Below, piece by piece: positions 1 through 64,000 of a DNA stretch of 64,000 nt; the first letter of the stretch is position 1; every line of letters starts with the position of its first letter. The stretch covers positions 53 through 64,052 of IMG/VR virus record IMGVR_UViG_3300048086_000013, one strand, 5' to 3'. This DNA comes from a virus (taxonomy: Duplodnaviria > Caudoviricetes). A model generated the notes under the pieces. It made no database searches. It was given only the letters and a program-made list of their open reading frames with translations, and was not told the DNA's origin. The translations under genes and the position numbers were made by a program.

Positions 1-75
1 CACCGCCTAGCAGGCTTTTTTAAGCTGGAGGCAGTCCGACCCGATGGCACCAAGCGCTTGTTAGCCGACTGGTTC
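1..75. repeat. Terminal direct repeat copy 1 (identical to 63926-64000); circular or terminally redundant assembly
   Basis: caccgcctag...gactggttc (75 bp) is repeated exactly at the window end, and the reading frame continues across the join. Confidence 0.95.
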
Positions 76-870
76 CCGAACCTGATTCTCAATCAGGGGC
101 TGAATCGTATCGGCGCTAGCAGCGACTGGTTGCAATCTTGTCGGGTCGGTACAGGCAATACGACGCCTACCAACACTGACACCAACCTCGTTGCTCACGT
201 GGCGGGGACTACCACCCAATCCGCCCAAACGACTTCGGCTACCGGCTCACCGCCGTATTATGGGTATTCACAAAGGACCTTTCGTTTCGATCAGGGGGCA
301 GCCGCTGGCAATCTCGCTGAGGTTGGCGTTGGTTGGTCGAATGCCGATGCGTCTAACTTGTTCAGCCGTGCGCTGATTCTCGATGGAGATGGCGATCCGG
401 CCGTTGTTACCGTGCAAGCGGATGAGTTTCTCGACGTGTCGTACGAGCTGCGTTCGTATTCTCCTGACGCTGATGTCGATACTACGGTCACCATCGGCGG
501 CGACAGCTACGACATCACAGCGCGTGCGGCCAATGCGAATTCGTCGCTCTGGGCTCCACCGGCAGCGGCTGGCTTTAACACGGGCGTTGCGTATAGCGGC
601 GCCATCGGTGCGGTCACGTCATCGCCGACTGGTTCGCAAAGCAGCGTCAGTGGGCTCACCACCGATGCCTATAGTAATGACTCGTTCCAGATTGACTCCA
701 CACATACATGGGGACTGGATAGGGGGAACTTCGTCGGTGGAATTGCTTCTTTCTATGTTCAGTTCGGCATGGGGTCTATGCAGTATTCAGTCGACCCGCC
801 CATTCCCAAGGACGCCACGATGGTCCTTGCGATGCGCTTCCGTCACTCGTGGGCACGTAAGACGCTCTAA
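1..870 (+). CDS. Virion/tail structural protein, 3' part; the gene starts at ATG 63905 and wraps the join
   Basis: Open frame 1 from base 1 to TAA 870; joins MNTIEIQHRLAGFFKLEAVRPDGTKR from 63905; Thr/Gly/Ser-rich; lies in the tail operon. Confidence 0.8.
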   Translation, partial: HRLAGFFKLEAVRPDGTKRLLADWFPNLILNQGLNRIGASSDWLQSCRVGTGNTTPTNTDTNLVAHVAGTTTQSAQTTSATGSPPYYGYSQRTFRFDQGAAAGNLAEVGVGWSNADASNLFSRALILDGDGDPAVVTVQADEFLDVSYELRSYSPDADVDTTVTIGGDSYDITARAANANSSLWAPPAAAGFNTGVAYSGAIGAVTSSPTGSQSSVSGLTTDAYSNDSFQIDSTHTWGLDRGNFVGGIASFYVQFGMGSMQYSVDPPIPKDATMVLAMRFRHSWARKTL

Positions 871-1457
871 TGGCACTACCCGGCAACGTCCTATCTACCG
901 ATACGTCGCACGACGATTTCATTTCGCCTCGTGACGTTCCGAAGACGCTGATCCAAGATTATGAGATTGGAGGCGTTGCGCTGGCTGATCCATCGCAAGG
1001 GCTGAACGTGAAGACGTGGCGTGCGTTCATCGACGACGCTGGTACGACGATCAAGTTGGAAGCGACGGGCGTCCTTACGACGACGCAGATCACTGGCACG
1101 GAGATCACGGAAGTCAGTCTCTCCTTCGATCAGAACATGCGCCCAGTGATTGCGTTCGTCGACTCTGGTGTGGCGAAGTTCCGCTGGTTCGACTCGCTGG
1201 TATCCAACTTTGTCACGACGACGCTCACCAGCGCCAAGAACCCTCGGGTATGCCTCGACGATAAGCGGGCACAGACGCTCGGATCAAGTGACGTGATCCT
1301 TGCCTATCTACTCGCCGACGCCTTGGTTATGCGCATGCAGCGTGATCGCTACACCGTTGCGTACGAATTGGATGACGAGATTGAAGACCGCGACCTCTTG
1401 CAGATCGGCATGAACAAGAGGAACCGGTTCCAGTTTCAGTTGCAGGTGAGCCCATGA
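870..1457 (+). CDS. Putative tail protein
   Basis: 195 aa ORF, start overlaps the previous stop, tail operon context. Confidence 0.65.
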   Translation: MALPGNVLSTDTSHDDFISPRDVPKTLIQDYEIGGVALADPSQGLNVKTWRAFIDDAGTTIKLEATGVLTTTQITGTEITEVSLSFDQNMRPVIAFVDSGVAKFRWFDSLVSNFVTTTLTSAKNPRVCLDDKRAQTLGSSDVILAYLLADALVMRMQRDRYTVAYELDDEIEDRDLLQIGMNKRNRFQFQLQVSP

Positions 1458-3286
1458 CCGCACTCAAGCTCGAAGGCTTCATGGGATTGGTCCCTCGTGT
1501 GTCGGACCGCCTGCTTCCCAACATGTGTGCCACAACGGCTCGCAATACCAAACTCCTGTCTGGAGAGGCTCGTGGGTTTCGCGTCCCGCGCCAAGTCAAA
1601 GACCTCACCAACGAGTACTTTACGGTCCGGCGCGTCTACCGCATTCCGTACATCGAGTACGATGAGGAGCTGTCGTTCTGGCTGGCGTTCGACTCGCGCA
1701 ACGTCGACATCGTGCGCTCGCCGCTCGTCAACGATGCCTACGACCGCTACTACTGGGCAGGTGATGGCGCACCGAAGTACAACACTTTCGCGCGCATGCT
1801 CAACGGTGATCCGGAGCTGTTGTTAGGCATTCCCACGCCGACTGCCGTACCCATCGTGACTCCGCCCGGTGCCGGTATCGACACTACGCGCTCCTATCTA
1901 TATACGTTTGTCAGCGAGTTCGGCGAAGAGGGCGCTCCCTCACCGCCGTCCGATGTGCAGGTTGCCGCCGCTGGAACGTGGGTCATCACGGGCATGCAGA
2001 CCGTTGTCCCTCAGGCCAGTCAGCGCCGCGTCACGCGTAAGCGCATCTACCGCACCGTCCCCGGCAACGCTGGCACGATGTTCTTCTTCGTTGCTGAGGT
2101 TCCGATTGCGGATACGAGTTATAACGACTCGGCGACTGATGACGTGGTGGCGCTGAACAACATCCTCGAATCGACGAGCTTCCAGCCGCCGCCGTCGAAT
2201 CTCGAAGGCTTCGTCGTGATGCCGAACGGCTATCTAGTCGGATGGGTCGGTCGGCGCCTCGTGTTCAGTGAGCCGTTCCGTGCACACGCGTGGCCTCCTG
2301 AGTACGAGATCGGTACCGAGTTCGAGATCGTGGCGCTGGCGGTGTGGGGAAACTCCCTCGTCGTGGGTACCAAGTCGAACCCGTACATCGGCATGGGTGT
2401 GACTCCTGCATCATTCACCATGCAGAAGACCGATGCGGTCATGCCTTGCCTGTCTCGCCGTGGAATGGTGGCCTCGGACGCTGGCGTGTACTACCCGTCG
2501 ATCAACGGGCTCGTCGTCGTGAACTCGCCAACGCCGCAGGTGGTGACGCAGGACCTGCTCACCAAGGAAGAGTGGACGCGTCGATACAACCCGAAAGATA
2601 TCTATGCGACTAGCTACGGCATGCAGTACATCGCATTCAACCAGCCGTCGTTCGGGTTCATCTTCAACCCGACTGAGCCTGCTTCACGCCTCGTGGAACT
2701 GGATCGCTTCGATCACGTGGAAGGCATCGACACGGATCGGTATGACGGCACGGTTTACCTGATCTATGACGACCGGGTGTGGGAGTGGGACCCGGAAGGT
2801 TCCGAGCGTCTGTACTGGCGCTGGAAGTCCAAGAAGTTCCATCTGCCGAAGCCGTTGAATTTCGGCGCGCTCAAGATCAAGTTCAACGACGAAGACGAGG
2901 ATGTTAGCGCGGACGTGCTGGCCTATTACAAGCCGTACAACGATGCGCGCTTCGCTGCTGGTCCACTGAACACGATCAACGGACACGTGATCGATGGTGT
3001 GGAAGGCGCTGGTCAGGTCGCTGGCTGGACCGAGCCCGAGAACATGTTCCCTATCGGCGGCGACAGCCTCTATCCACTCAACTTCATGCTGACGCAGGGA
3101 TCGTCCGTGCGCTTTATCATGTACGCGAACGATGAGATCGTTTTCGACACCATCGTGCAGAACCAGAACATGGTTCGCCTGCCTGCTGGCTTCAAGCGCG
3201 ATGTCTACCAATTCGAGATGATTAGCGCCAGCGAAGTGTTCTCCGCGTCGATTGCTGAAACCGGCAAGGAATTGGCGAAGCTCTAA
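1454..3286 (+). CDS. Tail nozzle/stabilisation protein (T7 gp12 / P22 gp10-like, beta-propeller type)
   Basis: 610 aa; N-terminal F.GLVPRVSDRLLP..A..A.N, LVFSEPF..HAWP, W.W.SK.F patterns typical of podovirus nozzle proteins; ATGA coupling. Confidence 0.7.
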   Translation: MTALKLEGFMGLVPRVSDRLLPNMCATTARNTKLLSGEARGFRVPRQVKDLTNEYFTVRRVYRIPYIEYDEELSFWLAFDSRNVDIVRSPLVNDAYDRYYWAGDGAPKYNTFARMLNGDPELLLGIPTPTAVPIVTPPGAGIDTTRSYLYTFVSEFGEEGAPSPPSDVQVAAAGTWVITGMQTVVPQASQRRVTRKRIYRTVPGNAGTMFFFVAEVPIADTSYNDSATDDVVALNNILESTSFQPPPSNLEGFVVMPNGYLVGWVGRRLVFSEPFRAHAWPPEYEIGTEFEIVALAVWGNSLVVGTKSNPYIGMGVTPASFTMQKTDAVMPCLSRRGMVASDAGVYYPSINGLVVVNSPTPQVVTQDLLTKEEWTRRYNPKDIYATSYGMQYIAFNQPSFGFIFNPTEPASRLVELDRFDHVEGIDTDRYDGTVYLIYDDRVWEWDPEGSERLYWRWKSKKFHLPKPLNFGALKIKFNDEDEDVSADVLAYYKPYNDARFAAGPLNTINGHVIDGVEGAGQVAGWTEPENMFPIGGDSLYPLNFMLTQGSSVRFIMYANDEIVFDTIVQNQNMVRLPAGFKRDVYQFEMISASEVFSASIAETGKELAKL

Positions 3287-3951
3287 TGGCTCTTAAGCTC
3301 AAAGGCAACCGCAAATATCCGACGATTCCGCCCGTCAAGCATGACTTGGCGAATCACACGGATACGATCATGGCGATCAAAGAGGCCATGGAAGTCGGGC
3401 AGCGCCGGACTAACAACCTCTTTTACTCGTTCATCACCGTGCAGGATTTGCTGGACCTCGGGCTCATTGACCTGAAGGGAAACACGCAGTCCATCGTCGG
3501 TGCGGACCTCTCGCAGATTGCCAACATTGGTGACCTGAGTGGCTCGGCCACTGGAGATTTCCTGCGCTACAACGGCACGGTGTGGATCAACGATCAGATT
3601 CACCTTGGCGATATCACGCAGGGCATGGTCACGCAGCACGAAGCCGCGCTCACCATTTCGTGGAGCCAGCTCACCGGTATTCCGCCGCTCGGTGAAGCTA
3701 ACGACGGCCTGAATGTCGGCTACGGCGCTGGCGTGTTCAAGGACAAGGTTGGACTCGACCTGCGGTTCAAGACTCTCGTTGAAGGCGCCAACATCACCAT
3801 CGTTGAAGACGACGATGAGATTACGATCTCGGGCGAGTCTGGCGATGTGGGGCAGTACCGCGAGCCGATGACCGATGGCGACGTGGATGACCCGCAGATT
3901 CTATTTTCCGGTGGCGACTTTGTGTTTGCCCTGCGGGACCTCGTAACATGA
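3286..3951 (+). CDS. Putative tail fibre-associated protein
   Basis: 221 aa; GDFLRYNGTVWIN and LRFKTLVEGANITI fibre-like segments. Confidence 0.55.
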   Translation: MALKLKGNRKYPTIPPVKHDLANHTDTIMAIKEAMEVGQRRTNNLFYSFITVQDLLDLGLIDLKGNTQSIVGADLSQIANIGDLSGSATGDFLRYNGTVWINDQIHLGDITQGMVTQHEAALTISWSQLTGIPPLGEANDGLNVGYGAGVFKDKVGLDLRFKTLVEGANITIVEDDDEITISGESGDVGQYREPMTDGDVDDPQILFSGGDFVFALRDLVT

Positions 3952-4130
3952 GGCACTACGACATTCAGGCGCCGGACATTCACCCGTTCGCGTTCGTGCA
4001 GGATGCGGACCCGGCGCTTGATATAGATAATGGTGTTGGCCCGAACAAGGTGTGGTTTCGGACCACTGACTTTCGAGTGCTGGTGCGGAATGACTACGAT
4101 GATGATTGGATTTTGGTAGGAGGCGACTGA
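3948..4130 (+). CDS. Small virion protein, paralog of the next gene
   Basis: 60 aa; IHP..FV.D.DP.LD..N.VG..K.W...VRND..D.WI shared with 4130-4435. Confidence 0.65.
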   Translation: MRHYDIQAPDIHPFAFVQDADPALDIDNGVGPNKVWFRTTDFRVLVRNDYDDDWILVGGD

Positions 4131-4435
4131 TGGACCATCGTGACCTAACAGGCCCTGCTGCGATCCATCCTGCGTTTTTTGTCAGTGATACGGACCCGTC
4201 TCTCGACGCTGCCAATCATGTGGGGGCGGGGAAGGGCTGGCTCGATACGAGTGAGGCTCCCACGTTGAAGGTTCGCAACGACGCAAACGACGCGTGGATC
4301 ACTGCACTCGGCCCACCGCCTCCTCCGGGCATCGTCATTTCGTTCGCTGAACTAGCTGCTGTGTATATCGCCGCCGCGTTCGATGACTTTGAGTTTTCTG
4401 ATCTCGACTTTACTGAGCTGGAGTACGTCCCATGA
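4130..4435 (+). CDS. Small virion protein, paralog of the previous gene
   Basis: Start ATG 4130 overlaps the previous stop, AGGAGG upstream; shared motif as above. Confidence 0.65.
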   Translation: MDHRDLTGPAAIHPAFFVSDTDPSLDAANHVGAGKGWLDTSEAPTLKVRNDANDAWITALGPPPPPGIVISFAELAAVYIAAAFDDFEFSDLDFTELEYVP

Positions 4436-5406
4436 GCGCAACCCTCACTTGGCACAAGAGCGGTCTCGGTACGAAGACCGGCACCGCCAACGCTAATCTC
4501 ATCACAGACATCAAGAACCTTGTGCTCACCAAGGCGGGAGACGCGGACTTCAAATGGGAGGTCGCAGACTTCAGCACGTCGACTCCGATGTATGTTTCGC
4601 TCAAGCGCAAAGATGCGAGCGACGGCCGTATTTTGTTTGCTATCTGGAGTTCCGCCCCCGCCGCTGTCAACGTTGACATTCTGGATCAGTCGCCGCAGAC
4701 CAGCGTACTTTTTGGCGCGTATTTCCCGAACGGTAATACGGACAGCGCCATCAATCTGGCGGCTGCGAGTGGCGCTATCCTTGGCGACAACACTGGCTGC
4801 ACGAAGGTGGCCACCGGCTACTTCGTTTCGTCCATGTACACGACTAACTACCAGTCGTGGTATTTCGACAGTGAGGAAGGAATGGTCTGGGGGTTCCAAG
4901 ACCCGGGTGGAACACAGACGAACTTCATGATGTTTGGCGATTTGGTTATCGACGACGCTGACAATGTGTACCCATGCGTCGTGGGTGGCGCTAGCGGTTC
5001 CTTGGGTTCCATGGGGAGCAGCTCGCCTCCGTTAGCGTGGACTTCTTCTCCCCCTAGCGCCGGTGCATTTTCGGTGGCCTATGCTCATGTGGTGTACCCA
5101 TCTACTGTGTCGAAGCCTTTCTACCAAGCATTCGCTTGCACAGGTGCTTGGGGGGCGCAGGTGGGTACACCTGACGTGCTCAATGACAGCTCTAACAGCA
5201 AGGTGTACTTCGAACCCATTCCGCTCGTCGGACAAACGAAGGGCCAAGGCATCAAGCTCAAGCTGCGTCAGCTCGCCCTCGGGCCGGGATCAACTTCCGC
5301 CTTCAATTTATACAACGGTACTGGTCCGGTGCCGATGGCATATCAGTGCAACGGCGCCGTTGCTGGCGGTGTTGGGTTCCCCTACGCGGTCAATTTCAAG
5401 CTGTAA
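4432..5406 (+). CDS. Putative tail fibre/receptor-binding or other virion protein
   Basis: 324 aa, Gly/Ser/Thr-rich, last gene of the tail block before lysis. Confidence 0.5.
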   Translation: MSATLTWHKSGLGTKTGTANANLITDIKNLVLTKAGDADFKWEVADFSTSTPMYVSLKRKDASDGRILFAIWSSAPAAVNVDILDQSPQTSVLFGAYFPNGNTDSAINLAAASGAILGDNTGCTKVATGYFVSSMYTTNYQSWYFDSEEGMVWGFQDPGGTQTNFMMFGDLVIDDADNVYPCVVGGASGSLGSMGSSSPPLAWTSSPPSAGAFSVAYAHVVYPSTVSKPFYQAFACTGAWGAQVGTPDVLNDSSNSKVYFEPIPLVGQTKGQGIKLKLRQLALGPGSTSAFNLYNGTGPVPMAYQCNGAVAGGVGFPYAVNFKL

Positions 5407-5407
5407 G

Positions 5408-5436
5408 TTGCTGACACGTGTAGGGAATGGTATATC
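5408..5436 (+). promoter_or_regulatory. Possible sigma70-type promoter for the lysis genes
   Basis: TTGCTG-N17-TATATC with TG extension, followed by a TAGGAG RBS before ATG 5460. Confidence 0.35.
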
Positions 5437-5459
5437 AGCACAACTGTAGGAGCCCTCCG

Positions 5460-5879
5460 ATGCCGAGTTTTAGCACTACGTCTCTGAAGCAGCTCGCGAC
5501 CTGCGATGCGCGTCTCCAAGATGTACTACAGGCCGCGATCTTGCGGGTTGACTTCGTGATTCTCGAAGGGCATCGCAACGAGGTTGACCAGAACGCCGCC
5601 TTCGCTGCCGGGAAGTCGCAGAAGAAGTGGCCCGAAGGGAACCACAATGCGTACCCATCACGTGCGGTCGACATCGCCCCCTATCTACCCGAAGTGAAGA
5701 TCGATTGGAACGATCTCGTCGCGTTCGGACGCCTCATGGGTTACATCCAGTGTCTCGCCGACCAGCGCAACATCAAGTTGCGCTTCGGCCTCGACTGGGA
5801 TGGCGATTGGCGTACGGCGGGCAAGAACGACCCCAACGAGCACTTTCTCGACGCTCCTCACATCGAACTGGTGGGCTGA
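5460..5879 (+). CDS. Endolysin, peptidase M15 (L-Ala-D-Glu peptidase type)
   Basis: EGHR..Q, S..KWPEGNH...AVDI, FGLDW and D.PHIEL zinc-peptidase motifs; start placed at ATG 5460 by the RBS. Confidence 0.85.
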   Translation: MPSFSTTSLKQLATCDARLQDVLQAAILRVDFVILEGHRNEVDQNAAFAAGKSQKKWPEGNHNAYPSRAVDIAPYLPEVKIDWNDLVAFGRLMGYIQCLADQRNIKLRFGLDWDGDWRTAGKNDPNEHFLDAPHIELVG

Positions 5880-5880
5880 C

Positions 5881-6420
5881 ATGGGCAAATTCGACTGGAA
5901 GAAAGTGGTAGGCGCGGTTGCCCCCACCATCGCCACCGCTCTAGGCGGCCCCCTCGCAGGCGTTGCAGTGAAGACCCTCGCAACACAGTTGTTAGGGAAC
6001 TCTGACGCGACCGAAGAGGATGTCGCCGCTGCCGTTGCTGCTGCCGACCCGCAGACGCTGCTCAAGCTCAAGGAGATCGATGCAGAGTTCAAGAAGACGA
6101 TGATCGACGCGGGCGTGAAACTCGAAGAGATTGCCGCCAGTGATCGCAATAGTGCGCGCAATCGAGAAGTGTCCGCTCATGATAGTTGGACGCCGCGCAT
6201 TCTCGCGCTCGTGGTCATCGGTGGATTCATGACGTGTGTGTACGCAATCCTCGGCGGGCACGTGTCTGACCTGAAGGACCCGCTGATCGCGGGGTTGATT
6301 GGAACAATGGTTGGATATACCAGTGCCAAAGCTGACCAAGTGATCAGCTACTACTTCGGCAGCTCGGCATCCTCAAAGTCGAAAGACGAGACGATTTCTA
6401 CCATCGCAAAGATGGAGTAA
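5881..6420 (+). CDS. Putative holin (3TM, GTA-holin-like)
   Basis: APTIATALGGPLAG N-terminus, D...AR.RE, two hydrophobic helices and YYFGSS C-terminal motif; follows the endolysin. Confidence 0.7.
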   Translation: MGKFDWKKVVGAVAPTIATALGGPLAGVAVKTLATQLLGNSDATEEDVAAAVAAADPQTLLKLKEIDAEFKKTMIDAGVKLEEIAASDRNSARNREVSAHDSWTPRILALVVIGGFMTCVYAILGGHVSDLKDPLIAGLIGTMVGYTSAKADQVISYYFGSSASSKSKDETISTIAKME

Positions 6421-6436
6421 GTCATGAGGAGTCCCT

Positions 6437-6853
6437 ATGGAGTGGCTGGAGAAATTGATGGGTGTTGCAACGAACCTGATTCCGCCTATCGATGGGGCAA
6501 CTGACATTCATGTTAGGCGGTGGCGCCTCTGGGTTGCAGGAGTAACATTTGTGAACGCATTCGGACTGACCATTCATATCGCTCTGGCTTGCGGGCTGAT
6601 TCCGTTCTATCCGGGATTCGCCCAAGCTGGTGAAGTGAAAACTACGCAGCAGGCGGTCGACAATCTCGCCAACGAGCTGAAGGCCCAACGCGTCGGCATC
6701 ATCGAGGCCAGCATTCTCGACACGAGGCAGAAGCAATGCGCTTCGCAGCCGGAAGTACGCAGGCTGTACACCGCGTCGCTTCAGAAGCTGCTCATCGAGT
6801 ACCGGAACATTACGAAGAGTGACTACCCCGTACCGGGGTGTGAGGCTTTCTAA
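6437..6853 (+). CDS. Membrane protein in the lysis cassette (possible spanin-like)
   Basis: Hydrophobic segment WLWVAGVTFVNAFGLTIHIALACGLI followed by a coiled-coil-like region. Confidence 0.4.
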   Translation: MEWLEKLMGVATNLIPPIDGATDIHVRRWRLWVAGVTFVNAFGLTIHIALACGLIPFYPGFAQAGEVKTTQQAVDNLANELKAQRVGIIEASILDTRQKQCASQPEVRRLYTASLQKLLIEYRNITKSDYPVPGCEAF

Positions 6854-7365
6854 TGGGCTTCTTCAGCAATCTCGGGAAGTCGCTCAACCCCTTCCAGAAT
6901 CCGGTCAAGGGAGTCAAGAACGCGCTCTCGATGGGGATCGACCCGGCTGGTTCCGTTGTTCGTGCCGGTAAGACGGGGGACATGTCCCCTCACAACGTCA
7001 AGGGCATGTACGATCCGGGCGGGTTCATCGGTGGGGTGCCGCAGGCGGCGCCTAACAGCTATACGCCGCAGCATGTGATGAATCTTTCACCGGCCGCGCA
7101 GCAGATGTACGACGCCATGCAGGCACGCACGGCGGCGCGTAACGCTGGGGTACCATACAACCCGACGCCCTCGGCACCTGTTGTGGCTCCGCAGCTTCCG
7201 CACCGCACGCCGCTCGGGCAGCAGCCCGCGCCGACACAGACCCCGTACGATCCGGGACTGCCGCCACAACAGCTTGCCGATGGCGGCATGGTCGGGCAGG
7301 AATTCGATGGCGACTACTGGGAGAACAAGTCGTTCGAACGGAAGCCCAATGGCAAACCGTACTAA
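6853..7365 (+). CDS. Pro/Gln-rich hypothetical protein with an ADGG motif, possible internal virion protein
   Basis: 170 aa ORF coupled to the previous stop; QQLADGGMVG. Confidence 0.55.
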   Translation: MGFFSNLGKSLNPFQNPVKGVKNALSMGIDPAGSVVRAGKTGDMSPHNVKGMYDPGGFIGGVPQAAPNSYTPQHVMNLSPAAQQMYDAMQARTAARNAGVPYNPTPSAPVVAPQLPHRTPLGQQPAPTQTPYDPGLPPQQLADGGMVGQEFDGDYWENKSFERKPNGKPY

Positions 7366-7812
7366 GTGGCTAGTCAGTACACAGGGTTCACCGACACACC
7401 GGTCCACATTCTCCACGAGTGGCTCCGCGTTCGTATTGGTGTTCCTTGGAGTACTGATTTTCGCTGCCTTGCTCGCGTGGTTCGTGGGGAAATTGTCGGA
7501 TGCGTGGGGTACGAAGGTTTCAACGGTCGGTCGCTCCGCATGCACATGGCAGGCAACCGACATGGATGGCTCAATCGCGAGTTCATCCAACGAGCATTTC
7601 GCTATCCGTTTGTAACGCTCGATCTGCCGATGGTGTTTGGGATTGTGCCGAGCGGGAATCTTGAGGCGCTGAAGATCGACAAGAAGTTAGGGTTCATTGA
7701 ATTACTGTACGTCGAAGGAGCACACGCGGATGGCGGGCTCCACTTTCTGCAACTGACACGTGAAAACTGGTTGAGGACGAAACATGGGAAGCAAAGCACC
7801 CGAAGCGCCTGA
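7366..7812 (+). CDS. GNAT-fold acetyltransferase-like protein preceding the ejection genes (positional analogue of T7 gp13 / P22 gp14)
   Basis: IVGCVGY...MH.AG...WL.REF...FRYPF..L..V.G.V..N..ALK...KLGF pattern. Confidence 0.65.
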   Translation: MASQYTGFTDTPVHILHEWLRVRIGVPWSTDFRCLARVVRGEIVGCVGYEGFNGRSLRMHMAGNRHGWLNREFIQRAFRYPFVTLDLPMVFGIVPSGNLEALKIDKKLGFIELLYVEGAHADGGLHFLQLTRENWLRTKHGKQSTRSA

Positions 7813-9058
7813 TCTCGGCCCAATGGCTGAAGGGTCGGCTGAGTCCGCGCGTATCGCGCAAGAGACCGCGCTCGAACAGCTCGCGTGGGCTCGTGAGCAG
7901 GACACTAACAACCGTCAACTCCTCGACCGTGTAGTCACGGGGCAGGAACAGGTTCAGCAGGACACGCTCCAGAACGCGCAGGAAGATCGGCAGCGCTACG
8001 AGGATATCTACCAGCCGCTGGAAGACAACCTCACTCAAGAATTTCAGAACTACGACTCGCCCGAGCAGCACCAGCAAGATCGCGGCCGTGCGATGTCGGA
8101 TGTCTCGCAGTCCTTCGACGCGGCGCGGCGTAACGCGCTTCAGCGTCTGGAGAGCTACGGCGTTGATCCAAGCCAGACCCGCAACGCTGCGCTCGACATC
8201 GGTACGCGCACGGCGCAAGCCGCTGCGACCGCTGGCGCTGCGTCGGCATCGGATCGTGCGACGACTCAGACCGGTCGCGCGCTGCGCGCCGAAGCCCTGA
8301 ACATCGGCAAAGGATATCCGTCGAACGTGGCGGGCTCGTATGGCCAGTCACTTGCCGCTGGCAACTCGATGGTGGGCAACGCCAACCAAACTACCAACAC
8401 GAGCAGCAACGCGCTTGGCGGTGTGAACGCTGGTCTCGGTACGTCTATTCAAGGTTTCGGTCAGGCTGGCAACACGATGTCGCAGGGCTACGGCAATCAA
8501 ATGCAGCAGTACAACGCCAATCAGGCGACGACGAACGCAGCCATCGGCGCCGTGGGCGGTATTGCTGGCATGTTCATGGCCGATGGTGGCGATGTCCCAT
8601 TCGAGAGCGAGCCGGGGGCAATCGACTTCGGCGAAGGCGATGGCACAGGCATCGACGATCAGGTACCCATCAATGCTTCCAAAGGCGAATACATCATCCC
8701 CGCTGACGTTGTGCGTGCGAAGGGCGAAGAGTTTTTTGACAAGCTGGTCGAACGCTACCACACGCCCGCAGCCGAGCAGCAGGAAGACGAACACACATCG
8801 AATGTGCGTACCGGCCGCGCATTGTCTCCGGTGCCTAACAAGGCCAACGGCGGGCTCACGGGGTTCGGTGGGCCTTCGCGCGTAATGTCTTCGCCGAAGG
8901 CTCCGCCGATGCAGCAGCCGATGGCTCCTCGTCAGGCGATCCCGGCCATGCCTTCTTTCCCGCGCGCAACCACGCCTGCGGCGATGCCGTACCGTTCACC
9001 GATTCAACGCCCGATGGGGCAGCCTGCGCGTCCGCAGTTCGCAGCACGAGGTATCTGA
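7784..9058 (+). CDS. DNA ejection/internal virion protein
   Basis: 424 aa; MGSKAP..PD start, Gln/Ala/Gly-rich helical body, ADGG...G.G.DDQVP..ASKGEYIIPADVV domain. Confidence 0.65.
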   Translation: MGSKAPEAPDLGPMAEGSAESARIAQETALEQLAWAREQDTNNRQLLDRVVTGQEQVQQDTLQNAQEDRQRYEDIYQPLEDNLTQEFQNYDSPEQHQQDRGRAMSDVSQSFDAARRNALQRLESYGVDPSQTRNAALDIGTRTAQAAATAGAASASDRATTQTGRALRAEALNIGKGYPSNVAGSYGQSLAAGNSMVGNANQTTNTSSNALGGVNAGLGTSIQGFGQAGNTMSQGYGNQMQQYNANQATTNAAIGAVGGIAGMFMADGGDVPFESEPGAIDFGEGDGTGIDDQVPINASKGEYIIPADVVRAKGEEFFDKLVERYHTPAAEQQEDEHTSNVRTGRALSPVPNKANGGLTGFGGPSRVMSSPKAPPMQQPMAPRQAIPAMPSFPRATTPAAMPYRSPIQRPMGQPARPQFAARGI

Positions 9059-9061
9059 GCC

Positions 9062-11059
9062 ATGCCTGACTTCATGAAGGGCGTCGAAGCGTTCCAGCAG
9101 GGCTCGGACTGGCGGCAACGTTTTCGCGCTAACAAACAGCTCGAAAAGGCTCGCGACCTCGCCCTCGAAGGCGGTGAGTACTCGATGGAGCAGCGTCGTG
9201 CGCTGCGCAAGATTCGCGACCCGGACACGGCCGGTGTGTTAGGCGCGCTCGATCCGAGCAGTGTCCCTGACTGGGGCGGCGGGCTCGAAGACCCGTTCGC
9301 CGTGAAGCTGATGGACTGGTTCAAGAGCCGCAAGGGGCGCAAGAAAGCCAAGAAGTCGGCCATCGATCTCGGTGATGAAGGTGCGTACGACTCGTCCAGC
9401 CCCACGGGTACCGGTGATGCTCCGATGGCGGCGCCCGCACCCGACATGGGTGGCGCAGAGACATTTCCGATGGAAGCGCAGCCGCAGATGCCGATGGAAG
9501 ACATGAATCCCGGCGCCGAACCGCAGAGCTACGCCGATGGTGGCGGCATCGACATGGAAGCCCTCAACGCAAAGCAGTTGCGTCAGGCGCAGTGGGAGAT
9601 TCTCAAGGATCGACTGGGCAAACTACCCGGTGCTGCTCGTGAAACGCTCACGGACGTAGACAGCGCGCTTGGCAAGTTCACTGGTCGCGCTGCGGAAGGC
9701 TCCGGCATGGTGAAGGGCGCTACGGCGGGCCTCAAGCGCGCTGGCGCTGCCGGTGCGTTGTTAGGTACGGCCCTCACGACGGGCTCAACCGACACCGAAG
9801 ACTACCGCAAGCGCTTCGGCATGGAGACGAATGACCCGTCGCTGGGCGGTGATATCGCCGCCCGTACACTCGGCGCCGCGTCCGATCTCGGCTCGATCCT
9901 CACCTTCGGTGCCGCTGATCGTTTCTATCGTGACAAGCAGGATCAGGGCGCAGCGCCCGCCGATCCCGCCGCAGCGGCTGCGCCCGAGCAGGCCATCCCC
10001 ACGGATGGCGGTTATGGTGGCGCGCAGAGCGATGTCAGCTCGCGTTCGCGCGGCGGTGGCCGCACGGCTCTACCTACCCAAGCGCAGCCTGAGACGGCGG
10101 ACTTCAGTGATCTCGACATCGATCCGAAAGATGTTCCGGACATGAAGACCAACGATTGGGTGAAGTATCGCGCGCAGGCGATGGACGCCGCCCGCCAGTC
10201 GGGTGATCCGGCCTCCGTGAAAGCCGCTGGTGATGCAGTTACGCAAATGCAGGTCGAAGGCTTTCAGAACTACGGCCAGCAGGGTCTTGCGCTTCAGCAG
10301 GCGGGCAACATCCGTGGCGCGATGGCTGCCTATCGTGCGGCCTTCCAGTATTTCCCGAACGGCAATGATGTCGAGTTCGGTGTACACAAAGGCAAGAGCG
10401 GTCGCCCGCAGATCGTCGGCGTCGGTCTCGATGAGAAGACCGGCAAGCGCGTGCCGGGTACAGAGTTGATCATGGACCCCGAGCGCGTCTCGGTGCTCCT
10501 CTCGAACTTCAAGAACCCCGCAGCGTTCGCGATGTGGACGAAGGATCATCGCGCCGAGCAGTTCCGCGAGCGTCAGTATCAGGAAGTCACCAAGCCGCTG
10601 GCGCAGGCCACGGCCGACTACCAAGCTAACAACTCGGAGGCGAACATCCTGCGCGCCGAGAATGCGCAGTTGAAGGCTGGTGGCGGTGGCGCGGCGGGTC
10701 AGGCGACTAACATGCGCAACGCCGAGCGTGCGTTCCGTGAGCGCGTCGGACAGATGGGTTTGGTCGATGAACCCACTGCGGATTTCCTTGCGAGTGTGAT
10801 GTCGCAGGTCAAAGCTGAAAATCCGAGCGTGCCTGACAACGTGATCATCCAGACCATCATGACGGCGCAACGCGACGGAACGCTCGCAGCTCGCATCCAG
10901 AAGATGGCTGGCGGCGGTGGAGGCGGTGGCGGTGCAGCTCCTACACAAGCCGCGCCGCCCACGCAGGCGATCCCGACCGATGAAGGCGACGCGGGTGATC
11001 CGGCCATGGCAGGATTGAGTCCCGAGGAAGTCGAATGGGCTAACCGCCCCGCGCAGTGA
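9062..11059 (+). CDS. DNA ejection/internal virion protein
   Basis: 665 aa, low-complexity Ala/Gly/Pro segments, located between the other ejection genes. Confidence 0.6.
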   Translation: MPDFMKGVEAFQQGSDWRQRFRANKQLEKARDLALEGGEYSMEQRRALRKIRDPDTAGVLGALDPSSVPDWGGGLEDPFAVKLMDWFKSRKGRKKAKKSAIDLGDEGAYDSSSPTGTGDAPMAAPAPDMGGAETFPMEAQPQMPMEDMNPGAEPQSYADGGGIDMEALNAKQLRQAQWEILKDRLGKLPGAARETLTDVDSALGKFTGRAAEGSGMVKGATAGLKRAGAAGALLGTALTTGSTDTEDYRKRFGMETNDPSLGGDIAARTLGAASDLGSILTFGAADRFYRDKQDQGAAPADPAAAAAPEQAIPTDGGYGGAQSDVSSRSRGGGRTALPTQAQPETADFSDLDIDPKDVPDMKTNDWVKYRAQAMDAARQSGDPASVKAAGDAVTQMQVEGFQNYGQQGLALQQAGNIRGAMAAYRAAFQYFPNGNDVEFGVHKGKSGRPQIVGVGLDEKTGKRVPGTELIMDPERVSVLLSNFKNPAAFAMWTKDHRAEQFRERQYQEVTKPLAQATADYQANNSEANILRAENAQLKAGGGGAAGQATNMRNAERAFRERVGQMGLVDEPTADFLASVMSQVKAENPSVPDNVIIQTIMTAQRDGTLAARIQKMAGGGGGGGGAAPTQAAPPTQAIPTDEGDAGDPAMAGLSPEEVEWANRPAQ

Positions 11060-11060
11060 C

Positions 11061-14000
11061 ATGGCGAACTACGACGAACTGTTTCCCGATGAGCCGCAGG
11101 AACCGTTTGCACCCATCCGCACTGGAAGGGTCAACCAGCAACTGACGGACATCCGCTCGCGCGTTCGCACTGCGATCCCGACGACGGGTGACATCAATCA
11201 GGGCTCGGGCAGCTTCCTCGACGCGTTCGGCGATCTCATGACCACGCCGCCCTCCTCTCCCCAATCGAATGGGGAAACCGAATGGAAGGACTACGGCAAG
11301 TCGGCTGTCGCTGGCGTCGGTGATCTCGGCCAAGCCGGAGCCGGTGGCGTCGAGTACTTCGCCAACCGGTACAAAGGCGCCGAGAGCACTCCGTTCGAGC
11401 AGAGCATGGGCGACCTCGCGGGAGCCGCGCGCGGTGGCCGTCAGGCATCGCAGAATTTCTCGCAGGACTGGTTTGCGTCGATGACTCCCGAGGCGCAAGC
11501 CCGTGCTGTGCGCGAGATCACGAACCTCGATCCGAACAAGACCATCTGGCAGGGCGGACCCGGCGAGTTCCTTTCCAGCGTGGGCTTGAAGCTCTCGCGC
11601 TCGGCGCCGTCTACGGCCGTGACCTTGCTGCCCGGTGCACTGATGATGCGCGCAGGATTGGGCGCTGGCTCCATCGCGTATCTCGGTGCATCCGAGGGTG
11701 CCCTGTCACTCGGCTCCATCGCGGCGAACATCGCGCAGGAAGTCGAGCAGGCTCCCGAGCAGGAGCTGATGCAGTCGCCCCGGTACAAAGAGCTTCGCAG
11801 CACGATGGACGAGCAGGCCGCGCGCCAGCAGCTCACCATCGAAGCGCAAGGCAACGCCCCGCTGATTGGTGGTCTCATCGTAGGTGCCATCTCGGCTGCC
11901 GCAGGACGCTACCTTGAGCCCGTCTTCGTGGACGCAGGCAAGGGCGCCCTGTCGCGCTTCGGCCGTGGCTACGCCTCAGAGGCGTTTCAGGAAGCTGGTC
12001 AATCGAGTGCGGAGCAGGTGGCCCAGAACGCCGCCGCCCAGCTCTACGACAAGGACCGCTCCCTCACCGAAGGTGTCGGTGAGCAGGCGCTTCAGGGCGG
12101 CATGGTGGGTGGCCTCATGGGCGGCGGCATGGCCGCGACGCTTGGCGGTGGCCATCAGACTCAATCGCCGCTCGGCGGAGAACCGGTAACCAGTCCAGAA
12201 CAACCAATCCCGGAAGGACCGCCGACGAGTTCTTTCCAAGACGTGTTTGGAGACGTGGCGCCGCGCGAGCCCACGCAGTTTGACGCCGAAGGTCAGGGCC
12301 TGATCGACACGAGCCCGATTGACCCGGCGATTCAGCAAGCGATGAACATCCGTCGCGAGACGAAGATGGACGACATGTTCGAGCCGCAGGGAATGACCCC
12401 GCAGGCCGAGCAGCAGTCGTACATGCAGAACCCGTGGCCCGTCGCCCAGCAGGGCATGGATTTGCCACAGGCGTCCACAGCGATGGTTCCGACGCAAGGC
12501 GAGCCCGTGCAGCCTCCGCTGGGATTGCGCGACCGTCAGCGTGGCGCTCCCCCCACGATTGTGGAGCCGATGGCTGCACAACCGATGCAGCAAGACCTCT
12601 CGCCGCCCGAGGGCTTCGCTGGTGCGCCAACCCAAGAAGCTGGTACGCCGGGACGTACGCGTGCGGACTTCCTGCGTAATCGCGCATCGCTGATGCAGAC
12701 TGCGCCGACCTTTGCTGATGAGAATCAGCAAGACATGTTCACCCCGCCTAACAACCAGATGGCGGACGAGCCGAGTGCCGAGCCCATTGGCGACTTGTTA
12801 GCCCAGTTGGAGGACTTGCGTGACCCCGACAGTAACCGTCTTGGAGTCTATCTATCCGGGGCAAACATTGATCAGCTTCGAGCCGATGGAACTTTCGAAG
12901 CAGTTCGAGGCGTGGGCGTCCCACTGGCTAACTTCGACGGAAAAGGCGGCACTCTCATCGCCAAAGATCGCCCGACTGCGGAGCATCTTATCGCGCTCCG
13001 TAATGAGGGCGGCGACATGCAACAGGTTCTTGGACTAGCAACAGGAGCAGGCATTGGGAAACCGGCTGGTGCGGATATCGCTGTTCAGCAGCGCGATGAG
13101 CAAGGCAACGTCGTACAGGAGTCGTTGGTTGCAACGCCTGAAGAAGCCGATGCACTGGCAGCCAGCTTCGAGGCACCGGGGCGTGAAGGCGTAGTCCTCT
13201 CGGCTGGCATGGCCATCAAGCGCCGTGCCCAGAAGATTGCTCAAGAATCCGCCGCTGCCCAACAGCAGCAGGCCGGAAAGAAGCTGTACCGCAAGGCCAG
13301 CGATCTCATCGACACGACCGTCACCGACCCGCTGCGTCAGGAAGAACTGCGCGACATCGCGCGTGCCGCCACCACGGGCAAGACCGAGGCGGATCGTCTG
13401 CGTGCGAAGGCGCAGATGGCGCGTGAGGCTCAAACTACTCAGGCGCGGCGCGAAGCGCAGTCGTTCGAAGCCCGTCAGAAGCTGGATACCTATACCGAGA
13501 AACAGATTGAGGGGCTGGATGACGAAGACCTCGAACCGGTTTTTCGAGAGGCAGCGGCGGTCGCCTCAGGTTCAAAGGTTAAACGTCGCAGCGATGACGC
13601 TCGTCCGATGGGTGAGGGCCGCAACGAGTTGTTTGTCCCCGACAAAGCAGGCCGAGCTGCCAGTGACGAAGGGGCCACCAACGTCGTGGTTGTCCACGGC
13701 CGGACCGTCGAAGAAATCATCGAAGCCCACAAAACGCGTTCCGAGAAGCTGAAGTTCATCGAGCGCGTGCAGCGCATGCAGCAGCGCCGTGAGCACGGTG
13801 GCCGTTCGAAAACCAAGCCAATCACCGCGACGACCGAACAGCGTGGCGAGAAGGGTGAGAAGGCTCCTGTCCGCAAGGCCGAGTTCAAGCCGACCCAGTT
13901 GTTCGACATCGCTCCTCCGCGCGAGATGTCGGTGGCGGACACGGTTGTCCACAACGAGAAGGTCAAGCAGACCTACGCTGATCTGGCAAAGACCCTTCAG

Positions 14001-17000
14001 AAGTTCAACGAGCGCATGGGCCAGCTCGGGAACAAGTTCGAAGCCGAGTGGCGCCAGCGCGAAGGCAACGGCAATCAGCCGCAGTCGGCGCGTGATGCGT
14101 TCTACGCTGGCGTGTACATGAACACTCTCATGCGCTACGGCCAACTGATGGAGCAGATGCACCCACGCTCTAACAAGGGCCTGAAGGAAGTTCAGCGCTT
14201 CATCAAGATCGTGGATGATCTGTCGGCGCTGCCGAACGACAAGTTCACGCAGAAGCTGGTGCGCCTAACCGAAGCCGAGATCGATGAGCAGGGGAACATC
14301 GTTGCCCGCGTCGATCCAAACGTATTGGGATTTGTTAGCGACAAGACTAAGCGCCGTGCGAAGGCGCTCAAGTCCGTTGCGAAGCTGGAGGAGCGCGTCA
14401 AGTGGGCCAAGCGCCTGCACGACGTGTGGCATAACGACAGCAAGTACGAGCAGTTCATCGCGCCGCTGATGCAGAAGCTGATCGGCTACGTGACGCATGA
14501 TAGTTCGCTCGGGAACATCGCGGTCGAGCGCCGTGGGCTCGGGTACACGCCCACCTTCAATGAAATGCGCAACCTCCGCTACGCGCTCCAGACCTTCAAG
14601 AAGACCGACAACGAGCAGCTCTACAAGCCGCTCAAGCGTTGGTTCTCGGACTTCGGTTACAAGTTCGATGACAAGGGCGATCTGGTACTCGCGCGCAACG
14701 CGAAGGAGTTCGAGTACGAGCAGCCCTCCGAATTGCTCAAGCAGGACCGCACAGCGTTCCTCAATCACCCCCAAAACTATGTGCAAAAGATGAGGGCAGC
14801 CGCTGCACAACGTCTGGATAAGATGTTGAGCGGTGAGCGCCGTCGTCGAGCGGAACTCACGGAAGCCCAGCGCATTCGCGAAGACCGCACGCTTGCCAAT
14901 CGTATTGAGAGGGATCGTCGCAGCACGATGAGCTACGCGCAGCGCACGGCGCTCGAAGCCCTCGACCGCCAGACCAAGCCGCTCGGACTCGAACTGTTGT
15001 CGCTGACTTCCGATGCTCCGGGCGTACGGCTTGCCGCCGAGGCCATTTCCAGTTTGTTAGAGGAGAACCAGTCCGGCTTCGTGCCGCTGACCGATCTTCT
15101 GAAGCTGGCATCATCCAAGATCGCGGCCGATCACGCGTACCAGCCGATCTTGCAGCGCCTGATCGCGCTCAACATGGCCGACGCCACGGTCACGTGGGAT
15201 CGTTCCGGTAAATTTGTTACCGGCATTGCCGACTACCGGCAGGTAGGTAGCAGCGAGCGCGTGATCCGCGTGAATCGTCCGAAGCTGGAGTCGTATCGCG
15301 CGACCGGCCAAGACCCGTCGTTCGGCTTCATGCACGCCATCATCCATGAGGCGGTGCACGCGGCGACAGTCGGTGCCATCCGCAACAACTTCACCTACGG
15401 CCGTGCGATCAACGTGCTTATCCGCCACATCAAAGCGCAGGCTGAAGCACGTGGCATCTCGACGCTCGACCCGGCGCTCGGCCGCAATCTCGAAGAGTTC
15501 TACGGCCTGATGGGCAAGAACGAAGAGTTCATTGCCGAGGCATTCTCGAACGAGCGTTTCCAGAAATTCCTGAAGTCCATCGACTTCGAACCGAAGAAGT
15601 CGGTGTGGCGCTACATGATCGACCTGATCAAGCGCTTCTTGGGTATGGCCGACACGCCTGAAGTGACCAACGCGCTCGACCTCGTTCTATCTACCACGGA
15701 CAAGCTGTTCACCGGCGAGCTGACCCGCCCCACGGCTGGCCATGGCGACGCGCTCAACATCGAAGACCAGTTCGCGCAGGGGCACGTCGGCAATCTCATC
15801 GACAAAGTGATGCAGAGCAATCGCGTCACCAAGGAAGTCCGCACGCGTGCGGCTAACATGCTTGAGATGAACAAGGAGGGTGGCTCACGCTTCCTCCTGT
15901 CGGCTCTCACCATGGAGCAGATTCGCGACTTCTATAACAAGTCGTTCGGTGGCAGCGGCGGACCTCTCAGCGAATACATGAAGGCGTTCTTCAAGCGCAA
16001 CGCCGACAACTCGGCGAACATGGAGACGGCTGACAAGCTCTCGCGGCGCTGGACGGCGCTGACCGAGGAGCACGGCGCCGAACAGGCGGTCGAGCTGTCG
16101 CGGATCATGTCCGAAGGTACGCTCTACGGCATCCATCCGAATGAGCCACTGGCTTCCACTGCGAACGCCACGGTCACGTCGGTGCCGCAGAAGCAGCGGT
16201 ACGCCGATCTCTCGAAGCGCTTCAAGGCGATGAACTCTGACTTCAAGAGTCTGTACAGCGATGCGCAGCAGTACTACGACGAGACGTTCAAGCGCGAAGT
16301 CGCGCTCGTGGCGCTGAACGCCATCCGGGCTTCCACGGGGTCTAACAACTTCAATTACGTCGAGCGGGATGTCGAGCGTCTGAAGTTGAACACCGTCAAA
16401 GGACTGGAGAAAGAATTCGGCGACCAGTTGAACGACAGTGAACGCAAACTGATCAGCCGCATCGCGGCGCTTCCTCAGAATCGTATCGGCCCGTACTTCC
16501 CGCTGATGCGCTTCGGTGATTACGTGGTCACGGCCGAGCGCGTAAAGGAGCGTAAGACCTTCTCAGACGCGGGCGCTGCACGCACGTGGGCTCAGGAACA
16601 GCGCGAGAACGACCCCACTCTGTCGGTCAGCTCCCCAATCGAGTCTGGAGGTTCCTTCACGGTGACGGTCACCGAGAAGGAAGTCCGCATGGCGGAGACT
16701 CCCAGCGAGGCCGAGCAGAACCGGGCCGACATGCTGGCCGAGTACGGCTCTGGAACCGTGTCTCAAGTCCAGCTCAAGGCGCAGTTGTATACACGTGGGG
16801 CAACCATTGAGTCCGGCTCGGGCCTCAAGACGATCCTCAACAAGCTCGACGGCAACCCTGCGGCACAAGCGGCGATCAAGGACTTCTACTTGCGGTCCCT
16901 TTCGGACGGCGCTTTCCGCAAGCGTGAGATCAAGCGCGCGAATCGTCGCGGCGTGAACTACGACACGCAGCACCGCACGTTTGCTAGTTACGCCAAGTCC

Positions 17001-18815
17001 GCCGCGTACTACACGTCGCAGCTTCGCTTCGGCTGGCAGATGGCCGACTCGCTCATCGACATGCAGAAGTACGTCGAGGAGACCGCGAAGGGCACGCACA
17101 CCGCCGACATCTCGCCCATTCGCATGGGCGAAGTAGTTCGCGAGATCAATACGCGCGACAAGCTGACGACCGAGCCGCTCGAAGTTTCCAAGCTCGTGCG
17201 TGGCGGCACTGAGCTGTCGCAGTTCATGATGCTGACCTCACCTAGCTACTGGATGATCAACCTGACGCAGCCGTGGATGGTGACCATGCCGTGGCTCTCG
17301 GCACGCTCCAGTCCCGGCGAAGCGTCGGCAGCATTGGCCAATGCACAGAAGCTGATTGCATCTCCCATCGTGAACCAGATGGTGGAGTCCGGTGGTGGAC
17401 TCAAGGCGCTGTGGTCGAAGGCTGGCGCCGAGAAGGCATTCACTGTGTTAGAGCAGGTGGAGAAGCACATCGCGCAGCGCGGTGGCCATCGCTCGCACGA
17501 ATACATCGCGATGCTTAACAAGCTCAAGCGTGAGAGCATCATCGACTTGTCCTTCGTGGCCGAGCTGCGTGACATCGCCGAAGGACAGAACACTTCGCTC
17601 ACGCAGCGTGTACTGGACGCCTCGCGGATCATGTCGCACCTGTCGGAAGTGAACAACCGCATCCTTACGGCCATCGCCGCGTTCGACCTGTACCGCAACA
17701 AAGGCGCGAGCATCGAGGAGTCCGAAGACTTCGCGAAGCAGGCGGTGTCGCTCACGCAGTTCAACTACTCGGCTGGCAACGCGCCGCGTCTGTTCACGGC
17801 TCGTGGCCCGCTCGGGCAGATGGGTCCGCTGGTGTTCCAGTTCATGAAATATCCGCAGCACATGTACGCGCTGCTGATCGACAACATGCGCCGCGCTGTC
17901 TACTCGGGTGGCATGGACCGCCAGATTGCGTTGAAGACTCTGGCAGGTTTGTTTGCCACTCACCTTGCAGCGGGCGGCATCATCGGCGCCATGCTCCAGC
18001 CGGTGAAGTGGGCGATTGGCTTGGCGCTCGCGGCATTCGGTGACGACGATGAACCGTACACGTTGAAGAATGCGCTCTCTGGCGAAACCTTCGACCGCAT
18101 GATCCGCAGCGCGACCGCCGAACTCTTCGGCACCGATGCAGGAGAGATCATCTCCGCTGGCCTGCCGCGCGCCGCTGGTGTCGACCTGTCGAGCCGCATG
18201 TCACTCGGATCGCTATACTTCGTGAACCTCAACACAGAGTCCGCAGACACTTTGTTAGGCACCATGGTGCAGAGCTTCGGTGGACCGTCTGTCAATCTGA
18301 TGTCGGGTTTCTACAAGGGCATGCAGTATATGGGCGAAGGGCAGGTGTCGAAAGGTGTCGAAGCCTTCTTGCCCAAAGGCGCGAAGGACATCGCGAAGGC
18401 GATCCGGTACTCGAACGACGGACTTACCGACGCGACTGGCAAAGAGATCATGGGCGCCAAGGACATGTCGCCGTGGGAGCTGTTCGCCCAGTCCATTGGC
18501 TTCGCTCCCAGCTCGGTTGCGGAGAAGTACGCAGCTCGTGCGGCCATCAAAGACGCGCAGTCCTACGACGATGACCGCCGCGCGAAGCTTATCCGTCGAT
18601 TCCAGAACGCATCCGTGGACGAGCGCGCGGGAATCATCTCGGAGATTACTTCGTTCAACCGTGCCAATCCTGCTGCCAGCATCTCGCGCAGCCAGCTCCT
18701 GAAGTCCATGCAGAGCTTCCGCCAGCGCGAAGCGCGGGTGAAGACTTATGGCTTAGACTTGCGCGGCGCCGATGTGGCGTACGCGGAAGAAGGTGAGCCC
18801 TATGAAACTGATTAG
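11061..18815 (+). CDS. Large polyvalent ejection protein with zincin-like metallopeptidase and PLxRFG domains
   Basis: 2584 aa; IIHEAVHAAT...EEFIAEAFSN (HExxH) and GPYFPLMRFGDYVV motifs; helical C-terminal region typical of large phage internal proteins. Confidence 0.75.
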   Translation: MANYDELFPDEPQEPFAPIRTGRVNQQLTDIRSRVRTAIPTTGDINQGSGSFLDAFGDLMTTPPSSPQSNGETEWKDYGKSAVAGVGDLGQAGAGGVEYFANRYKGAESTPFEQSMGDLAGAARGGRQASQNFSQDWFASMTPEAQARAVREITNLDPNKTIWQGGPGEFLSSVGLKLSRSAPSTAVTLLPGALMMRAGLGAGSIAYLGASEGALSLGSIAANIAQEVEQAPEQELMQSPRYKELRSTMDEQAARQQLTIEAQGNAPLIGGLIVGAISAAAGRYLEPVFVDAGKGALSRFGRGYASEAFQEAGQSSAEQVAQNAAAQLYDKDRSLTEGVGEQALQGGMVGGLMGGGMAATLGGGHQTQSPLGGEPVTSPEQPIPEGPPTSSFQDVFGDVAPREPTQFDAEGQGLIDTSPIDPAIQQAMNIRRETKMDDMFEPQGMTPQAEQQSYMQNPWPVAQQGMDLPQASTAMVPTQGEPVQPPLGLRDRQRGAPPTIVEPMAAQPMQQDLSPPEGFAGAPTQEAGTPGRTRADFLRNRASLMQTAPTFADENQQDMFTPPNNQMADEPSAEPIGDLLAQLEDLRDPDSNRLGVYLSGANIDQLRADGTFEAVRGVGVPLANFDGKGGTLIAKDRPTAEHLIALRNEGGDMQQVLGLATGAGIGKPAGADIAVQQRDEQGNVVQESLVATPEEADALAASFEAPGREGVVLSAGMAIKRRAQKIAQESAAAQQQQAGKKLYRKASDLIDTTVTDPLRQEELRDIARAATTGKTEADRLRAKAQMAREAQTTQARREAQSFEARQKLDTYTEKQIEGLDDEDLEPVFREAAAVASGSKVKRRSDDARPMGEGRNELFVPDKAGRAASDEGATNVVVVHGRTVEEIIEAHKTRSEKLKFIERVQRMQQRREHGGRSKTKPITATTEQRGEKGEKAPVRKAEFKPTQLFDIAPPREMSVADTVVHNEKVKQTYADLAKTLQKFNERMGQLGNKFEAEWRQREGNGNQPQSARDAFYAGVYMNTLMRYGQLMEQMHPRSNKGLKEVQRFIKIVDDLSALPNDKFTQKLVRLTEAEIDEQGNIVARVDPNVLGFVSDKTKRRAKALKSVAKLEERVKWAKRLHDVWHNDSKYEQFIAPLMQKLIGYVTHDSSLGNIAVERRGLGYTPTFNEMRNLRYALQTFKKTDNEQLYKPLKRWFSDFGYKFDDKGDLVLARNAKEFEYEQPSELLKQDRTAFLNHPQNYVQKMRAAAAQRLDKMLSGERRRRAELTEAQRIREDRTLANRIERDRRSTMSYAQRTALEALDRQTKPLGLELLSLTSDAPGVRLAAEAISSLLEENQSGFVPLTDLLKLASSKIAADHAYQPILQRLIALNMADATVTWDRSGKFVTGIADYRQVGSSERVIRVNRPKLESYRATGQDPSFGFMHAIIHEAVHAATVGAIRNNFTYGRAINVLIRHIKAQAEARGISTLDPALGRNLEEFYGLMGKNEEFIAEAFSNERFQKFLKSIDFEPKKSVWRYMIDLIKRFLGMADTPEVTNALDLVLSTTDKLFTGELTRPTAGHGDALNIEDQFAQGHVGNLIDKVMQSNRVTKEVRTRAANMLEMNKEGGSRFLLSALTMEQIRDFYNKSFGGSGGPLSEYMKAFFKRNADNSANMETADKLSRRWTALTEEHGAEQAVELSRIMSEGTLYGIHPNEPLASTANATVTSVPQKQRYADLSKRFKAMNSDFKSLYSDAQQYYDETFKREVALVALNAIRASTGSNNFNYVERDVERLKLNTVKGLEKEFGDQLNDSERKLISRIAALPQNRIGPYFPLMRFGDYVVTAERVKERKTFSDAGAARTWAQEQRENDPTLSVSSPIESGGSFTVTVTEKEVRMAETPSEAEQNRADMLAEYGSGTVSQVQLKAQLYTRGATIESGSGLKTILNKLDGNPAAQAAIKDFYLRSLSDGAFRKREIKRANRRGVNYDTQHRTFASYAKSAAYYTSQLRFGWQMADSLIDMQKYVEETAKGTHTADISPIRMGEVVREINTRDKLTTEPLEVSKLVRGGTELSQFMMLTSPSYWMINLTQPWMVTMPWLSARSSPGEASAALANAQKLIASPIVNQMVESGGGLKALWSKAGAEKAFTVLEQVEKHIAQRGGHRSHEYIAMLNKLKRESIIDLSFVAELRDIAEGQNTSLTQRVLDASRIMSHLSEVNNRILTAIAAFDLYRNKGASIEESEDFAKQAVSLTQFNYSAGNAPRLFTARGPLGQMGPLVFQFMKYPQHMYALLIDNMRRAVYSGGMDRQIALKTLAGLFATHLAAGGIIGAMLQPVKWAIGLALAAFGDDDEPYTLKNALSGETFDRMIRSATAELFGTDAGEIISAGLPRAAGVDLSSRMSLGSLYFVNLNTESADTLLGTMVQSFGGPSVNLMSGFYKGMQYMGEGQVSKGVEAFLPKGAKDIAKAIRYSNDGLTDATGKEIMGAKDMSPWELFAQSIGFAPSSVAEKYAARAAIKDAQSYDDDRRAKLIRRFQNASVDERAGIISEITSFNRANPAASISRSQLLKSMQSFRQREARVKTYGLDLRGADVAYAEEGEPYETD

Positions 18816-19203
18816 CCTCGCGCTGCTGTTGTTCGTTGGTGCGGCGCACGGTGCCTGCCCTGTCGTACCGTCGAACGTGGCGTGCGTGCAGTGGCAGCCA
18901 TCGGCAGGCTGGACCAACAACACTCCGTTCGCTCCCGGCACGGTCGTGACCTACACAGTCTGGCTGGTGAGCACGACGACTGCTACTTCGGTTGCAACGA
19001 CGACTGGCACAGATGCAACCATTCATGGGCTCAAATCAGGGAATCGTTGCTTCGTCGTGACAGCTTCGGCACTCCCGTTACCAGACCCTACATATAAAAA
19101 TCCCTCAGTGGATTCCAATCAGAGCTGCAAGCAGATACGCTTTCCCGGTCCCACTGACGGCAAGATCGAAGGGCCGACAGATGGCGCAATCGAACCCAAG
19201 TAA
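18802..19203 (+). CDS. FN3-like protein with an N-terminal signal-peptide-like sequence
   Basis: MKLISLALLLFVGAAHGA; W.P...TY.V...T.ATI.GL.SG..CF.VTA strand pattern; start placed at ATG 18802. Confidence 0.55.
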   Translation: MKLISLALLLFVGAAHGACPVVPSNVACVQWQPSAGWTNNTPFAPGTVVTYTVWLVSTTTATSVATTTGTDATIHGLKSGNRCFVVTASALPLPDPTYKNPSVDSNQSCKQIRFPGPTDGKIEGPTDGAIEPK

Positions 19204-19216
19204 CTAGGAGAGAAGA

Positions 19217-19543
19217 ATGTCTCACATTAAGGAGCTGGTGCTCCGTTTCAAACAGTCGACGGCGGCTGATGTCGTGAAGAACCGCGTGTATGTGCACGGC
19301 CCGAACCTGCCGTTCGATCCGCTCGCACCGTTCGACGAGATCGCGAAGCCCACCGCCGATGCGGATGGATTCACGCGCATCCCGCTCGCCAATCTACCGA
19401 AGCTCACGGGCCTCGAAGGTCAGTACGACCTCGACGTGACCGCGCTCGATGCCACCGGCAATGAGTCCGATCCGCTCGAAATCGACAACCAGACTTTCGA
19501 CCTCAGCCCGCCGGATGCTCCGACGGACGGCGCTGTCGAGTAA
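19217..19543 (+). CDS. FN3-like small protein
   Basis: YDLDVTALDATGNESDP is typical of the last FN3 strands; AGGAG RBS. Confidence 0.6.
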   Translation: MSHIKELVLRFKQSTAADVVKNRVYVHGPNLPFDPLAPFDEIAKPTADADGFTRIPLANLPKLTGLEGQYDLDVTALDATGNESDPLEIDNQTFDLSPPDAPTDGAVE

Positions 19544-19609
19544 AGGGCAAGCTCTCAATCGGGTGCATCAAGGTTCACGTCGACTTGATGATCGAATGGG
19601 AAAACGAGG

Positions 19610-19633
19610 AGGGGGCGTAAGCCCCCTTTTCTT
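19610..19633 (+). terminator. Rho-independent terminator
   Basis: AGGGGGC-GTAA-GCCCCCT hairpin followed by TTTCTT. Confidence 0.75.
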
Positions 19634-19651
19634 CAACTGAAGGAGACCGAC

Positions 19652-19771
19652 ATGTTGTTAGTCATCATTGGAATTGCGCTGGGTGCCGGTGGCGGCGAGC
19701 TGTTCAATCGCTACGCGCGAGCGAGGGTCGTGGCCACGGTCAAAAAGCTGATTGCGAAACTGGAGGACTAA
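19652..19771 (+). CDS. 39-aa putative membrane peptide (not in the ORF track)
   Basis: AAGGAG RBS, MLLVIIGIALGAGGGELFNRYARARVVATVKKLIAKLED, stop one base before the next ATG. Confidence 0.6.
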   Translation: MLLVIIGIALGAGGGELFNRYARARVVATVKKLIAKLED

Positions 19772-19772
19772 C

Positions 19773-20024
19773 ATGGCTCGCGACTACAAAAAGGAGTACC
19801 GCGAGTATCAAGGGACTGAGGCGCAGAAGCACAACCGTGCCGAGCGCAACCATGCTCGCCGCGTGATGGAACGCGAGGGCAAAGTCCATAAGGGCGATGG
19901 GAATGATGTGGATCACAAGCATCCGCTCATCACCGGTGGCTCGAACGAGCACGCCAACTGGCGCGTGCAAACCGCGCACAACAACCGAAACTTCAAGCGC
20001 GATTCGAAAGGGCGCCCTATCTAA
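19773..20024 (+). CDS. Small HNH endonuclease-like protein
   Basis: DVDHKHPLITGGSN..NWRV..AHNNR motif; GGAGG RBS. Confidence 0.75.
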   Translation: MARDYKKEYREYQGTEAQKHNRAERNHARRVMEREGKVHKGDGNDVDHKHPLITGGSNEHANWRVQTAHNNRNFKRDSKGRPI

Positions 20025-22980
20025 TCGGCGCTGGCGCAGTCACCACTGGGGTGTCTGTTAGTTCCACGGGGACCGGGCCAACAGGGTCCCCGACCTTTAT
20101 ATCTTCGGCCTTCAGGCCAAACTTCCCGAGATTGAATTCGTAGATGCGCTGCGGTGGCAGCTCCCATTTCGTGCCGATGCCGAGGCACGCCTTCATCTCA
20201 TGCGCGCCGAGATCGTCGCGGAACTTCTTCAGGATGTTGTAGACGGGCAGCTCGCGGAAAGTCAGCCAGCGTTCGAGGTCTTGGCGGGCCACGCGTAGAA
20301 GGTTCTCGCTGCGGCTCACGTGGTACACGATCTTGTCGCTGCGGGGAATGCCGCCCGAGATGTCGGGCAGGTAGGTCTTGGTGTTCGCACGCGGTGCCGG
20401 GAACCGCTCGACGACGAGAGCCTTGTCCTGATACGCACCCATGAACGCGGCGAGAATTTCAGTCGGCTGTGATAGTGACATCGCGTCTACACTGCGGCCC
20501 CGCAGCCGGTAGATATTCGCTAACAAGAACCTTGCAAGATGGCGTACGTCCAGCTTTACGAGATCCAGTTCCCCGGCCAGCTCAGCGCCTACTAACAAGA
20601 TCGCTACGATGGCGAACCAGAAGCGTTCCTGTGCCTCCATGTTGCCAGCGAGCGCGAGCGACTTGAAACGCTTCTGTACGCGCTCCTCGACTTCCTTCGG
20701 ATGGGTTGCTAGGTACTGCGCGTAGATACGCCCCGCGTGCCCGTAGTTACCAGTCAGCGAATCGAACATCATCGAAAGCTCGGCCTTGTTCTGCTGCCAG
20801 ACGAAGGGCTCGATCACGATCTCGTACGTGCGGACGATACCGGCGTCGCTGCCACCGCCATGACGCGCCATTGCTTCGAAGATAGATTCGTTCGACGCGA
20901 CGACGAGCATCGTCTCCCAAGTCGAAACTTCCCGGAGCTGGGCGGATGAATCCAGCCGCGTCTTCTCCTTGCCTTGTGTGATCTGAAAAGCAAGCGTTAA
21001 GAAGTCGTCCACCGTCTTCCGTCCGCGCAATTCGTCCCAGTAGGCGGGCAGGTTGTTCAAAAAGCCAAGCTTTCTTGCAACGGATTTCGGCGTATCGTCC
21101 ACGGCATTCACAGCATCCTTCGGGCTCCCCCACACGGCCTGCGAACACTTGAGCGCAGAAGATTTCCCCACACCCGATGCAGTGCTGACAATGGATAGAA
21201 TACCCCCCGAGAGGCCCGTGAAACGCAACAACGGCGTACCGAAAGCCGCTGCCACAATCGCAGTGAAAGCAGCTTTGTTTTGTGTCGCGAGGAAAGTAGC
21301 CACCTTCTTCCATGCTTCGAGCCCTCCCTTCGGCTCATAGAACTTTGCTAGGGGACCGAAGTCGCGCGCCGCCTTCACGTCGTTGCGCACGCGGCCATCA
21401 ACGTAGAATGTCGACTGGCCGCATGCGAAGCCTACGAGATGCTCGCCATCAGGTTGTTTGTCGACCAACCAGCCGAGCTGTTCGGTGACATCAGCGACGC
21501 GACGCGCTGCCTGTAATTTCCCTAACCATGTTGCCATGAGTTCATTGAAGGCTTTCGCCTCCTTCTCCTTGAGCACGAACCCGTAGTCCGCGAGCGTTTC
21601 GTTGAGTTTGCGTGAATTACCCAGCGCCGATCCCGGCAGGTTGATAGACCATGACTTGGAGCCTTCCAGCTCAACATCAAAAGAAAGGTCGTACCGCTGC
21701 GTCACGATAGATCGCGTTGCGCGCAAGTTGGTCGGCACGTGCCGCAGCAGCTTGATCCATTCCTTGGAGTTGTTGGCTGCGTCGATCATCAGCCGCTCGA
21801 TCCCTTTTCTGTCGGGCGCGATCCTCCATCCATTCGGCAGCCCGTCGATAGATGGTGTAGCGTCCTCGTGCCCTAACTGTATCGGGGTCTTCACGAACCC
21901 ACGGTGGGGGCACTTCGAGCAGATTGACGGCTCGTACATCTCGAACGTGGAGCACAACGATGGGCCAGCCGAGTTTGCTAGGCGATACTGCCATTTTTTC
22001 TCCGTCTCACCCGCCGTGTATTCGGGATGTTGGTCGCTAACAGGATGCGCCCACATCGGGCCATCCTCACAATGTTTCAGTAGTTGGAGCGTCGCGGTCC
22101 AGAGGGGTTCATCTGCCGCCTTGCCGTGCGTCTCGGCCATCATCCGCGAGACGCCGCAGTGCTTGATGATTGTTTCAAAGCGCGCGGGCACTTCGTTGCG
22201 CGGCGGGCTGAGTCCACCGGTCAGCTCGTTGTACTGACTTACATCAACCGTGCTGGAAACGTAGTTGGTACGGGCCTTGCCGATCCATGGCAGCAGCCAT
22301 GCCTCGACTTCATCGACCGGATACACTTTGCCATTCGTGTATATAACCTGCACGGCCTTCGGGTTCGCAGGGTCTTTCCAATTCGATGTGTCTATCGGCC
22401 GCAATACCGAACACGCGTCAGCAGTTCGCGGCGGATCGATGTCGAGCTTGTGTTCCATCGCTGCCGTCTTCAACGCTTCAGCAAGCGGTTGCCAACGGTC
22501 TAAAGGAACTGGAGCATCGAAAGGCCAATAAGCGTGAAGACCGTTCCCAGTACCAACCAGCAAGCTCGGCGCAGGAATACCCGTTGCCTGTGAGAAGACC
22601 TTGAGAGCGATGGCCGCTGTTTTCGCGTCCGGGTAGATTGGCGGCGCACCTTTTTTCCCCTTGAAGTCGATGTCGAGCCAGAGTGCCTTGAGGCTGTCCA
22701 CGTTCGTGCGAACGCGGAGCTGCTTCTTGGTTTTGCCCTTCGCATCAGGAGGGCTGACGTGAAACCCCTGCTTGAACGATGCAAGGGCGAAGTACGTGTT
22801 GAGCTTCTCGCTGTCCATCCGGCGCAGCGTGGCTTCGAAGTCGGTGTGCAGCCTTGAGGCGGCGTGCTGGAACGTCTTGTATTCGCCACCGTCAGCGTTC
22901 GTACGGGTGACGAGCTTGCCAGCCACGAGCATACCGGGCGGCACGAGCAGCTCAAGGAATTCGAGTAGCGTCAAAATCAT
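20017..22980 (-). CDS. Primase-helicase (RepB/AEP-type primase, PriCT-like, DUF927-type P-loop ATPase)
   Basis: 987 aa; WLDIDF and GTGNGLHAYW primase motifs, C..F...C..CPH cluster, SGVGKS Walker A. Confidence 0.8.
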   Translation of the reverse strand: MILTLLEFLELLVPPGMLVAGKLVTRTNADGGEYKTFQHAASRLHTDFEATLRRMDSEKLNTYFALASFKQGFHVSPPDAKGKTKKQLRVRTNVDSLKALWLDIDFKGKKGAPPIYPDAKTAAIALKVFSQATGIPAPSLLVGTGNGLHAYWPFDAPVPLDRWQPLAEALKTAAMEHKLDIDPPRTADACSVLRPIDTSNWKDPANPKAVQVIYTNGKVYPVDEVEAWLLPWIGKARTNYVSSTVDVSQYNELTGGLSPPRNEVPARFETIIKHCGVSRMMAETHGKAADEPLWTATLQLLKHCEDGPMWAHPVSDQHPEYTAGETEKKWQYRLANSAGPSLCSTFEMYEPSICSKCPHRGFVKTPIQLGHEDATPSIDGLPNGWRIAPDRKGIERLMIDAANNSKEWIKLLRHVPTNLRATRSIVTQRYDLSFDVELEGSKSWSINLPGSALGNSRKLNETLADYGFVLKEKEAKAFNELMATWLGKLQAARRVADVTEQLGWLVDKQPDGEHLVGFACGQSTFYVDGRVRNDVKAARDFGPLAKFYEPKGGLEAWKKVATFLATQNKAAFTAIVAAAFGTPLLRFTGLSGGILSIVSTASGVGKSSALKCSQAVWGSPKDAVNAVDDTPKSVARKLGFLNNLPAYWDELRGRKTVDDFLTLAFQITQGKEKTRLDSSAQLREVSTWETMLVVASNESIFEAMARHGGGSDAGIVRTYEIVIEPFVWQQNKAELSMMFDSLTGNYGHAGRIYAQYLATHPKEVEERVQKRFKSLALAGNMEAQERFWFAIVAILLVGAELAGELDLVKLDVRHLARFLLANIYRLRGRSVDAMSLSQPTEILAAFMGAYQDKALVVERFPAPRANTKTYLPDISGGIPRSDKIVYHVSRSENLLRVARQDLERWLTFRELPVYNILKKFRDDLGAHEMKACLGIGTKWELPPQRIYEFNLGKFGLKAEDIKVGDPVGPVPVELTDTPVVTAPAPIR

Positions 22981-23081
22981 CCCCCGAAAAAGCGCGCCGC
23001 CTGCCGGAAGTACAACCCGATGGCTAGTCGGGCACCCTGAGCAACAACAGGGTCCAGCAGACGGCGCAGCAGCCTGTCAGC

Positions 23082-24209
23082 TCAACTGTTCAGGATCGAG
23101 TCGAGCAAGTTCTCGAAGCCATCCGGGGCGCCCTTGGCGAGCGCGGCGGTATTGGCTTCGGGCTCGGCACCCTCCTCTTCCTCGACCACAGCAGGGGGAG
23201 CCGCAGCCGGGGGCGGGGCAGCGGGCTTGGGTTTGGCGGGCTTCTTGGCCGCAGGGGGAGTCGCAGGAGCGGCGGCAGCCGGAGGCGGGCTGGCAGCTCC
23301 GTTGCCAAGGACGGCAGCCAGACCGGCTTCCTCCTCGGTTGCAGCACGCATCTTGGGCGGTTTGTTCGCGACCGGTGCGGTAGTGGCAGCAGGAGCAGCG
23401 GTGGGGGTACCGCCCGCGACCGTGGCCGGAGCCGGGTCTTCCGCTGGGCCATCGCCAGCCGCACCGGCCGGGAACTCGTTCGCTTCGGCCAGAATGCGGC
23501 GCGCGTCTTCGCTGTCGCGGAGCGTCTCGACCGCCGTGGCCTCGGCATCGTTCACGAAGCGCTTCGGCTTCAGAGTGAACTGGGGATGGGCCACCGCGAC
23601 TTCGAAGCCGATGGTGGTGACGACGCCAAAGAACGGGATGCCCTTCGGGGCCAGCACCTTCTCGGCGTAATCCTTGACGGGGTTGAGCGATGCAGCGGGC
23701 ACGCGCAGCAGATGCAGCGCGGCGTCGGCGCCTTTCTCGGCCAGCTCATCGGCCGATACCACGGCCATGCGGCGGGCATCCGCGCAAGCCTTGGTCTTCT
23801 TCTGGTTCTCGGTGATCTTGCTGCCCCACACGTTGTTAGGGCACGCGGCGCAGGACTTCGAGATCGGATTCTGCACCGACTTATCGGGCGTGACGCCATC
23901 GTTTGAGAAGCAGCGGGGCGCCTCGTTGGTGCCCTCAGCGTATGCCTTCTCGTAGAAAATCTTGGACGGCAGCGGGTTCGAGCGCACGATCACGACATCG
24001 ATGCTCGGCACGGCATTGCCGTTGGCGTCGGTGAAGTACTCGGTCTCGCCCCCCTTGCGGACGGCCCACGTTTTGCCTTTGTACGAGATGATTGGGAAGC
24101 CGCTGGTGACGCCTCCCGACAGCTCGGACGCTGCTTCCTTCGCAGCAACCAGCGCCAGTCGCTGAAGATGCGCTGGCAGGGATGGGTTCACTTTGATCAA
24201 TGCGGTCAT
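23082..24209 (-). CDS. Putative ssDNA-binding/recombination protein with a Pro/Ala-rich linker and acidic tail
   Basis: PRCFSNDG..PD, C..CP.N.WGS, GKAC-like motif; acidic C-terminus; replication operon; start placed at ATG 24209. Confidence 0.6.
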   Translation of the reverse strand: MTALIKVNPSLPAHLQRLALVAAKEAASELSGGVTSGFPIISYKGKTWAVRKGGETEYFTDANGNAVPSIDVVIVRSNPLPSKIFYEKAYAEGTNEAPRCFSNDGVTPDKSVQNPISKSCAACPNNVWGSKITENQKKTKACADARRMAVVSADELAEKGADAALHLLRVPAASLNPVKDYAEKVLAPKGIPFFGVVTTIGFEVAVAHPQFTLKPKRFVNDAEATAVETLRDSEDARRILAEANEFPAGAAGDGPAEDPAPATVAGGTPTAAPAATTAPVANKPPKMRAATEEEAGLAAVLGNGAASPPPAAAAPATPPAAKKPAKPKPAAPPPAAAPPAVVEEEEGAEPEANTAALAKGAPDGFENLLDSILNS

Positions 24210-24213
24210 GTCT

Positions 24214-24609
24214 CTAGCTCCTACGAATGCCAACGGTTTGTAATTGCGTGACCTTCAGACCGGGCGGCACAGTCTGGGTCTTCTCCATCATCTCTTTCAC
24301 GAACGTTTTGTTCGCTTTGATATCCATCGCTTCCCACATATCGTTTTCCTCGCAGTAGGTCTTAAAGACCTCGCGGTTCTCGACGGTGGCGGAAAGCTGA
24401 GTGTTCTTGTACACCGTGCCAGCGTCGCTGGCGAGTGAGTTCACGCCCATCTTGTTCAGCTCGTCTAACAATTCGGCTTCGAGTTTATCCATCGCGTCAT
24501 TGGTGCGTTGGAGTGATTTCTTGAATTCATCTTCGGCGGACTTTTTGAAGTCGCGAAGTTTGATATACGCCGACACTTTTTGAGCGGCGGTCATTGCTGT
24601 AGCGGCCAT
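24214..24609 (-). CDS. Conserved phage replication-module hypothetical protein
   Basis: YIKLRD..K..coiled coil..GTVY...W..F..Y..E.D pattern; start placed at ATG 24609. Confidence 0.65.
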   Translation of the reverse strand: MAATAMTAAQKVSAYIKLRDFKKSAEDEFKKSLQRTNDAMDKLEAELLDELNKMGVNSLASDAGTVYKNTQLSATVENREVFKTYCEENDMWEAMDIKANKTFVKEMMEKTQTVPPGLKVTQLQTVGIRRS

Positions 24610-24617
24610 GGATGCTC

Positions 24618-26159
24618 CTACTGAAACATCTCCAACAGTGCACCTTGTAACGATGCTTTCTGTTGGAGGCGTCGGTAAAGTTTGGTCTCGACTGGGGTTC
24701 CAGTCAAGTGAACGATCAACGATTTTCGAGTTTGTCCGGGACGAGTGATTCGAGCACACGCTTGCTGGTAAGTCTCCAAACTCGTAGTGGGAGTAAACCA
24801 GACAATGACGTTTGCAGCGGTGAGTGTGAGACCGTGTGCCATGCACTTCGGATGGGCTACCAACACGCGTGGCAACGGCGAATTCTGGAAGGCGTTGAAG
24901 ATGTGGTTCCGCTGCTTGGCGGGTACGTCACCTGTGACCATCGAGCAGGGAATCTTCAGGTTGTTCAGAATCGCGTAGAGTTCATTGGCTGCGTGGATGA
25001 AGTCCACGAACACGATCACCTTGCCTTCGGCTTCGTTCAATACCTCAATCAGTTGGTCAACCCGGTCTTGGTTGCCAAGCGTGACGACTTTTCGATCCTG
25101 CGTGTAGACCCACCCCGAAGCGATCTGCAAGAGCTTGCTGAACAACACGCCTTCGTTGGCAGCGGTGACCGTGCCTTCCTGAAAGCCCAGCTTGAGTTTG
25201 CGGATCAGCTCTTTGTAGACGCGATCCTGTTCGGGGCTCAGCGCCACCTTGCGATCCTGATAAACCGTGTCAGGAAGCTCCACGCAGTCATCGCGCGTAT
25301 ACCGCACCGATGGCTGCATCGTCTCATGAACGATGTCGTTCGCCTCGGGCCTCGCAATCCATTTGAACTGCGAGACTTGGTGCATCACGGTTCGTTTGAA
25401 CTGCTTGAAGTACTTTGGGACGTTGTTAGGCAGGAGCAGCTTGACTTGTCCGTAGGCATCGGCGGGCTCGTTAGGAGTTGGAGAACCTGTGAGACCCCAA
25501 ACGAAAGCCCGCCCAGCAACAAGAGTGGCCAGTGATTTCCAACGATCTGTTCGGGCGTTCCGGAAGGACGCAAGCTCGTCCACAACAACAGCGTCAATAT
25601 CACCCCTAGCAAGAAGCTCAGGGAGAATAGTTTCAACGCCGTCATGATTAATGATGTAGATGTCGCGCTTTTCATTGAGCACCTTGAGCCTTGCTGCCTT
25701 CGAGCCGTGCAGGATGCCAGTGGATAGATGATTGAAGTACTGAAAAATCTCGCGGTCCCACACGTTGACCAGCGTCGACAGCGGCGCGACCACGAGGGTG
25801 CGCCGGACGAGTTTCTCGTACATGAGGAAGTTGATCGCGTGCAGCGTCGCACGGGTTTTCCCGGTGCCCATCTGTGAGAGCACGAACGCTCGACCATTCA
25901 TGGTCAGCATCGCCGCCGTGGTCATCTGCGTGCGAAACGGCGAGTCCTTGTTCCAGTCGTATTGCGTAAGAATGGGTGCTGGGGTCGAGTACCCCATGTT
26001 GCGCGCGAGCCGGGTTGTATCAATTGTGTGAGGAATGAGCAGCATCTGGCCATGCTGCGGGACGGTGATAGTCTTCGCAGCAGGCAGGAGGTTCGCAATC
26101 GCCTTGTCGTAGGGGATCGCGAAACTTTTATGTCGAGCACTTACGATTGCTTGAGCCAT
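24618..26159 (-). CDS. SNF2-like superfamily 2 helicase
   Basis: QMGTGKT (I), VVVDE (II), LTGSP (III), HGLTLT and QACARITRPGQ (V/VI). Confidence 0.9.
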   Translation of the reverse strand: MAQAIVSARHKSFAIPYDKAIANLLPAAKTITVPQHGQMLLIPHTIDTTRLARNMGYSTPAPILTQYDWNKDSPFRTQMTTAAMLTMNGRAFVLSQMGTGKTRATLHAINFLMYEKLVRRTLVVAPLSTLVNVWDREIFQYFNHLSTGILHGSKAARLKVLNEKRDIYIINHDGVETILPELLARGDIDAVVVDELASFRNARTDRWKSLATLVAGRAFVWGLTGSPTPNEPADAYGQVKLLLPNNVPKYFKQFKRTVMHQVSQFKWIARPEANDIVHETMQPSVRYTRDDCVELPDTVYQDRKVALSPEQDRVYKELIRKLKLGFQEGTVTAANEGVLFSKLLQIASGWVYTQDRKVVTLGNQDRVDQLIEVLNEAEGKVIVFVDFIHAANELYAILNNLKIPCSMVTGDVPAKQRNHIFNAFQNSPLPRVLVAHPKCMAHGLTLTAANVIVWFTPTTSLETYQQACARITRPGQTRKSLIVHLTGTPVETKLYRRLQQKASLQGALLEMFQ

Positions 26160-26452
26160 AACTCCAGCTCTAACATCCCGGACCAAGTGTCCGGATCGTT
26201 CTCAACCGATTCGCCAATCACGAAAATCTTGCCGCCAGCAGCGACGATCCGGTCGATCCGATATTGCTGACGCGGCGTGGGATGCTGCCCCGGTGCCTTC
26301 GTTTCGATCTCGAAGTAGCGCCCCTTGCTGTGCCCAACACAGTCTAACAATGACTCGCCATAGCCGCTGGGAACCGGCCACGTGTGGAATGCTTCGTACT
26401 TATCTAACAAAGCCTTCACGTGCCTTTTGACAAGAGATTCAGGAGTTGCCAT
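26141..26452 (-). CDS. VRR-NUC domain nuclease
   Basis: E..VK..V...LD...G.YFEIETKAPG..PT.RQ PD-(D/E)xK pattern. Confidence 0.8.
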   Translation of the reverse strand: MATPESLVKRHVKALLDKYEAFHTWPVPSGYGESLLDCVGHSKGRYFEIETKAPGQHPTPRQQYRIDRIVAAGGKIFVIGESVENDPDTWSGMLELELWLKQS

Positions 26453-26745
26453 TCGGGTAGCTCTACAGAAAAGAAAGCGTCTTCGGCGAACTGTTCAACA
26501 TGTGCGGCAAACACTTCTCGTTGTGCGGGGACCGGGTGGTCTTCGTCGAACAGCCAGTCAATAGCTTTATGGATGACATACCGCTTACTCGTGAATTTTG
26601 CGCGAGCCCTGAACGCCATACGTTCGATGCTGTACTCGACATCGACTTTGACCTCGACCTCCATACCCCATTCAGCAAGTAGCTCACAGAAACATTCACG
26701 GAATAAGGCTGCGAGTTCATCAGGGCTAACGCGTCGGGAGGTCAT
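26416..26745 (-). CDS. Hypothetical protein
   Basis: 109 aa ORF co-oriented and coupled in the operon. Confidence 0.5.
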   Translation of the reverse strand: MTSRRVSPDELAALFRECFCELLAEWGMEVEVKVDVEYSIERMAFRARAKFTSKRYVIHKAIDWLFDEDHPVPAQREVFAAHVEQFAEDAFFSVELPEWQLLNLLSKGT

Positions 26746-27175
26746 AGAGCATTGCGCATCGCGCCGTGAACAGGTCGGTCTTCGACTCCGCTTCGCTGGC
26801 CTCGGCTTGATGTCCGTTCTTGAAGATCACAATCACCAGCTTCTCTGCCTTGGCGGGATCGTAGCCGAGTTTCACTTCTTTAATTGCATTGGGAAACAAC
26901 TTGTCGAGCCGCGCATGGTGCATCTGCGAGACCAGCGAGAGCTGCTTCTTCATGTGCACGGACAAAGTAGATTGGAGCTTTTCGTCTGACATGTCGTACT
27001 CGACCTCGCTAGACGTGACGGCCATCCTGCCTCGCCAAATGATTTCCTTGTTGAACTCCACGTTCACTTCCAGTCGCGGCCCACGGATGTCCGCTGTGAT
27101 GTCCATGTAATCCATCATGCGCATCGCGTCGTCGCCTTCCGAGACGGCGATCTCGCGGAGCTGCGCCCACGCCAT
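26726..27175 (-). CDS. Hypothetical protein
   Basis: ORF starting at ATG 27175, just after the exonuclease stop. Confidence 0.55.
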   Translation of the reverse strand: MAWAQLREIAVSEGDDAMRMMDYMDITADIRGPRLEVNVEFNKEIIWRGRMAVTSSEVEYDMSDEKLQSTLSVHMKKQLSLVSQMHHARLDKLFPNAIKEVKLGYDPAKAEKLVIVIFKNGHQAEASEAESKTDLFTARCAMLYDLPTR

Positions 27176-27180
27176 CTGTA

Positions 27181-27846
27181 CTACTCGACTGATCGATCTA
27201 CGTAATGCGGGCATGTCTTCACCGGGCACCAGCCACAGAGGCCGTTTTGTTTGGCGGGGAACTCGGTCGTCTTGCGAGCCTCTTCGATCTTCGCCACACG
27301 TGGCAGCAACCCGTTCCAGACCGGAACGAACTGCGCGGGAGTGTAGTTCTTCGGCGTGATGTCCTTGGCTTGCAGCCAAACAAACATCGTCTTGAACAGC
27401 GTGACCTCTGGCATCCAGCGGGCTAGCACAGCAGCCGTCAGCGCCATCTGTGTTGGGTCGTCCTTGATCTTGCCGGTCTTCCAGTCGATGACAATGGCCG
27501 TCTTGCTCTGGATGATTGCTAGGTCGATCACTACGCGGACGAACACCTTCGGGTCGAAGTAGTCGCAGGGCTCGTAGTGGCGCGTGAGCGCGAGCTTCAT
27601 CTCGCCGTGCTTGTCACCGGGGATTGCCGCGAACTTACTGGCCATCGGCTCAAGATGTCTCAGCGGCAGGTCGAACGGCTTGCCGTCGATCACGCGCTTC
27701 TTCATCGCGTCGTGAATGATCTTGCCATCGGCCGAGAAAGAGCTGTCCGCGTCCTTGATGTCCTTGGCCACGTACAAATGGAAATACTTCTTGGGGCACA
27801 ACTCGTAGGTTGTTAGAGCCGAGTAGCTCCACGTGAACGGCTTCAT
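27181..27846 (-). CDS. PD-(D/E)xK exonuclease (RecB/Cas4-like)
   Basis: WSYS.L..YE.CP, G..IH, VIDL..IDWKTGK, Q..L, C.WCP..CPH. Confidence 0.85.
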   Translation of the reverse strand: MKPFTWSYSALTTYELCPKKYFHLYVAKDIKDADSSFSADGKIIHDAMKKRVIDGKPFDLPLRHLEPMASKFAAIPGDKHGEMKLALTRHYEPCDYFDPKVFVRVVIDLAIIQSKTAIVIDWKTGKIKDDPTQMALTAAVLARWMPEVTLFKTMFVWLQAKDITPKNYTPAQFVPVWNGLLPRVAKIEEARKTTEFPAKQNGLCGWCPVKTCPHYVDRSVE

Positions 27847-28091
27847 CAATGCTTCTTCGCAAGCAATGACGCAGCGGCGGACAGGTCGATGCGCGGGGCG
27901 TCCGAGATACCGGAGCCCTCGAACTGCGCCTTCATCTTCTCGTTGGTATCGCCGACGAAGATGATGCAGCCCGCGCCTTGCAGGCCGATGTCGTCGAGTT
28001 TGATCTGTAGTGGGTGGCCCGTCTTCAGGTGCTCCAACTCGCTCGGTGTGAGCCCGAAGACTAACAACTTGCCACGTTTGATTTTCAGCAT
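27846..28091 (-). CDS. Hypothetical protein
   Basis: 81 aa, stop/start coupled on both sides. Confidence 0.6.
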   Translation of the reverse strand: MLKIKRGKLLVFGLTPSELEHLKTGHPLQIKLDDIGLQGAGCIIFVGDTNEKMKAQFEGSGISDAPRIDLSAAASLLAKKH

Positions 28092-29935
28092 TACTTGCAG
28101 TCTCCGAGAGTCGGGCCGTAATTGATCTCAACCTTCACCGGCAAATCAGGAGCCCACGCAGGTGGTACCTGCATGAGCTTCGTGATCACTGCCTTGACCT
28201 TTTCAGCGTATTGCTCGTGGACAACGTAGTCAAGCTCGTCATGCTGTTGCAGCGCCGGAGAAATACCAATCGTGTGTTTGATTGTCAGCATGTATTCCAT
28301 GACCAAGTTACGAGCCAACGCCTGTACAACGTTCTCCGTGACTTTCCCTCCCCAAAGAGTGCGCACTTCGCCAGCGAAGTTGTACACCCAACCCGAATAC
28401 TTCTCGGTCTGAATCTGGCGGAGGTTGTTGTATACCAGCGCCATCCCGTTGGGCAGGATGATAGTTTCGTGCATCATGCTAACAGGGCCGACGTTGCACT
28501 TTCCCAGCCCAGCCATGATGCCGATGTTGTTGTCGAACGTACGCCACAGCAGTGGGATACGACGGTACTTCTCGCGATAAATCTGCACGAACTTCATGCA
28601 CTCGGGGATTTCCAGCGACACACCGTCTTTGCGCAGCGTGGCGCGAAGTCGCGTATCACCCATTCCAAAACCAAGCCCCAAGATACAGGTCTTGCCGACG
28701 AACCTGCGCTTCTTGTCAGCGGGCGTACGATCTTTCACCGTGTCGATGCCGAACGCGGTGGTCGCGAAGTCGGCGTAAATATCCTCGTCGTTCCTGAATC
28801 CTGTTAGGAGGTTCTGTTGTCCCGCCAGCCAAGCGGTAATGCGGGCCTCGATCTGCGCAAGATCGGCAGCCAGCACGACGTACCCCTTCGGCGCACGCAC
28901 TGCGAAGCGCATCTTCGATTTGTCGATGCGTGGAAAATTCTGGACATTGATGCCCTCCATGCCGCCGTATCGGCCGGTGTGGGCTGCGTAGTAGCGCAGC
29001 GGTACTCGAAACTTTTTGAAGCGGCGGGCGTTCTCGATGAGTCTGTTAGTACGAGACTCCTCCAACGTGCTCTTAGCGCCGATGCGAGCCTTGAGAAGTA
29101 CGCTAACAATCGGGTCATCCTCCCACTCTTCCTCAAGCTCCTTCCATGCGGTGTCCGTCTTGGCGAACGCATATGCAATCGCTCCGGTGGTCGGGGAAAT
29201 CTTGGTGGGTGGATCAACGCCATAGCGCACCAGCACGTCGGCGAACTTCGGGTTCGACATCAAGTCGGGAAGCTGCACGTCCGATGGCAGTGATGCGAGA
29301 GTCTGAGCTTGCTTGGCCAGCACGTTTTGCAAATGCTCGGCTAACAACGTCGGGTCCAGCTCCAGCACTGGTTGCAGGTACATCCGCAAAGTGATGTCGA
29401 TGATCTCCAGCTCGGTGCGTGGGAACTGGGGCGCGAGGAACTTGAACAGTCGGAACTCGCCTTCGCAATCGTCCATGCAGTACTTGCCGTACTCGTTCAT
29501 CTCGTATGCGCTCAGCGAGTCGCGCGTGCGCCCTTTCATGGTATGAACAGCGGTGCCTTTCTTGATCCCAAGGTCGAGATGTTTGAGGCACGAGTCCAGA
29601 GAGATGGAACGGTTGAACGGCTTGAGCTGGGCCTGTGCCAGACACAACGTGTCGGTGTACATCTTCGGGTAGATGCCGAAATGGATCGCGAGGATCAGCG
29701 CATCGAACATCGTGTTGTGGCAGCACAGCATGCACTCTTCGAGTTTGAGTGACCGGAGGAATTCTCCGATCTGTGCCTTCGTGCCGGTGAACCACTTCGG
29801 TGGCTCATCGTTGATCTTGACGCCTACCAACATGACTTCGAAACGAGGATCGCGGACGTACTCCTCGGTCGACATCTTTGTTAGGGTGTAGTCGTCCGCG
29901 TAATACGTCTCGAAGTCGACGACGACGAAACGCAT
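28091..29935 (-). CDS. polA: Family A DNA polymerase with 3'-5' exonuclease
   Basis: DFETY (Exo I), HNTMFD (Exo II), YCMDD (Exo III), DLAQIEAR (motif A), RFVGKTCILGLGFG (motif B), QHDEL (motif C). Confidence 0.92.
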   Translation of the reverse strand: MRFVVVDFETYYADDYTLTKMSTEEYVRDPRFEVMLVGVKINDEPPKWFTGTKAQIGEFLRSLKLEECMLCCHNTMFDALILAIHFGIYPKMYTDTLCLAQAQLKPFNRSISLDSCLKHLDLGIKKGTAVHTMKGRTRDSLSAYEMNEYGKYCMDDCEGEFRLFKFLAPQFPRTELEIIDITLRMYLQPVLELDPTLLAEHLQNVLAKQAQTLASLPSDVQLPDLMSNPKFADVLVRYGVDPPTKISPTTGAIAYAFAKTDTAWKELEEEWEDDPIVSVLLKARIGAKSTLEESRTNRLIENARRFKKFRVPLRYYAAHTGRYGGMEGINVQNFPRIDKSKMRFAVRAPKGYVVLAADLAQIEARITAWLAGQQNLLTGFRNDEDIYADFATTAFGIDTVKDRTPADKKRRFVGKTCILGLGFGMGDTRLRATLRKDGVSLEIPECMKFVQIYREKYRRIPLLWRTFDNNIGIMAGLGKCNVGPVSMMHETIILPNGMALVYNNLRQIQTEKYSGWVYNFAGEVRTLWGGKVTENVVQALARNLVMEYMLTIKHTIGISPALQQHDELDYVVHEQYAEKVKAVITKLMQVPPAWAPDLPVKVEINYGPTLGDCK

Positions 29936-30624
29936 TACCTGCCACTCATTGCGTCGCGAATCTTCTGCATGATGCTCTGACGAACTTCGTCAGTTGCATC
30001 ACCAGCCAGAGGCGGATGCTTCTTGATCGCCTGCCGGTACATGTTCTGCAACGCCTCGTACTCATCACGTGTTGCAGCGCCGAGAGGATTGAGCCCAATG
30101 CCACGGCTCTGCTGCCCCATCGCGCCCAAAGCGTTACCGAGACCACGATTGAGAGGTCCACCTAACAACCTCGATGGTTGTTGCGGAGCGAACGTCTTCT
30201 TGACGTATTCCTCGTCGTTCTTCTCGCCAGCGAAAGCAGCCTGAGGACGGGGGTCGTAGCTCAGCGGCCAGTATTCCTCGAACGCGCAGTTCCAGCAGAA
30301 GCAACGCGCCAGCGCCTTGAAGGTTGTCATCGGATCGTCTTGCACGAGGATGTGGAAACGCGTAACGGTGATCTCGCCGTGCGATTTCTCTTTCACGCAC
30401 GACGGGCAGCCGATGAACTTCAGCGCATGCTGTGCCTCTAACAACACGAATTTGTTGATGCACGAGAACCGACCACGGTAATGCTGGTTCATGTCGGCTT
30501 CGGTCATGTACTGCGGAGAGATCGGCTTGCCAATCGACTCCCACAGTTTCTGTCGGTCGAGCGAGCCGGTGATAGTTTTGCTGATGTCCGAACGCTCGGG
30601 CAGGTGATCGTGCACTTCGCTCAT
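29935..30624 (-). CDS. Hypothetical protein with Cys clusters (possible zinc finger)
   Basis: CPSC...CFCWNC. Confidence 0.55.
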   Translation of the reverse strand: MSEVHDHLPERSDISKTITGSLDRQKLWESIGKPISPQYMTEADMNQHYRGRFSCINKFVLLEAQHALKFIGCPSCVKEKSHGEITVTRFHILVQDDPMTTFKALARCFCWNCAFEEYWPLSYDPRPQAAFAGEKNDEEYVKKTFAPQQPSRLLGGPLNRGLGNALGAMGQQSRGIGLNPLGAATRDEYEALQNMYRQAIKKHPPLAGDATDEVRQSIMQKIRDAMSGR

Positions 30625-30830
30625 ACGCTCACTCCACAACGGCGCAGCATCGCAGCAGCATTCTTCGCGGCGCGCCAGTCAGACTTGTTAGACCCACAAA
30701 AAATAATTCTGCCGGACGGCGCAACGAGCTTTAGGTGCCCATTGGCCGTCTTGGTTATGCTCCACCCGGCGCGGCGAACAGCATCCTCTATGGGATGCCA
30801 CTCCTTGCCGCGCGCGACGTACGTACTCAT
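30621..30830 (-). CDS. HicA-like (dsRBD-fold) protein
   Basis: GWSI..TANGHLKL..P.G.....SD.RA..N motif. Confidence 0.6.
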   Translation of the reverse strand: MSTYVARGKEWHPIEDAVRRAGWSITKTANGHLKLVAPSGRIIFCGSNKSDWRAAKNAAAMLRRCGVSV

Positions 30831-31153
30831 GTCTGAGTATTCTCCGGCCGGTCGATGCGCGACTCAAGCGCGCATTCACCCGCAAGCCCGGTGTACCCGG
30901 CAAGATCAACATACGAATCTCGCTTCGGTTTGCCAGTCGTGCTGCGAGCTAGTTTTAGGCAGATGAGAAACCGCCACCCGTCAAGCTCGCTGAGCTTGTT
31001 GCCGGTGAGTACTTCGAATAGTTTGACGGTCTGTTCCATCGAGCGCTCACCGCCTTGATATCCCTTGCCGTCGTAATCGACACCACGTTGCTTCAGGATG
31101 TCAGCAGCTTCGGAGAGAATGCCGTCCGGCGCTGTCGCCTTGTTAGTCGCCAT
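30827..31153 (-). CDS. DUF6378-like helical phage protein
   Basis: IL.EA..I..RG.DY...LKLAR......DSYVDLAGY. Confidence 0.7.
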   Translation of the reverse strand: MATNKATAPDGILSEAADILKQRGVDYDGKGYQGGERSMEQTVKLFEVLTGNKLSELDGWRFLICLKLARSTTGKPKRDSYVDLAGYTGLAGECALESRIDRPENTQT

Positions 31154-31328
31154 TCTTGTCCACGATGTCGAGAATCTGTGCCTCCTGTTTTGCCAGTCGC
31201 TCCTGCGATTCCGTATGTAAGAGCGTGTTGTTCGTACCGCACGCGACGCCAGAGGCGATCACGTCGATGACGTAGTTGCGGATGAATGCCAAGTCCGCAA
31301 GCTTCTCGGCGCGCGACTGCTTAGCCAC
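31143..31328 (-). CDS. Hypothetical protein
   Basis: 61 aa, coupled ORF. Confidence 0.5.
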   Translation of the reverse strand: MAKQSRAEKLADLAFIRNYVIDVIASGVACGTNNTLLHTESQERLAKQEAQILDIVDKNGD

Positions 31329-31596
31329 GGCGCTTCACCGTCACAACACCGGACAGATATCCACGGCCGTTGGCAGCTTCTGCGGCCAGCCACGCGGCGT
31401 TCCAGCGCAACGTGCCCCAATGCTCACGCGGCATGAGCGGCGCGCCGGGATGCACCAGCATCGGCTGCATCGAATGCCGGAACGACTTGAACACGTCATT
31501 GAAGACGCGGCAGGCGTGGTTGTTCCACTTGGCCCATTGCTTCTTCTGGACCTTGTTGCGGTTGCCGACCTTGCGGCCGAGATTCGGATTCGTCAT
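31321..31596 (-). CDS. Hypothetical protein, first gene of the replication operon
   Basis: GGAG RBS, 91 aa. Confidence 0.55.
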   Translation of the reverse strand: MTNPNLGRKVGNRNKVQKKQWAKWNNHACRVFNDVFKSFRHSMQPMLVHPGAPLMPREHWGTLRWNAAWLAAEAANGRGYLSGVVTVKRRG

Positions 31597-31837
31597 TTCG
31601 TCTCCAAGTTGTTAGTCGCTCAATCGAGGGCTGCTCAGGCAAGTCAAAATTGCAAGAGACTGACGCTTGGCTCCCTGCATTTGGTTTGTTAGACCTCAGT
31701 TCACAGGCCGTCTTCACTTCCGGGGTGTCAACTAAGTATCGCCTTAGTACGCGTCTCTTCCCTTTCAGGCAAGCGGGAGAAACCGCTTTTTGTAATCTAG
31801 CCCACGTTTGATGATAGTTCAAGCCGCTCGTGAGAAC

Positions 31838-31863
31838 AAAAAAATCCCCGCATTGCTGCGGGG
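31838..31863 (-). terminator. Rho-independent terminator ending the early block
   Basis: On the - strand: CCCCGCA-GCAA-TGCGGGG followed by ATTTTTTTG. Confidence 0.8.
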
Positions 31864-31868
31864 ATAAA

Positions 31869-31883
31869 TCACACAGTGTGTGA
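31869..31883. promoter_or_regulatory. 15-bp palindrome TCACACASTGTGTGA, operator-like; other copies at 34009, 35635, 37650, 38692, 40556, 43127, 43393, 43656
   Basis: Perfect 7-1-7 inverted repeat; nine exact or one-mismatch copies read directly from the sequence. Confidence 0.7.
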
Positions 31884-31884
31884 A

Positions 31885-32610
31885 TCAGCCTTGCACCCGT
31901 CCCACGTGGATCAGGTTGTCGATCTCGGGGAGCATCAGACATTCTGCAATCATGTGGGTAAGCGGGGCATACGTCTCGGGCTTGAACTCGTCTTCCAGCC
32001 CATCAGCCACCACATCCACATTCGAGTCAGTGGGATCGGGATCGACCCACTTGATCGCGCCATCGGGATACGGTGATTTGGCCTTCGCCTTATGAACCTT
32101 CTCAGCTCCCCATTCGCCAAGGAAGCCTTGAAGCTCAGGCCACAACCGCACTACCTGTCCGTATGTCGAGCACACACTGCCGATGCGCTTCACCTTGGAG
32201 ACAACGTTCATCGTCTCCTTGTTGTACTGCATCCACGTGGGTATCCACGCTTGGATCAGCTCACGCATCCCATCGGGTAAGCCAGCGAAGGGCATGTTCA
32301 AGTCGCGCGGCAGCGGATGATCTTCATCCATTGTCACAGTGACTCGCCTAATACCCTTGCCATCCGGCCCCGGACATCCAATGATCGTGAACTCTCTGTG
32401 CATCTTCAGGACGTGTATTCCACGGAATAGATTCATCGCCTCTAACTGGGCAGGAGTCCACAACGTCATATACACATCCATCGCTGGCACCGGGAAGGGC
32501 ACCATCAACATATGCCGATTGTTCATCATGGACTCAACCTTGCTACCCATCTGATCCCTGATCCATACCTCGATGTCCTTCTCGGGGTTCTTCGAACCGC
32601 GCCTGCTCAT
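31885..32610 (-). CDS. Hypothetical protein (Nmad5-like WPEL motif), paralog of the next gene
   Basis: STYGQVVRLWPEL and C-terminal IAECLMLPE. Confidence 0.55.
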   Translation of the reverse strand: MSRRGSKNPEKDIEVWIRDQMGSKVESMMNNRHMLMVPFPVPAMDVYMTLWTPAQLEAMNLFRGIHVLKMHREFTIIGCPGPDGKGIRRVTVTMDEDHPLPRDLNMPFAGLPDGMRELIQAWIPTWMQYNKETMNVVSKVKRIGSVCSTYGQVVRLWPELQGFLGEWGAEKVHKAKAKSPYPDGAIKWVDPDPTDSNVDVVADGLEDEFKPETYAPLTHMIAECLMLPEIDNLIHVGRVQG

Positions 32611-33347
32611 AACCCCTCCACGTAGAAGTTCACCCACCCTGTTAGGGGCAGGTTACGTTCGGGCAGCATCACGCAGGTAGCTAACATCTCGGTCACGAAG
32701 CGCCTCTCTTCGGCAGAGATTTCACGCATCAATCCCTCACGTAGCTTCCGTCCATGTGCAGCAGGCAACGGCGGGAATATCCGTCGATACTTCAGGAAGT
32801 TCAGCAGCTCGGGCCACGCTGCCGTGACCTCCGCTCCTGACTTGGCCTGCACTTCCAGCTTGGCAATCGCGGCGAACACACGCTGTATTCCATCCTCGAT
32901 CTTCAAGCACTGGTCCACCCACTTTGTTAGTTTGTCATAGCAAGGGTGATCCAGCGGTAGCTCGAACGGCGTGCCCATCCTGTAAACAGGAATGGGTAAG
33001 TTCTCCGGCGTATACATCCAGAAGACATCATCAGTCTTCGTGCCGACGTGCACGACATTGAGCTTGCCGTTGTGTTTCGTCTGACTCCCGTCAGTCGAAG
33101 ATGTTAGACACTGCATGAGATTCTGGGCGCGATCACTCAGCTTCGCACCCGGTATGAACATGCCTTCCTCCGCCATCCGCTTGACGACGACTGGCATGCA
33201 GCCGAAATACGCTTCCTCCGAAGTAGTTGGGAACGTGACTGTCCGTCTCAATCGCCTGAGGTACGGGTCCAGTTGATCCCTGATTGGCAAATCGCCCACG
33301 GCCGATGGACGACCGCCCATGTGCAATGGTGGTCTCGTGTTGGCCAT
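32607..33347 (-). CDS. Hypothetical protein (WPEL motif), paralog of the previous gene
   Basis: SGAEVTAAWPEL and C-terminal LATCVMLPE. Confidence 0.55.
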   Translation of the reverse strand: MANTRPPLHMGGRPSAVGDLPIRDQLDPYLRRLRRTVTFPTTSEEAYFGCMPVVVKRMAEEGMFIPGAKLSDRAQNLMQCLTSSTDGSQTKHNGKLNVVHVGTKTDDVFWMYTPENLPIPVYRMGTPFELPLDHPCYDKLTKWVDQCLKIEDGIQRVFAAIAKLEVQAKSGAEVTAAWPELLNFLKYRRIFPPLPAAHGRKLREGLMREISAEERRFVTEMLATCVMLPERNLPLTGWVNFYVEGL

Positions 33348-33350
33348 GGG

Positions 33351-34568
33351 CTACTCGTCGTCGCTGCCGCGCTTGATCTTGACCGGGATTTCCTCACCCC
33401 ATGGCGCCTTGACATCCGTGGTCTTGCACCAGATCACCGGGTAGGTAGGCTCATCGGGGAAGTCTCCATACATATCGGTAAAGTAGATCAGCGCGCTCGG
33501 GCGCCAGCCTTCCTTCTCGACGTGCTCGAACGGCGGCTTGAAACTCGTGCCTCCTCCGCCACCCAGCTTGGGAGGATTGGACTTCAGGCACTCGCCTGCT
33601 TCCAAGATGTGCACGGAGTTCACCGCCGCGTCGCAGCCAATCAACGCCACACTCGTTGGCCGACACGTCATCAGGATGTCGTCGAGTTCACCGAAGAACG
33701 TATCCAGCTCGGCTTGCCCGATACTTCCAGAAGTATCGACCACGACTACCACATCACCAGCAGCGAAGCCCGTGTACGAGGGTAGGTAGGTCCCCTGCAT
33801 AATGAGTCGGCGACGGTGCGGCTTGGCCCACGTGGTGGCATCACGTGAGATGGCTCGGGACACATGATAGCGAAGCCTCTCCTGCCACGTGACTTGTGGC
33901 TTGACGAAGTTCTGCGCGAACCGTTCCAGTGCCTGCGGTAGTTTGCCCATCGCCTTGGCAGCTTCCATGGCCGTCTGCACTGCACGCTTGACCTCGGCCT
34001 CGTTCAAGTCACACGGTGTGTGAATGTGTACGTCGAGTGTCCCGCCGTCGTTGCCGTCATCGGCCACCTGACCAACGCTGCAATATATCTTCTTGGGCGG
34101 CGGCATCTGGTTCTTCAGATCACGGTACACGTCTTCGACTAGCATGTCGTTGGTGTACTTCTTGTCTAACAACCCCACGGATGGCATCTTACCGATGCCC
34201 GACTTGACCAACATGTCATTGATCACGTAGTCGCCCGCCCAGTTCCAGCGACGAGGGTCGAACTCTTCGCCCTCGAATCCAACATCGTGATACCGCTTCG
34301 CTCGGGCCATGTGCATCCACATCGCATGCCCGATCTCGTGGCAGATCACGAACACTGCCTCGGGTAGTTTGAGAGAGTTGAGAAACGTCTCGCTGATGTA
34401 GATGTTCTTACCATCCGTGGCCATCGTGCTTGGACGGTCCCCGAATATCTCGGGGAACTCGCCGATCTCCACGTTCATCATGTCGAACAGCAGCGACGAA
34501 AAGAACGGCACGTGCACGAGCATGGCCGTCTTGATCTCGGTGTACTTCGGATGCTCAGACGCTTGCAT
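33351..34568 (-). CDS. DUF2201-type putative metallopeptidase with a C-terminal vWA domain
   Basis: ATDG, CHEIGH (HExxH), DYVIN, vWA MIDAS DTSGS, GGGTSF, YFTDMYG; start placed at ATG 34568. Confidence 0.85.
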   Translation of the reverse strand: MQASEHPKYTEIKTAMLVHVPFFSSLLFDMMNVEIGEFPEIFGDRPSTMATDGKNIYISETFLNSLKLPEAVFVICHEIGHAMWMHMARAKRYHDVGFEGEEFDPRRWNWAGDYVINDMLVKSGIGKMPSVGLLDKKYTNDMLVEDVYRDLKNQMPPPKKIYCSVGQVADDGNDGGTLDVHIHTPCDLNEAEVKRAVQTAMEAAKAMGKLPQALERFAQNFVKPQVTWQERLRYHVSRAISRDATTWAKPHRRRLIMQGTYLPSYTGFAAGDVVVVVDTSGSIGQAELDTFFGELDDILMTCRPTSVALIGCDAAVNSVHILEAGECLKSNPPKLGGGGGTSFKPPFEHVEKEGWRPSALIYFTDMYGDFPDEPTYPVIWCKTTDVKAPWGEEIPVKIKRGSDDE

Positions 34569-35844
34569 TGTCCATCTCCTGAATAATCGAAGCCGCGTGC
34601 GCTGCAACCTGCGTACGAATGGTCGCCTTCTCGCGAAGGTCCTTGCACTCATGAGTGCACAGGTGCTTCTCGATCTTGGCGCGGATGGTTTCCACAGTGG
34701 AATCACCCGTGACGTTGAGATGCGCTAACAAGTGCGCCACATCACGAACGTTCTGCACGAGCGTGTTGTGGAACATCTTCGCAGGATCAGCGAGCCGCTC
34801 GGCCATCCTGCCTACGGCGTCATGCACGCGCAGCCACACATCTTGCATGGCATGCTCGGCTTGCAGCCGCGTGTTCTCGTTCACCTTGGCAGCCAGCATG
34901 TCGAGCTGCACCTTCGGCAAGCCACCGAAATCTTCGCCCTTCGGAATGGGCTGGAAGTCGAATGACAAGTCGAAGTGTGAACGGATTGACGACACGTTCG
35001 GGTACTCGCGTACGTCGAACCGCTTGCCCAGCTTCTTCTTGGCCGTGGCGATCAGGTTCGGATACTCAGGCTCGAACGCATTCAACGCGTTCACCATGTT
35101 GGCCTTGTGCTTGGCCATCTCCATGGTGTACTCCACGAACAAGGTGTTAGGCAGCAGCCTGCCACCCGTGCGTCGACCGTTGTCGTCCATGCTGGTCGTC
35201 GACCATGGCAAGGTCAGCCGATAGTGCGTGACCCGCGCTTCATCAATCGCCTTGTGAATGGCCTTGAGCAAGCCATCCGCACCGACTAACAAACGTTTGC
35301 GAGTCTCGAACGAATTCTCGTCCGCCTCACCCATGGTGGCAGCATCCTTGCTAGCCTGCCGGTCCTTCACCTTCGCGTGCCATCGTGCCGTGTTCAACGT
35401 CACAAGGGTTGCGAAGTTGCGGATGTCCATTGTCTCGGCGAAATCATCCGCCGTGAACGTTGGCATCTTGACCGACTGCGTGCCCGTGCGAGCCGTGGTG
35501 TCGGTGAACACACCAGCGCCAGCCGCAATGGCGTTGTCGATCTGCTCAGACGATCCGTCGTCCAAGCCAGCATCGGCCATCGCCATCTCGCCGCCTACTT
35601 CAGTGTTGGCAGCGACCACAATCGGATCGGCTGGTAACACACTGTGTGAATCCTCACCCATCAAGCCAGCGAGGAAGTCTTCGTCGCTGACTGCCGCCGC
35701 AGCAGCCTTGGGTAAGGCCGCAGGACCTGCGTTGGCAATCACGTTGACAACCGTCTTCGTCTTGGTGGGCAGGGGTTTCTTCTCGTCCAAGATATCGGCG
35801 AGCAAGCTCTCGATATCGCTCATGTCATCGTTTGGGGATGGCAT
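34555..35844 (-). CDS. DUF3150-like protein with an acidic N-terminal extension
   Basis: Helical; LPW...G.RLLP, F..EYP, F..DF.F.P; lies between the ATPase and vWA genes. Confidence 0.6.
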   Translation of the reverse strand: MPSPNDDMSDIESLLADILDEKKPLPTKTKTVVNVIANAGPAALPKAAAAAVSDEDFLAGLMGEDSHSVLPADPIVVAANTEVGGEMAMADAGLDDGSSEQIDNAIAAGAGVFTDTTARTGTQSVKMPTFTADDFAETMDIRNFATLVTLNTARWHAKVKDRQASKDAATMGEADENSFETRKRLLVGADGLLKAIHKAIDEARVTHYRLTLPWSTTSMDDNGRRTGGRLLPNTLFVEYTMEMAKHKANMVNALNAFEPEYPNLIATAKKKLGKRFDVREYPNVSSIRSHFDLSFDFQPIPKGEDFGGLPKVQLDMLAAKVNENTRLQAEHAMQDVWLRVHDAVGRMAERLADPAKMFHNTLVQNVRDVAHLLAHLNVTGDSTVETIRAKIEKHLCTHECKDLREKATIRTQVAAHAASIIQEMDNASV

Positions 35845-35962
35845 TGATTCTCTCCTTCAGTGCAGTAGCATCGGCGTTCGGCATGATAGTTAGAGCGATC
35901 AGCCCTAACAAACCAGCCCCGATGAGGAACATTGCCGCGAGTGCTCTACGCAGGCCCATCAT
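35825..35962 (-). CDS. 45-aa putative membrane peptide
   Basis: ATGA overlap with the ATPase stop; MMGLRRALAAMFLIGAGLLGLIALTIMP hydrophobic helix. Confidence 0.45.
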   Translation of the reverse strand: MMGLRRALAAMFLIGAGLLGLIALTIMPNADATALKERINAIPKR

Positions 35963-37014
35963 TTGCCTAACAGGTTTGCGGCCATCACCAGCTCCTTGTT
36001 GTCGCGCAGCCATGCCGCGAAGTCCGGAGTACGCACGAGTCCCGGCGAACGGTTGAACGCGCCCCGTAATCCCGCCACTTGGAACTCGCGTCCCATGCGC
36101 TTCAGATACGTGAAGCAAGCCTTGGCCGTCTTGTCGTCCACGCGATGGGCAACCATCTGCATGGCGGCGTACGACGCATCAGAACGCTTCGGTAGCTCGG
36201 CGCTGCTCGGGTTGGCCACGATCTCTTCGAAGCTCGGCAATTGTTCAGCCACCCTCAGGAATGCGACGAACTCTGCCGCTGCTCCTTCTCCGATCAGGCC
36301 AGCCGCAACCTCGGTGAACATCGCCATTTCCAGCTCACCAATGAACTGGGACAACATCACCAACGAACGCGGCGTGCAGAACGGACCGGGCTTTTCCGGA
36401 ATCGTGTCAGCAAACACGGCACCGGGCTTGACCTTGGCGAACGCGATGGCCAGCGGATGCACACCCGTTTTCTCGGCCCAGTCCACCCACGCATCCAAGT
36501 TCGGCTCGATCTTGAGCCTGATCCGGCGATTCGTGATGAACGCCAGCTCACGCTGCACACCTGATCGGTCAGTCTCCCTGTTAGATGCAGCGACCACGAT
36601 CCATCCCGGAGGAAGCTGGTAGCTTCCCACACGACGATGCAACAGCAGCTCCGCTGCGGGCTTCTGAACATCATGCGATGCCTGACCCAGCTCATCCAAG
36701 AACAGGATGCCTCGGGCTGGCTCGTTCGGTTGCACGGCCCACGGCGGCGTCGTGAACACCATGGCGGGCTTGCCAGTTGAATCCTTGGTGGGCACGCCGA
36801 AGCCCCGGACATCGGGCGGCTCGACCGTGGTGAGATGGAATGCCTTGCACATCACCGGCTCACCTATCTTGTGGCCGTAGTCGGCGCAGGCTTGCTCGAC
36901 GATGCTCGACTTGCCCAGACCGGGACCGCTTTCGAACAGCATGGCGTTGTAAATGCCTTTGTCAGCCAGTTCGAGGGTCTTGATGATTAGGGCCTTTGCT
37001 TCATTGATTTTCAT
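35959..37014 (-). CDS. AAA+ ATPase (MoxR/dynein-related type)
   Basis: GPGLGKS Walker A, ILFLDEL Walker B, AASNR sensor, TPRS. Confidence 0.88.
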   Translation of the reverse strand: MKINEAKALIIKTLELADKGIYNAMLFESGPGLGKSSIVEQACADYGHKIGEPVMCKAFHLTTVEPPDVRGFGVPTKDSTGKPAMVFTTPPWAVQPNEPARGILFLDELGQASHDVQKPAAELLLHRRVGSYQLPPGWIVVAASNRETDRSGVQRELAFITNRRIRLKIEPNLDAWVDWAEKTGVHPLAIAFAKVKPGAVFADTIPEKPGPFCTPRSLVMLSQFIGELEMAMFTEVAAGLIGEGAAAEFVAFLRVAEQLPSFEEIVANPSSAELPKRSDASYAAMQMVAHRVDDKTAKACFTYLKRMGREFQVAGLRGAFNRSPGLVRTPDFAAWLRDNKELVMAANLLGK

Positions 37015-37067
37015 GGATGTCTCTTGTGTGAATGATAGTTAGATCGACGTAACGTCTCGCGACGTGC

Positions 37068-37475
37068 TTACTGCATGAACGTGAGTAGTTGGGTCACGTG
37101 CTCGTGGATTTCCTTCAGCTCGTTCTTCACGCTCATGTATTTGCCCGATGGCGAATCAGCTCGAATCATGCTGCTGAGACGATTGTAGGGGCGAGCAGAC
37201 AGATTGCACGTCTGCCTATCGCCCTCGGCCTTGTGCATCAGGTTCAGTCGCTCGGTGAGATTGGAGCAGGTGTCACGTAGCTCCTTAATCACCGCGTCCA
37301 ACTTCTGCGCACGTACGCCAAGCATGTCTTCCACTGCCGTGATGCCTTGACCAAGGCTGTGCAGTCGCGCAGCCATGAAGCTGGTGTGCTTGGTGTACGC
37401 GTCCTCGTGGTTTGCCAGCCGTAGCTCAAGTCCTGCCACGGATGTCTTGTTGCTGCGGCGCTTTGATTTCTTCAT
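37068..37475 (-). CDS. Hypothetical coiled-coil protein
   Basis: 135 aa, AAGGA RBS. Confidence 0.55.
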   Translation of the reverse strand: MKKSKRRSNKTSVAGLELRLANHEDAYTKHTSFMAARLHSLGQGITAVEDMLGVRAQKLDAVIKELRDTCSNLTERLNLMHKAEGDRQTCNLSARPYNRLSSMIRADSPSGKYMSVKNELKEIHEHVTQLLTFMQ

Positions 37476-37506
37476 AGGATGTCCTTAGTTTGTATTAATC
37501 ATGTGC

Positions 37507-37812
37507 TCAAATCAACTTTTCTGCTGCTGTTCCCTCCGTCATGATTGCCAACAGGGATTCGTCGTTGAGGTTGCTGGCGTATTCCTCTGGCCGACCGATT
37601 TGTGCAATGCGTCCGCCGAACTGCGCCCATGGATACCCGTTCTTACCAATCACACAGTGTGTGATTCCGTCCTTGATCCATTCTTTCTTGCGCGAGAAGT
37701 AGGTCTCTTCCAACTGGCTGATCTCGATCACACGGAAAGGCGCTTCTTCACGCAGCCATTGGCGACGCAACGCTCCCTCAGCCTTACGCTTGGCGCCAAT
37801 CGGTTTGGTCAT
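37507..37812 (-). CDS. Small early protein with a C-terminal MTEGTAA motif
   Basis: 101 aa, coupled ORF. Confidence 0.6.
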   Translation of the reverse strand: MTKPIGAKRKAEGALRRQWLREEAPFRVIEISQLEETYFSRKKEWIKDGITHCVIGKNGYPWAQFGGRIAQIGRPEEYASNLNDESLLAIMTEGTAAEKLI

Positions 37813-38048
37813 TTGTTATACCTCTCGGTCTTCCACGCACTCTCTTCTGCCGCCGTGCCAGCAGTCATGATCACTTCGGCCGCGCGTAGGTTCATGTCCT
37901 CGGCCATAGCATGGATATCAATAGCCGAACCGCATCGCCTAACAACATCGCCGTTGCGGTCATAGATAGCTTGCGTCAGGACTGGATCAGGTGGATGGAA
38001 CAACGGCCCGCCTCTGAATGGCGCACGATCTGCCAGTGGCTTAAGCAT
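37809..38048 (-). CDS. Small early protein with a C-terminal MTAGTAA motif
   Basis: 79 aa, overlaps its neighbours by 4-8 bp. Confidence 0.55.
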   Translation of the reverse strand: MLKPLADRAPFRGGPLFHPPDPVLTQAIYDRNGDVVRRCGSAIDIHAMAEDMNLRAAEVIMTAGTAAEESAWKTERYNK

Positions 38049-38418
38049 AGCTAGATGCCTCCGTGCCTCGCGCCATCAGCCAGCGCGCGTAGTGGTAACT
38101 CAATCCATCCCTTTGTGCCTGTGCCATGACGAGCCTACTCCATCGCTCGACCGGAACGCCCCACTCCTTACTGACCTCCCACATTCGCTCGATGCGGTAT
38201 GCCCCTCTGTCCTTGTGCTTGACTTGAGTGCGAATTCCGTTCACAGCTTGTTTGTTAGGCTTGCACCACACAGCATAAGAAAAGCTGCCACCGTTGCCGT
38301 ACTGTATCCTCGCAACACGCTTTATAAACGGCTTCGATGTGATCTCGTGGTAGCACTCTTCTGTCTGCTTCTGGTACTCAGCCGCCCGCTTCCTCCAACG
38401 TGTGCTAGCTAACATCAT
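38041..38418 (-). CDS. Small early protein with a C-terminal MARGTEA motif
   Basis: 125 aa, coupled ORF. Confidence 0.55.
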   Translation of the reverse strand: MMLASTRWRKRAAEYQKQTEECYHEITSKPFIKRVARIQYGNGGSFSYAVWCKPNKQAVNGIRTQVKHKDRGAYRIERMWEVSKEWGVPVERWSRLVMAQAQRDGLSYHYARWLMARGTEASSYA

Positions 38419-38648
38419 AGGTCACGCGCGTTGGTCCCTTCAGTCATGATGTGTCTGGCAGCGCGAGTGTTTAGCGACTCGACGGTGTGCTCAGCGGCAG
38501 CCAGCGTAAACCAGCCACCGACCTTATACGCATCGCCGAACCTATCTATAACCCGCCACTCATGCCCCGTTGCGCTTGGATGCTCTATGTCTTTTATTGC
38601 GCTCCACGGTGCTCCTTGCACTGCCTGCTCGAAGCTCAGCCCTTGCAT
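38415..38648 (-). CDS. Small early protein with a C-terminal MTEGTNA motif
   Basis: AAGGAG RBS before ATG 38648. Confidence 0.55.
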   Translation of the reverse strand: MQGLSFEQAVQGAPWSAIKDIEHPSATGHEWRVIDRFGDAYKVGGWFTLAAAEHTVESLNTRAARHIMTEGTNARDL

Positions 38649-39006
38649 CTTCCCGCTCCTTGTTGTCCCATGAGTATTTGCTAGCCGCCAGTAACACACT
38701 GTGTGACTCAGCGACCAGCGCCGGTTGGTGATAGTTAGCCTTGGCCTTCGCATACCATCGTGCGTACTTGATATACCAATGCGTCGCGCGAGACTTGGCC
38801 TCACCGAATTGCTGAACCAAGTCCATGTACGCTTTGCCCTCCTTCGTGTTGTGAACCCACACGCCTATACCGCGAAGTGTCTGGCCCTTCCAGCCCAGCT
38901 CGTGATGCACGTAATCGAAGTAACGCTGCAATGGTGCTCCGTGCTTGAGTGCCACCGCAGTGAAGAACGTTTCCAAGGGAACGCACAAACCCTTACGCCC
39001 GCCCAT
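38560..39006 (-). CDS. Hypothetical early protein
   Basis: 148 aa, GGAGG RBS; its 3' end overlaps the next ORF by about 90 bp. Confidence 0.5.
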   Translation of the reverse strand: MGGRKGLCVPLETFFTAVALKHGAPLQRYFDYVHHELGWKGQTLRGIGVWVHNTKEGKAYMDLVQQFGEAKSRATHWYIKYARWYAKAKANYHQPALVAESHSVLLAASKYSWDNKEREDARAELRAGSARSTVERNKRHRASKRNGA

Positions 39007-39340
39007 GTTTGCCCTCCTTCCTGAATGCTGCCTCGGATACCTCTGCCGCCGTGCCGTTGATCATCGCGTCGCAAGCCTTGTCTAACAACTCGATGTTGGC
39101 GCAGGTCTTCGCCAGCTCTGCTGCGTTGAACGGCTCGTCGCTGCGAAAGACCACCCACTGCTCGATGTAGTCGCCGCTCTCAACACACTCCCAATACCTG
39201 TTAGCAATGATCTGCCGATCTCTCGAATCATTCTTAAGATCAGCCTCAATCGACACAGTCACGATGTGGTGCTTGAAGTAGAACGTGACGCGATAGTCCA
39301 GCTTGAACGCGGCTGGCTCACGTGGCTTCTTGTTTGACAT
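38993..39340 (-). CDS. Small early protein with a C-terminal MINGTAA motif
   Basis: Coupled ORF; start is either ATG 39340 or 39352. Confidence 0.55.
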   Translation of the reverse strand: MSNKKPREPAAFKLDYRVTFYFKHHIVTVSIEADLKNDSRDRQIIANRYWECVESGDYIEQWVVFRSDEPFNAAELAKTCANIELLDKACDAMINGTAAEVSEAAFRKEGKHGRA

Positions 39341-39530
39341 ACGGTATTCCAAACAGGTTGATGCTCGTGATCCGTTCCCGATTGAGCTTGAGCCACGGTA
39401 CGATCTCAGGCTCGCGTATCAAGATCGGCTCCTCGTGCAAGATGTTGCGCGTGCGTATGATTTCCTCGTCGGTTGCCGCACGGCTTAACTCCCGCATAAC
39501 GACTAGAAACTCTTCACGCCTTGTTGCCAT
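39318..39530 (-). CDS. Hypothetical early protein
   Basis: GAGG RBS, 70 aa. Confidence 0.5.
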   Translation of the reverse strand: MATRREEFLVVMRELSRAATDEEIIRTRNILHEEPILIREPEIVPWLKLNRERITSINLFGIPYVKQEAT

Positions 39531-40071
39531 GGTCCTCGATCTCCTTGTTGATGGCATCCTCGTCGACCTCATGCAACGTGTCAGGATCGATGCCCATCAC
39601 GGCATCGACGAGACGCGCGCCAGTCAACGTCGCATCGTCCTTGCACCGAAGGACATAGATGCGGCAGTCAACCTTATCGACCATGCGTAGATAGGCACAG
39701 CCCGTCATGGCATCGTCGTCGGTCTGGGATTCATTGGGCATGACGAGGATCGTTTGGAGTTTGTCGTTCTCCATCCTCTTCAAATAGCGAATGCCTTGAA
39801 CACTGGTGCGTAGCTTCTTTGCCAGCTCGTACCACTTGTTCCACTTCACCCTTTCAATGGGCAATGCCCAGATGAAGTCCTCTTGGTTCGGCCTGTGCCG
39901 GTCGGGGATTAGTAAAGTCACGGTGTCAGGGTCCTCGTTGTCAATGCCGTTACCGTACGGCGTAGATAGGCGGGCTTGGCCCGGATGATAATTTGTGTGT
40001 ACAAGCTCAATCCAATCAATGTTCCAGAATTGTGGCTCCGGGATTGGTACATGCGATGGATACAAGTGCAT
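39514..40071 (-). CDS. Hypothetical early protein
   Basis: Long open frame in a co-oriented array; start uncertain. Confidence 0.5.
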   Translation of the reverse strand: MHLYPSHVPIPEPQFWNIDWIELVHTNYHPGQARLSTPYGNGIDNEDPDTVTLLIPDRHRPNQEDFIWALPIERVKWNKWYELAKKLRTSVQGIRYLKRMENDKLQTILVMPNESQTDDDAMTGCAYLRMVDKVDCRIYVLRCKDDATLTGARLVDAVMGIDPDTLHEVDEDAINKEIEDHGNKA

Positions 40072-40097
40072 GTAGTCGCTACTAACAAGCAGGCACT

Positions 40098-40550
40098 TCA
40101 ATCTGCTCCGAAGGCATGAGCAATGACGATGGTCTCGTGACCTAACATCAGTGCACACGCAACGGCCTCCTTCATTCGCTCTGTCCCATGGCGCTTGACC
40201 CACGCGATGATGCAGACATCCTTGGCAGCGATCAGTCCTTCAGGCTGCATCCCAACTTTATAGACTGAGTGCCTAACACCCGTCGTGCCTAACTCCTCGC
40301 CCATGTGGCTCGGGCTCATCGTAGAGTTGTTGCAGTGGTATCGGTGTACACCGAAGCGCTCGTCCATGCCCTTCCAGCGATACTCCCCAAGCCCCATCAA
40401 CGGATGACGCGGCAGGTTCTGCATCTGGATGTTGTCCAGCCGCTGTCGCATCTGGGTTGCCGTGATGCGCGACTTACCGCCACCACGCATGCCGTACATG
40501 GTACCTAACACCCACTCCTTCTCAGCTTGCCTGTTCGGGTCATTAGCCAT
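40098..40550 (-). CDS. Hypothetical early protein
   Basis: ORF in a co-oriented array; palindrome at 40556 lies directly upstream. Confidence 0.55.
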   Translation of the reverse strand: MANDPNRQAEKEWVLGTMYGMRGGGKSRITATQMRQRLDNIQMQNLPRHPLMGLGEYRWKGMDERFGVHRYHCNNSTMSPSHMGEELGTTGVRHSVYKVGMQPEGLIAAKDVCIIAWVKRHGTERMKEAVACALMLGHETIVIAHAFGAD

Positions 40551-40628
40551 GGCGTTCACACAGTGTGTGATTGTGGGAGCACTGTTGGGCCGCGATGATA
40601 GTTGCGCACATCGCTCCCACCATGAATG

Positions 40629-41000
40629 CTACAACGAAGATGACACAAAGCTCGATGACGATTGCTCGCACGGACGTTCTCCCTTGCATGATAAAAGTAC
40701 GTAAGTTGTTCGGTGCGGATGCACCATGATGAACTGCGCCAAGGCGAGCTGAACATCTTCGAGAGCCTCGCCAAAGTACAGTAGATAGATCGTCTTGCTA
40801 GGCCATTTCTCCTTGGTGTCGGCGTCATGCCTTTCGTTCGGTAGGTGGTAGTACATCCCCTCCGTGGTGCGGTGCCTGAAGCCACGGCGCGTTGCTGCCC
40901 TAAGAGCTGAGTTGGATGTGCTCTTGGTCTCGAAGTTCGAGCCTTGAGCTTTCCACCACGTGTTGCAAGCTCGCAGCCTCTTATGCCGCTGCCCGCTCAT
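40629..41000 (-). CDS. Hypothetical early protein
   Basis: 123 aa, ATGA coupled. Confidence 0.45.
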   Translation of the reverse strand: MSGQRHKRLRACNTWWKAQGSNFETKSTSNSALRAATRRGFRHRTTEGMYYHLPNERHDADTKEKWPSKTIYLLYFGEALEDVQLALAQFIMVHPHRTTYVLLSCKGERPCEQSSSSFVSSSL

Positions 41001-41344
41001 GGCCGCGTGCGCTTGGTCTTGATCCGGCGCAGCGGATATTCTCGTGGCGTGTGTCCGACTGGTGCCTCCATGTTCAACTTGGTCCGGTCGTACAGCCCTA
41101 GCCTCTCTGTAATACGCATCATCTGGTGCGGCGCGTCCTGCTTCTCCAAGAAGATCAAGGCCCCCGCGCAGTGCGGCGTCTTGCCATTCGGTTTCTCAGT
41201 GAACTCGCCGGTCTCTTCGTCGAGATCGCACGCCTTGTGGCACGCGAACTCACCCGACGCATGTTCGATCAGCGACTGAAAGGGAAAGCCCGACCCTAAT
41301 AGATAGGGGCATTGATCGCACGGGGTCATGAGATTGTATTTCAT
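40997..41344 (-). CDS. Cys/His-rich conserved phage protein (DUF6283-like)
   Basis: PCDQCPY...FACH...HCAGAL. Confidence 0.65.
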   Translation of the reverse strand: MKYNLMTPCDQCPYLLGSGFPFQSLIEHASGEFACHKACDLDEETGEFTEKPNGKTPHCAGALIFLEKQDAPHQMMRITERLGLYDRTKLNMEAPVGHTPREYPLRRIKTKRTRP

Positions 41345-41727
41345 CTTTCATCCCCCCGTGCCTTACGTTCGAGCGTCTGAAGCCGCGTGTCCATGGCTCC
41401 CAACGCCTGCCGCAAACGCCATGGATTGAGAACATCCACGTCGAAGATCGGCTGCGTGTGTTCCAGATGCTCCATGGCCTTCTCGACCGCATTCTCCACG
41501 ACGGCCTCGTACTTGGAGTTGGTCTGCACCATGGGCAGCTCGCGCGTGGGTGAGCCCGCTTGTGGCACGGCCAAGAACGGAACCGGTGGCAACGTGTGCA
41601 CAGGCGGCTCCGATGATAGTGCGTCGTGCAACGAGCACGAACTTGTTAGCTCAAACGAAGCATCATGCCCCTCACGTTTGCGATGCTCGAAGTAGCAACC
41701 GCAGTCGAGTGTGTAAGATTTGATCAT
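41341..41727 (-). CDS. Hypothetical protein
   Basis: CGC...C..H near the N-terminus; coupled ORF. Confidence 0.5.
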   Translation of the reverse strand: MIKSYTLDCGCYFEHRKREGHDASFELTSSCSLHDALSSEPPVHTLPPVPFLAVPQAGSPTRELPMVQTNSKYEAVVENAVEKAMEHLEHTQPIFDVDVLNPWRLRQALGAMDTRLQTLERKARGDER

Positions 41728-41966
41728 GACGCATGCTCCTGTTGGCCCAGCTTCTGCCAAGCCTCGTTGCCTTTGTTAGCCTTGCGCGGCGGGCGAAGAC
41801 GCTGATCGTCTCGCCGAATCCCCACTCGATCACACAACTTATAGAAGTGTGAGCGGTTCACGCCTACAGACTGCGCGGCTTTGATCATGCTGCCTTCGCT
41901 GGCAATGATCGCAGCCGTGATGAACTCTTTCTGCCATTCGAGCAGTGCTTGCTTGTATGTTTTCAT
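41724..41966 (-). CDS. Fis-like helix-turn-helix protein
   Basis: I.AA....EGS...AA..VGVNRS.FYKL matches the HTH_8 pattern. Confidence 0.7.
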   Translation of the reverse strand: MKTYKQALLEWQKEFITAAIIASEGSMIKAAQSVGVNRSHFYKLCDRVGIRRDDQRLRPPRKANKGNEAWQKLGQQEHAS

Positions 41967-41991
41967 GGATGTCTCTTTCCCAGTTGGGTTG

Positions 41992-42660
41992 TTAGGAACG
42001 ATTGTGTTTGCCCGTGCCATTGTGGCCGTGGCCCTTGTGATGACGCCAGTGTTGGTAGAACGCATAAGCAACCGGGCCTGCGTGCCTCAGTGCCCGCGAG
42101 ACCACGAACCATTCAGAGTGGGTGATGAAGATGTCGTAAGGCGCGCCGCGCTGAGATAGGCCCTTCGCGTTGTCAGCGAGCACGCGCAGATCGGCCAGCT
42201 CACGGTCGTACGCCTTGATGTCGTGCTCGTTGCACGCACGGAGCCGCCGTCCCTTGGCCTCTGCGTGCCAAGCACTCAGTGCCACGCAGTACGCACCGAA
42301 GTCGCCGTGCGCGAGTCGGTAGGCCGGATACACGGTGGTGTTCTCGGGCTCGAACCTGCGACGCAGTGCTGGCAGGCGTTCGTCGGCGCCCTTGGTCCTA
42401 TACAGCTCGTTGCTTGCCACAATCATGCTGCCAAGGTTGTCGGTGGACTGGTTCTTGTAACCCCACGCGGCCAGTTCCTTGCTGCGTTTGGCAATCATGT
42501 CGTGCATCTTGTTGGCCACGTCACGTGGGATGCGGGCTTTCCCATTCACATACAGGCTCACCATGGGTGGTGAACGTCCGAGTGCCTTAGCCACGGTGTG
42601 GTAGCTGCGTTTGAGCGCGCCGCACATGGCGACGAACTCGCTGGAAGTCATGTCGCTCAT
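41992..42660 (-). CDS. Protein with an N-terminal XRE-like HTH
   Basis: EF.....L.RS...VAKALGRS..MVSLY.NGK..IP. Confidence 0.65.
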   Translation of the reverse strand: MSDMTSSEFVAMCGALKRSYHTVAKALGRSPPMVSLYVNGKARIPRDVANKMHDMIAKRSKELAAWGYKNQSTDNLGSMIVASNELYRTKGADERLPALRRRFEPENTTVYPAYRLAHGDFGAYCVALSAWHAEAKGRRLRACNEHDIKAYDRELADLRVLADNAKGLSQRGAPYDIFITHSEWFVVSRALRHAGPVAYAFYQHWRHHKGHGHNGTGKHNRS

Positions 42661-43177
42661 CTCTTTTCGGCCCATAACGTTAAACCTCACTGTTATTACA
42701 TTTAGTTTCGCGTCTGGTTATATAACATCTTTAACTTGAATATGGAAGTGTGTAATGCGGCGCTCCGCAATTCCAGTCAAAATGACCATCTGGAATGAGA
42801 CGCCCAGACAGATCATCATGTTGTGAGATCATCTCATCATATCCAGTTTAGTTTGGGTATTAAGACGCACAGCACTAGGTGCCAAGGTGCCTTGGGTCGG
42901 CACGTTGGCTGGCTCTCACAAAAACGCTAACACACCTCATCTCTACCTAACTTAGATATGATGAGATGAGAGAGTAAGTATATAAGCCTGTTGAGCGTCT
43001 CATTTCTCTTCATATCTGTGTTTGGTGGCAGCCAGCCGCGCGGCGTACGTGCTGATGATAGTGACTTTGTTTCATAACAGACGCGCTCACAACACCTAGG
43101 CACAATGGCTCTCCGTGCTGGCGGCATCACACACTGTGTGAATCGTGTTGCCAGCGTGATTAATAGATCGTGTGGGC

Positions 43178-43207
43178 AAAAGAAAAGGGCCGGAACAACT
43201 CCGGCCC
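43178..43207 (-). terminator. Rho-independent terminator
   Basis: On the - strand: GGGCCGGA-GTTGT-TCCGGCCC followed by TTTTCTTTT, just after the 43232-43771 gene. Confidence 0.8.
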
Positions 43208-43231
43208 CTTGTGTGCTCGATCACGAGACGA

Positions 43232-43771
43232 CTACGCGTCGAGCTTCACGCCGAGTTTCAGGCCCAACATCGCCGCCGCGTTGATAATCGCTTCGCGCTT
43301 GCGCGGCGACGCTTTGAACCACGCCTTGAGAGCACCGGCACAACGGCCTTCCGGCGTTCCCGTGGGTTTGCCATTCGCTTCGAAAGCCGCTTTCACACAC
43401 TGTGTGACCGACTTGCCTTTTGCTAGGCCGCGCGCGAGCTTCATGGAATTGTGCCACGTACAGCCTTTGGCCTTCGCGCGGTAAGCTTCGATTGCGTCGG
43501 GTAGTTTGTCCGCCGCTTTCAGAACAATCCGCACTTCGCTTTCGCGAGCCTTCGCGCTGTCGCCCTTCCAGCCCTTCGCTCTGGAAATATCCGTCACGAC
43601 GGCTTTGCAATCCGCGTCACTCATCGCGTTGCCCTTCGTCGCCCGAGACACTACGTCACACACTGTGTGAATCAGTCCCCCGGTATTTTCCGCCGTGTTG
43701 AGAGCGGCGACGAATGCAGACACGATGGCACTACGTGCCGAAGTAGATAGACCAGTTGATACAGCTTTCAT
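43232..43771 (-). CDS. Hypothetical Ala/Lys-rich protein; monocistronic; contains two internal palindromes
   Basis: 179 aa, AAAGGTG RBS, own terminator. Confidence 0.7.
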   Translation of the reverse strand: MKAVSTGLSTSARSAIVSAFVAALNTAENTGGLIHTVCDVVSRATKGNAMSDADCKAVVTDISRAKGWKGDSAKARESEVRIVLKAADKLPDAIEAYRAKAKGCTWHNSMKLARGLAKGKSVTQCVKAAFEANGKPTGTPEGRCAGALKAWFKASPRKREAIINAAAMLGLKLGVKLDA

Positions 43772-43918
43772 GTTTCACCTTTGATTGTGAGAGAGGTTTC
43801 TCATATAACGCGAGTGGGGAAACGCAGGCACGCGGTCACGACGCGCCGCCGACCCCCGGTGGGGATCAGGCCAAGGGGGCCGTGCCTCCGGGTCCTCTTT
43901 AGCCCAAACGTCGGCACG

Positions 43919-43952
43919 TTGACAAAAAATCAATAAGGCACATAATGCGCCC
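43919..43952 (+). promoter_or_regulatory. Sigma70-type promoter, apparently leaderless
   Basis: TTGACA-N16-CATAAT-N6-ATG. Confidence 0.65.
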
Positions 43953-44177
43953 ATGAATCATTTTCGAGACCGCTCCCTCGACGCAATGGCCGAGAGAATT
44001 ATCCTCACCGCCACTGCGATGGGAATCAGTGACGAGCGCGCGGCACAGGAAATCTTCAGCGGGCTACCATCTGATCACTACCTGCTGCGCGACTACTGGG
44101 CACGGCGTGCCTTGATGGATCGCGTGAAAGACGAGCGCTCCGGAATCGAAGCAGAAAAGTACCGGCAGCTTTTATGA
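43953..44177 (+). CDS. Hypothetical early protein
   Basis: 74 aa, directly after the promoter. Confidence 0.6.
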   Translation: MNHFRDRSLDAMAERIILTATAMGISDERAAQEIFSGLPSDHYLLRDYWARRALMDRVKDERSGIEAEKYRQLL

Positions 44178-44455
44178 CCCCCACCCTCAAAGATGTCGAG
44201 AACGGGTTCGTACACCGCGAAGACATCGCCGCCGTGAACGCGATCCCACAAGAAGCTATCGACTTGGCGGCACTGAAAGCCATCTTCTTCAACGCAGATT
44301 CCCACGGGTTCTATCCCCACGGAGACTTCTCGGAAGAACTCGCCGACGAATATGGTATTTATGGCAGTGACCGATCAAATGGTTCTACCTTGCGGGTCCT
44401 CGTTGCCCTTCGAGTCAGGAACGCAATCAGAAAATTTCTGGACAGACCAGATTAA
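44174..44455 (+). CDS. Hypothetical acidic early protein
   Basis: 93 aa, ATGA coupled. Confidence 0.55.
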   Translation: MTPTLKDVENGFVHREDIAAVNAIPQEAIDLAALKAIFFNADSHGFYPHGDFSEELADEYGIYGSDRSNGSTLRVLVALRVRNAIRKFLDRPD

Positions 44456-44474
44456 TCACACACATACTCCGCCC
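44439..44474 (+). promoter_or_regulatory. Sigma70-type promoter, apparently leaderless
   Basis: TGGACA-N18-CATACT-N6-ATG. Confidence 0.5.
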
Positions 44475-44657
44475 ATGAAAATCAAATCCCAAGAAAAAAT
44501 CATGCACGCCGTGGCTAACTACTTACAAGCCGCATTACTCACCCCGCCCCACTCCATCGGCGATGGGATCGATGCCCTCGTGCCGCCGCCTAACAAGGCG
44601 CTTGAAATGCTGCACCGGGTGCACACCGAGGTTCGCGAAGATGAGTTCGGTCAGTAA
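44475..44657 (+). CDS. Hypothetical 60-aa protein
   Basis: ATG directly after the promoter motif. Confidence 0.5.
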   Translation: MKIKSQEKIMHAVANYLQAALLTPPHSIGDGIDALVPPPNKALEMLHRVHTEVREDEFGQ

Positions 44658-45000
44658 CGCAGCGTTCGTCTCTCCTGTCGTGGCGATTACGCCCGAGATG
44701 GAGGCTTTCTTCGTGGCGCTCTTGTTAGACCATGGCACCGCGCCGAGTCCTGAGCAGTATGGGTTCGAGCGGCATAAGATCAGTACTGAGATCGCCAAAC
44801 TTATTGATGGGCATCCGGCCTGCCCGCCGATCACCCTCAAGATCAAACAATCCATCAAAGAGCTGGGCGGGAAAGTCACGGGGCGCCAGTCCGTCAGCCG
44901 GGACAGCGACGACTGGGTGTACTTCACTTTGAAATTGGCGGATGCCTACCTCGACTGGCTCTATGCTGCTGGAAGGCTCCGTGAAGCACGCGGTTTTTGA
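44641..45000 (+). CDS. Hypothetical protein
   Basis: ORF in the + strand array, GAGG upstream. Confidence 0.5.
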   Translation: MSSVSNAAFVSPVVAITPEMEAFFVALLLDHGTAPSPEQYGFERHKISTEIAKLIDGHPACPPITLKIKQSIKELGGKVTGRQSVSRDSDDWVYFTLKLADAYLDWLYAAGRLREARGF

Positions 45001-45298
45001 GCACTGGACCGACGAGCATGACTACACCCACAATGCGACGGATCAAGCCGCGCAGTTCTATTGCATGACCGGCCAATGGGCCGATGAAATGGATGGAGGC
45101 GCGCCGCGTGAGGAACTCGAAGACTTCTATCTACTTGTGGCGCTCAAGCTGGGCAGCCCCGACGAAAGCCGGTGGATCGAGCGCAACGCGGTGGCGTTCT
45201 ACGCCATGTGGGATGAGTGGAACGGTACGCGTAACACAGGGGCCGTGGTGCTCGTGCAGTATCTGCTCTGGTACCAGCGTGACAAGCCGCAGGATTGA
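44981..45298 (+). CDS. Hypothetical acidic, Trp-rich protein
   Basis: GTG start with GGAAGG upstream. Confidence 0.45.
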   Translation: MKHAVFEHWTDEHDYTHNATDQAAQFYCMTGQWADEMDGGAPREELEDFYLLVALKLGSPDESRWIERNAVAFYAMWDEWNGTRNTGAVVLVQYLLWYQRDKPQD

Positions 45299-45329
45299 CA
45301 GGCATGTATAAGAGGCACATAGTCAGCCC
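45295..45329 (+). promoter_or_regulatory. Sigma70-type promoter, apparently leaderless
   Basis: TTGACA-N17-CATAGT-N6-ATG. Confidence 0.65.
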
Positions 45330-45821
45330 ATGTTGAAATTAAAGCCCGTCACGGATGCCATGCGATCTTTCTGGCGTCGCCATATGAGAGCGTTCGCGCC
45401 GAACTGGCAGATCATTGCTGAAACCTACGTCAAGACCGGCGACCGCATCCACGCCGTCACCGAGAAAGAAGTCAGCGCTGCCGCAGCCATTCTTGAGAGC
45501 GCGTACACGATGTCGGAAGACATTCCGTATGACCAACTCATCGCGTTGTCCATGACCCGCGCCGAGCTGCACGCCTTTGTTAGTTACATGCGCCAGCTCG
45601 ACACAGCTTATCGCACGCAGGCGGAGTTCCTCGCGAAGAACATCAAGACTGGGCCATTAGGTGGGAAGCATTATGAATTCAAAACAACTGAAGAAGCTGC
45701 GCAAGTTAGCCCGGAGTGTTACGAGCAGCTTACCGGACAAAGCGCACGGCAAGCAGCATCACGGCAACGTGATCAACAATCTCCAGTCCACGCGCGGGAC
45801 GTACCGGTGGCTCAAGAATAA
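45330..45821 (+). CDS. Hypothetical protein
   Basis: 163 aa, directly after the promoter. Confidence 0.55.
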   Translation: MLKLKPVTDAMRSFWRRHMRAFAPNWQIIAETYVKTGDRIHAVTEKEVSAAAAILESAYTMSEDIPYDQLIALSMTRAELHAFVSYMRQLDTAYRTQAEFLAKNIKTGPLGGKHYEFKTTEEAAQVSPECYEQLTGQSARQAASRQRDQQSPVHARDVPVAQE

Positions 45822-45987
45822 CGCGGGGTTGTTAGGTGACGGACGGGGAACTCTTCACACTCATCGCGCTGGAGTGCGGGCGCCAACCGATGGTCGCATC
45901 GAGGGGCGGGGGGAAGGGACCCCCGATGCCGGGAACAACACTGGAGTGGCTTCAGCGGTTCACCGAGGTCTGCACGGTCGCCGGTAG
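45673..45987 (+). CDS. Basic hypothetical protein
   Basis: MNSKQLKKLRKLAR...STRGTYRWLK; GGGAAG upstream; overlaps both neighbours. Confidence 0.35.
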   Translation: MNSKQLKKLRKLARSVTSSLPDKAHGKQHHGNVINNLQSTRGTYRWLKNNAGLLGDGRGTLHTHRAGVRAPTDGRIEGRGEGTPDAGNNTGVASAVHRGLHGRR

Positions 45988-46123
45988 GAACTTCACATTC
46001 GATTGGCAAGTCGGCGAACTTCGCGAAAGATACAGGAGCTGGTATGAGTCTCAGGCACGTGATCAAGGAACTTCGGAATCTCACCTACAACGAGATGATG
46101 GAGTTGGCTCAGGCGCTAGATAG
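45836..46123 (+). CDS. Hypothetical protein
   Basis: 95 aa, GTG start. Confidence 0.35.
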   Translation: MTDGELFTLIALECGRQPMVASRGGGKGPPMPGTTLEWLQRFTEVCTVAGRNFTFDWQVGELRERYRSWYESQARDQGTSESHLQRDDGVGSGAR

Positions 46124-46415
46124 GGAGATCGAGAAGAAGACTGGCTCGACCGAGCAGCCGAACGTCATCGCGGAGATTCTCGCCAAGCTGAACATCGTGA
46201 CTCCGGAACTCTCCGACGTTGAGAAAAACGAGGCCAAGTTCCTTCAGGAAATCTTCAACCGGAAGAGGTCGATCACGGTCAAGTGGGATAAGGGTTTCGC
46301 AGTGAGCTGCGATTCTCTTCCGGCCGGTGGCGTGGTTGGCGTCGACCTGCGGCCGATGTTCGGTCAGTTGTTAGATCAGCTCGTCACGATGCACGCACTT
46401 CAGAGGATGAAATGA
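46044..46415 (+). CDS. Hypothetical protein
   Basis: 123 aa, AGGAG RBS. Confidence 0.6.
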   Translation: MSLRHVIKELRNLTYNEMMELAQALDREIEKKTGSTEQPNVIAEILAKLNIVTPELSDVEKNEAKFLQEIFNRKRSITVKWDKGFAVSCDSLPAGGVVGVDLRPMFGQLLDQLVTMHALQRMK

Positions 46416-46591
46416 ACAAGACGCTCGAAACCAAGCTCGCGACGATGATGCACTACCAGTACGAGCTGCGCGCCGGAAGGCAGCGCGAGAACGACCGGGT
46501 ATTCCAGAAGATGCTCGACGATCCCGAGATCGCTGAGTGGATGGATCAGATGAGCAAACAAAACTGCGTGGACTTCACGCGGTTCAGTTGA
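46412..46591 (+). CDS. 59-aa hypothetical protein (below the ORF-track cut-off)
   Basis: GAGG RBS, ATGA overlap, MNKTLETKLATMMHYQYELRAG...FTRFS. Confidence 0.55.
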   Translation: MNKTLETKLATMMHYQYELRAGRQRENDRVFQKMLDDPEIAEWMDQMSKQNCVDFTRFS

Positions 46592-46599
46592 GAGGAACC

Positions 46600-46773
46600 A
46601 TGGCAAGGCAAACTATTGGCGGTGCGCGACGGCACGTGATCCTGAGCAAGCCTCAGGAAAAGCGGCTGCTCCAGCTCGCCAGCGAGACGCAGATCACTCC
46701 TTCGGAGCACATTCGGCGTGCAATCGACAGCTACTTCAGGTTGTTAGATGTGGCTAAGGCGCGCTCGAAATAA
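46600..46773 (+). CDS. Ribbon-helix-helix DNA-binding protein
   Basis: RRHVILSKPQEKRLLQLASETQITPSEHIRRAID pattern; GAGGA RBS. Confidence 0.7.
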   Translation: MARQTIGGARRHVILSKPQEKRLLQLASETQITPSEHIRRAIDSYFRLLDVAKARSK

Positions 46774-46800
46774 AAAAGCCGCCCGGTTGAGGGGGCGGCT
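46772..46800. terminator. Hairpin with an upstream A-tract (possible terminator or insulator before the glyco cluster)
   Basis: AAAAA-AGCCGCCC...GGGCGGCT. Confidence 0.4.
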
Positions 46801-46831
46801 GAAAGTAGAGACATCCGGGAGGGAGAGTACC

Positions 46832-47503
46832 ATGAGTGAGTTTCAACCTACTACCGCCGTCATCATTGCGCGCGGTGGCTCTGCTCGATTGCCCAACAAG
46901 AACCTGCTGCCGTTCAATGGGCGCACGCTGGTTGCTCACAAAGTCTGGCAGCTTCGTCAGACAAAGCTGATTGACACCGTAGTAGTTGGGTCCGACAGCG
47001 ACGATATTCTCCGCGAGGCCGCATGTGAAGGAGCGATGACAATCAAGCGTGAGCCTGAGTTCTGCGACGAGAAGTCGCGCTCGTGGAACGAAGTGATTGT
47101 CAACATGGTTGAGCAAGTCGAAGGGCACGCCATCGTGTGGGCGCACTGCACCAACCCGTGCATCCGCCCTTCCACATATGATCGTGCAGTCCGGTGCTTC
47201 CAAGCGACTGATGGAGATTCCGTCGTTGGCGTCACGCCGTTTCGAAATCACATCTGGTGGAACGGGCGCCCGCTGAATTTCGACCCGTATAAATATCCGC
47301 ACGCAGTGGCGGCGCACCTGCCGCCTATCTACTTTCAGAACGGTGGTATCTTCATCGCTTCGCGCGAGCTGATGCTGCGCACGCACTACGTATACGGCCA
47401 GACACCCGAGATGTTCGTAATCTCGGAGGAAGAAGCCATCGACGTGGACACTCAAGAGGACCTCGACCGCGCAGTGGCTCTATATCCGCTGGTATCCCAG
47501 TAA
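46832..47503 (+). CDS. Acylneuraminate/Kdo-type cytidylyltransferase (NeuA/KdsB family)
   Basis: IIARGGSARLPNKNL, VGSDSD, R, CTNP, YFQNGGIF, IDVDT.EDL. Confidence 0.88.
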   Translation: MSEFQPTTAVIIARGGSARLPNKNLLPFNGRTLVAHKVWQLRQTKLIDTVVVGSDSDDILREAACEGAMTIKREPEFCDEKSRSWNEVIVNMVEQVEGHAIVWAHCTNPCIRPSTYDRAVRCFQATDGDSVVGVTPFRNHIWWNGRPLNFDPYKYPHAVAAHLPPIYFQNGGIFIASRELMLRTHYVYGQTPEMFVISEEEAIDVDTQEDLDRAVALYPLVSQ

Positions 47504-48216
47504 TGTATCCAAAGGTGTTAGGCGAAGTGGAGACGCTGGACCGGGTGCTCGCGGGAGAGTCCATCGCGCGCTATGGCGACGGGGAGCTGAAGCTGATGTT
47601 CGGGAAGGGCTGCGTCTCGCAGACGGCACTGCCGAATCTCGCTGCCGAAATGCGCAAGATCATCGGCGCTCCAACCAAGGTGCGGGTCTGCATTCCGACG
47701 CTGGATGTCCGCAACCCGAAGTATGCGAGCTGGCTGAAGCTAGCACCGAAGTTCGAAGGGTTGTTAGAGACTGGCAAGGTCTACGCCTCCGCGTTTATCA
47801 CCCGGCCCGACAACGCGCCGTGGATCAACAACAAGGAATTCTTCGACAAAATTCAGTCTCTGTGGGCTGGCCAGCGGGTGACGTTCGTCGGCAACGGGGT
47901 CCGCTCGTTGACGGCGGACTTCCTCCTGAGCACTGGTGCCAAACAGGTCGACTGGATCAAGAGCGAATATCGCGACGCTTATAAGACGATTGGTAGGCTC
48001 TACCAACAGTGCGTCGAGCTGGACAACCATCGAATCATCTTATGCGTCGGCCCTACGGCTACGTGCCTCGCCGAGCGCCTTGCAGTGGCCGGTCGCCACG
48101 CCATCGACTTGGGCCACATCGGCATGTTCTGGCGGGCCTACGAAATGGGCCGACACACGTTTATCGAGCAGCGAGAGATCAACAAAGAAACCAACATCGT
48201 GGAACCCAACCCATGA
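47503..48216 (+). CDS. GT-D fold (DUF1792-like) glycosyltransferase
   Basis: ETL..VL.GESIARYGDGEL, CVGPTA, IDLGH motifs. Confidence 0.8.
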   Translation: MYPKVLGEVETLDRVLAGESIARYGDGELKLMFGKGCVSQTALPNLAAEMRKIIGAPTKVRVCIPTLDVRNPKYASWLKLAPKFEGLLETGKVYASAFITRPDNAPWINNKEFFDKIQSLWAGQRVTFVGNGVRSLTADFLLSTGAKQVDWIKSEYRDAYKTIGRLYQQCVELDNHRIILCVGPTATCLAERLAVAGRHAIDLGHIGMFWRAYEMGRHTFIEQREINKETNIVEPNP

Positions 48217-48839
48217 CCTTAGAAGACATCCAGATTGAGTGGAACGACGAGTACCGCCTTTGGTGGCCTAACAACGAGGAGGCGCACGTCTACAAGACGA
48301 TGCTCATGCGCGTGACCGACATCGACACGCTGGTGAAGTACACCCGTACGCTGGGAGTTTGCGTGCAGGCGGGCGGCTTCATCGGCATGTGGCCTGCGCG
48401 CCTCGCGAAGTTCTTCGAGCGCGTTTATACGTTCGAGCCGATCCCGCATCTTTACGAATGCGTGCGGCGGAACACCAATCACCTTCCCAGCGTTCGTGTC
48501 TACAACAACTTGTTAGGCAATGCGATGGGAGATGTGAAGCTCCATGCCAAGCGCAATGGATGCACCGCCGTGCATCCGAACGGGGAGATCACGGCCAAGG
48601 CCATCACCATCGACTCGCTCGCGCTGATCCGCTGCGATGCTATCTACTTGGACGTGGAGCAGTATGAGTTGGATGTACTGGACGGCGCACGCAATACCAT
48701 CGTGTTCTTCCAGCCGACCGTGATGCTTGAGATCAAGGGGCCTGACACCAGCGCCAAGTACGACGAGTTTATGCGCCTGAACTTTCGATATAAGAAGGCA
48801 TTCCAGATTCACAGCGACCGCATCTACGTGCCCGAATGA
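48213..48839 (+). CDS. FkbM-family SAM methyltransferase
   Basis: VQAGGFIG, VYTFEP, TIDSL, IYLDVEQYELDVLDGA..TI..FQP.VMLE. Confidence 0.85.
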   Translation: MTLEDIQIEWNDEYRLWWPNNEEAHVYKTMLMRVTDIDTLVKYTRTLGVCVQAGGFIGMWPARLAKFFERVYTFEPIPHLYECVRRNTNHLPSVRVYNNLLGNAMGDVKLHAKRNGCTAVHPNGEITAKAITIDSLALIRCDAIYLDVEQYELDVLDGARNTIVFFQPTVMLEIKGPDTSAKYDEFMRLNFRYKKAFQIHSDRIYVPE

Positions 48840-49114
48840 AAGTCGTCGACTTATATCCGCCGAAGATCACGGAGACCAGCGTGCGCCCGCGCTGCTCGGC
48901 GACGCTCTCGTGGTACTGCGTGAACCGGAACCGGGAGTGGGCAGCGCGGCAAGGCGGCGTCCCGCGCCGGATGAAAGAGCAGCTCGCAGCGGGGCATCCG
49001 ATTGAGAAGTGCGCTTGCTACGCGCGCTATAAGATCAACGGCGAGTACTTCTGTCGGAAGCACGGCGCGCTCAAGGCGCTGGACCTCGTGATGGCGGAAG
49101 AAGTTAAAAAATGA
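48836..49114 (+). CDS. Small Cys-rich hypothetical protein
   Basis: RCSA...C..C.CYA....YFCRKH; coupled ORF. Confidence 0.55.
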   Translation: MKVVDLYPPKITETSVRPRCSATLSWYCVNRNREWAARQGGVPRRMKEQLAAGHPIEKCACYARYKINGEYFCRKHGALKALDLVMAEEVKK

Positions 49115-49701
49115 TCATCGAGCCACATCACTTTGAATACCTCGTCATCCAGCACGGAAGCGTCTCTGACGCGCGCCACGATTTTGCGAAGTGGCAGGCG
49201 GCATATGAGGCGTCTCTGGCTGGTATTTTTGCCGCCATTGCTCCTGTGCTTCCTGCTGCTTGTAGTAGCGTGCTTGATATTGGGAGCGGCCTTGGTGGCA
49301 TCGATGTTCTTGTCGCGCGCCATTATTCGCACCAACCTAGAGTAGTGTTGTTAGACGGCATCGACGACGAGCCAGTGGTGAAGAACTCATTCAATACCTT
49401 CAGCAATGCGCGCGTTGCGCTGGATTTTCAGAACAAGAACGGGCCTCACAAGGTTTCAGTAGTGCACGCAGTTCCGGACTTCAAGTTCGACCTGATTCAC
49501 TCGTACTTTGCGTACGGGTTCCACATCCATCCGGGCAACTACCTCGCGGATGTTAAGCGCGCGTGCCACGACAAGACGGTCATGATTTTTGATGTTAGGC
49601 GCCAGAAGAGGGAATGGCTGCGGGAGTTCGTCGAAGCGTTCGGCGCTCCAAAGGTTCTACACACGGCTGAGAAATACGTGAGGCTCGCATTCAATGTTTG
49701 A
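49111..49701 (+). CDS. Class I SAM-dependent methyltransferase
   Basis: SVLDIGSGLGGID motif I, VLLD, FDLIHS. Confidence 0.8.
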   Translation: MIIEPHHFEYLVIQHGSVSDARHDFAKWQAAYEASLAGIFAAIAPVLPAACSSVLDIGSGLGGIDVLVARHYSHQPRVVLLDGIDDEPVVKNSFNTFSNARVALDFQNKNGPHKVSVVHAVPDFKFDLIHSYFAYGFHIHPGNYLADVKRACHDKTVMIFDVRRQKREWLREFVEAFGAPKVLHTAEKYVRLAFNV

Positions 49702-50299
49702 CGACGTAATCTTGTTAGCTAGCGGCCCGTCCATCAGGAGCTACAACCTACGGGATTTGGAGTACCACGGGCACTTGATCTCGATCAGTGCTTCGGCTCT
49801 ATACACGAAGCCCAAGGTGGCTTTTTCCATGGATCGCCGCGCTGCTGAGATGTGCTACCCATTGTGGCTTATCCAAGGCGTGCCGGAAATCTGGCTGCGC
49901 GAAGGGACAACTCAGAACCTTCTTGTTGGGGCTAACACTACGCTGTACAAACACGATGGTGACTCGCCAACGATGATGACGTTCGCCCACGGACTGCTCA
50001 ACGGGTCGAACTCTGGCACGTGCGCATTCAACCTCGCGCTCCAGCGCGCCAAGAAACGCATCTTCATGCTCGGCTACGATATGTGCCGGATGGGGCAGGT
50101 CCCGTACTGGCACCCGCCGTATCCATGGAATGCGATTGGGGCATCGAAGGACGGGAACCTTCGCGCGTGGGCGGCGGAGTACGAGGAAATTGCGCAGCAG
50201 GTGAAGAAGAAAGGCATCGAGGTCTTCAACGTGAATCATCGTTCGGCGCTCGAAGTGTTCCCCAAGATTACCTACGACGAATTTTTGCGGATGACCTGA
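49694..50299 (+). CDS. Maf/MptE-like (DUF115-related) putative sugar transferase
   Basis: VILLASGPSI, NSG..A.NLA....K.I.MLGYD, H, VFNV pattern. Confidence 0.6.
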   Translation: MFDDVILLASGPSIRSYNLRDLEYHGHLISISASALYTKPKVAFSMDRRAAEMCYPLWLIQGVPEIWLREGTTQNLLVGANTTLYKHDGDSPTMMTFAHGLLNGSNSGTCAFNLALQRAKKRIFMLGYDMCRMGQVPYWHPPYPWNAIGASKDGNLRAWAAEYEEIAQQVKKKGIEVFNVNHRSALEVFPKITYDEFLRMT

Positions 50300-51042
50300 T
50301 GGAAAAGCTGCGCCTCATTTATCCGTACTTCGACAACCCCGGCATGTTGAAAATGCAGGTCGACAACTGGAGCCGTTTCGATGGCGAGCTGCGCGACGCG
50401 ATCAGGATCATCGTAGTCGACGATCACTCGGCTGTTAGCCCGGTGCCGATCCTAGAGAAGTGCAAGGCTCCTGTGCGTTGCTACCGGCTTCAGACGCGCT
50501 GGCCGTGGAACATGCACCAGTGCAGGAACATCGGCGCCAAGAACGCTTGCAAGAATGAAGAGAATTTCTGGTTGTTCATGTCCGACATCGACATCATGCT
50601 CACGCCCGAGATGGCGTTCACGATGTTAGACCACAAGCTCGATCCCGGCAGGCACTACACGATGGAGCGCACGTTCGCTCCTAACTTCACGGAGAGAAAA
50701 ACACATGTCAATACCTTCCTCGTCAAACACAGCGCTTTCTGGCAGGTTGGTGGGTATGACCTTGACCTCACTCCTATTGGTGGCGGCGGTTACGGTGGCG
50801 ACAATCAATTTCGGCGGCAACTTGCCGCTATCGTCCCGGTTGATCATTTGGGGGATGTCGTGCTTGTTGGTTATGGTCGCCGCAGTCGTGAGGGCGCTCC
50901 TGTGGTCAAGGACGCCGACACGTCCAGTCTCGACCGAGCAGAATGGCACGCGCGGTATGTAAAGGCTCTTGCACGCAAGAAAAAGACCGGCGACATGCGT
51001 TCCATCGCTCCGATTCGAACTGCTTACACGAGAACTCTATGA
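50299..51042 (+). CDS. GT-A fold glycosyltransferase (GT2/GT7-like)
   Basis: IIVVDDHS, RNIGAK, MSDIDI (DxD), FWQVGGYD, YGGD. Confidence 0.8.
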   Translation: MEKLRLIYPYFDNPGMLKMQVDNWSRFDGELRDAIRIIVVDDHSAVSPVPILEKCKAPVRCYRLQTRWPWNMHQCRNIGAKNACKNEENFWLFMSDIDIMLTPEMAFTMLDHKLDPGRHYTMERTFAPNFTERKTHVNTFLVKHSAFWQVGGYDLDLTPIGGGGYGGDNQFRRQLAAIVPVDHLGDVVLVGYGRRSREGAPVVKDADTSSLDRAEWHARYVKALARKKKTGDMRSIAPIRTAYTRTL

Positions 51043-51755
51043 TGCAGATTGTTTGCTGGCTCTGGCGTCCCGAGCTGGCGTATCGTTCTCAATTCGGCGT
51101 AGAGCACGTCAATACGCTGCGCAGGATGATCGCGCGGCACTACCCGCATCCGCATAGATTCAACTGCATCACGGATCAGACTGAAGGCTTCGACCCCGAG
51201 GTCCGCGTGATCCCGCTGTGGTCCGATCACGGCAAGAGGGAGTCGATCTACGGCCCCGGCACGCCGTCCTGTTACCGCCGCCTGCGGGCATTCTCCAGCG
51301 AGATGAAAGAGTTGTTAGGCCCGCGTTTCATCTCCATCGACCTCGACGTGGTTATCTGCGGCGATGTCACGCCGGTTTTCCATCGTAAGGAAGAGTTCAT
51401 CATCTGGGGCGCGACCGCTCGTCGCACGCCGTACAACGGTTCACTGTGGATGATGAACGCTGGCGCCCGCGAGAAGGTTTGGACCCGCTTCGACGAGAAT
51501 CCTGAGAAGGCGGTTGTTAGGGCTCGCGGCGCTGGCTTCTATGGCAGCGATCAGGCATGGATGTGCTACGCGCTTGGCCCCAACGAGGCAAAGTGGACCG
51601 AGATGGACGGCGTATACTCATATCGAATGCACGTGAAGCCGAAGGCCGGAGCCATGCCCAAGGACGCGCGTATCGTGTTCTTCGAAGGGCACTACGATCC
51701 GTGGAATCCTGCAACCCAGACGACCGCGCCGTGGATCAAAGACTTCTACAAATAA
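51039..51755 (+). CDS. GT-A fold glycosyltransferase
   Basis: IVCWLW..HVNTL..MI.RH..F.CITD, ISIDLDVVI (DxD), YNGS, GSDQAW, IVFF.G..DPW. Confidence 0.8.
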   Translation: MMQIVCWLWRPELAYRSQFGVEHVNTLRRMIARHYPHPHRFNCITDQTEGFDPEVRVIPLWSDHGKRESIYGPGTPSCYRRLRAFSSEMKELLGPRFISIDLDVVICGDVTPVFHRKEEFIIWGATARRTPYNGSLWMMNAGAREKVWTRFDENPEKAVVRARGAGFYGSDQAWMCYALGPNEAKWTEMDGVYSYRMHVKPKAGAMPKDARIVFFEGHYDPWNPATQTTAPWIKDFYK

Positions 51756-51757
51756 GC

Positions 51758-52000
51758 CCGTGGAAGGGTAAGAATCCTGCCGTTACTCTTGGCGGCATGC
51801 TCACGCCCGAGCTGTGGTCGAAGTCGATCATGGACGTGATGATGAAAGAGATGAGCATTGCATCGGAGATCAACAATGATTATCGGCAAGGTGTGGACCG
51901 GCTCAAATCCGCAACCGAAATACTACGACGAGCTGAACGAGACGCCGTTACGTTCGGGTCAGCTTGGACGCGTATTCGGCTTCGAAATCCTAGAAGTTAG
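51758..52000 (+). pseudogene. Degenerate fragments resembling this phage's own major capsid protein, in two frames
   Basis: W.GKNP..TLGGMLTPELWS...N.DY vs capsid W.GN..SNP..AGGFIPEIWS...NTDY; ETPLRSGQLGRVFGF vs capsid TSILRNGRLGMIDRF. Confidence 0.55.
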
Positions 52001-53400
52001 GTCCAGCCAGCCGCATTTGGCTGCGGACGCCGTGTTCGGGGGCGTGAATCCGACATCACGCGAGCCGTGTAACTACCCGTAGCCCCGAGACACGCATACT
52101 GCAAGCAGTCTGCTAGGTCGCTCCACGGGTGATCTTTCACCGGCTGATCTTCCAAGTCGCCAGCTTTCTTACGCTTGTACTTGTACATCGACTTCATCGT
52201 CTTCACGAGCTGCGGGCAGCGTCCGCCGTCGATCAGCAACGCTGGCCCGCCATCCACCTGTCGCATCAGCATCTGCTCGACCGCACGGATGCGCGGATCG
52301 AGATCGTTCGTCGGTGCCGCGTAGGTGTTAAATCCGAGGCGGCGCAGCACATCGAACGGAGAGTCTTCGTTCGACTGCGACTTCTGCTTGCCCGCAGGGT
52401 CGCCGATGATGAAGGACGATAGACCAGTGAATTCGTTGAGCAGACACGGGCGCGACTGCGTGACCGAGAATTGCTCGATGCCCATGTCGATGCCCGTCAG
52501 CTCCTTCATCACGAGCAGACGACCGCGAACGTCCATTTGCGTGATCAGCGAAGCAGGCGTGCGGCCGAAATCCTGCGCGACCATCAGCGGCAGGTTGGGG
52601 ATCGCCTTCAGCATGTTGTATGTGACGTGGAAGTCGGGACGGAAGCTCGAACGGAAGACGGCTTCGCCTGACAAGCTCTTGCCGTATTTGCCGTGTACGT
52701 GGATGTTCACCCAGTCCGGCGTGTTGTTGCGCGCCAGCTTTTCGTAGTAGTCGGGCTTGAGGAACTGGCGGTTTTCAGCGTTGGGTTCGAGGCCACCGGG
52801 CTGCTTGAAAACAGCCCAATCGGGTGGCGTCTCGATCTCCATGGCGTTGTACCACTCGGAGTCTTCGTCGGGCGGGTTCGACTCGGCGATGAGCCCGCTC
52901 CACGAATTCATCTGCACGCCGAGTGGCACGAAGCGTCCGCAGCGGCCTAACACGGCTTGCACGATGGCGATGGGGACCTCGCGGAACTCGGAAATCCACG
53001 CGCCAGTAATGTTGAGCGACAGCAGGCGCTGCTGATCTTCTGGTTTGTCGAGCGGGATCATCAGCCAGTCGGACTTCACGCGCGTGCCATCGCTGAGGCT
53101 GAAATCAAATTGAAGAGTGCTGTCCGTGACTTTGTAGCCGAACGCTGGCTGGAGCCATTTGCGGATGTCTTCGAGTACGGTTTGGCGGAGCTGCTGAGCT
53201 GTGTTGCGTACGACGACGAAGCGGGTCTGGCGCAAGCCGTGAGCATTCGGGTGCTCCATCGTCGCGCGGCGGATCAGCTCCATGATGCAGCCAGTGGTCT
53301 TGCCCGATCCGTACGGACCCATCAGCAGGCGCACGTCGCGCGTGTCCTGCATGAAGCGGGAGATGGTTGGCGCCGCGTTGTAGTTGATCGGGTTACTCAT
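51997..53400 (-). CDS. terL: Terminase large subunit
   Basis: GPYGSGKT Walker A, WISEFRE Walker B-like, ESNPP, QDFGRTPA, GDPAG and H..S..DCLQY nuclease motifs. Confidence 0.9.
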   Translation of the reverse strand: MSNPINYNAAPTISRFMQDTRDVRLLMGPYGSGKTTGCIMELIRRATMEHPNAHGLRQTRFVVVRNTAQQLRQTVLEDIRKWLQPAFGYKVTDSTLQFDFSLSDGTRVKSDWLMIPLDKPEDQQRLLSLNITGAWISEFREVPIAIVQAVLGRCGRFVPLGVQMNSWSGLIAESNPPDEDSEWYNAMEIETPPDWAVFKQPGGLEPNAENRQFLKPDYYEKLARNNTPDWVNIHVHGKYGKSLSGEAVFRSSFRPDFHVTYNMLKAIPNLPLMVAQDFGRTPASLITQMDVRGRLLVMKELTGIDMGIEQFSVTQSRPCLLNEFTGLSSFIIGDPAGKQKSQSNEDSPFDVLRRLGFNTYAAPTNDLDPRIRAVEQMLMRQVDGGPALLIDGGRCPQLVKTMKSMYKYKRKKAGDLEDQPVKDHPWSDLADCLQYACLGATGSYTARVMSDSRPRTRRPQPNAAGWT

Positions 53401-53908
53401 CGACGGGAGCTGCGAGGCTCTTTCCGTCGATGACGAGTTTCTCTGCGCCGCCGCCGAGATTGATGTTCAGTACAAAGCCGCCGCCAGCAGGAACTACGCC
53501 GCCTTCGCCGGACTTCGCCGTACGGCCAGCGAGCTGGGCTAACAACTTCCCGGCGTCGATCTTCGCCTGCGCGGGGGTGTCGTTGCTGTGGATCATCGTG
53601 TCGTACGCCGGGATGGCGTCCTCGATCACGATGTCGGCTTTCATCTGGATGCGGGCGCCAGCGTTGGTGTCACCGCGCATTTTGGTGACGGCCTCAGCGA
53701 GCATGCCGCGAAAGACCGGGGAGCGTTTGAGGGTATCCCATTGAGCGTCGCTGATGGAGTAACGCTCGCGGATCGCCGCGCCGTCTGACAATCCTGCTGC
53801 CAGCTCAGCGGCGATATGCGCATTGAGTGAGGAGAGATCGAGACTGGCGTCGGTGCCGGGAATCGTGACCTGCGTCGATGAAGTCTTCGGGGCAACCCGA
53901 GCGTTCAT
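53393..53908 (-). CDS. terS: Putative terminase small subunit
   Basis: Helical 171 aa directly upstream of terL; C-terminal FVLNINLGG. Confidence 0.65.
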   Translation of the reverse strand: MNARVAPKTSSTQVTIPGTDASLDLSSLNAHIAAELAAGLSDGAAIRERYSISDAQWDTLKRSPVFRGMLAEAVTKMRGDTNAGARIQMKADIVIEDAIPAYDTMIHSNDTPAQAKIDAGKLLAQLAGRTAKSGEGGVVPAGGGFVLNINLGGGAEKLVIDGKSLAAPVDE

Positions 53909-53987
53909 TTGGCAATCCTGTTGTGAGAATTTGACTACGGCTTCATTTTTATAGTAAATCGCTCCCAGAAATCAAGGAGTTCTGCCT

Positions 53988-56117
53988 GTGGCCCTACCTG
54001 CGAGCCCGGTTCCGACCCGCCAGTCTCTCTTGCGTGTCGTACCCAACGCCGATCTGATGACCAATGAGCAGCAGGAAGCCAACGCCGCCGATGCAGTGAA
54101 AAACCCCGTAGAAGATGCGGTCACAAGCGAACTAGCAGGCCACGTTCGCACGCGCATGACCGAGATGCGCAACTTTCGAAACACCGAAGGAATCGCCGAA
54201 AGGCTCATTGCCGCGCTTCGCACGTACAAGGGTCAGTACGATCCGACGAAGCTCGCCGAGATCAAGCAGTTCGGTGGCAGCGAGGTCTACGCTCGTATCA
54301 CGAGTACCAAAGCGCGCGGCGCCACTGCCCTCCTTCGTGATGTGTATCTCGGCGCGGATCGTCCGTGGGACATCGACCCAACACCTGTTCCCAAAGTCCC
54401 CGAGGACATTGATCAGTCGATTCAGGAGTTGGTGAAGGTCGAGGTCGCGACGCTCCAGCAAGCTGGCCAGCCAATCGATCCGCAAATGGTCTCCGACCGC
54501 GTGGCCATGCTTCGCAAGAGCGCCGAGCGGGCAGCGAAGAAGCAGGCCGAGGAAGAAGCAGACCGCGCCGGGATGCAGCTCGATGACTTGTTAGAAGAGG
54601 GCGGCTTCTATGACGCCTTCGCCGAATTCCTGATCGACCTGCCTATCTTTCCATTCGCGTGCATCAAAGGCCCCGTCGTTCGTCGTGAGCCACAATTGAA
54701 GTGGGTGAACGGCCAAGCGCAGATGCAGCAGGTCCCGAAGATGTTCTGGTACCGCGTCTCGCCGTTCGACCTGTATTGGTCACCGGGCGCTGCCAACGTC
54801 CATCAATCCGAGTTCGTCGAGCGCATCCGCCTCACGCGCAGCGACTTGTTAGCTGTGAAGGGGCTGCCGGGATACAACACCGAAGCCATCGACGCGGTGC
54901 TCAGCCGCTACCACGACATCGGCTTCCGTGAATGGTGGGACGTGACGGACGCCGAGCGCGCCCGCCTCGAAGACCGTGAGCAGTGGGCTCGCACCACGTC
55001 CGGGCTGATCGACACCGCCGAATACCACGGCAGCGTGTCAGGGCAGACCTTGCTCGATTGGGGCATGGACCCGGCAGAGATTCCCGACGCGCTGATGGAA
55101 TACAACGTGCAGGCGTGGCTGATCGACCGCTTCATCATCAAGGCGCAGATCAACCCGTCGCCGCGCCAGCGCGCTCCGTTCTATATCTCGAACTTCGAAA
55201 AAATTCCCGGCACGATGGCTGGCTACGGCCTGCACGATCTCCTCGAAGACATTCAATCGGTCGGCAATGCGGCCGTGCGCTCGCTGGTGAATAACCTGTC
55301 GATCTCTTCAGGTCCGCAGGTCGTGATCAACGATCAGGTGCTTCAGCCCGGTGAGAGCGACACGCTGTATCCGTGGAAGCGCTGGCATGTGTCGTTCGAT
55401 CCGATGATCACCGGCACGTCGAAGCCAGTGGACTTCTTCCAGCCGAACTCCAACTCGCAAGAGCTGTTAGGGGTGTACGAAAAGTTCTTGATGATGGCCG
55501 ATGACGTATCAGCGATTCCCCGCTATATGACTGGCAACGAGAAGGTCGGCGGCGCGGGACGCACGGCATCTGGCCTTGCGATGCTGATGGGCAACGCGGC
55601 CAAGACCCTTCAGAACGTGGCTGCCAGCATCGACCGCGATATCTACAAGCCGATGCTCGAAACGCTCTACGACATGATCATGCTGACCATGCCGGGAATG
55701 TTCCGTGGCGATGAGTCGATCAACGTGAAGGGCGTGAACTACGCGGTGAAGCGCGAGCAGGATCGCATGCGCCAGCTCGAATTCCTCCAGCTCACCGGCA
55801 ACCCCATCGACATGAGCATCATCGGCGTGGAAGGCCGCGCGAATGTGATCCGCTCCGTCGCTGGCAATCTCGGGCTCGATCACGAGAAGGTTGTGCCAGA
55901 CGATGACGAGCTGCGCGCCCAGCAAATGGCTCAGCAGCAAGCCGCAGCCCAGCAGCAGGGCGATCCGAACGCGCAGCAGGGGAGCAACGGACAGGGGCCG
56001 AACGGCAACCAGCCGAAGCCCAAGCCCCAACGCGCGGGTCCCGAGGCTGCGCGCGAGCAGGTGGAAGGCCAGCAGAACAACAACGCCACGGGGAGCGTTG
56101 GCATGCGTGCCGGTTAA
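53988..56117 (+). CDS. Portal protein
   Basis: 709 aa; VSPFD.Y..P, YG..D...D.Q...N...R..V.N...SSGPQ pattern; Gln-rich tail; first gene of the head block. Confidence 0.85.
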   Translation: MALPASPVPTRQSLLRVVPNADLMTNEQQEANAADAVKNPVEDAVTSELAGHVRTRMTEMRNFRNTEGIAERLIAALRTYKGQYDPTKLAEIKQFGGSEVYARITSTKARGATALLRDVYLGADRPWDIDPTPVPKVPEDIDQSIQELVKVEVATLQQAGQPIDPQMVSDRVAMLRKSAERAAKKQAEEEADRAGMQLDDLLEEGGFYDAFAEFLIDLPIFPFACIKGPVVRREPQLKWVNGQAQMQQVPKMFWYRVSPFDLYWSPGAANVHQSEFVERIRLTRSDLLAVKGLPGYNTEAIDAVLSRYHDIGFREWWDVTDAERARLEDREQWARTTSGLIDTAEYHGSVSGQTLLDWGMDPAEIPDALMEYNVQAWLIDRFIIKAQINPSPRQRAPFYISNFEKIPGTMAGYGLHDLLEDIQSVGNAAVRSLVNNLSISSGPQVVINDQVLQPGESDTLYPWKRWHVSFDPMITGTSKPVDFFQPNSNSQELLGVYEKFLMMADDVSAIPRYMTGNEKVGGAGRTASGLAMLMGNAAKTLQNVAASIDRDIYKPMLETLYDMIMLTMPGMFRGDESINVKGVNYAVKREQDRMRQLEFLQLTGNPIDMSIIGVEGRANVIRSVAGNLGLDHEKVVPDDDELRAQQMAQQQAAAQQQGDPNAQQGSNGQGPNGNQPKPKPQRAGPEAAREQVEGQQNNNATGSVGMRAG

Positions 56118-56289
56118 GTTAGGCCCTCGCGCGAAGCGGATCGCTGAGCGGGAGCTTCGAGGCGAGCTTGAGAATGAGTACACGGCAAAAATCCGTGAGC
56201 AGTTCAAGCAGTCAGGGATCAAGAATGCGCGGGCAGCGCTCGGATGGATGCAGCGGCGACCACTCGCCAAAGCCGTAGGAGAGAAGTGA
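56107..56289 (+). CDS. 60-aa basic hypothetical protein
   Basis: GTG start overlapping the portal end; stop coupled to the next ATG. Confidence 0.45.
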   Translation: MPVKLGPRAKRIAERELRGELENEYTAKIREQFKQSGIKNARAALGWMQRRPLAKAVGEK

Positions 56290-56552
56290 TGGTTCGTCGA
56301 ACGCACAAGTACGCTGATGGCGGCAAGGTCGTGAAGGACTGGGGCGATGGTCGACCGAAAGTCGGACCTGCCGATCCGGCGACGCGGCGCAAGTTCCTCG
56401 ATCAGCGCCTGAGCGAGACCGAGCCGCTTCGTACGCGCGGGCCGGGCCAGACGCCCGCAGCAACACCGGCCGAGGGCGTCAGCCCTAACACCATGCGTCT
56501 GCTCAAGACACGTGGCGCCAAACTCAACAAAGCAATCGACGACAACTCGTAG
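56289..56552 (+). CDS. Small head-region protein, paralog of the next gene (YADGG motif)
   Basis: MVRRTHKYADGGKVVKD...LNKAIDD. Confidence 0.65.
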   Translation: MVRRTHKYADGGKVVKDWGDGRPKVGPADPATRRKFLDQRLSETEPLRTRGPGQTPAATPAEGVSPNTMRLLKTRGAKLNKAIDDNS

Positions 56553-56560
56553 GAGCAGAC

Positions 56561-56815
56561 ATGGTTCGCCGAGCACACAGTTACGCCGATGGTGGGAAGA
56601 TCGTGAAGGATCAGTCCGCCGAGTACGAACAGCCGACTTACATGGACGCGGTGAAAGATCGCGTCGGTGAGCTGTTCACGCGCAAGAAGAAAAAGGCGGC
56701 GCCCGCAGCTCCCGCAGCTCCCGCAGCTCCCGCGCCAGCCGCGAAACCGAAGTCCGTACTTCAGGGCGGACGCAAGGCGCAGCTCGATAAGGCCATCGAA
56801 GACGCCGGGGGCTAG
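56561..56815 (+). CDS. Small head-region protein, paralog of the previous gene (YADGG motif)
   Basis: MVRRAHSYADGGKIVKD...LDKAIED; AGGAG RBS. Confidence 0.7.
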   Translation: MVRRAHSYADGGKIVKDQSAEYEQPTYMDAVKDRVGELFTRKKKKAAPAAPAAPAAPAPAAKPKSVLQGGRKAQLDKAIEDAGG

Positions 56816-56877
56816 TAGTTGTAGGACCTTTCAGGATACGATTGTCAAGCGTTTCCGACACGTGGTAGGAGATCGAA

Positions 56878-57132
56878 ATGGGTATCAACGGTAAGTTCAT
56901 CGGTGACACGAAGGGCAACGCCAACCTGAAGCCGTGCTTGAGCGACGGCGGGATGGGCGGTGCGGGCGAGTCCCACTCGGGTGCTCCGTCATCCAAGTTC
57001 ATCGGCCCGACCAAGGGCAACACCGATCTGAAGATCGACCGCACGAGCGGTGTGAAGGCGGACATGGGCGGCGCCTACAAAGCAGGCCGCAACGGCAAGC
57101 CGTTCACCGGCAACACCGAAGGCCCGCCGTAA
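56878..57132 (+). CDS. Gly-rich small protein with an internal duplication
   Basis: KFIGDTKGNANLK / KFIGPTKGNTDLK; AGGAG RBS. Confidence 0.65.
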   Translation: MGINGKFIGDTKGNANLKPCLSDGGMGGAGESHSGAPSSKFIGPTKGNTDLKIDRTSGVKADMGGAYKAGRNGKPFTGNTEGPP

Positions 57133-57347
57133 TGGCCAAGCCAAAGAAGCTCATCGCAGAGAAGAATCTCTCCGGGCTCGGCGGCGTGGCGGATGTGTCG
57201 TTCGGCGATGCGACACCCGAGCGCCGCGCGCAACGTGACTTCAGCAAGGAAGGAATTCCCGAGCCGAACCACGATGCGTTCGACGACTACAACGAGCGCA
57301 TGGAGCGCTGGGATTCCGGCAAGTTCGGGATTCTGACGAATCGATGA
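57132..57347 (+). CDS. Hypothetical protein
   Basis: TAATG coupling. Confidence 0.55.
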   Translation: MAKPKKLIAEKNLSGLGGVADVSFGDATPERRAQRDFSKEGIPEPNHDAFDDYNERMERWDSGKFGILTNR

Positions 57348-57589
57348 AGACGAGCCCGCAAACTGTTCAGGCCATGGTGAACTTGCGGGCCAATCGCGAC
57401 TTCGAAGCATTCATTGGAGGTCTGAAGGAATACGAGGCTGAACTAACTACTCGCTGTGTCGACGGAAGTGGAGAAATCCAGCTCCGAGCGGCAGGCGGCG
57501 TGAAAGCGCTGCAAGCAGTGATCAAGGCGTTCGCCGATGCTCCTTCGACTCTCGTGAAAATGAAATCAACCCCACAACAGGTGAAGTGA
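57344..57589 (+). CDS. Hypothetical pre-scaffold protein
   Basis: 81 aa helical, ATGA coupled. Confidence 0.6.
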   Translation: MKTSPQTVQAMVNLRANRDFEAFIGGLKEYEAELTTRCVDGSGEIQLRAAGGVKALQAVIKAFADAPSTLVKMKSTPQQVK

Positions 57590-57597
57590 GAATACGC

Positions 57598-58725
57598 ATG
57601 AGCGCTCTCCCGAAAGCAGTCCAGCGACAGATCGACCAAGCTAACAAGGTGGCCGATTCCTACTACAAGACGTTGGCCGAAGGCGGACTCCCGCAGAAGC
57701 CAGCCGATGGAGAGGCCCCGCCTCCTGACGCCGCTGCTATCGCCGCAGCAGAAGCCGCCGCAGCAGCCGCTGCCGCCGCAGCCGCAGCTCCACCGCCTGA
57801 TGCAGCCGCCGCAGCAGCAGCCGCAGCCGCCGCGACTCAGCTTCCTCAGCAGGAGTGGGAGCAGAAGTACAAAGTTCTGCAAGGCAAGTACAACGCGGAA
57901 GTTCCGCGCTTGCAGAACACCGTCCGTACCCTCACCGAGCAGCAGCGCAACATGGCCGAACAACTTTCGGCCACGCAGACGTTGCTCGCCTCGCTTGGCA
58001 ATCAGCAGGCCGCGCCGCCTGCTGGCTCACAGCCGCGCACGCCTGCGCAGCCCGTGAGGCTTGTCAAAGACGAAGAGGTCAAGGAATTTGGTGCAGACCT
58101 GATTGATGTCAGTCGCCGTGTCGCACGAGAGGAAATCTCTGCGGCCGTGGAAGCTGAAGTCAATAAGCGTATGCAGCCAGTCACGCAGCAGGCAACTCAA
58201 GCAGCTCAGGTTGCTGCGGGAGCCGCACAGCGTGTCGCGCAGAATGACCGGCAGGTGGTCTTCGAAATGCTCGATGCACAGGTCCCCACTTGGACCGAGA
58301 TCAACAAGGACCAAGCGTTCCTTGAGTGGCTCGAACAGGTGGACCCGTACGCAGGGCATCGTCGGGGCGACTTGTTAGGGCAGGCGTTCAAGTCCAACAA
58401 CGGACCGCGCGTTGTTGCGTTCTTCAATGGATTCCTGAAGGAACACGCCATTGTGACTCCTCCGGCTCCGCCCGCTGCCGCCGCTGCCCCCGCAGCCGCT
58501 GCACCACAGGTGGCTCTGGAGAAACTCGTCACGCCCGGTCTACCAAAGACCGGAGCTGCTGGCACTCAAGATGGGTCTGGTAAGCGGGTTTGGACCCGCG
58601 CCGAAATCTCCAAGTTCTACGCAGACAAATCTGCCGGTCGGTTCAATTCCGATACCGGCAAGAAGAAAGCGGCGGACATGGAGGCTGACATCTTCGCGGC
58701 TCAGCGCGAAGGGCGCGTTCGCTAA
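57598..58725 (+). CDS. Capsid scaffolding protein
   Basis: WEQKYKVLQGKYNAEVPRL coiled coil, F..WL...DPY.G, C-terminal I..A.REGRVR; directly before the capsid gene. Confidence 0.75.
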   Translation: MSALPKAVQRQIDQANKVADSYYKTLAEGGLPQKPADGEAPPPDAAAIAAAEAAAAAAAAAAAAPPPDAAAAAAAAAAATQLPQQEWEQKYKVLQGKYNAEVPRLQNTVRTLTEQQRNMAEQLSATQTLLASLGNQQAAPPAGSQPRTPAQPVRLVKDEEVKEFGADLIDVSRRVAREEISAAVEAEVNKRMQPVTQQATQAAQVAAGAAQRVAQNDRQVVFEMLDAQVPTWTEINKDQAFLEWLEQVDPYAGHRRGDLLGQAFKSNNGPRVVAFFNGFLKEHAIVTPPAPPAAAAAPAAAAPQVALEKLVTPGLPKTGAAGTQDGSGKRVWTRAEISKFYADKSAGRFNSDTGKKKAADMEADIFAAQREGRVR

Positions 58726-58751
58726 CCTTTCTCTTCTAGGAGTTACAAGTC

Positions 58752-59747
58752 ATGCCGTTTCCCGTTACTGGCAGTTCCACTTGGGACGGCAACGTACGGT
58801 CGAACCCGACCCTCGTTGCTGGTGGATTCATTCCCGAAATCTGGTCGGGCAAGTTGCTCGAAAAGTTCTACGCGGCGACCGTTCTTGCGGCCATCGCGAA
58901 CACCGACTACGAAGGTGAGATCAAGAACAAGGGCGACACCGTGCACATTCGCACGCGTCCGACCATCACCATCGCTGACTACGAGGCCGAACAGGACCTC
59001 GCGATCCAGCGTCCGTCGAGCAACATGATCGATCTCTCCATCGATCAGGCGAAGTACTTCAACCTCGCACTCGATGACGTGATGGAAGTGCAGGCCGATC
59101 TCGATCTCATGAGCATGTGGGCGGAAGACGCCTCCGAGCAGATGAAGATCGCAATCGACACCGATGTGCTCGCCTATCTCGGCACGACCACGGACATCGC
59201 TGCGGCGAATCGTGGTGCGACCGCAGGCGCGCTGTCGGCCAGCATCCCGCTGGGCACCGCTGCCTCTCCCGTGTTCGTTGCGAAGTCCTCGCAGGGCACC
59301 GGTGTCGGTAACGACGTGTCGAACGACAAGTCGATCCTCGACTTCATCGTGGACGCGGGTCAGGTGCTCGACGAGCAGAACATCCCGGAAACGGGTCGTT
59401 GGATGGTCATCCCGGCGTGGGTCGCCTCGATGATCAAGAAGTCGGACCTGAAGGACGCCTCCCTCGCGGGTGACGGTACTTCGATCCTGCGCAACGGCCG
59501 TCTGGGCATGATCGACCGGTTCACGCTGTACCTGTCGAACCTGCTGCCGACGCTCGACTCGGCTGTGGACACCACGTCGGTGTTCTTCGGCACGAAGGCG
59601 GCGCTGACCTTCGCAGCGCAGTTCACCAAGATGGAGACGATTCGTTCGGAACGCTCCTTCTCCAACCTGCTCCGTGGCCTTCAGGTCTACGGTTTCCGGG
59701 TGGTGAACGGCGTGTCGATGGGTCGCGCAGTCATCGCGCGGGGCTGA
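58752..59747 (+). CDS. Major capsid protein
   Basis: FIPEIWSGKLL..FY, NTDYEGEI..KGDTVHI, VP..GRW.VIP, G.LG.IDRF, RG...YG motifs; strong terminator downstream. Confidence 0.9.
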   Translation: MPFPVTGSSTWDGNVRSNPTLVAGGFIPEIWSGKLLEKFYAATVLAAIANTDYEGEIKNKGDTVHIRTRPTITIADYEAEQDLAIQRPSSNMIDLSIDQAKYFNLALDDVMEVQADLDLMSMWAEDASEQMKIAIDTDVLAYLGTTTDIAAANRGATAGALSASIPLGTAASPVFVAKSSQGTGVGNDVSNDKSILDFIVDAGQVLDEQNIPETGRWMVIPAWVASMIKKSDLKDASLAGDGTSILRNGRLGMIDRFTLYLSNLLPTLDSAVDTTSVFFGTKAALTFAAQFTKMETIRSERSFSNLLRGLQVYGFRVVNGVSMGRAVIARG

Positions 59748-59762
59748 TCCCTGAAGTGACCT

Positions 59763-59795
59763 CCCCCTCCGGGCTAACTACCCGGAGGGGGTTTT
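59763..59795 (+). terminator. Rho-independent terminator after the capsid gene
   Basis: CCCCCTCCGGG-N7-CCCGGAGGGGG-TTTT. Confidence 0.85.
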
Positions 59796-59805
59796 CGGGG
59801 GTTTC

Positions 59806-60216
59806 ATGGCCAAGACTTGGCAGAATGTAGTCGACGAAGCGCGCGTAATCCTCCAAGACGTGGATACTGCGCAGCGCTATACCGACGTGATGCTTCTCGC
59901 GAAGCTGAACCGGGGGCTGCAAGAGCTTGCGCGCTTGCGGCCTGATGCTTTTTGGGAGTTCTTCAGCGTCGATGACGTGAAGGTCCCCGAAGTGGTGGTC
60001 ATTGATTCCGATCCGGACGATGAACCAGAAGAATTTGATGAGCTGGAAGACGCGCAGATCGCGACTTCCGCCAACTTCAATCTACCGATGATGTTCTATA
60101 CAGCGTTGGTGTACTGGGTCTCCGCCAGTGCCGAGCTGATCGACGACGAGTACACCGATGACGGGCGCACCGCGCTCCTCATGACACAGTTCAAAACGAT
60201 GGTGATCTCCCTGTGA
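59806..60216 (+). CDS. Head-tail adaptor-like virion protein
   Basis: V..AR.IL.D....RY.D..LL..LN......RLRPD pattern. Confidence 0.65.
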   Translation: MAKTWQNVVDEARVILQDVDTAQRYTDVMLLAKLNRGLQELARLRPDAFWEFFSVDDVKVPEVVVIDSDPDDEPEEFDELEDAQIATSANFNLPMMFYTALVYWVSASAELIDDEYTDDGRTALLMTQFKTMVISL

Positions 60217-60881
60217 GTACCGACAACATCACCGTCGAAGGTTCCGGCCACGAGTGCGACGTGAAGCTCGATACGTGGCTGCGCGACATGCTCGCCGTTA
60301 CACCGGGCTGTCTCCCCAAGGTCCGCAAGCGTGCGCTGATCCTCGCCTGCCGCGAGTTCTTCGAGCAGTCTGCAGCATGGCGCGCGACCATCGGCCCGCG
60401 AGCGCTGCTGGCTAACAAGAAGCGCTACTACATGTCGCCTTTCGACGCGTACGCGAACGTGGTGCGCGTGCTCGCGGTGGACTACAAGGGCACACCCCTC
60501 AAGATCGTCACGGCCCGCCCACCCGGCGTGGAGCCCAATGCGACGAACCCTATCTACGCGTTTCTCGAAGGCGCCGATCAGGTGCGCATCTGGCCGATGT
60601 CGAATGCGAACGTGGCCAACGCGCTGACCTTCTATGTGGCGCTGACCCCCAAACAAACAGTGACGCATCTGCCGCGCATTGCGGCGACGCACTTCTACGA
60701 CGCTATCTACGACGGCGCGCTCGGACGGTTGTTCTCTCAGCCAGCGAAGCCATACTCAAACCCCACGCTCGCCACGTACCACTTGAACCGGTTTCGGGCG
60801 GCGATTGGAAAGTACGCTGGAGCTGCAAAGGGCGGCTTTGCGAATGCGCCGTCGTGGGTCTTCCCCCGGTTCGGGAAGTGA
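60213..60881 (+). CDS. Putative tail adaptor/tubular protein
   Basis: ACREFFEQS..W, I..GAL.RL..P.KPYSNP.LA pattern. Confidence 0.65.
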   Translation: MSTDNITVEGSGHECDVKLDTWLRDMLAVTPGCLPKVRKRALILACREFFEQSAAWRATIGPRALLANKKRYYMSPFDAYANVVRVLAVDYKGTPLKIVTARPPGVEPNATNPIYAFLEGADQVRIWPMSNANVANALTFYVALTPKQTVTHLPRIAATHFYDAIYDGALGRLFSQPAKPYSNPTLATYHLNRFRAAIGKYAGAAKGGFANAPSWVFPRFGK

Positions 60882-60884
60882 TCG

Positions 60885-61298
60885 GTGGAAAGTCAGCTCT
60901 ATCCATTGGCGCGGGAACAGTTCGCGACTGCCCAACTTAGTTGGCTCACCGGCAACTGGCGGGCGCTGTTCCTGCCTGAAAGCTTCGTCGTTGACTTCGA
61001 CGAACATATCTACCTGAGCGATCTCTTCGAAGGCAGCCGCATTGCGATCAGCGAACTCATCGCCTCGCGCACGGCGACTGGCGGCGTGTGCAGCGGAGCG
61101 CCTATCAAGTTTCCGCTGTTGTTCGACACTCGGTTCATCACGCAGGCTGTGATCTTCAAGGATACGGGCGTCGAGTCCACAAGTTTGTTAGTTGCCTATG
61201 TTGGCGAAGAGGAACTCGTCACGGACCCGTTCAAGCCCATCGGGCTCAACTACTTCATCTATCCGAACGTCGCGGAAGCGGGGTTCTTTCGTCTATGA
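60885..61298 (+). CDS. Hypothetical virion protein
   Basis: 137 aa in the tail operon. Confidence 0.55.
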   Translation: MESQLYPLAREQFATAQLSWLTGNWRALFLPESFVVDFDEHIYLSDLFEGSRIAISELIASRTATGGVCSGAPIKFPLLFDTRFITQAVIFKDTGVESTSLLVAYVGEEELVTDPFKPIGLNYFIYPNVAEAGFFRL

Positions 61299-61549
61299 GC
61301 GGCCCAGTCCTCCTCAGCTTTTCGGGCGACATTCTCGGCGGGCCTGCCGTGAACCAGCTCGTGCTCAATGGGAATGACGGCGACGCCGCGCTCTATATTC
61401 CGGGCAATCTCGATGAACTGATTTTCGACCTGTTCATCGGAAGCAAACTCAACGCGAAAGAGATGGTATGCGGCGTCAAGCCTTCTCCCTCTCCGAAGGC
61501 GTGCAAGGTCGAGAATATCGTGCCCGTCTGCGACAAGGTGAAACCATGA
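61295..61549 (+). CDS. Hypothetical virion-region protein
   Basis: ATGA coupled on both sides. Confidence 0.45.
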   Translation: MSGPVLLSFSGDILGGPAVNQLVLNGNDGDAALYIPGNLDELIFDLFIGSKLNAKEMVCGVKPSPSPKACKVENIVPVCDKVKP

Positions 61550-61848
61550 TGATCGGACGCTACCGGCAACAGGCCGGGGAACGCCGCAAGCGCGGCGCTG
61601 ACTATGACGACTTCCTTGAAGAAGGAGAGTTGATCACCAACGTCACGCCGGTTGTTAGTCCGACTACGGATACGCCATTTGTCGTGGCAATTCAGGCCAT
61701 TGACTCGGGCGGCAAGAAGTTCACGTACTTCGGGCAGGGCGGCGAGAACGGGCAGACCTATTCGGTGCTGTTCAACATTACGACCAATGGTACCCAGCTC
61801 AAGAAGGACACCATTGAGTTCGACATCGAGGAGGATGACGGTGGCTAA
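61546..61848 (+). CDS. Putative fibre-attachment/adaptor protein
   Basis: DYDDFL..GE.I....V.......GG..G.TY.V...ITT pattern. Confidence 0.55.
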   Translation: MMIGRYRQQAGERRKRGADYDDFLEEGELITNVTPVVSPTTDTPFVVAIQAIDSGGKKFTYFGQGGENGQTYSVLFNITTNGTQLKKDTIEFDIEEDDGG

Positions 61849-62866
61849 GCAAAAGTTCTCCAACGGTGCCAGCTCGCTGCTCGCCAGCAGCATCAGTGAT
61901 ACCGACCTAGCTATTCAGGTCGCCGCTGGCTTCGGCGCGCTGTTCCCGAATCCCGGTGCGCAGGAATACTTCGTCGTCACGCTGGTGAATGCGGCTGGTG
62001 ATCGTGAAGTTGTAAAGATTACTTCGCGCACGACCGATATTCTCACGGTGCCGCCCGGTGGCCGTGGACAGGAGGGCACCAGCGCTTCTTCATGGACGGG
62101 TGGTTTGACTCGCGTCGAGTGCCGGATGACAGCGGGCTCGCTCGCGTTGTTCATTCAGCGTGGTGGCGACACCATGGAAGGCGACCTCGACATGGACGAT
62201 AACGAGTTGCAGAACGCAACCATTATCGAGCCGTCCATCCAAGGTGGTGAGTCTGTCGGTACGCCGATGCGCGGCGTGTCTGGTGACGCCTCAAACGAGC
62301 TTGCTGTCCCCGACGACGGCACGCGCGCCACGGCTGGCGGTGAACGGATCGTCGTCGAGAGCGACGTGGAGCTGATCAAGGAGACCGTGTTCGCGGTCGG
62401 TATGATCATGGACTGGTTCGGCGACGCCGCCGACTGTCCGGGCGGCTGGCACATCTGTAACGGTGCAGGTGGTACTCCGGACCTGCGAGGGTTGTTTGTT
62501 AGGGGCGCGACTCTTGACGCCGACATTGCAGCCGCAGCCGGTGGCTCTGCCACTGCTTCGGGAGACACAGGCGCTGCTGGCGGACTGGCGGAAGGAGTGT
62601 CCGGTTCGCACGTTCTAACCGTTCCGGAAATTCCGGCGCACACACACCCAATCTCGGCGCATGTGTTCATCGACGAAGCGGACAATGGCACGCCTATTCG
62701 GTACATCGTAGATGGCGGTGGGCCTATCAATACCGGCAGTACGGGTGGCGACGGTGGCCATACACACGTGCTCCCGGCTGTCGACAATCACACGCACAGT
62801 CTTTCGGCCGTGCCGATCATTCCGCCGTTCAAGTACCTCTACAAGATCATGTTCATCGGGTTCTAA
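61841..62866 (+). CDS. Tail fibre protein with a collar-like domain
   Basis: G.I.DW.G....CPGGWHICNG.GGTPDLRG.FVRGA, LTVPEIPAHTH, IPPFKYL..IM. Confidence 0.75.
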   Translation: MAKQKFSNGASSLLASSISDTDLAIQVAAGFGALFPNPGAQEYFVVTLVNAAGDREVVKITSRTTDILTVPPGGRGQEGTSASSWTGGLTRVECRMTAGSLALFIQRGGDTMEGDLDMDDNELQNATIIEPSIQGGESVGTPMRGVSGDASNELAVPDDGTRATAGGERIVVESDVELIKETVFAVGMIMDWFGDAADCPGGWHICNGAGGTPDLRGLFVRGATLDADIAAAAGGSATASGDTGAAGGLAEGVSGSHVLTVPEIPAHTHPISAHVFIDEADNGTPIRYIVDGGGPINTGSTGGDGGHTHVLPAVDNHTHSLSAVPIIPPFKYLYKIMFIGF

Positions 62867-63199
62867 ATGGCTGACTCACGACAGCACATGTTTACGAACA
62901 ACGCATCGTCGTCCCTTGCGGCGGCGATCAATGATTCGCAGACGACGATTACTCTGGAGACTGGTGAGGGAGATCGCTTCCCGGAACTCGTCGGCGCCCA
63001 GATTTTTGTGTTGACCGTGGTGAACCTGACAACTGGTGATCGCGAGATCATGAATGTAACGGCGCGGGTCAACGATACGCTCACGGTCGAGCGTGGCTGT
63101 GAGGACACCGATCCTGTGGAGTTCGCCGCTGGCGCGCTTGCGCAGTTGCGCGTGTCGGCGGATACCCTTCACTACTTTCAGGAGTTGTTAGGTGGCTGA
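62867..63199 (+). CDS. Tail protein consisting of the shared N-terminal domain only
   Basis: FTNNASSSL..AI...TTI....G..FP...EIM.VTAR..DTLTVERG.E.T. Confidence 0.65.
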   Translation: MADSRQHMFTNNASSSLAAAINDSQTTITLETGEGDRFPELVGAQIFVLTVVNLTTGDREIMNVTARVNDTLTVERGCEDTDPVEFAAGALAQLRVSADTLHYFQELLGG

Positions 63200-63908
63200 G
63201 GAGCGCCTCTTCAAGTTCACCAATGCTGGTGTAACCACGCTTTCGGCGGGCATCAACAACTCCGTGACCTCAATTTCGGTCACGAGCGGTGCAGTGCTGC
63301 CTGATCCTGCGGATGGTGAGATCGCGACGTTGGTCTTGCGCGACAACGCGAATTCCAAGTTCGAGATCATGAACATCACTGCGCGCACGGGGAACAATCT
63401 CACGGTCGAGCGCGGCGCGGAAGGCACCACTGCCGAAGCATGGGCCAACGGGACAAAAGTCGAGAATTCACTCACTGCTGCGTTCTTCATCAAGCTCGCG
63501 ACGCCGAGCGCAGCCATGTTCCGCACATCGAAGCCTTACCCGATCACTGTTCTCGAAGCTCTGGATGGCCTCGCAACTCTGAGGGGCGCGCAACCAAGCT
63601 ATAGTTTGGTGGGTGATGATCGGGCGGAAGCAGTCGACAATCTGGCTTCAATGCTCGAAGGTACCCTCGACGTGGTGCTTGTCACGTATAGCGACGGGGC
63701 GCCGGAGGCAATCGACAATACTGCCGAGATGCTATCTGGTGATCTCGACTCGGTGCTGGTCTCGTACGAAGATGGGCTGCCGGAGGCAATCGACAACTTT
63801 GGTTCGATGCTGTCAGGCGAACTCGATGTGGTTCTGGTGACATACCCGAACTCTCAAGTGGAAGCCATCGACAACACCGGCTCTATTCTTTCTGGAGACT
63901 TGACATGA
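63192..63908 (+). CDS. Tail protein with the shared N-terminal domain and 26-aa C-terminal repeats
   Basis: Same N-terminal domain; four EA(I/V)DN...ML.G.LD.VLV.Y repeats. Confidence 0.7.
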   Translation: MAEERLFKFTNAGVTTLSAGINNSVTSISVTSGAVLPDPADGEIATLVLRDNANSKFEIMNITARTGNNLTVERGAEGTTAEAWANGTKVENSLTAAFFIKLATPSAAMFRTSKPYPITVLEALDGLATLRGAQPSYSLVGDDRAEAVDNLASMLEGTLDVVLVTYSDGAPEAIDNTAEMLSGDLDSVLVSYEDGLPEAIDNFGSMLSGELDVVLVTYPNSQVEAIDNTGSILSGDLT

Positions 63909-64000
63909 ACACCATCGAGATTCAGCACCGCCTAGCAGGCTTTTTTAAGCTGGAGGCAGTCCGACCCGATGGCACCAAGCGCTTGTTAGCCGACTGGTTC
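63905..64000 (+). CDS. 5' part of the tail gene that continues at 1-870
   Basis: ATGA overlap, GGAG RBS, frame continuous through the terminal repeat. Confidence 0.8.
   Translation, partial: MNTIEIQHRLAGFFKLEAVRPDGTKRLLADWF
63926..64000. repeat. Terminal direct repeat copy 2 (identical to 1-75)
   Basis: Exact match to bases 1-75. Confidence 0.95.

Follow-up and report, generated by a model that had tools for sequence, protein, structure and literature searches.

TTGTTAG, a hyperabundant word written through synonymous codons in one subclade of uncultured soil phages

The sequence analyzed here, a 64,000-nt stretch referred to as the window, is a nearly complete 64-kb Bcep22/SU10-like podophage, probably lytic, from a soil metagenome. 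An independent Logan assembly of a public soil-metagenome run contains it as a contig of 63,955 nt (depth 19), with 0 differences over 20 kb, and the length of the other contigs of that run (151 letters) indicates that it was built from short reads. A sister phage with 76% nucleotide identity to the window (57.6 kb) was found in a different run. Relatives that are nearly as close (portal 79-82%, DNA polymerase 77%) are termed word-less for reasons given below. No DNA-level match to the window was found among the public phage collection, and no RNA runs holding this DNA are listed. The gene sets of word-bearing and word-less phages are almost identical. All large enzyme genes of the window also occur in word-less relatives, as do its PDDEXK/RecB-like exonuclease (27181-27846) and its SNF2 helicase, and the clade-specific genes comprise small unannotated ORFs, the endolysin and the neighbour of the endolysin. 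For the clade-specific ORFs, Pfam, PHROGs and Atlas returned only the endolysin, a DUF6283-like similarity and a weak helix-turn-helix (HTH) lead. The features discussed are collected in Table 1.

Table 1. Words, individual sites and candidate genes in the window, with their coordinates.
Feature	Position	Strand	Details
(T)TGTTAG / CTAACA(A)	1..64000	both	107 hexamers (58 +, 49 -), 71 extended to TTGTTAG
TAGATAG(G) / (C)CTATCTA	891..60709	both	21 copies, about 1 expected
Antisense copy	9129..9135	-	Ala-Asn-Lys = GCT-AAC-AAA; kept in sister
Small early gene	38560-39006		Window and sister only
Small early gene	40997-41344		Window and sister only
Early gene, 227-aa protein with weak XRE-type HTH resemblance	41992..42675	-	46% identical in sister; nearly absent from word-less G001
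Small early gene	43232-43624		Window and sister only
Window-only site with amino-acid change	54588..54594	+	Leu-Leu-Glu here; Met-Leu-Thr in word-less relatives
Pure synonymous writing, portal gene	54846..54852	+	Leu-Leu-Ala = TTG-TTA-GCT in window and sister; CTG-CTC-GCG in word-less relative
Largest word-free stretch	58379..60411	+	Spans major capsid gene 58752-59747

The initial annotation of this DNA had claimed about 100 copies of TGTTAG or its complement CTAACA, one for roughly every 600 bp, distributed over both orientations and all modules. A count returned 107, the positions it listed proved correct to within one base, and the genome-wide distribution was borne out by a mean spacing of 603 bp (largest gap 2,041 bp) and an orientation ratio of 58:49. 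The record carries a terminal assembly overlap of 127 nt that shows one site twice, at 59 and at 63984; after correction for this overlap, there are 106 unique hexamers and 70 unique TTGTTAG heptamers. Dinucleotide shuffles yielded 11.7±3.4 hexamers (maximum 26) against the 107 observed and 2.4±1.6 heptamers against 71, and the second-order Markov expectation is 7.8 hexamers and 1.8 heptamers. A stricter null was obtained by shuffling synonymous codons within each gene (n=300), keeping the proteins, the per-gene codon usage, inflated TTA count included, and the 12 intergenic copies. These shuffles gave 27.0±3.6 hexamers (maximum 38) and 14.8±2.2 heptamers (maximum 21), leaving the observed excess more than 20 standard deviations above the codon-preserving expectation. 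The excess hence survives codon shuffling, and 46 of the 82 TTA codons, a codon that the annotation had judged rare elsewhere, lie inside the word. A position table shows that the information content of the word stops at 7 nt.

Within genes, the word occupies each of the four frames in which no in-frame stop arises (46 copies as xTG-TTA-G, 15 as xxT-GTT-AG, 8 as CTA-ACA and 26 as xCT-AAC-A), and with 12 copies intergenic its density is higher between genes than within them. Compatible tripeptides, slightly commoner than in relatives, are 32-55% saturated, and the contexts that can hold the heptamer 43-80%. In the window, TTGTTAG encodes 55% of LL[GAVDE] tripeptides, and CTAACAA, with the word on the opposite strand, encodes 55% of [SPTA]N[NK] tripeptides; in the sister, the same two contexts are filled to 43% and 80%, respectively. 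Heptamer contexts of the word-less relatives are filled to 0-5%, except in one of them (L064, 3/7). Individual sites range from purely synonymous writing to writing accompanied by amino-acid change (Table 1), and at the counterpart of the window-only site the DNA of the sister mismatches the word at 3 of its 6 letters (5 of the 10 letters shown). Genic copies number 61 in sense and 34 in antisense orientation, but saturation is equal once codon capacity is counted, which indicates that the signal is read on double-stranded DNA and not on RNA. An RNA-level or translational signal based on the rare TTA codon is therefore out, antisense contexts being equally saturated; no tRNA for TTA was found. 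The codon-shuffle excess, the equal saturation of the two orientations, the higher intergenic density and the synonymous recoding relative to homologues lend strong support to the earlier proposal that selection acts here at the level of the DNA and not of the protein.

Copies are spaced more evenly than at random (CV 0.77 vs 0.98, P=0.004; largest gap, P=0.012), and their orientation is balanced in the window and in the sister (54:50), with no switch along the genome. Sites turn over between the two sister phages: 26 of 59 alignable sites (44%) are common to both, against a baseline of 25% (p=0.0013), and non-shared sites differ from the word at 2-5 letters, one-letter variants occurring at 3 of the 59 homologous sites versus the 32% expected. 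The even, balanced spread and the sharing of only 44% of the sites indicate that it is the density of the word that is maintained, and not the position of its copies.

The word is restricted to one subclade of uncultured soil phages. Conservation in related phages, which the annotation had proposed as a check, was found in the sister (104 copies, about 1 per 550 bp) but not in close relatives, which carry 0-3 copies (3, 1, 2 and 3 in G001, G002, L060 and L064). Three more contigs, from three other runs, contain 6 copies in 4.4 kb, 2 in 2.2 kb and 3 in 3.2 kb, and each of them also harbors the second word, TAGATAG, present in 18 copies in the sister and in none of the word-less relatives. Genic copies of TAGATAG are antisense in 17 of 18 cases, an excess explained by the sense orientation giving a TAG stop in two of three frames. 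The annotation had contained neither the confinement to a subclade nor TAGATAG, the avoidance of CGATCG or the turnover of sites between sisters.

Restriction-site avoidance changes together with the word. CGATCG and GCCGGC are absent from all five word-bearing sequences (0 versus 71 expected in the window), and CGATCG is kept at about 1 per kb in 7 of 7 word-less relatives. The window phage lacks 14 six-base palindromes altogether, which suggests that it is under strong restriction pressure. The loss of CGATCG and GCCGGC co-segregating with the word points to a change of host at the same node, the new host presenting a different restriction landscape.

Among the explanations considered, we tentatively favor the one in which the host imposes the word as a mark of identity, comparable in type to Chi or the uptake sequences, although our confidence in it stays short of an even chance. 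The phage clade would have acquired the word on moving to a particular host lineage, in which it would act as a lineage-specific tag on duplex DNA. A host factor scanning double-stranded DNA would recognize T[T/A]GNTAG, with TTGTTAG as its best and TAGATAG as its next-best target, and DNA with about one copy per 600 bp, whichever way the copies point, would fare better, most likely because tagged DNA is spared or favored by a host machine for self/non-self discrimination or DNA processing. Chi-type control of a helicase-nuclease and an uptake- or recombination-type preference are candidates for such a machine. Selection would then hold density and even coverage rather than single sites, the writing taking place mainly at silent codon positions. 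We infer that the reader is host-encoded, and likewise its role; the presence of the large enzyme genes in word-less relatives counts in favor of this. On the other side, we know of no reason why a probably lytic phage should need an uptake-type tag. No word-rich genome was found among 770 bacterial genomes (a 401-genome class sample around a Salinisphaera genome, two orders, and MAGs holding relatives), and a literature search for the word returned nothing relevant.

Several known systems resemble the word in part. The uptake sequences of Pasteurellaceae (USS) and Neisseriaceae (DUS) are likewise short, asymmetric and lineage-specific words, present roughly once per kb in both orientations, spaced more evenly than chance and accommodated mostly in genes via compatible peptides; they differ in being 9-12 nt long, in residing in competent bacteria, in having the uptake machinery as their reader and in being gained by transformation, whereas the present word is 6-7 nt long and found in a probably lytic phage that is not known to take part in any uptake. 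HIP1 (GCGATCGC) of cyanobacteria is also a hyperabundant, lineage-specific word realized through codon choice, its function likewise not established, but it is a palindromic octamer of bacterial chromosomes, in contrast to the asymmetric phage word, and its core, CGATCG, is completely avoided in the window phage. The stoperators of cluster A mycobacteriophages, which have a phage protein as their reader, are similar in comprising dozens of asymmetric sites across a phage genome, also within genes. They are, however, 13 bp long and about 25-35 in all, run in the same direction as transcription and bind the repressor; the word has 6-7 bp, about 106 copies, no orientation rule and both strands equally saturated. 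Inverted pairs of the word serving as terminators were not seen.

A Chi-like signal was among the roles put forward in the initial annotation. The Chi-rich phages (E. coli phage LLS, P1 and P. aeruginosa MD8) share with the window a short asymmetric word far above expectation, close relatives that lack it, specificity of the word to the host, an abundance that codon usage does not explain, and sites that come and go. Their 23-32 sites crowd close to one end and are strongly one-sided in orientation (20:3 and 32:0; PMC12315714), unlike the about 106 evenly spread sites in a 58:49 ratio observed here, and this balance and spread weaken the Chi-like role (PMC12315714). The word is moreover AT-rich with embedded stop triplets, while known Chi sequences are G-rich.

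An alternative that we regard as possible but doubtful is that the reader is encoded by the phage: a small clade-specific protein, for instance the early HTH-type product, would bind T[T/A]GNTAG along the chromosome, with a possible role in DNA coating, compaction, marking or protection or in organizing replication or packaging, and the sites would be selected for coverage. Several early ORFs are confined to the window and its sister, and any of the three small early genes or the HTH-like gene in Table 1 could encode such a reader; strand-symmetric, evenly spaced sites would also suit a structural DNA binder. None of these candidates has been linked to the word, though, and they are just 46-71% identical between two phages that keep the same word. 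The HTH-like protein is a candidate DNA binder whose more plausible, and most likely, target is the early palindrome TCACACASTGTGTGA. A phage-encoded reader would also leave unexplained the shift in CGATCG and GCCGGC avoidance at the same node. The enriched 7-mers of the relatives are their own operator palindromes, found only in early regions; the word as a half-site of phage operators was rejected, the early palindrome here being TCACACASTGTGTGA.

Less probable again is a molecular drive, in which a repair, recombination or uptake bias of the host would turn near-matches into the word in its chromosome and in its phages, with no benefit to the phage. Drive alone is held to suffice for uptake sequences to build up, the density of the word is similar in window and sister, as an equilibrium would give, and the striking rarity of one-letter variants at homologous sites is in line with such conversion. 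Genome-wide, however, the one-letter neighbours show no depletion and in some cases are enriched (AGTTAG, 18 vs 4; TGCTAG, 20 vs 4), new sites lie 2-5 letters from the homologous sequence, and the even spacing suggests function over blind drive. Drive by deamination or by a one-step VSP-type process was rejected, since neighbours are too rare to have supplied about 95 extra copies and are not depleted, and since homologous sequences depart from the word at several bases.

We consider it improbable to a greater degree still that the word is the target of a host or phage DNA modification enzyme, more sites bringing more protective marks. Its form, six asymmetric bases with an A at position 5, is that of Type III, BREX and MmeI-family sites, a resemblance of form only, and restriction sites are heavily avoided in the window, as the absent palindromes illustrate; but selection on phages normally removes such sites instead of adding them, and no clade-specific DNA methyltransferase was found. 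The methyl- and glycosyltransferases of the phage itself, which the annotation had named in connection with the word, do not fit as its cause, their gene cluster being present at 40-78% identity in word-less relatives. That the word is an artefact of basecalling or assembly, or follows from composition or codon-pair bias, is scarcely credible: the rarity of TTA outside the word, which had first suggested a codon effect, no longer supports it in the face of the codon-shuffle excess, the antisense and intergenic copies and the synonymous writing relative to homologues, and the short-read assembly is identical, while contigs of four other sequencing runs carry the word too.

To our knowledge, hyperabundant short words such as Chi, uptake sequences and HIP1 are seldom encountered, and wherever one has been understood, a machine that reads DNA identity has come to light. 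The present case is unusually clean, combining near-equal gene sets, half of the contexts filled, turnover of sites and a change of host independently marked by restriction-site avoidance. Carrying the host-imposed reading further, TTGTTAG might belong to a DNA-reading system, undescribed and spread horizontally, for which the word labels "own" DNA, the phage clade having rewritten about half of its usable codon contexts to bear the mark of its host and pass as self. We judge this bolder version unlikely; if true, it would amount to a novel form of host mimicry, exerted through a word in the genome. A 64-kb phage is far easier to recode and test than a bacterial chromosome and might offer a tractable entry to the reader, and the clade could be used to test whether a host genomic watermark is copied to escape defence. 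The word would also be a sequence-only marker linking uncultured phages to their hosts.

Two minor observations complete the description. The word resembles the integron attC core (GTTRRRY), with no supporting structure or context. The major capsid gene, which lies in the largest word-free stretch of the window (Table 1), carries 0 copies in 11 usable codon contexts (P about 0.06, not significant alone), and the sister likewise shows a 1.9-kb gap in the word over its capsid gene.

The TGTTAG/TTGTTAG family is, by a wide margin, the top over-represented family of 6-, 7- and 8-mers in the window. Compared with dinucleotide shuffles of the window, TGTTAG or its complement CTAACA (the word) was found in 107 copies versus 11.7 and TTGTTAG in 71 versus 2.4, and when synonymous codons were shuffled within genes only 27±3.6 hexamers and 14.8±2.2 heptamers remained. 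The excess noted by eye in the initial annotation (about 100 copies) is therefore real and survives a codon-shuffled control, and the dispersed word is more striking than first described. Its information comprises TGTTAG and a preferred preceding T (70 of 106 copies). In the xTG-TTA-G frame, 34 of 46 copies start with TTG; over all leucine codons of the window CTG is twice as common as TTG, and 56% of TTA codons fall within the word. An assembly or sequencing artefact was rejected. An independent Logan contig (63,955 nt, depth 19) presents zero differences over the 20 kb compared, and the word was also seen in four runs besides the public run yielding this contig, the remaining contigs of which are 151 letters long, pointing to short reads. 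The virus record may itself derive from that public run. At homologous positions relatives use different codons for identical amino acids (e.g. CTG-CTC-GCG versus TTG-TTA-GCT in the window), which rules out an error process as the cause.

Word copies fill all four stop-free frames, with none in the two frames where the word creates an in-frame stop. Saturation, computed as word copies relative to the tripeptides able to carry the word silently, is alike on both strands, and the word is hence read on double-stranded DNA: hexamer saturation in the window is 37% in sense ([LMV]L[GAVDE]) and 34% in antisense ([SPTA]N[IMTNKSR]), and heptamer saturation is 55% in each. In a word-bearing sister phage, a 63,610-nt Logan contig from run SRR21686422 found via a large protein collection, the hexamer reaches 32% in sense and 39% in antisense and the heptamer 43% and 80%, and the corresponding values of word-less relatives are 0-5%, except for the small L064 locus (18% and 3/7). 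Word orientation in the window is even (58:49), intergenic density is about twice that of coding sequence (12 copies in ~4 kb), spacing is more regular than random (CV 0.77, P=0.004) and the longest word-free gap is 2.0 kb, versus 3.1 kb expected (P=0.012). The excess over codon shuffles, the equal strand saturation, the denser intergenic copies and the synonymous recoding relative to homologues bear out the earlier proposal that selection acts at the DNA level on a recognition site.

The word is restricted to one subclade. Its conservation in related phages extends to the sister (identity to the window 87% for the portal, 82% for the DNA polymerase and 76% at the nucleotide level), with 104 TGTTAG and 69 TTGTTAG copies in the 57.6 kb recovered, and to three short contigs, each from a different further run (75-79% nucleotide identity; 6 copies in 4.4 kb, 2 in 2.2 kb and 3 in 3.2 kb), but not to the other relatives. 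IMG/VR relatives with portal identities of 66-83%, one of them a complete 64,256-bp genome, hold 0-3 copies; L060 (portal identity 82%) has 2 copies in 22 kb and L064 (polymerase identity 77%) 3 in 18 kb. In several genes the sister is as distant from the window as word-less relatives are, with terminase identity at 67% in both alike and that of a 610-aa virion protein at 78% in both the sister and the word-less genome G002. The word thus cannot be put down simply to recent common descent of every gene. Among 59 window sites alignable to the sister, 26 are shared (44% versus an any-hexamer baseline of 25%, p=0.0013). At non-shared sites the sister deviates at 2-5 of the six letters, and one-letter variants at homologous sites are scarce (3/59 versus 32% expected). 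Given the near-equal totals, density and coverage are kept, with existing sites moderately conserved and new ones repeatedly gained. Amino-acid changes accompany some word gains, and word-compatible tripeptides are slightly commoner than in relatives.

Fourteen six-base palindromes, each expected 14-71 times, are absent from the window (CGATCG, GCCGGC, CCGCGG, CAGCTG, CTCGAG, GAGCTC, GACGTC, GGATCC, AGATCT, ATGCAT, AGGCCT, GGGCCC and two rarer ones), and the same 14 are lost in the sister, apart from 2 remaining copies of CGATCG (69 expected). This is very heavy restriction-site avoidance, with a pattern that varies by clade. Two palindromes separate word-bearing from word-less clades: CGATCG, with 71 copies expected in the window, is also absent from the three short word-bearing contigs and occurs about once per kb in 7/7 word-less relatives, and GCCGGC is absent from 5/5 word-bearing sequences. 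Restriction-site avoidance mirrors the enzymes of the host; the host background of the word-bearing clade thus appears to differ from that of the word-less relatives, and the word to have arisen together with this change. CTCGAG is enriched in relatives L007 and L020 (30 versus 8 expected and 50 versus 17).

The window also contains a second word, TAGATAG(G), 21 times; the sister carries 18 copies of it, and 153 kb of sequence from word-less relatives yielded none. When all TxGyTAG heptamers were counted in the window and the sister, respectively, TTGTTAG (71, 69) and TAGATAG (21, 18) were followed by TTGGTAG (12, 9), TTGCTAG (11, 12) and TAGTTAG (7, 8), with no enrichment of TTGATAG. It looks as though both words serve one reader, whose site would be the degenerate T[T/A]GNTAG, and not two separate systems. 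We tentatively favor a host-encoded reader over a phage-encoded one, because the sugar/methyl transferase cluster and nearly all larger genes are common to word-less relatives: all genes of at least 200 aa have a homologue there, bar tail and early genes without known function. The same distribution overturns the previously suggested link between the word and the phage's own transferases. Typical bacteria of similar G+C carry the heptamer about once per 100 kb, less often than its reversed control, and none of 770 bacterial genomes screened in search of the host was word-rich. That the phage itself encodes the reader is rather unlikely; the endolysin, its neighbor and several small early ORFs, the latter without Pfam or PHROG function, are exclusive to the window and the sister, but the early 227-aa protein, with a weak XRE-HTH resemblance, more plausibly serves, as a putative HTH protein, the early palindrome TCACACASTGTGTGA. 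A 179-aa protein considered as specific to this pair proved to occur widely across the phage family. Other palindromes occupy the same early region in relatives, and regulator/operator specificities look to have been swapped within the family.

The best-supported reading is that the word is a host-linked identity word. A literature search found no paper describing TGTTAG/TTGTTAG. Uptake sequences are anatomically closest, sharing the density, the occurrence in either orientation, the even spacing and the way of being written through peptides, but are longer and belong to transformable bacteria. Phage Chi enrichment is closest in logic, since there too some phages, but not their close relatives, have copied a word of the host. 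Published Chi-rich phages have strongly one-sided, end-clustered sites (PMC12315714), whereas the word is neither; a Chi-like role would be possible only if breaks could arise at any point along the genome. Stoperators and methylation sites are poorer matches than either.

Coordinates of features in the window and in relatives
Feature	Sequence	Coordinates	Remarks
Terminal direct repeat	window	1-75; 63926-64000	127 nt in record (assembly overlap)
Terminal word copies	window	59; 63984	
Virion protein	window	1454-3286	~31% identity to Bcep22, BcepIL02, DC1, Ralstonia GP4 and Pseudomonas Itty13 proteins
Palindrome TCACACASTGTGTGA	window	31869-43670	9 copies
Palindromes TTACACCGGTGTAA (G001) and TAATCCCATGGGATTA (Sericytochromatia-binned contig)	L010; L032	1272-13661; 797-6978	
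123-aa protein	window	46044-46415	sub-threshold Methylase_S match (Type I restriction specificity domain), E=0.0024
Tad2-like protein	sister (L059)	2570-2881	anti-defence-like
Acb5-family protein	L064	8449-8748	anti-defence-like; word-less relative

The window DNA originates from a soil metagenome and equals the 64,052-bp virus record minus 52 bases. The terminal overlap indicates a circular assembly, in which the two terminal word copies are a single site counted twice. Our gene calls gave 87 genes (94% coding), encoding among others a SU10-type portal, a T4-type terminase, a family A DNA polymerase, a DUF927 primase-helicase, a SNF2 helicase, a PDDEXK exonuclease and a 2,584-aa virion protein. 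Portal homologues (37-66% identity) lie within large bacterial contigs (L016/L017, a Pseudolabrys MAG with two on one 465-kb contig; L025, Myxococcales; L044, a Salinisphaera chromosome), so part of the family is temperate; the nearest relatives of the window were seen only on ~64 kb contigs. Homologues of the 123-aa protein are present in word-less relatives too, and the anti-defence-like genes of relatives are located within the replication module and in the variable stretch upstream of the glyco cluster.
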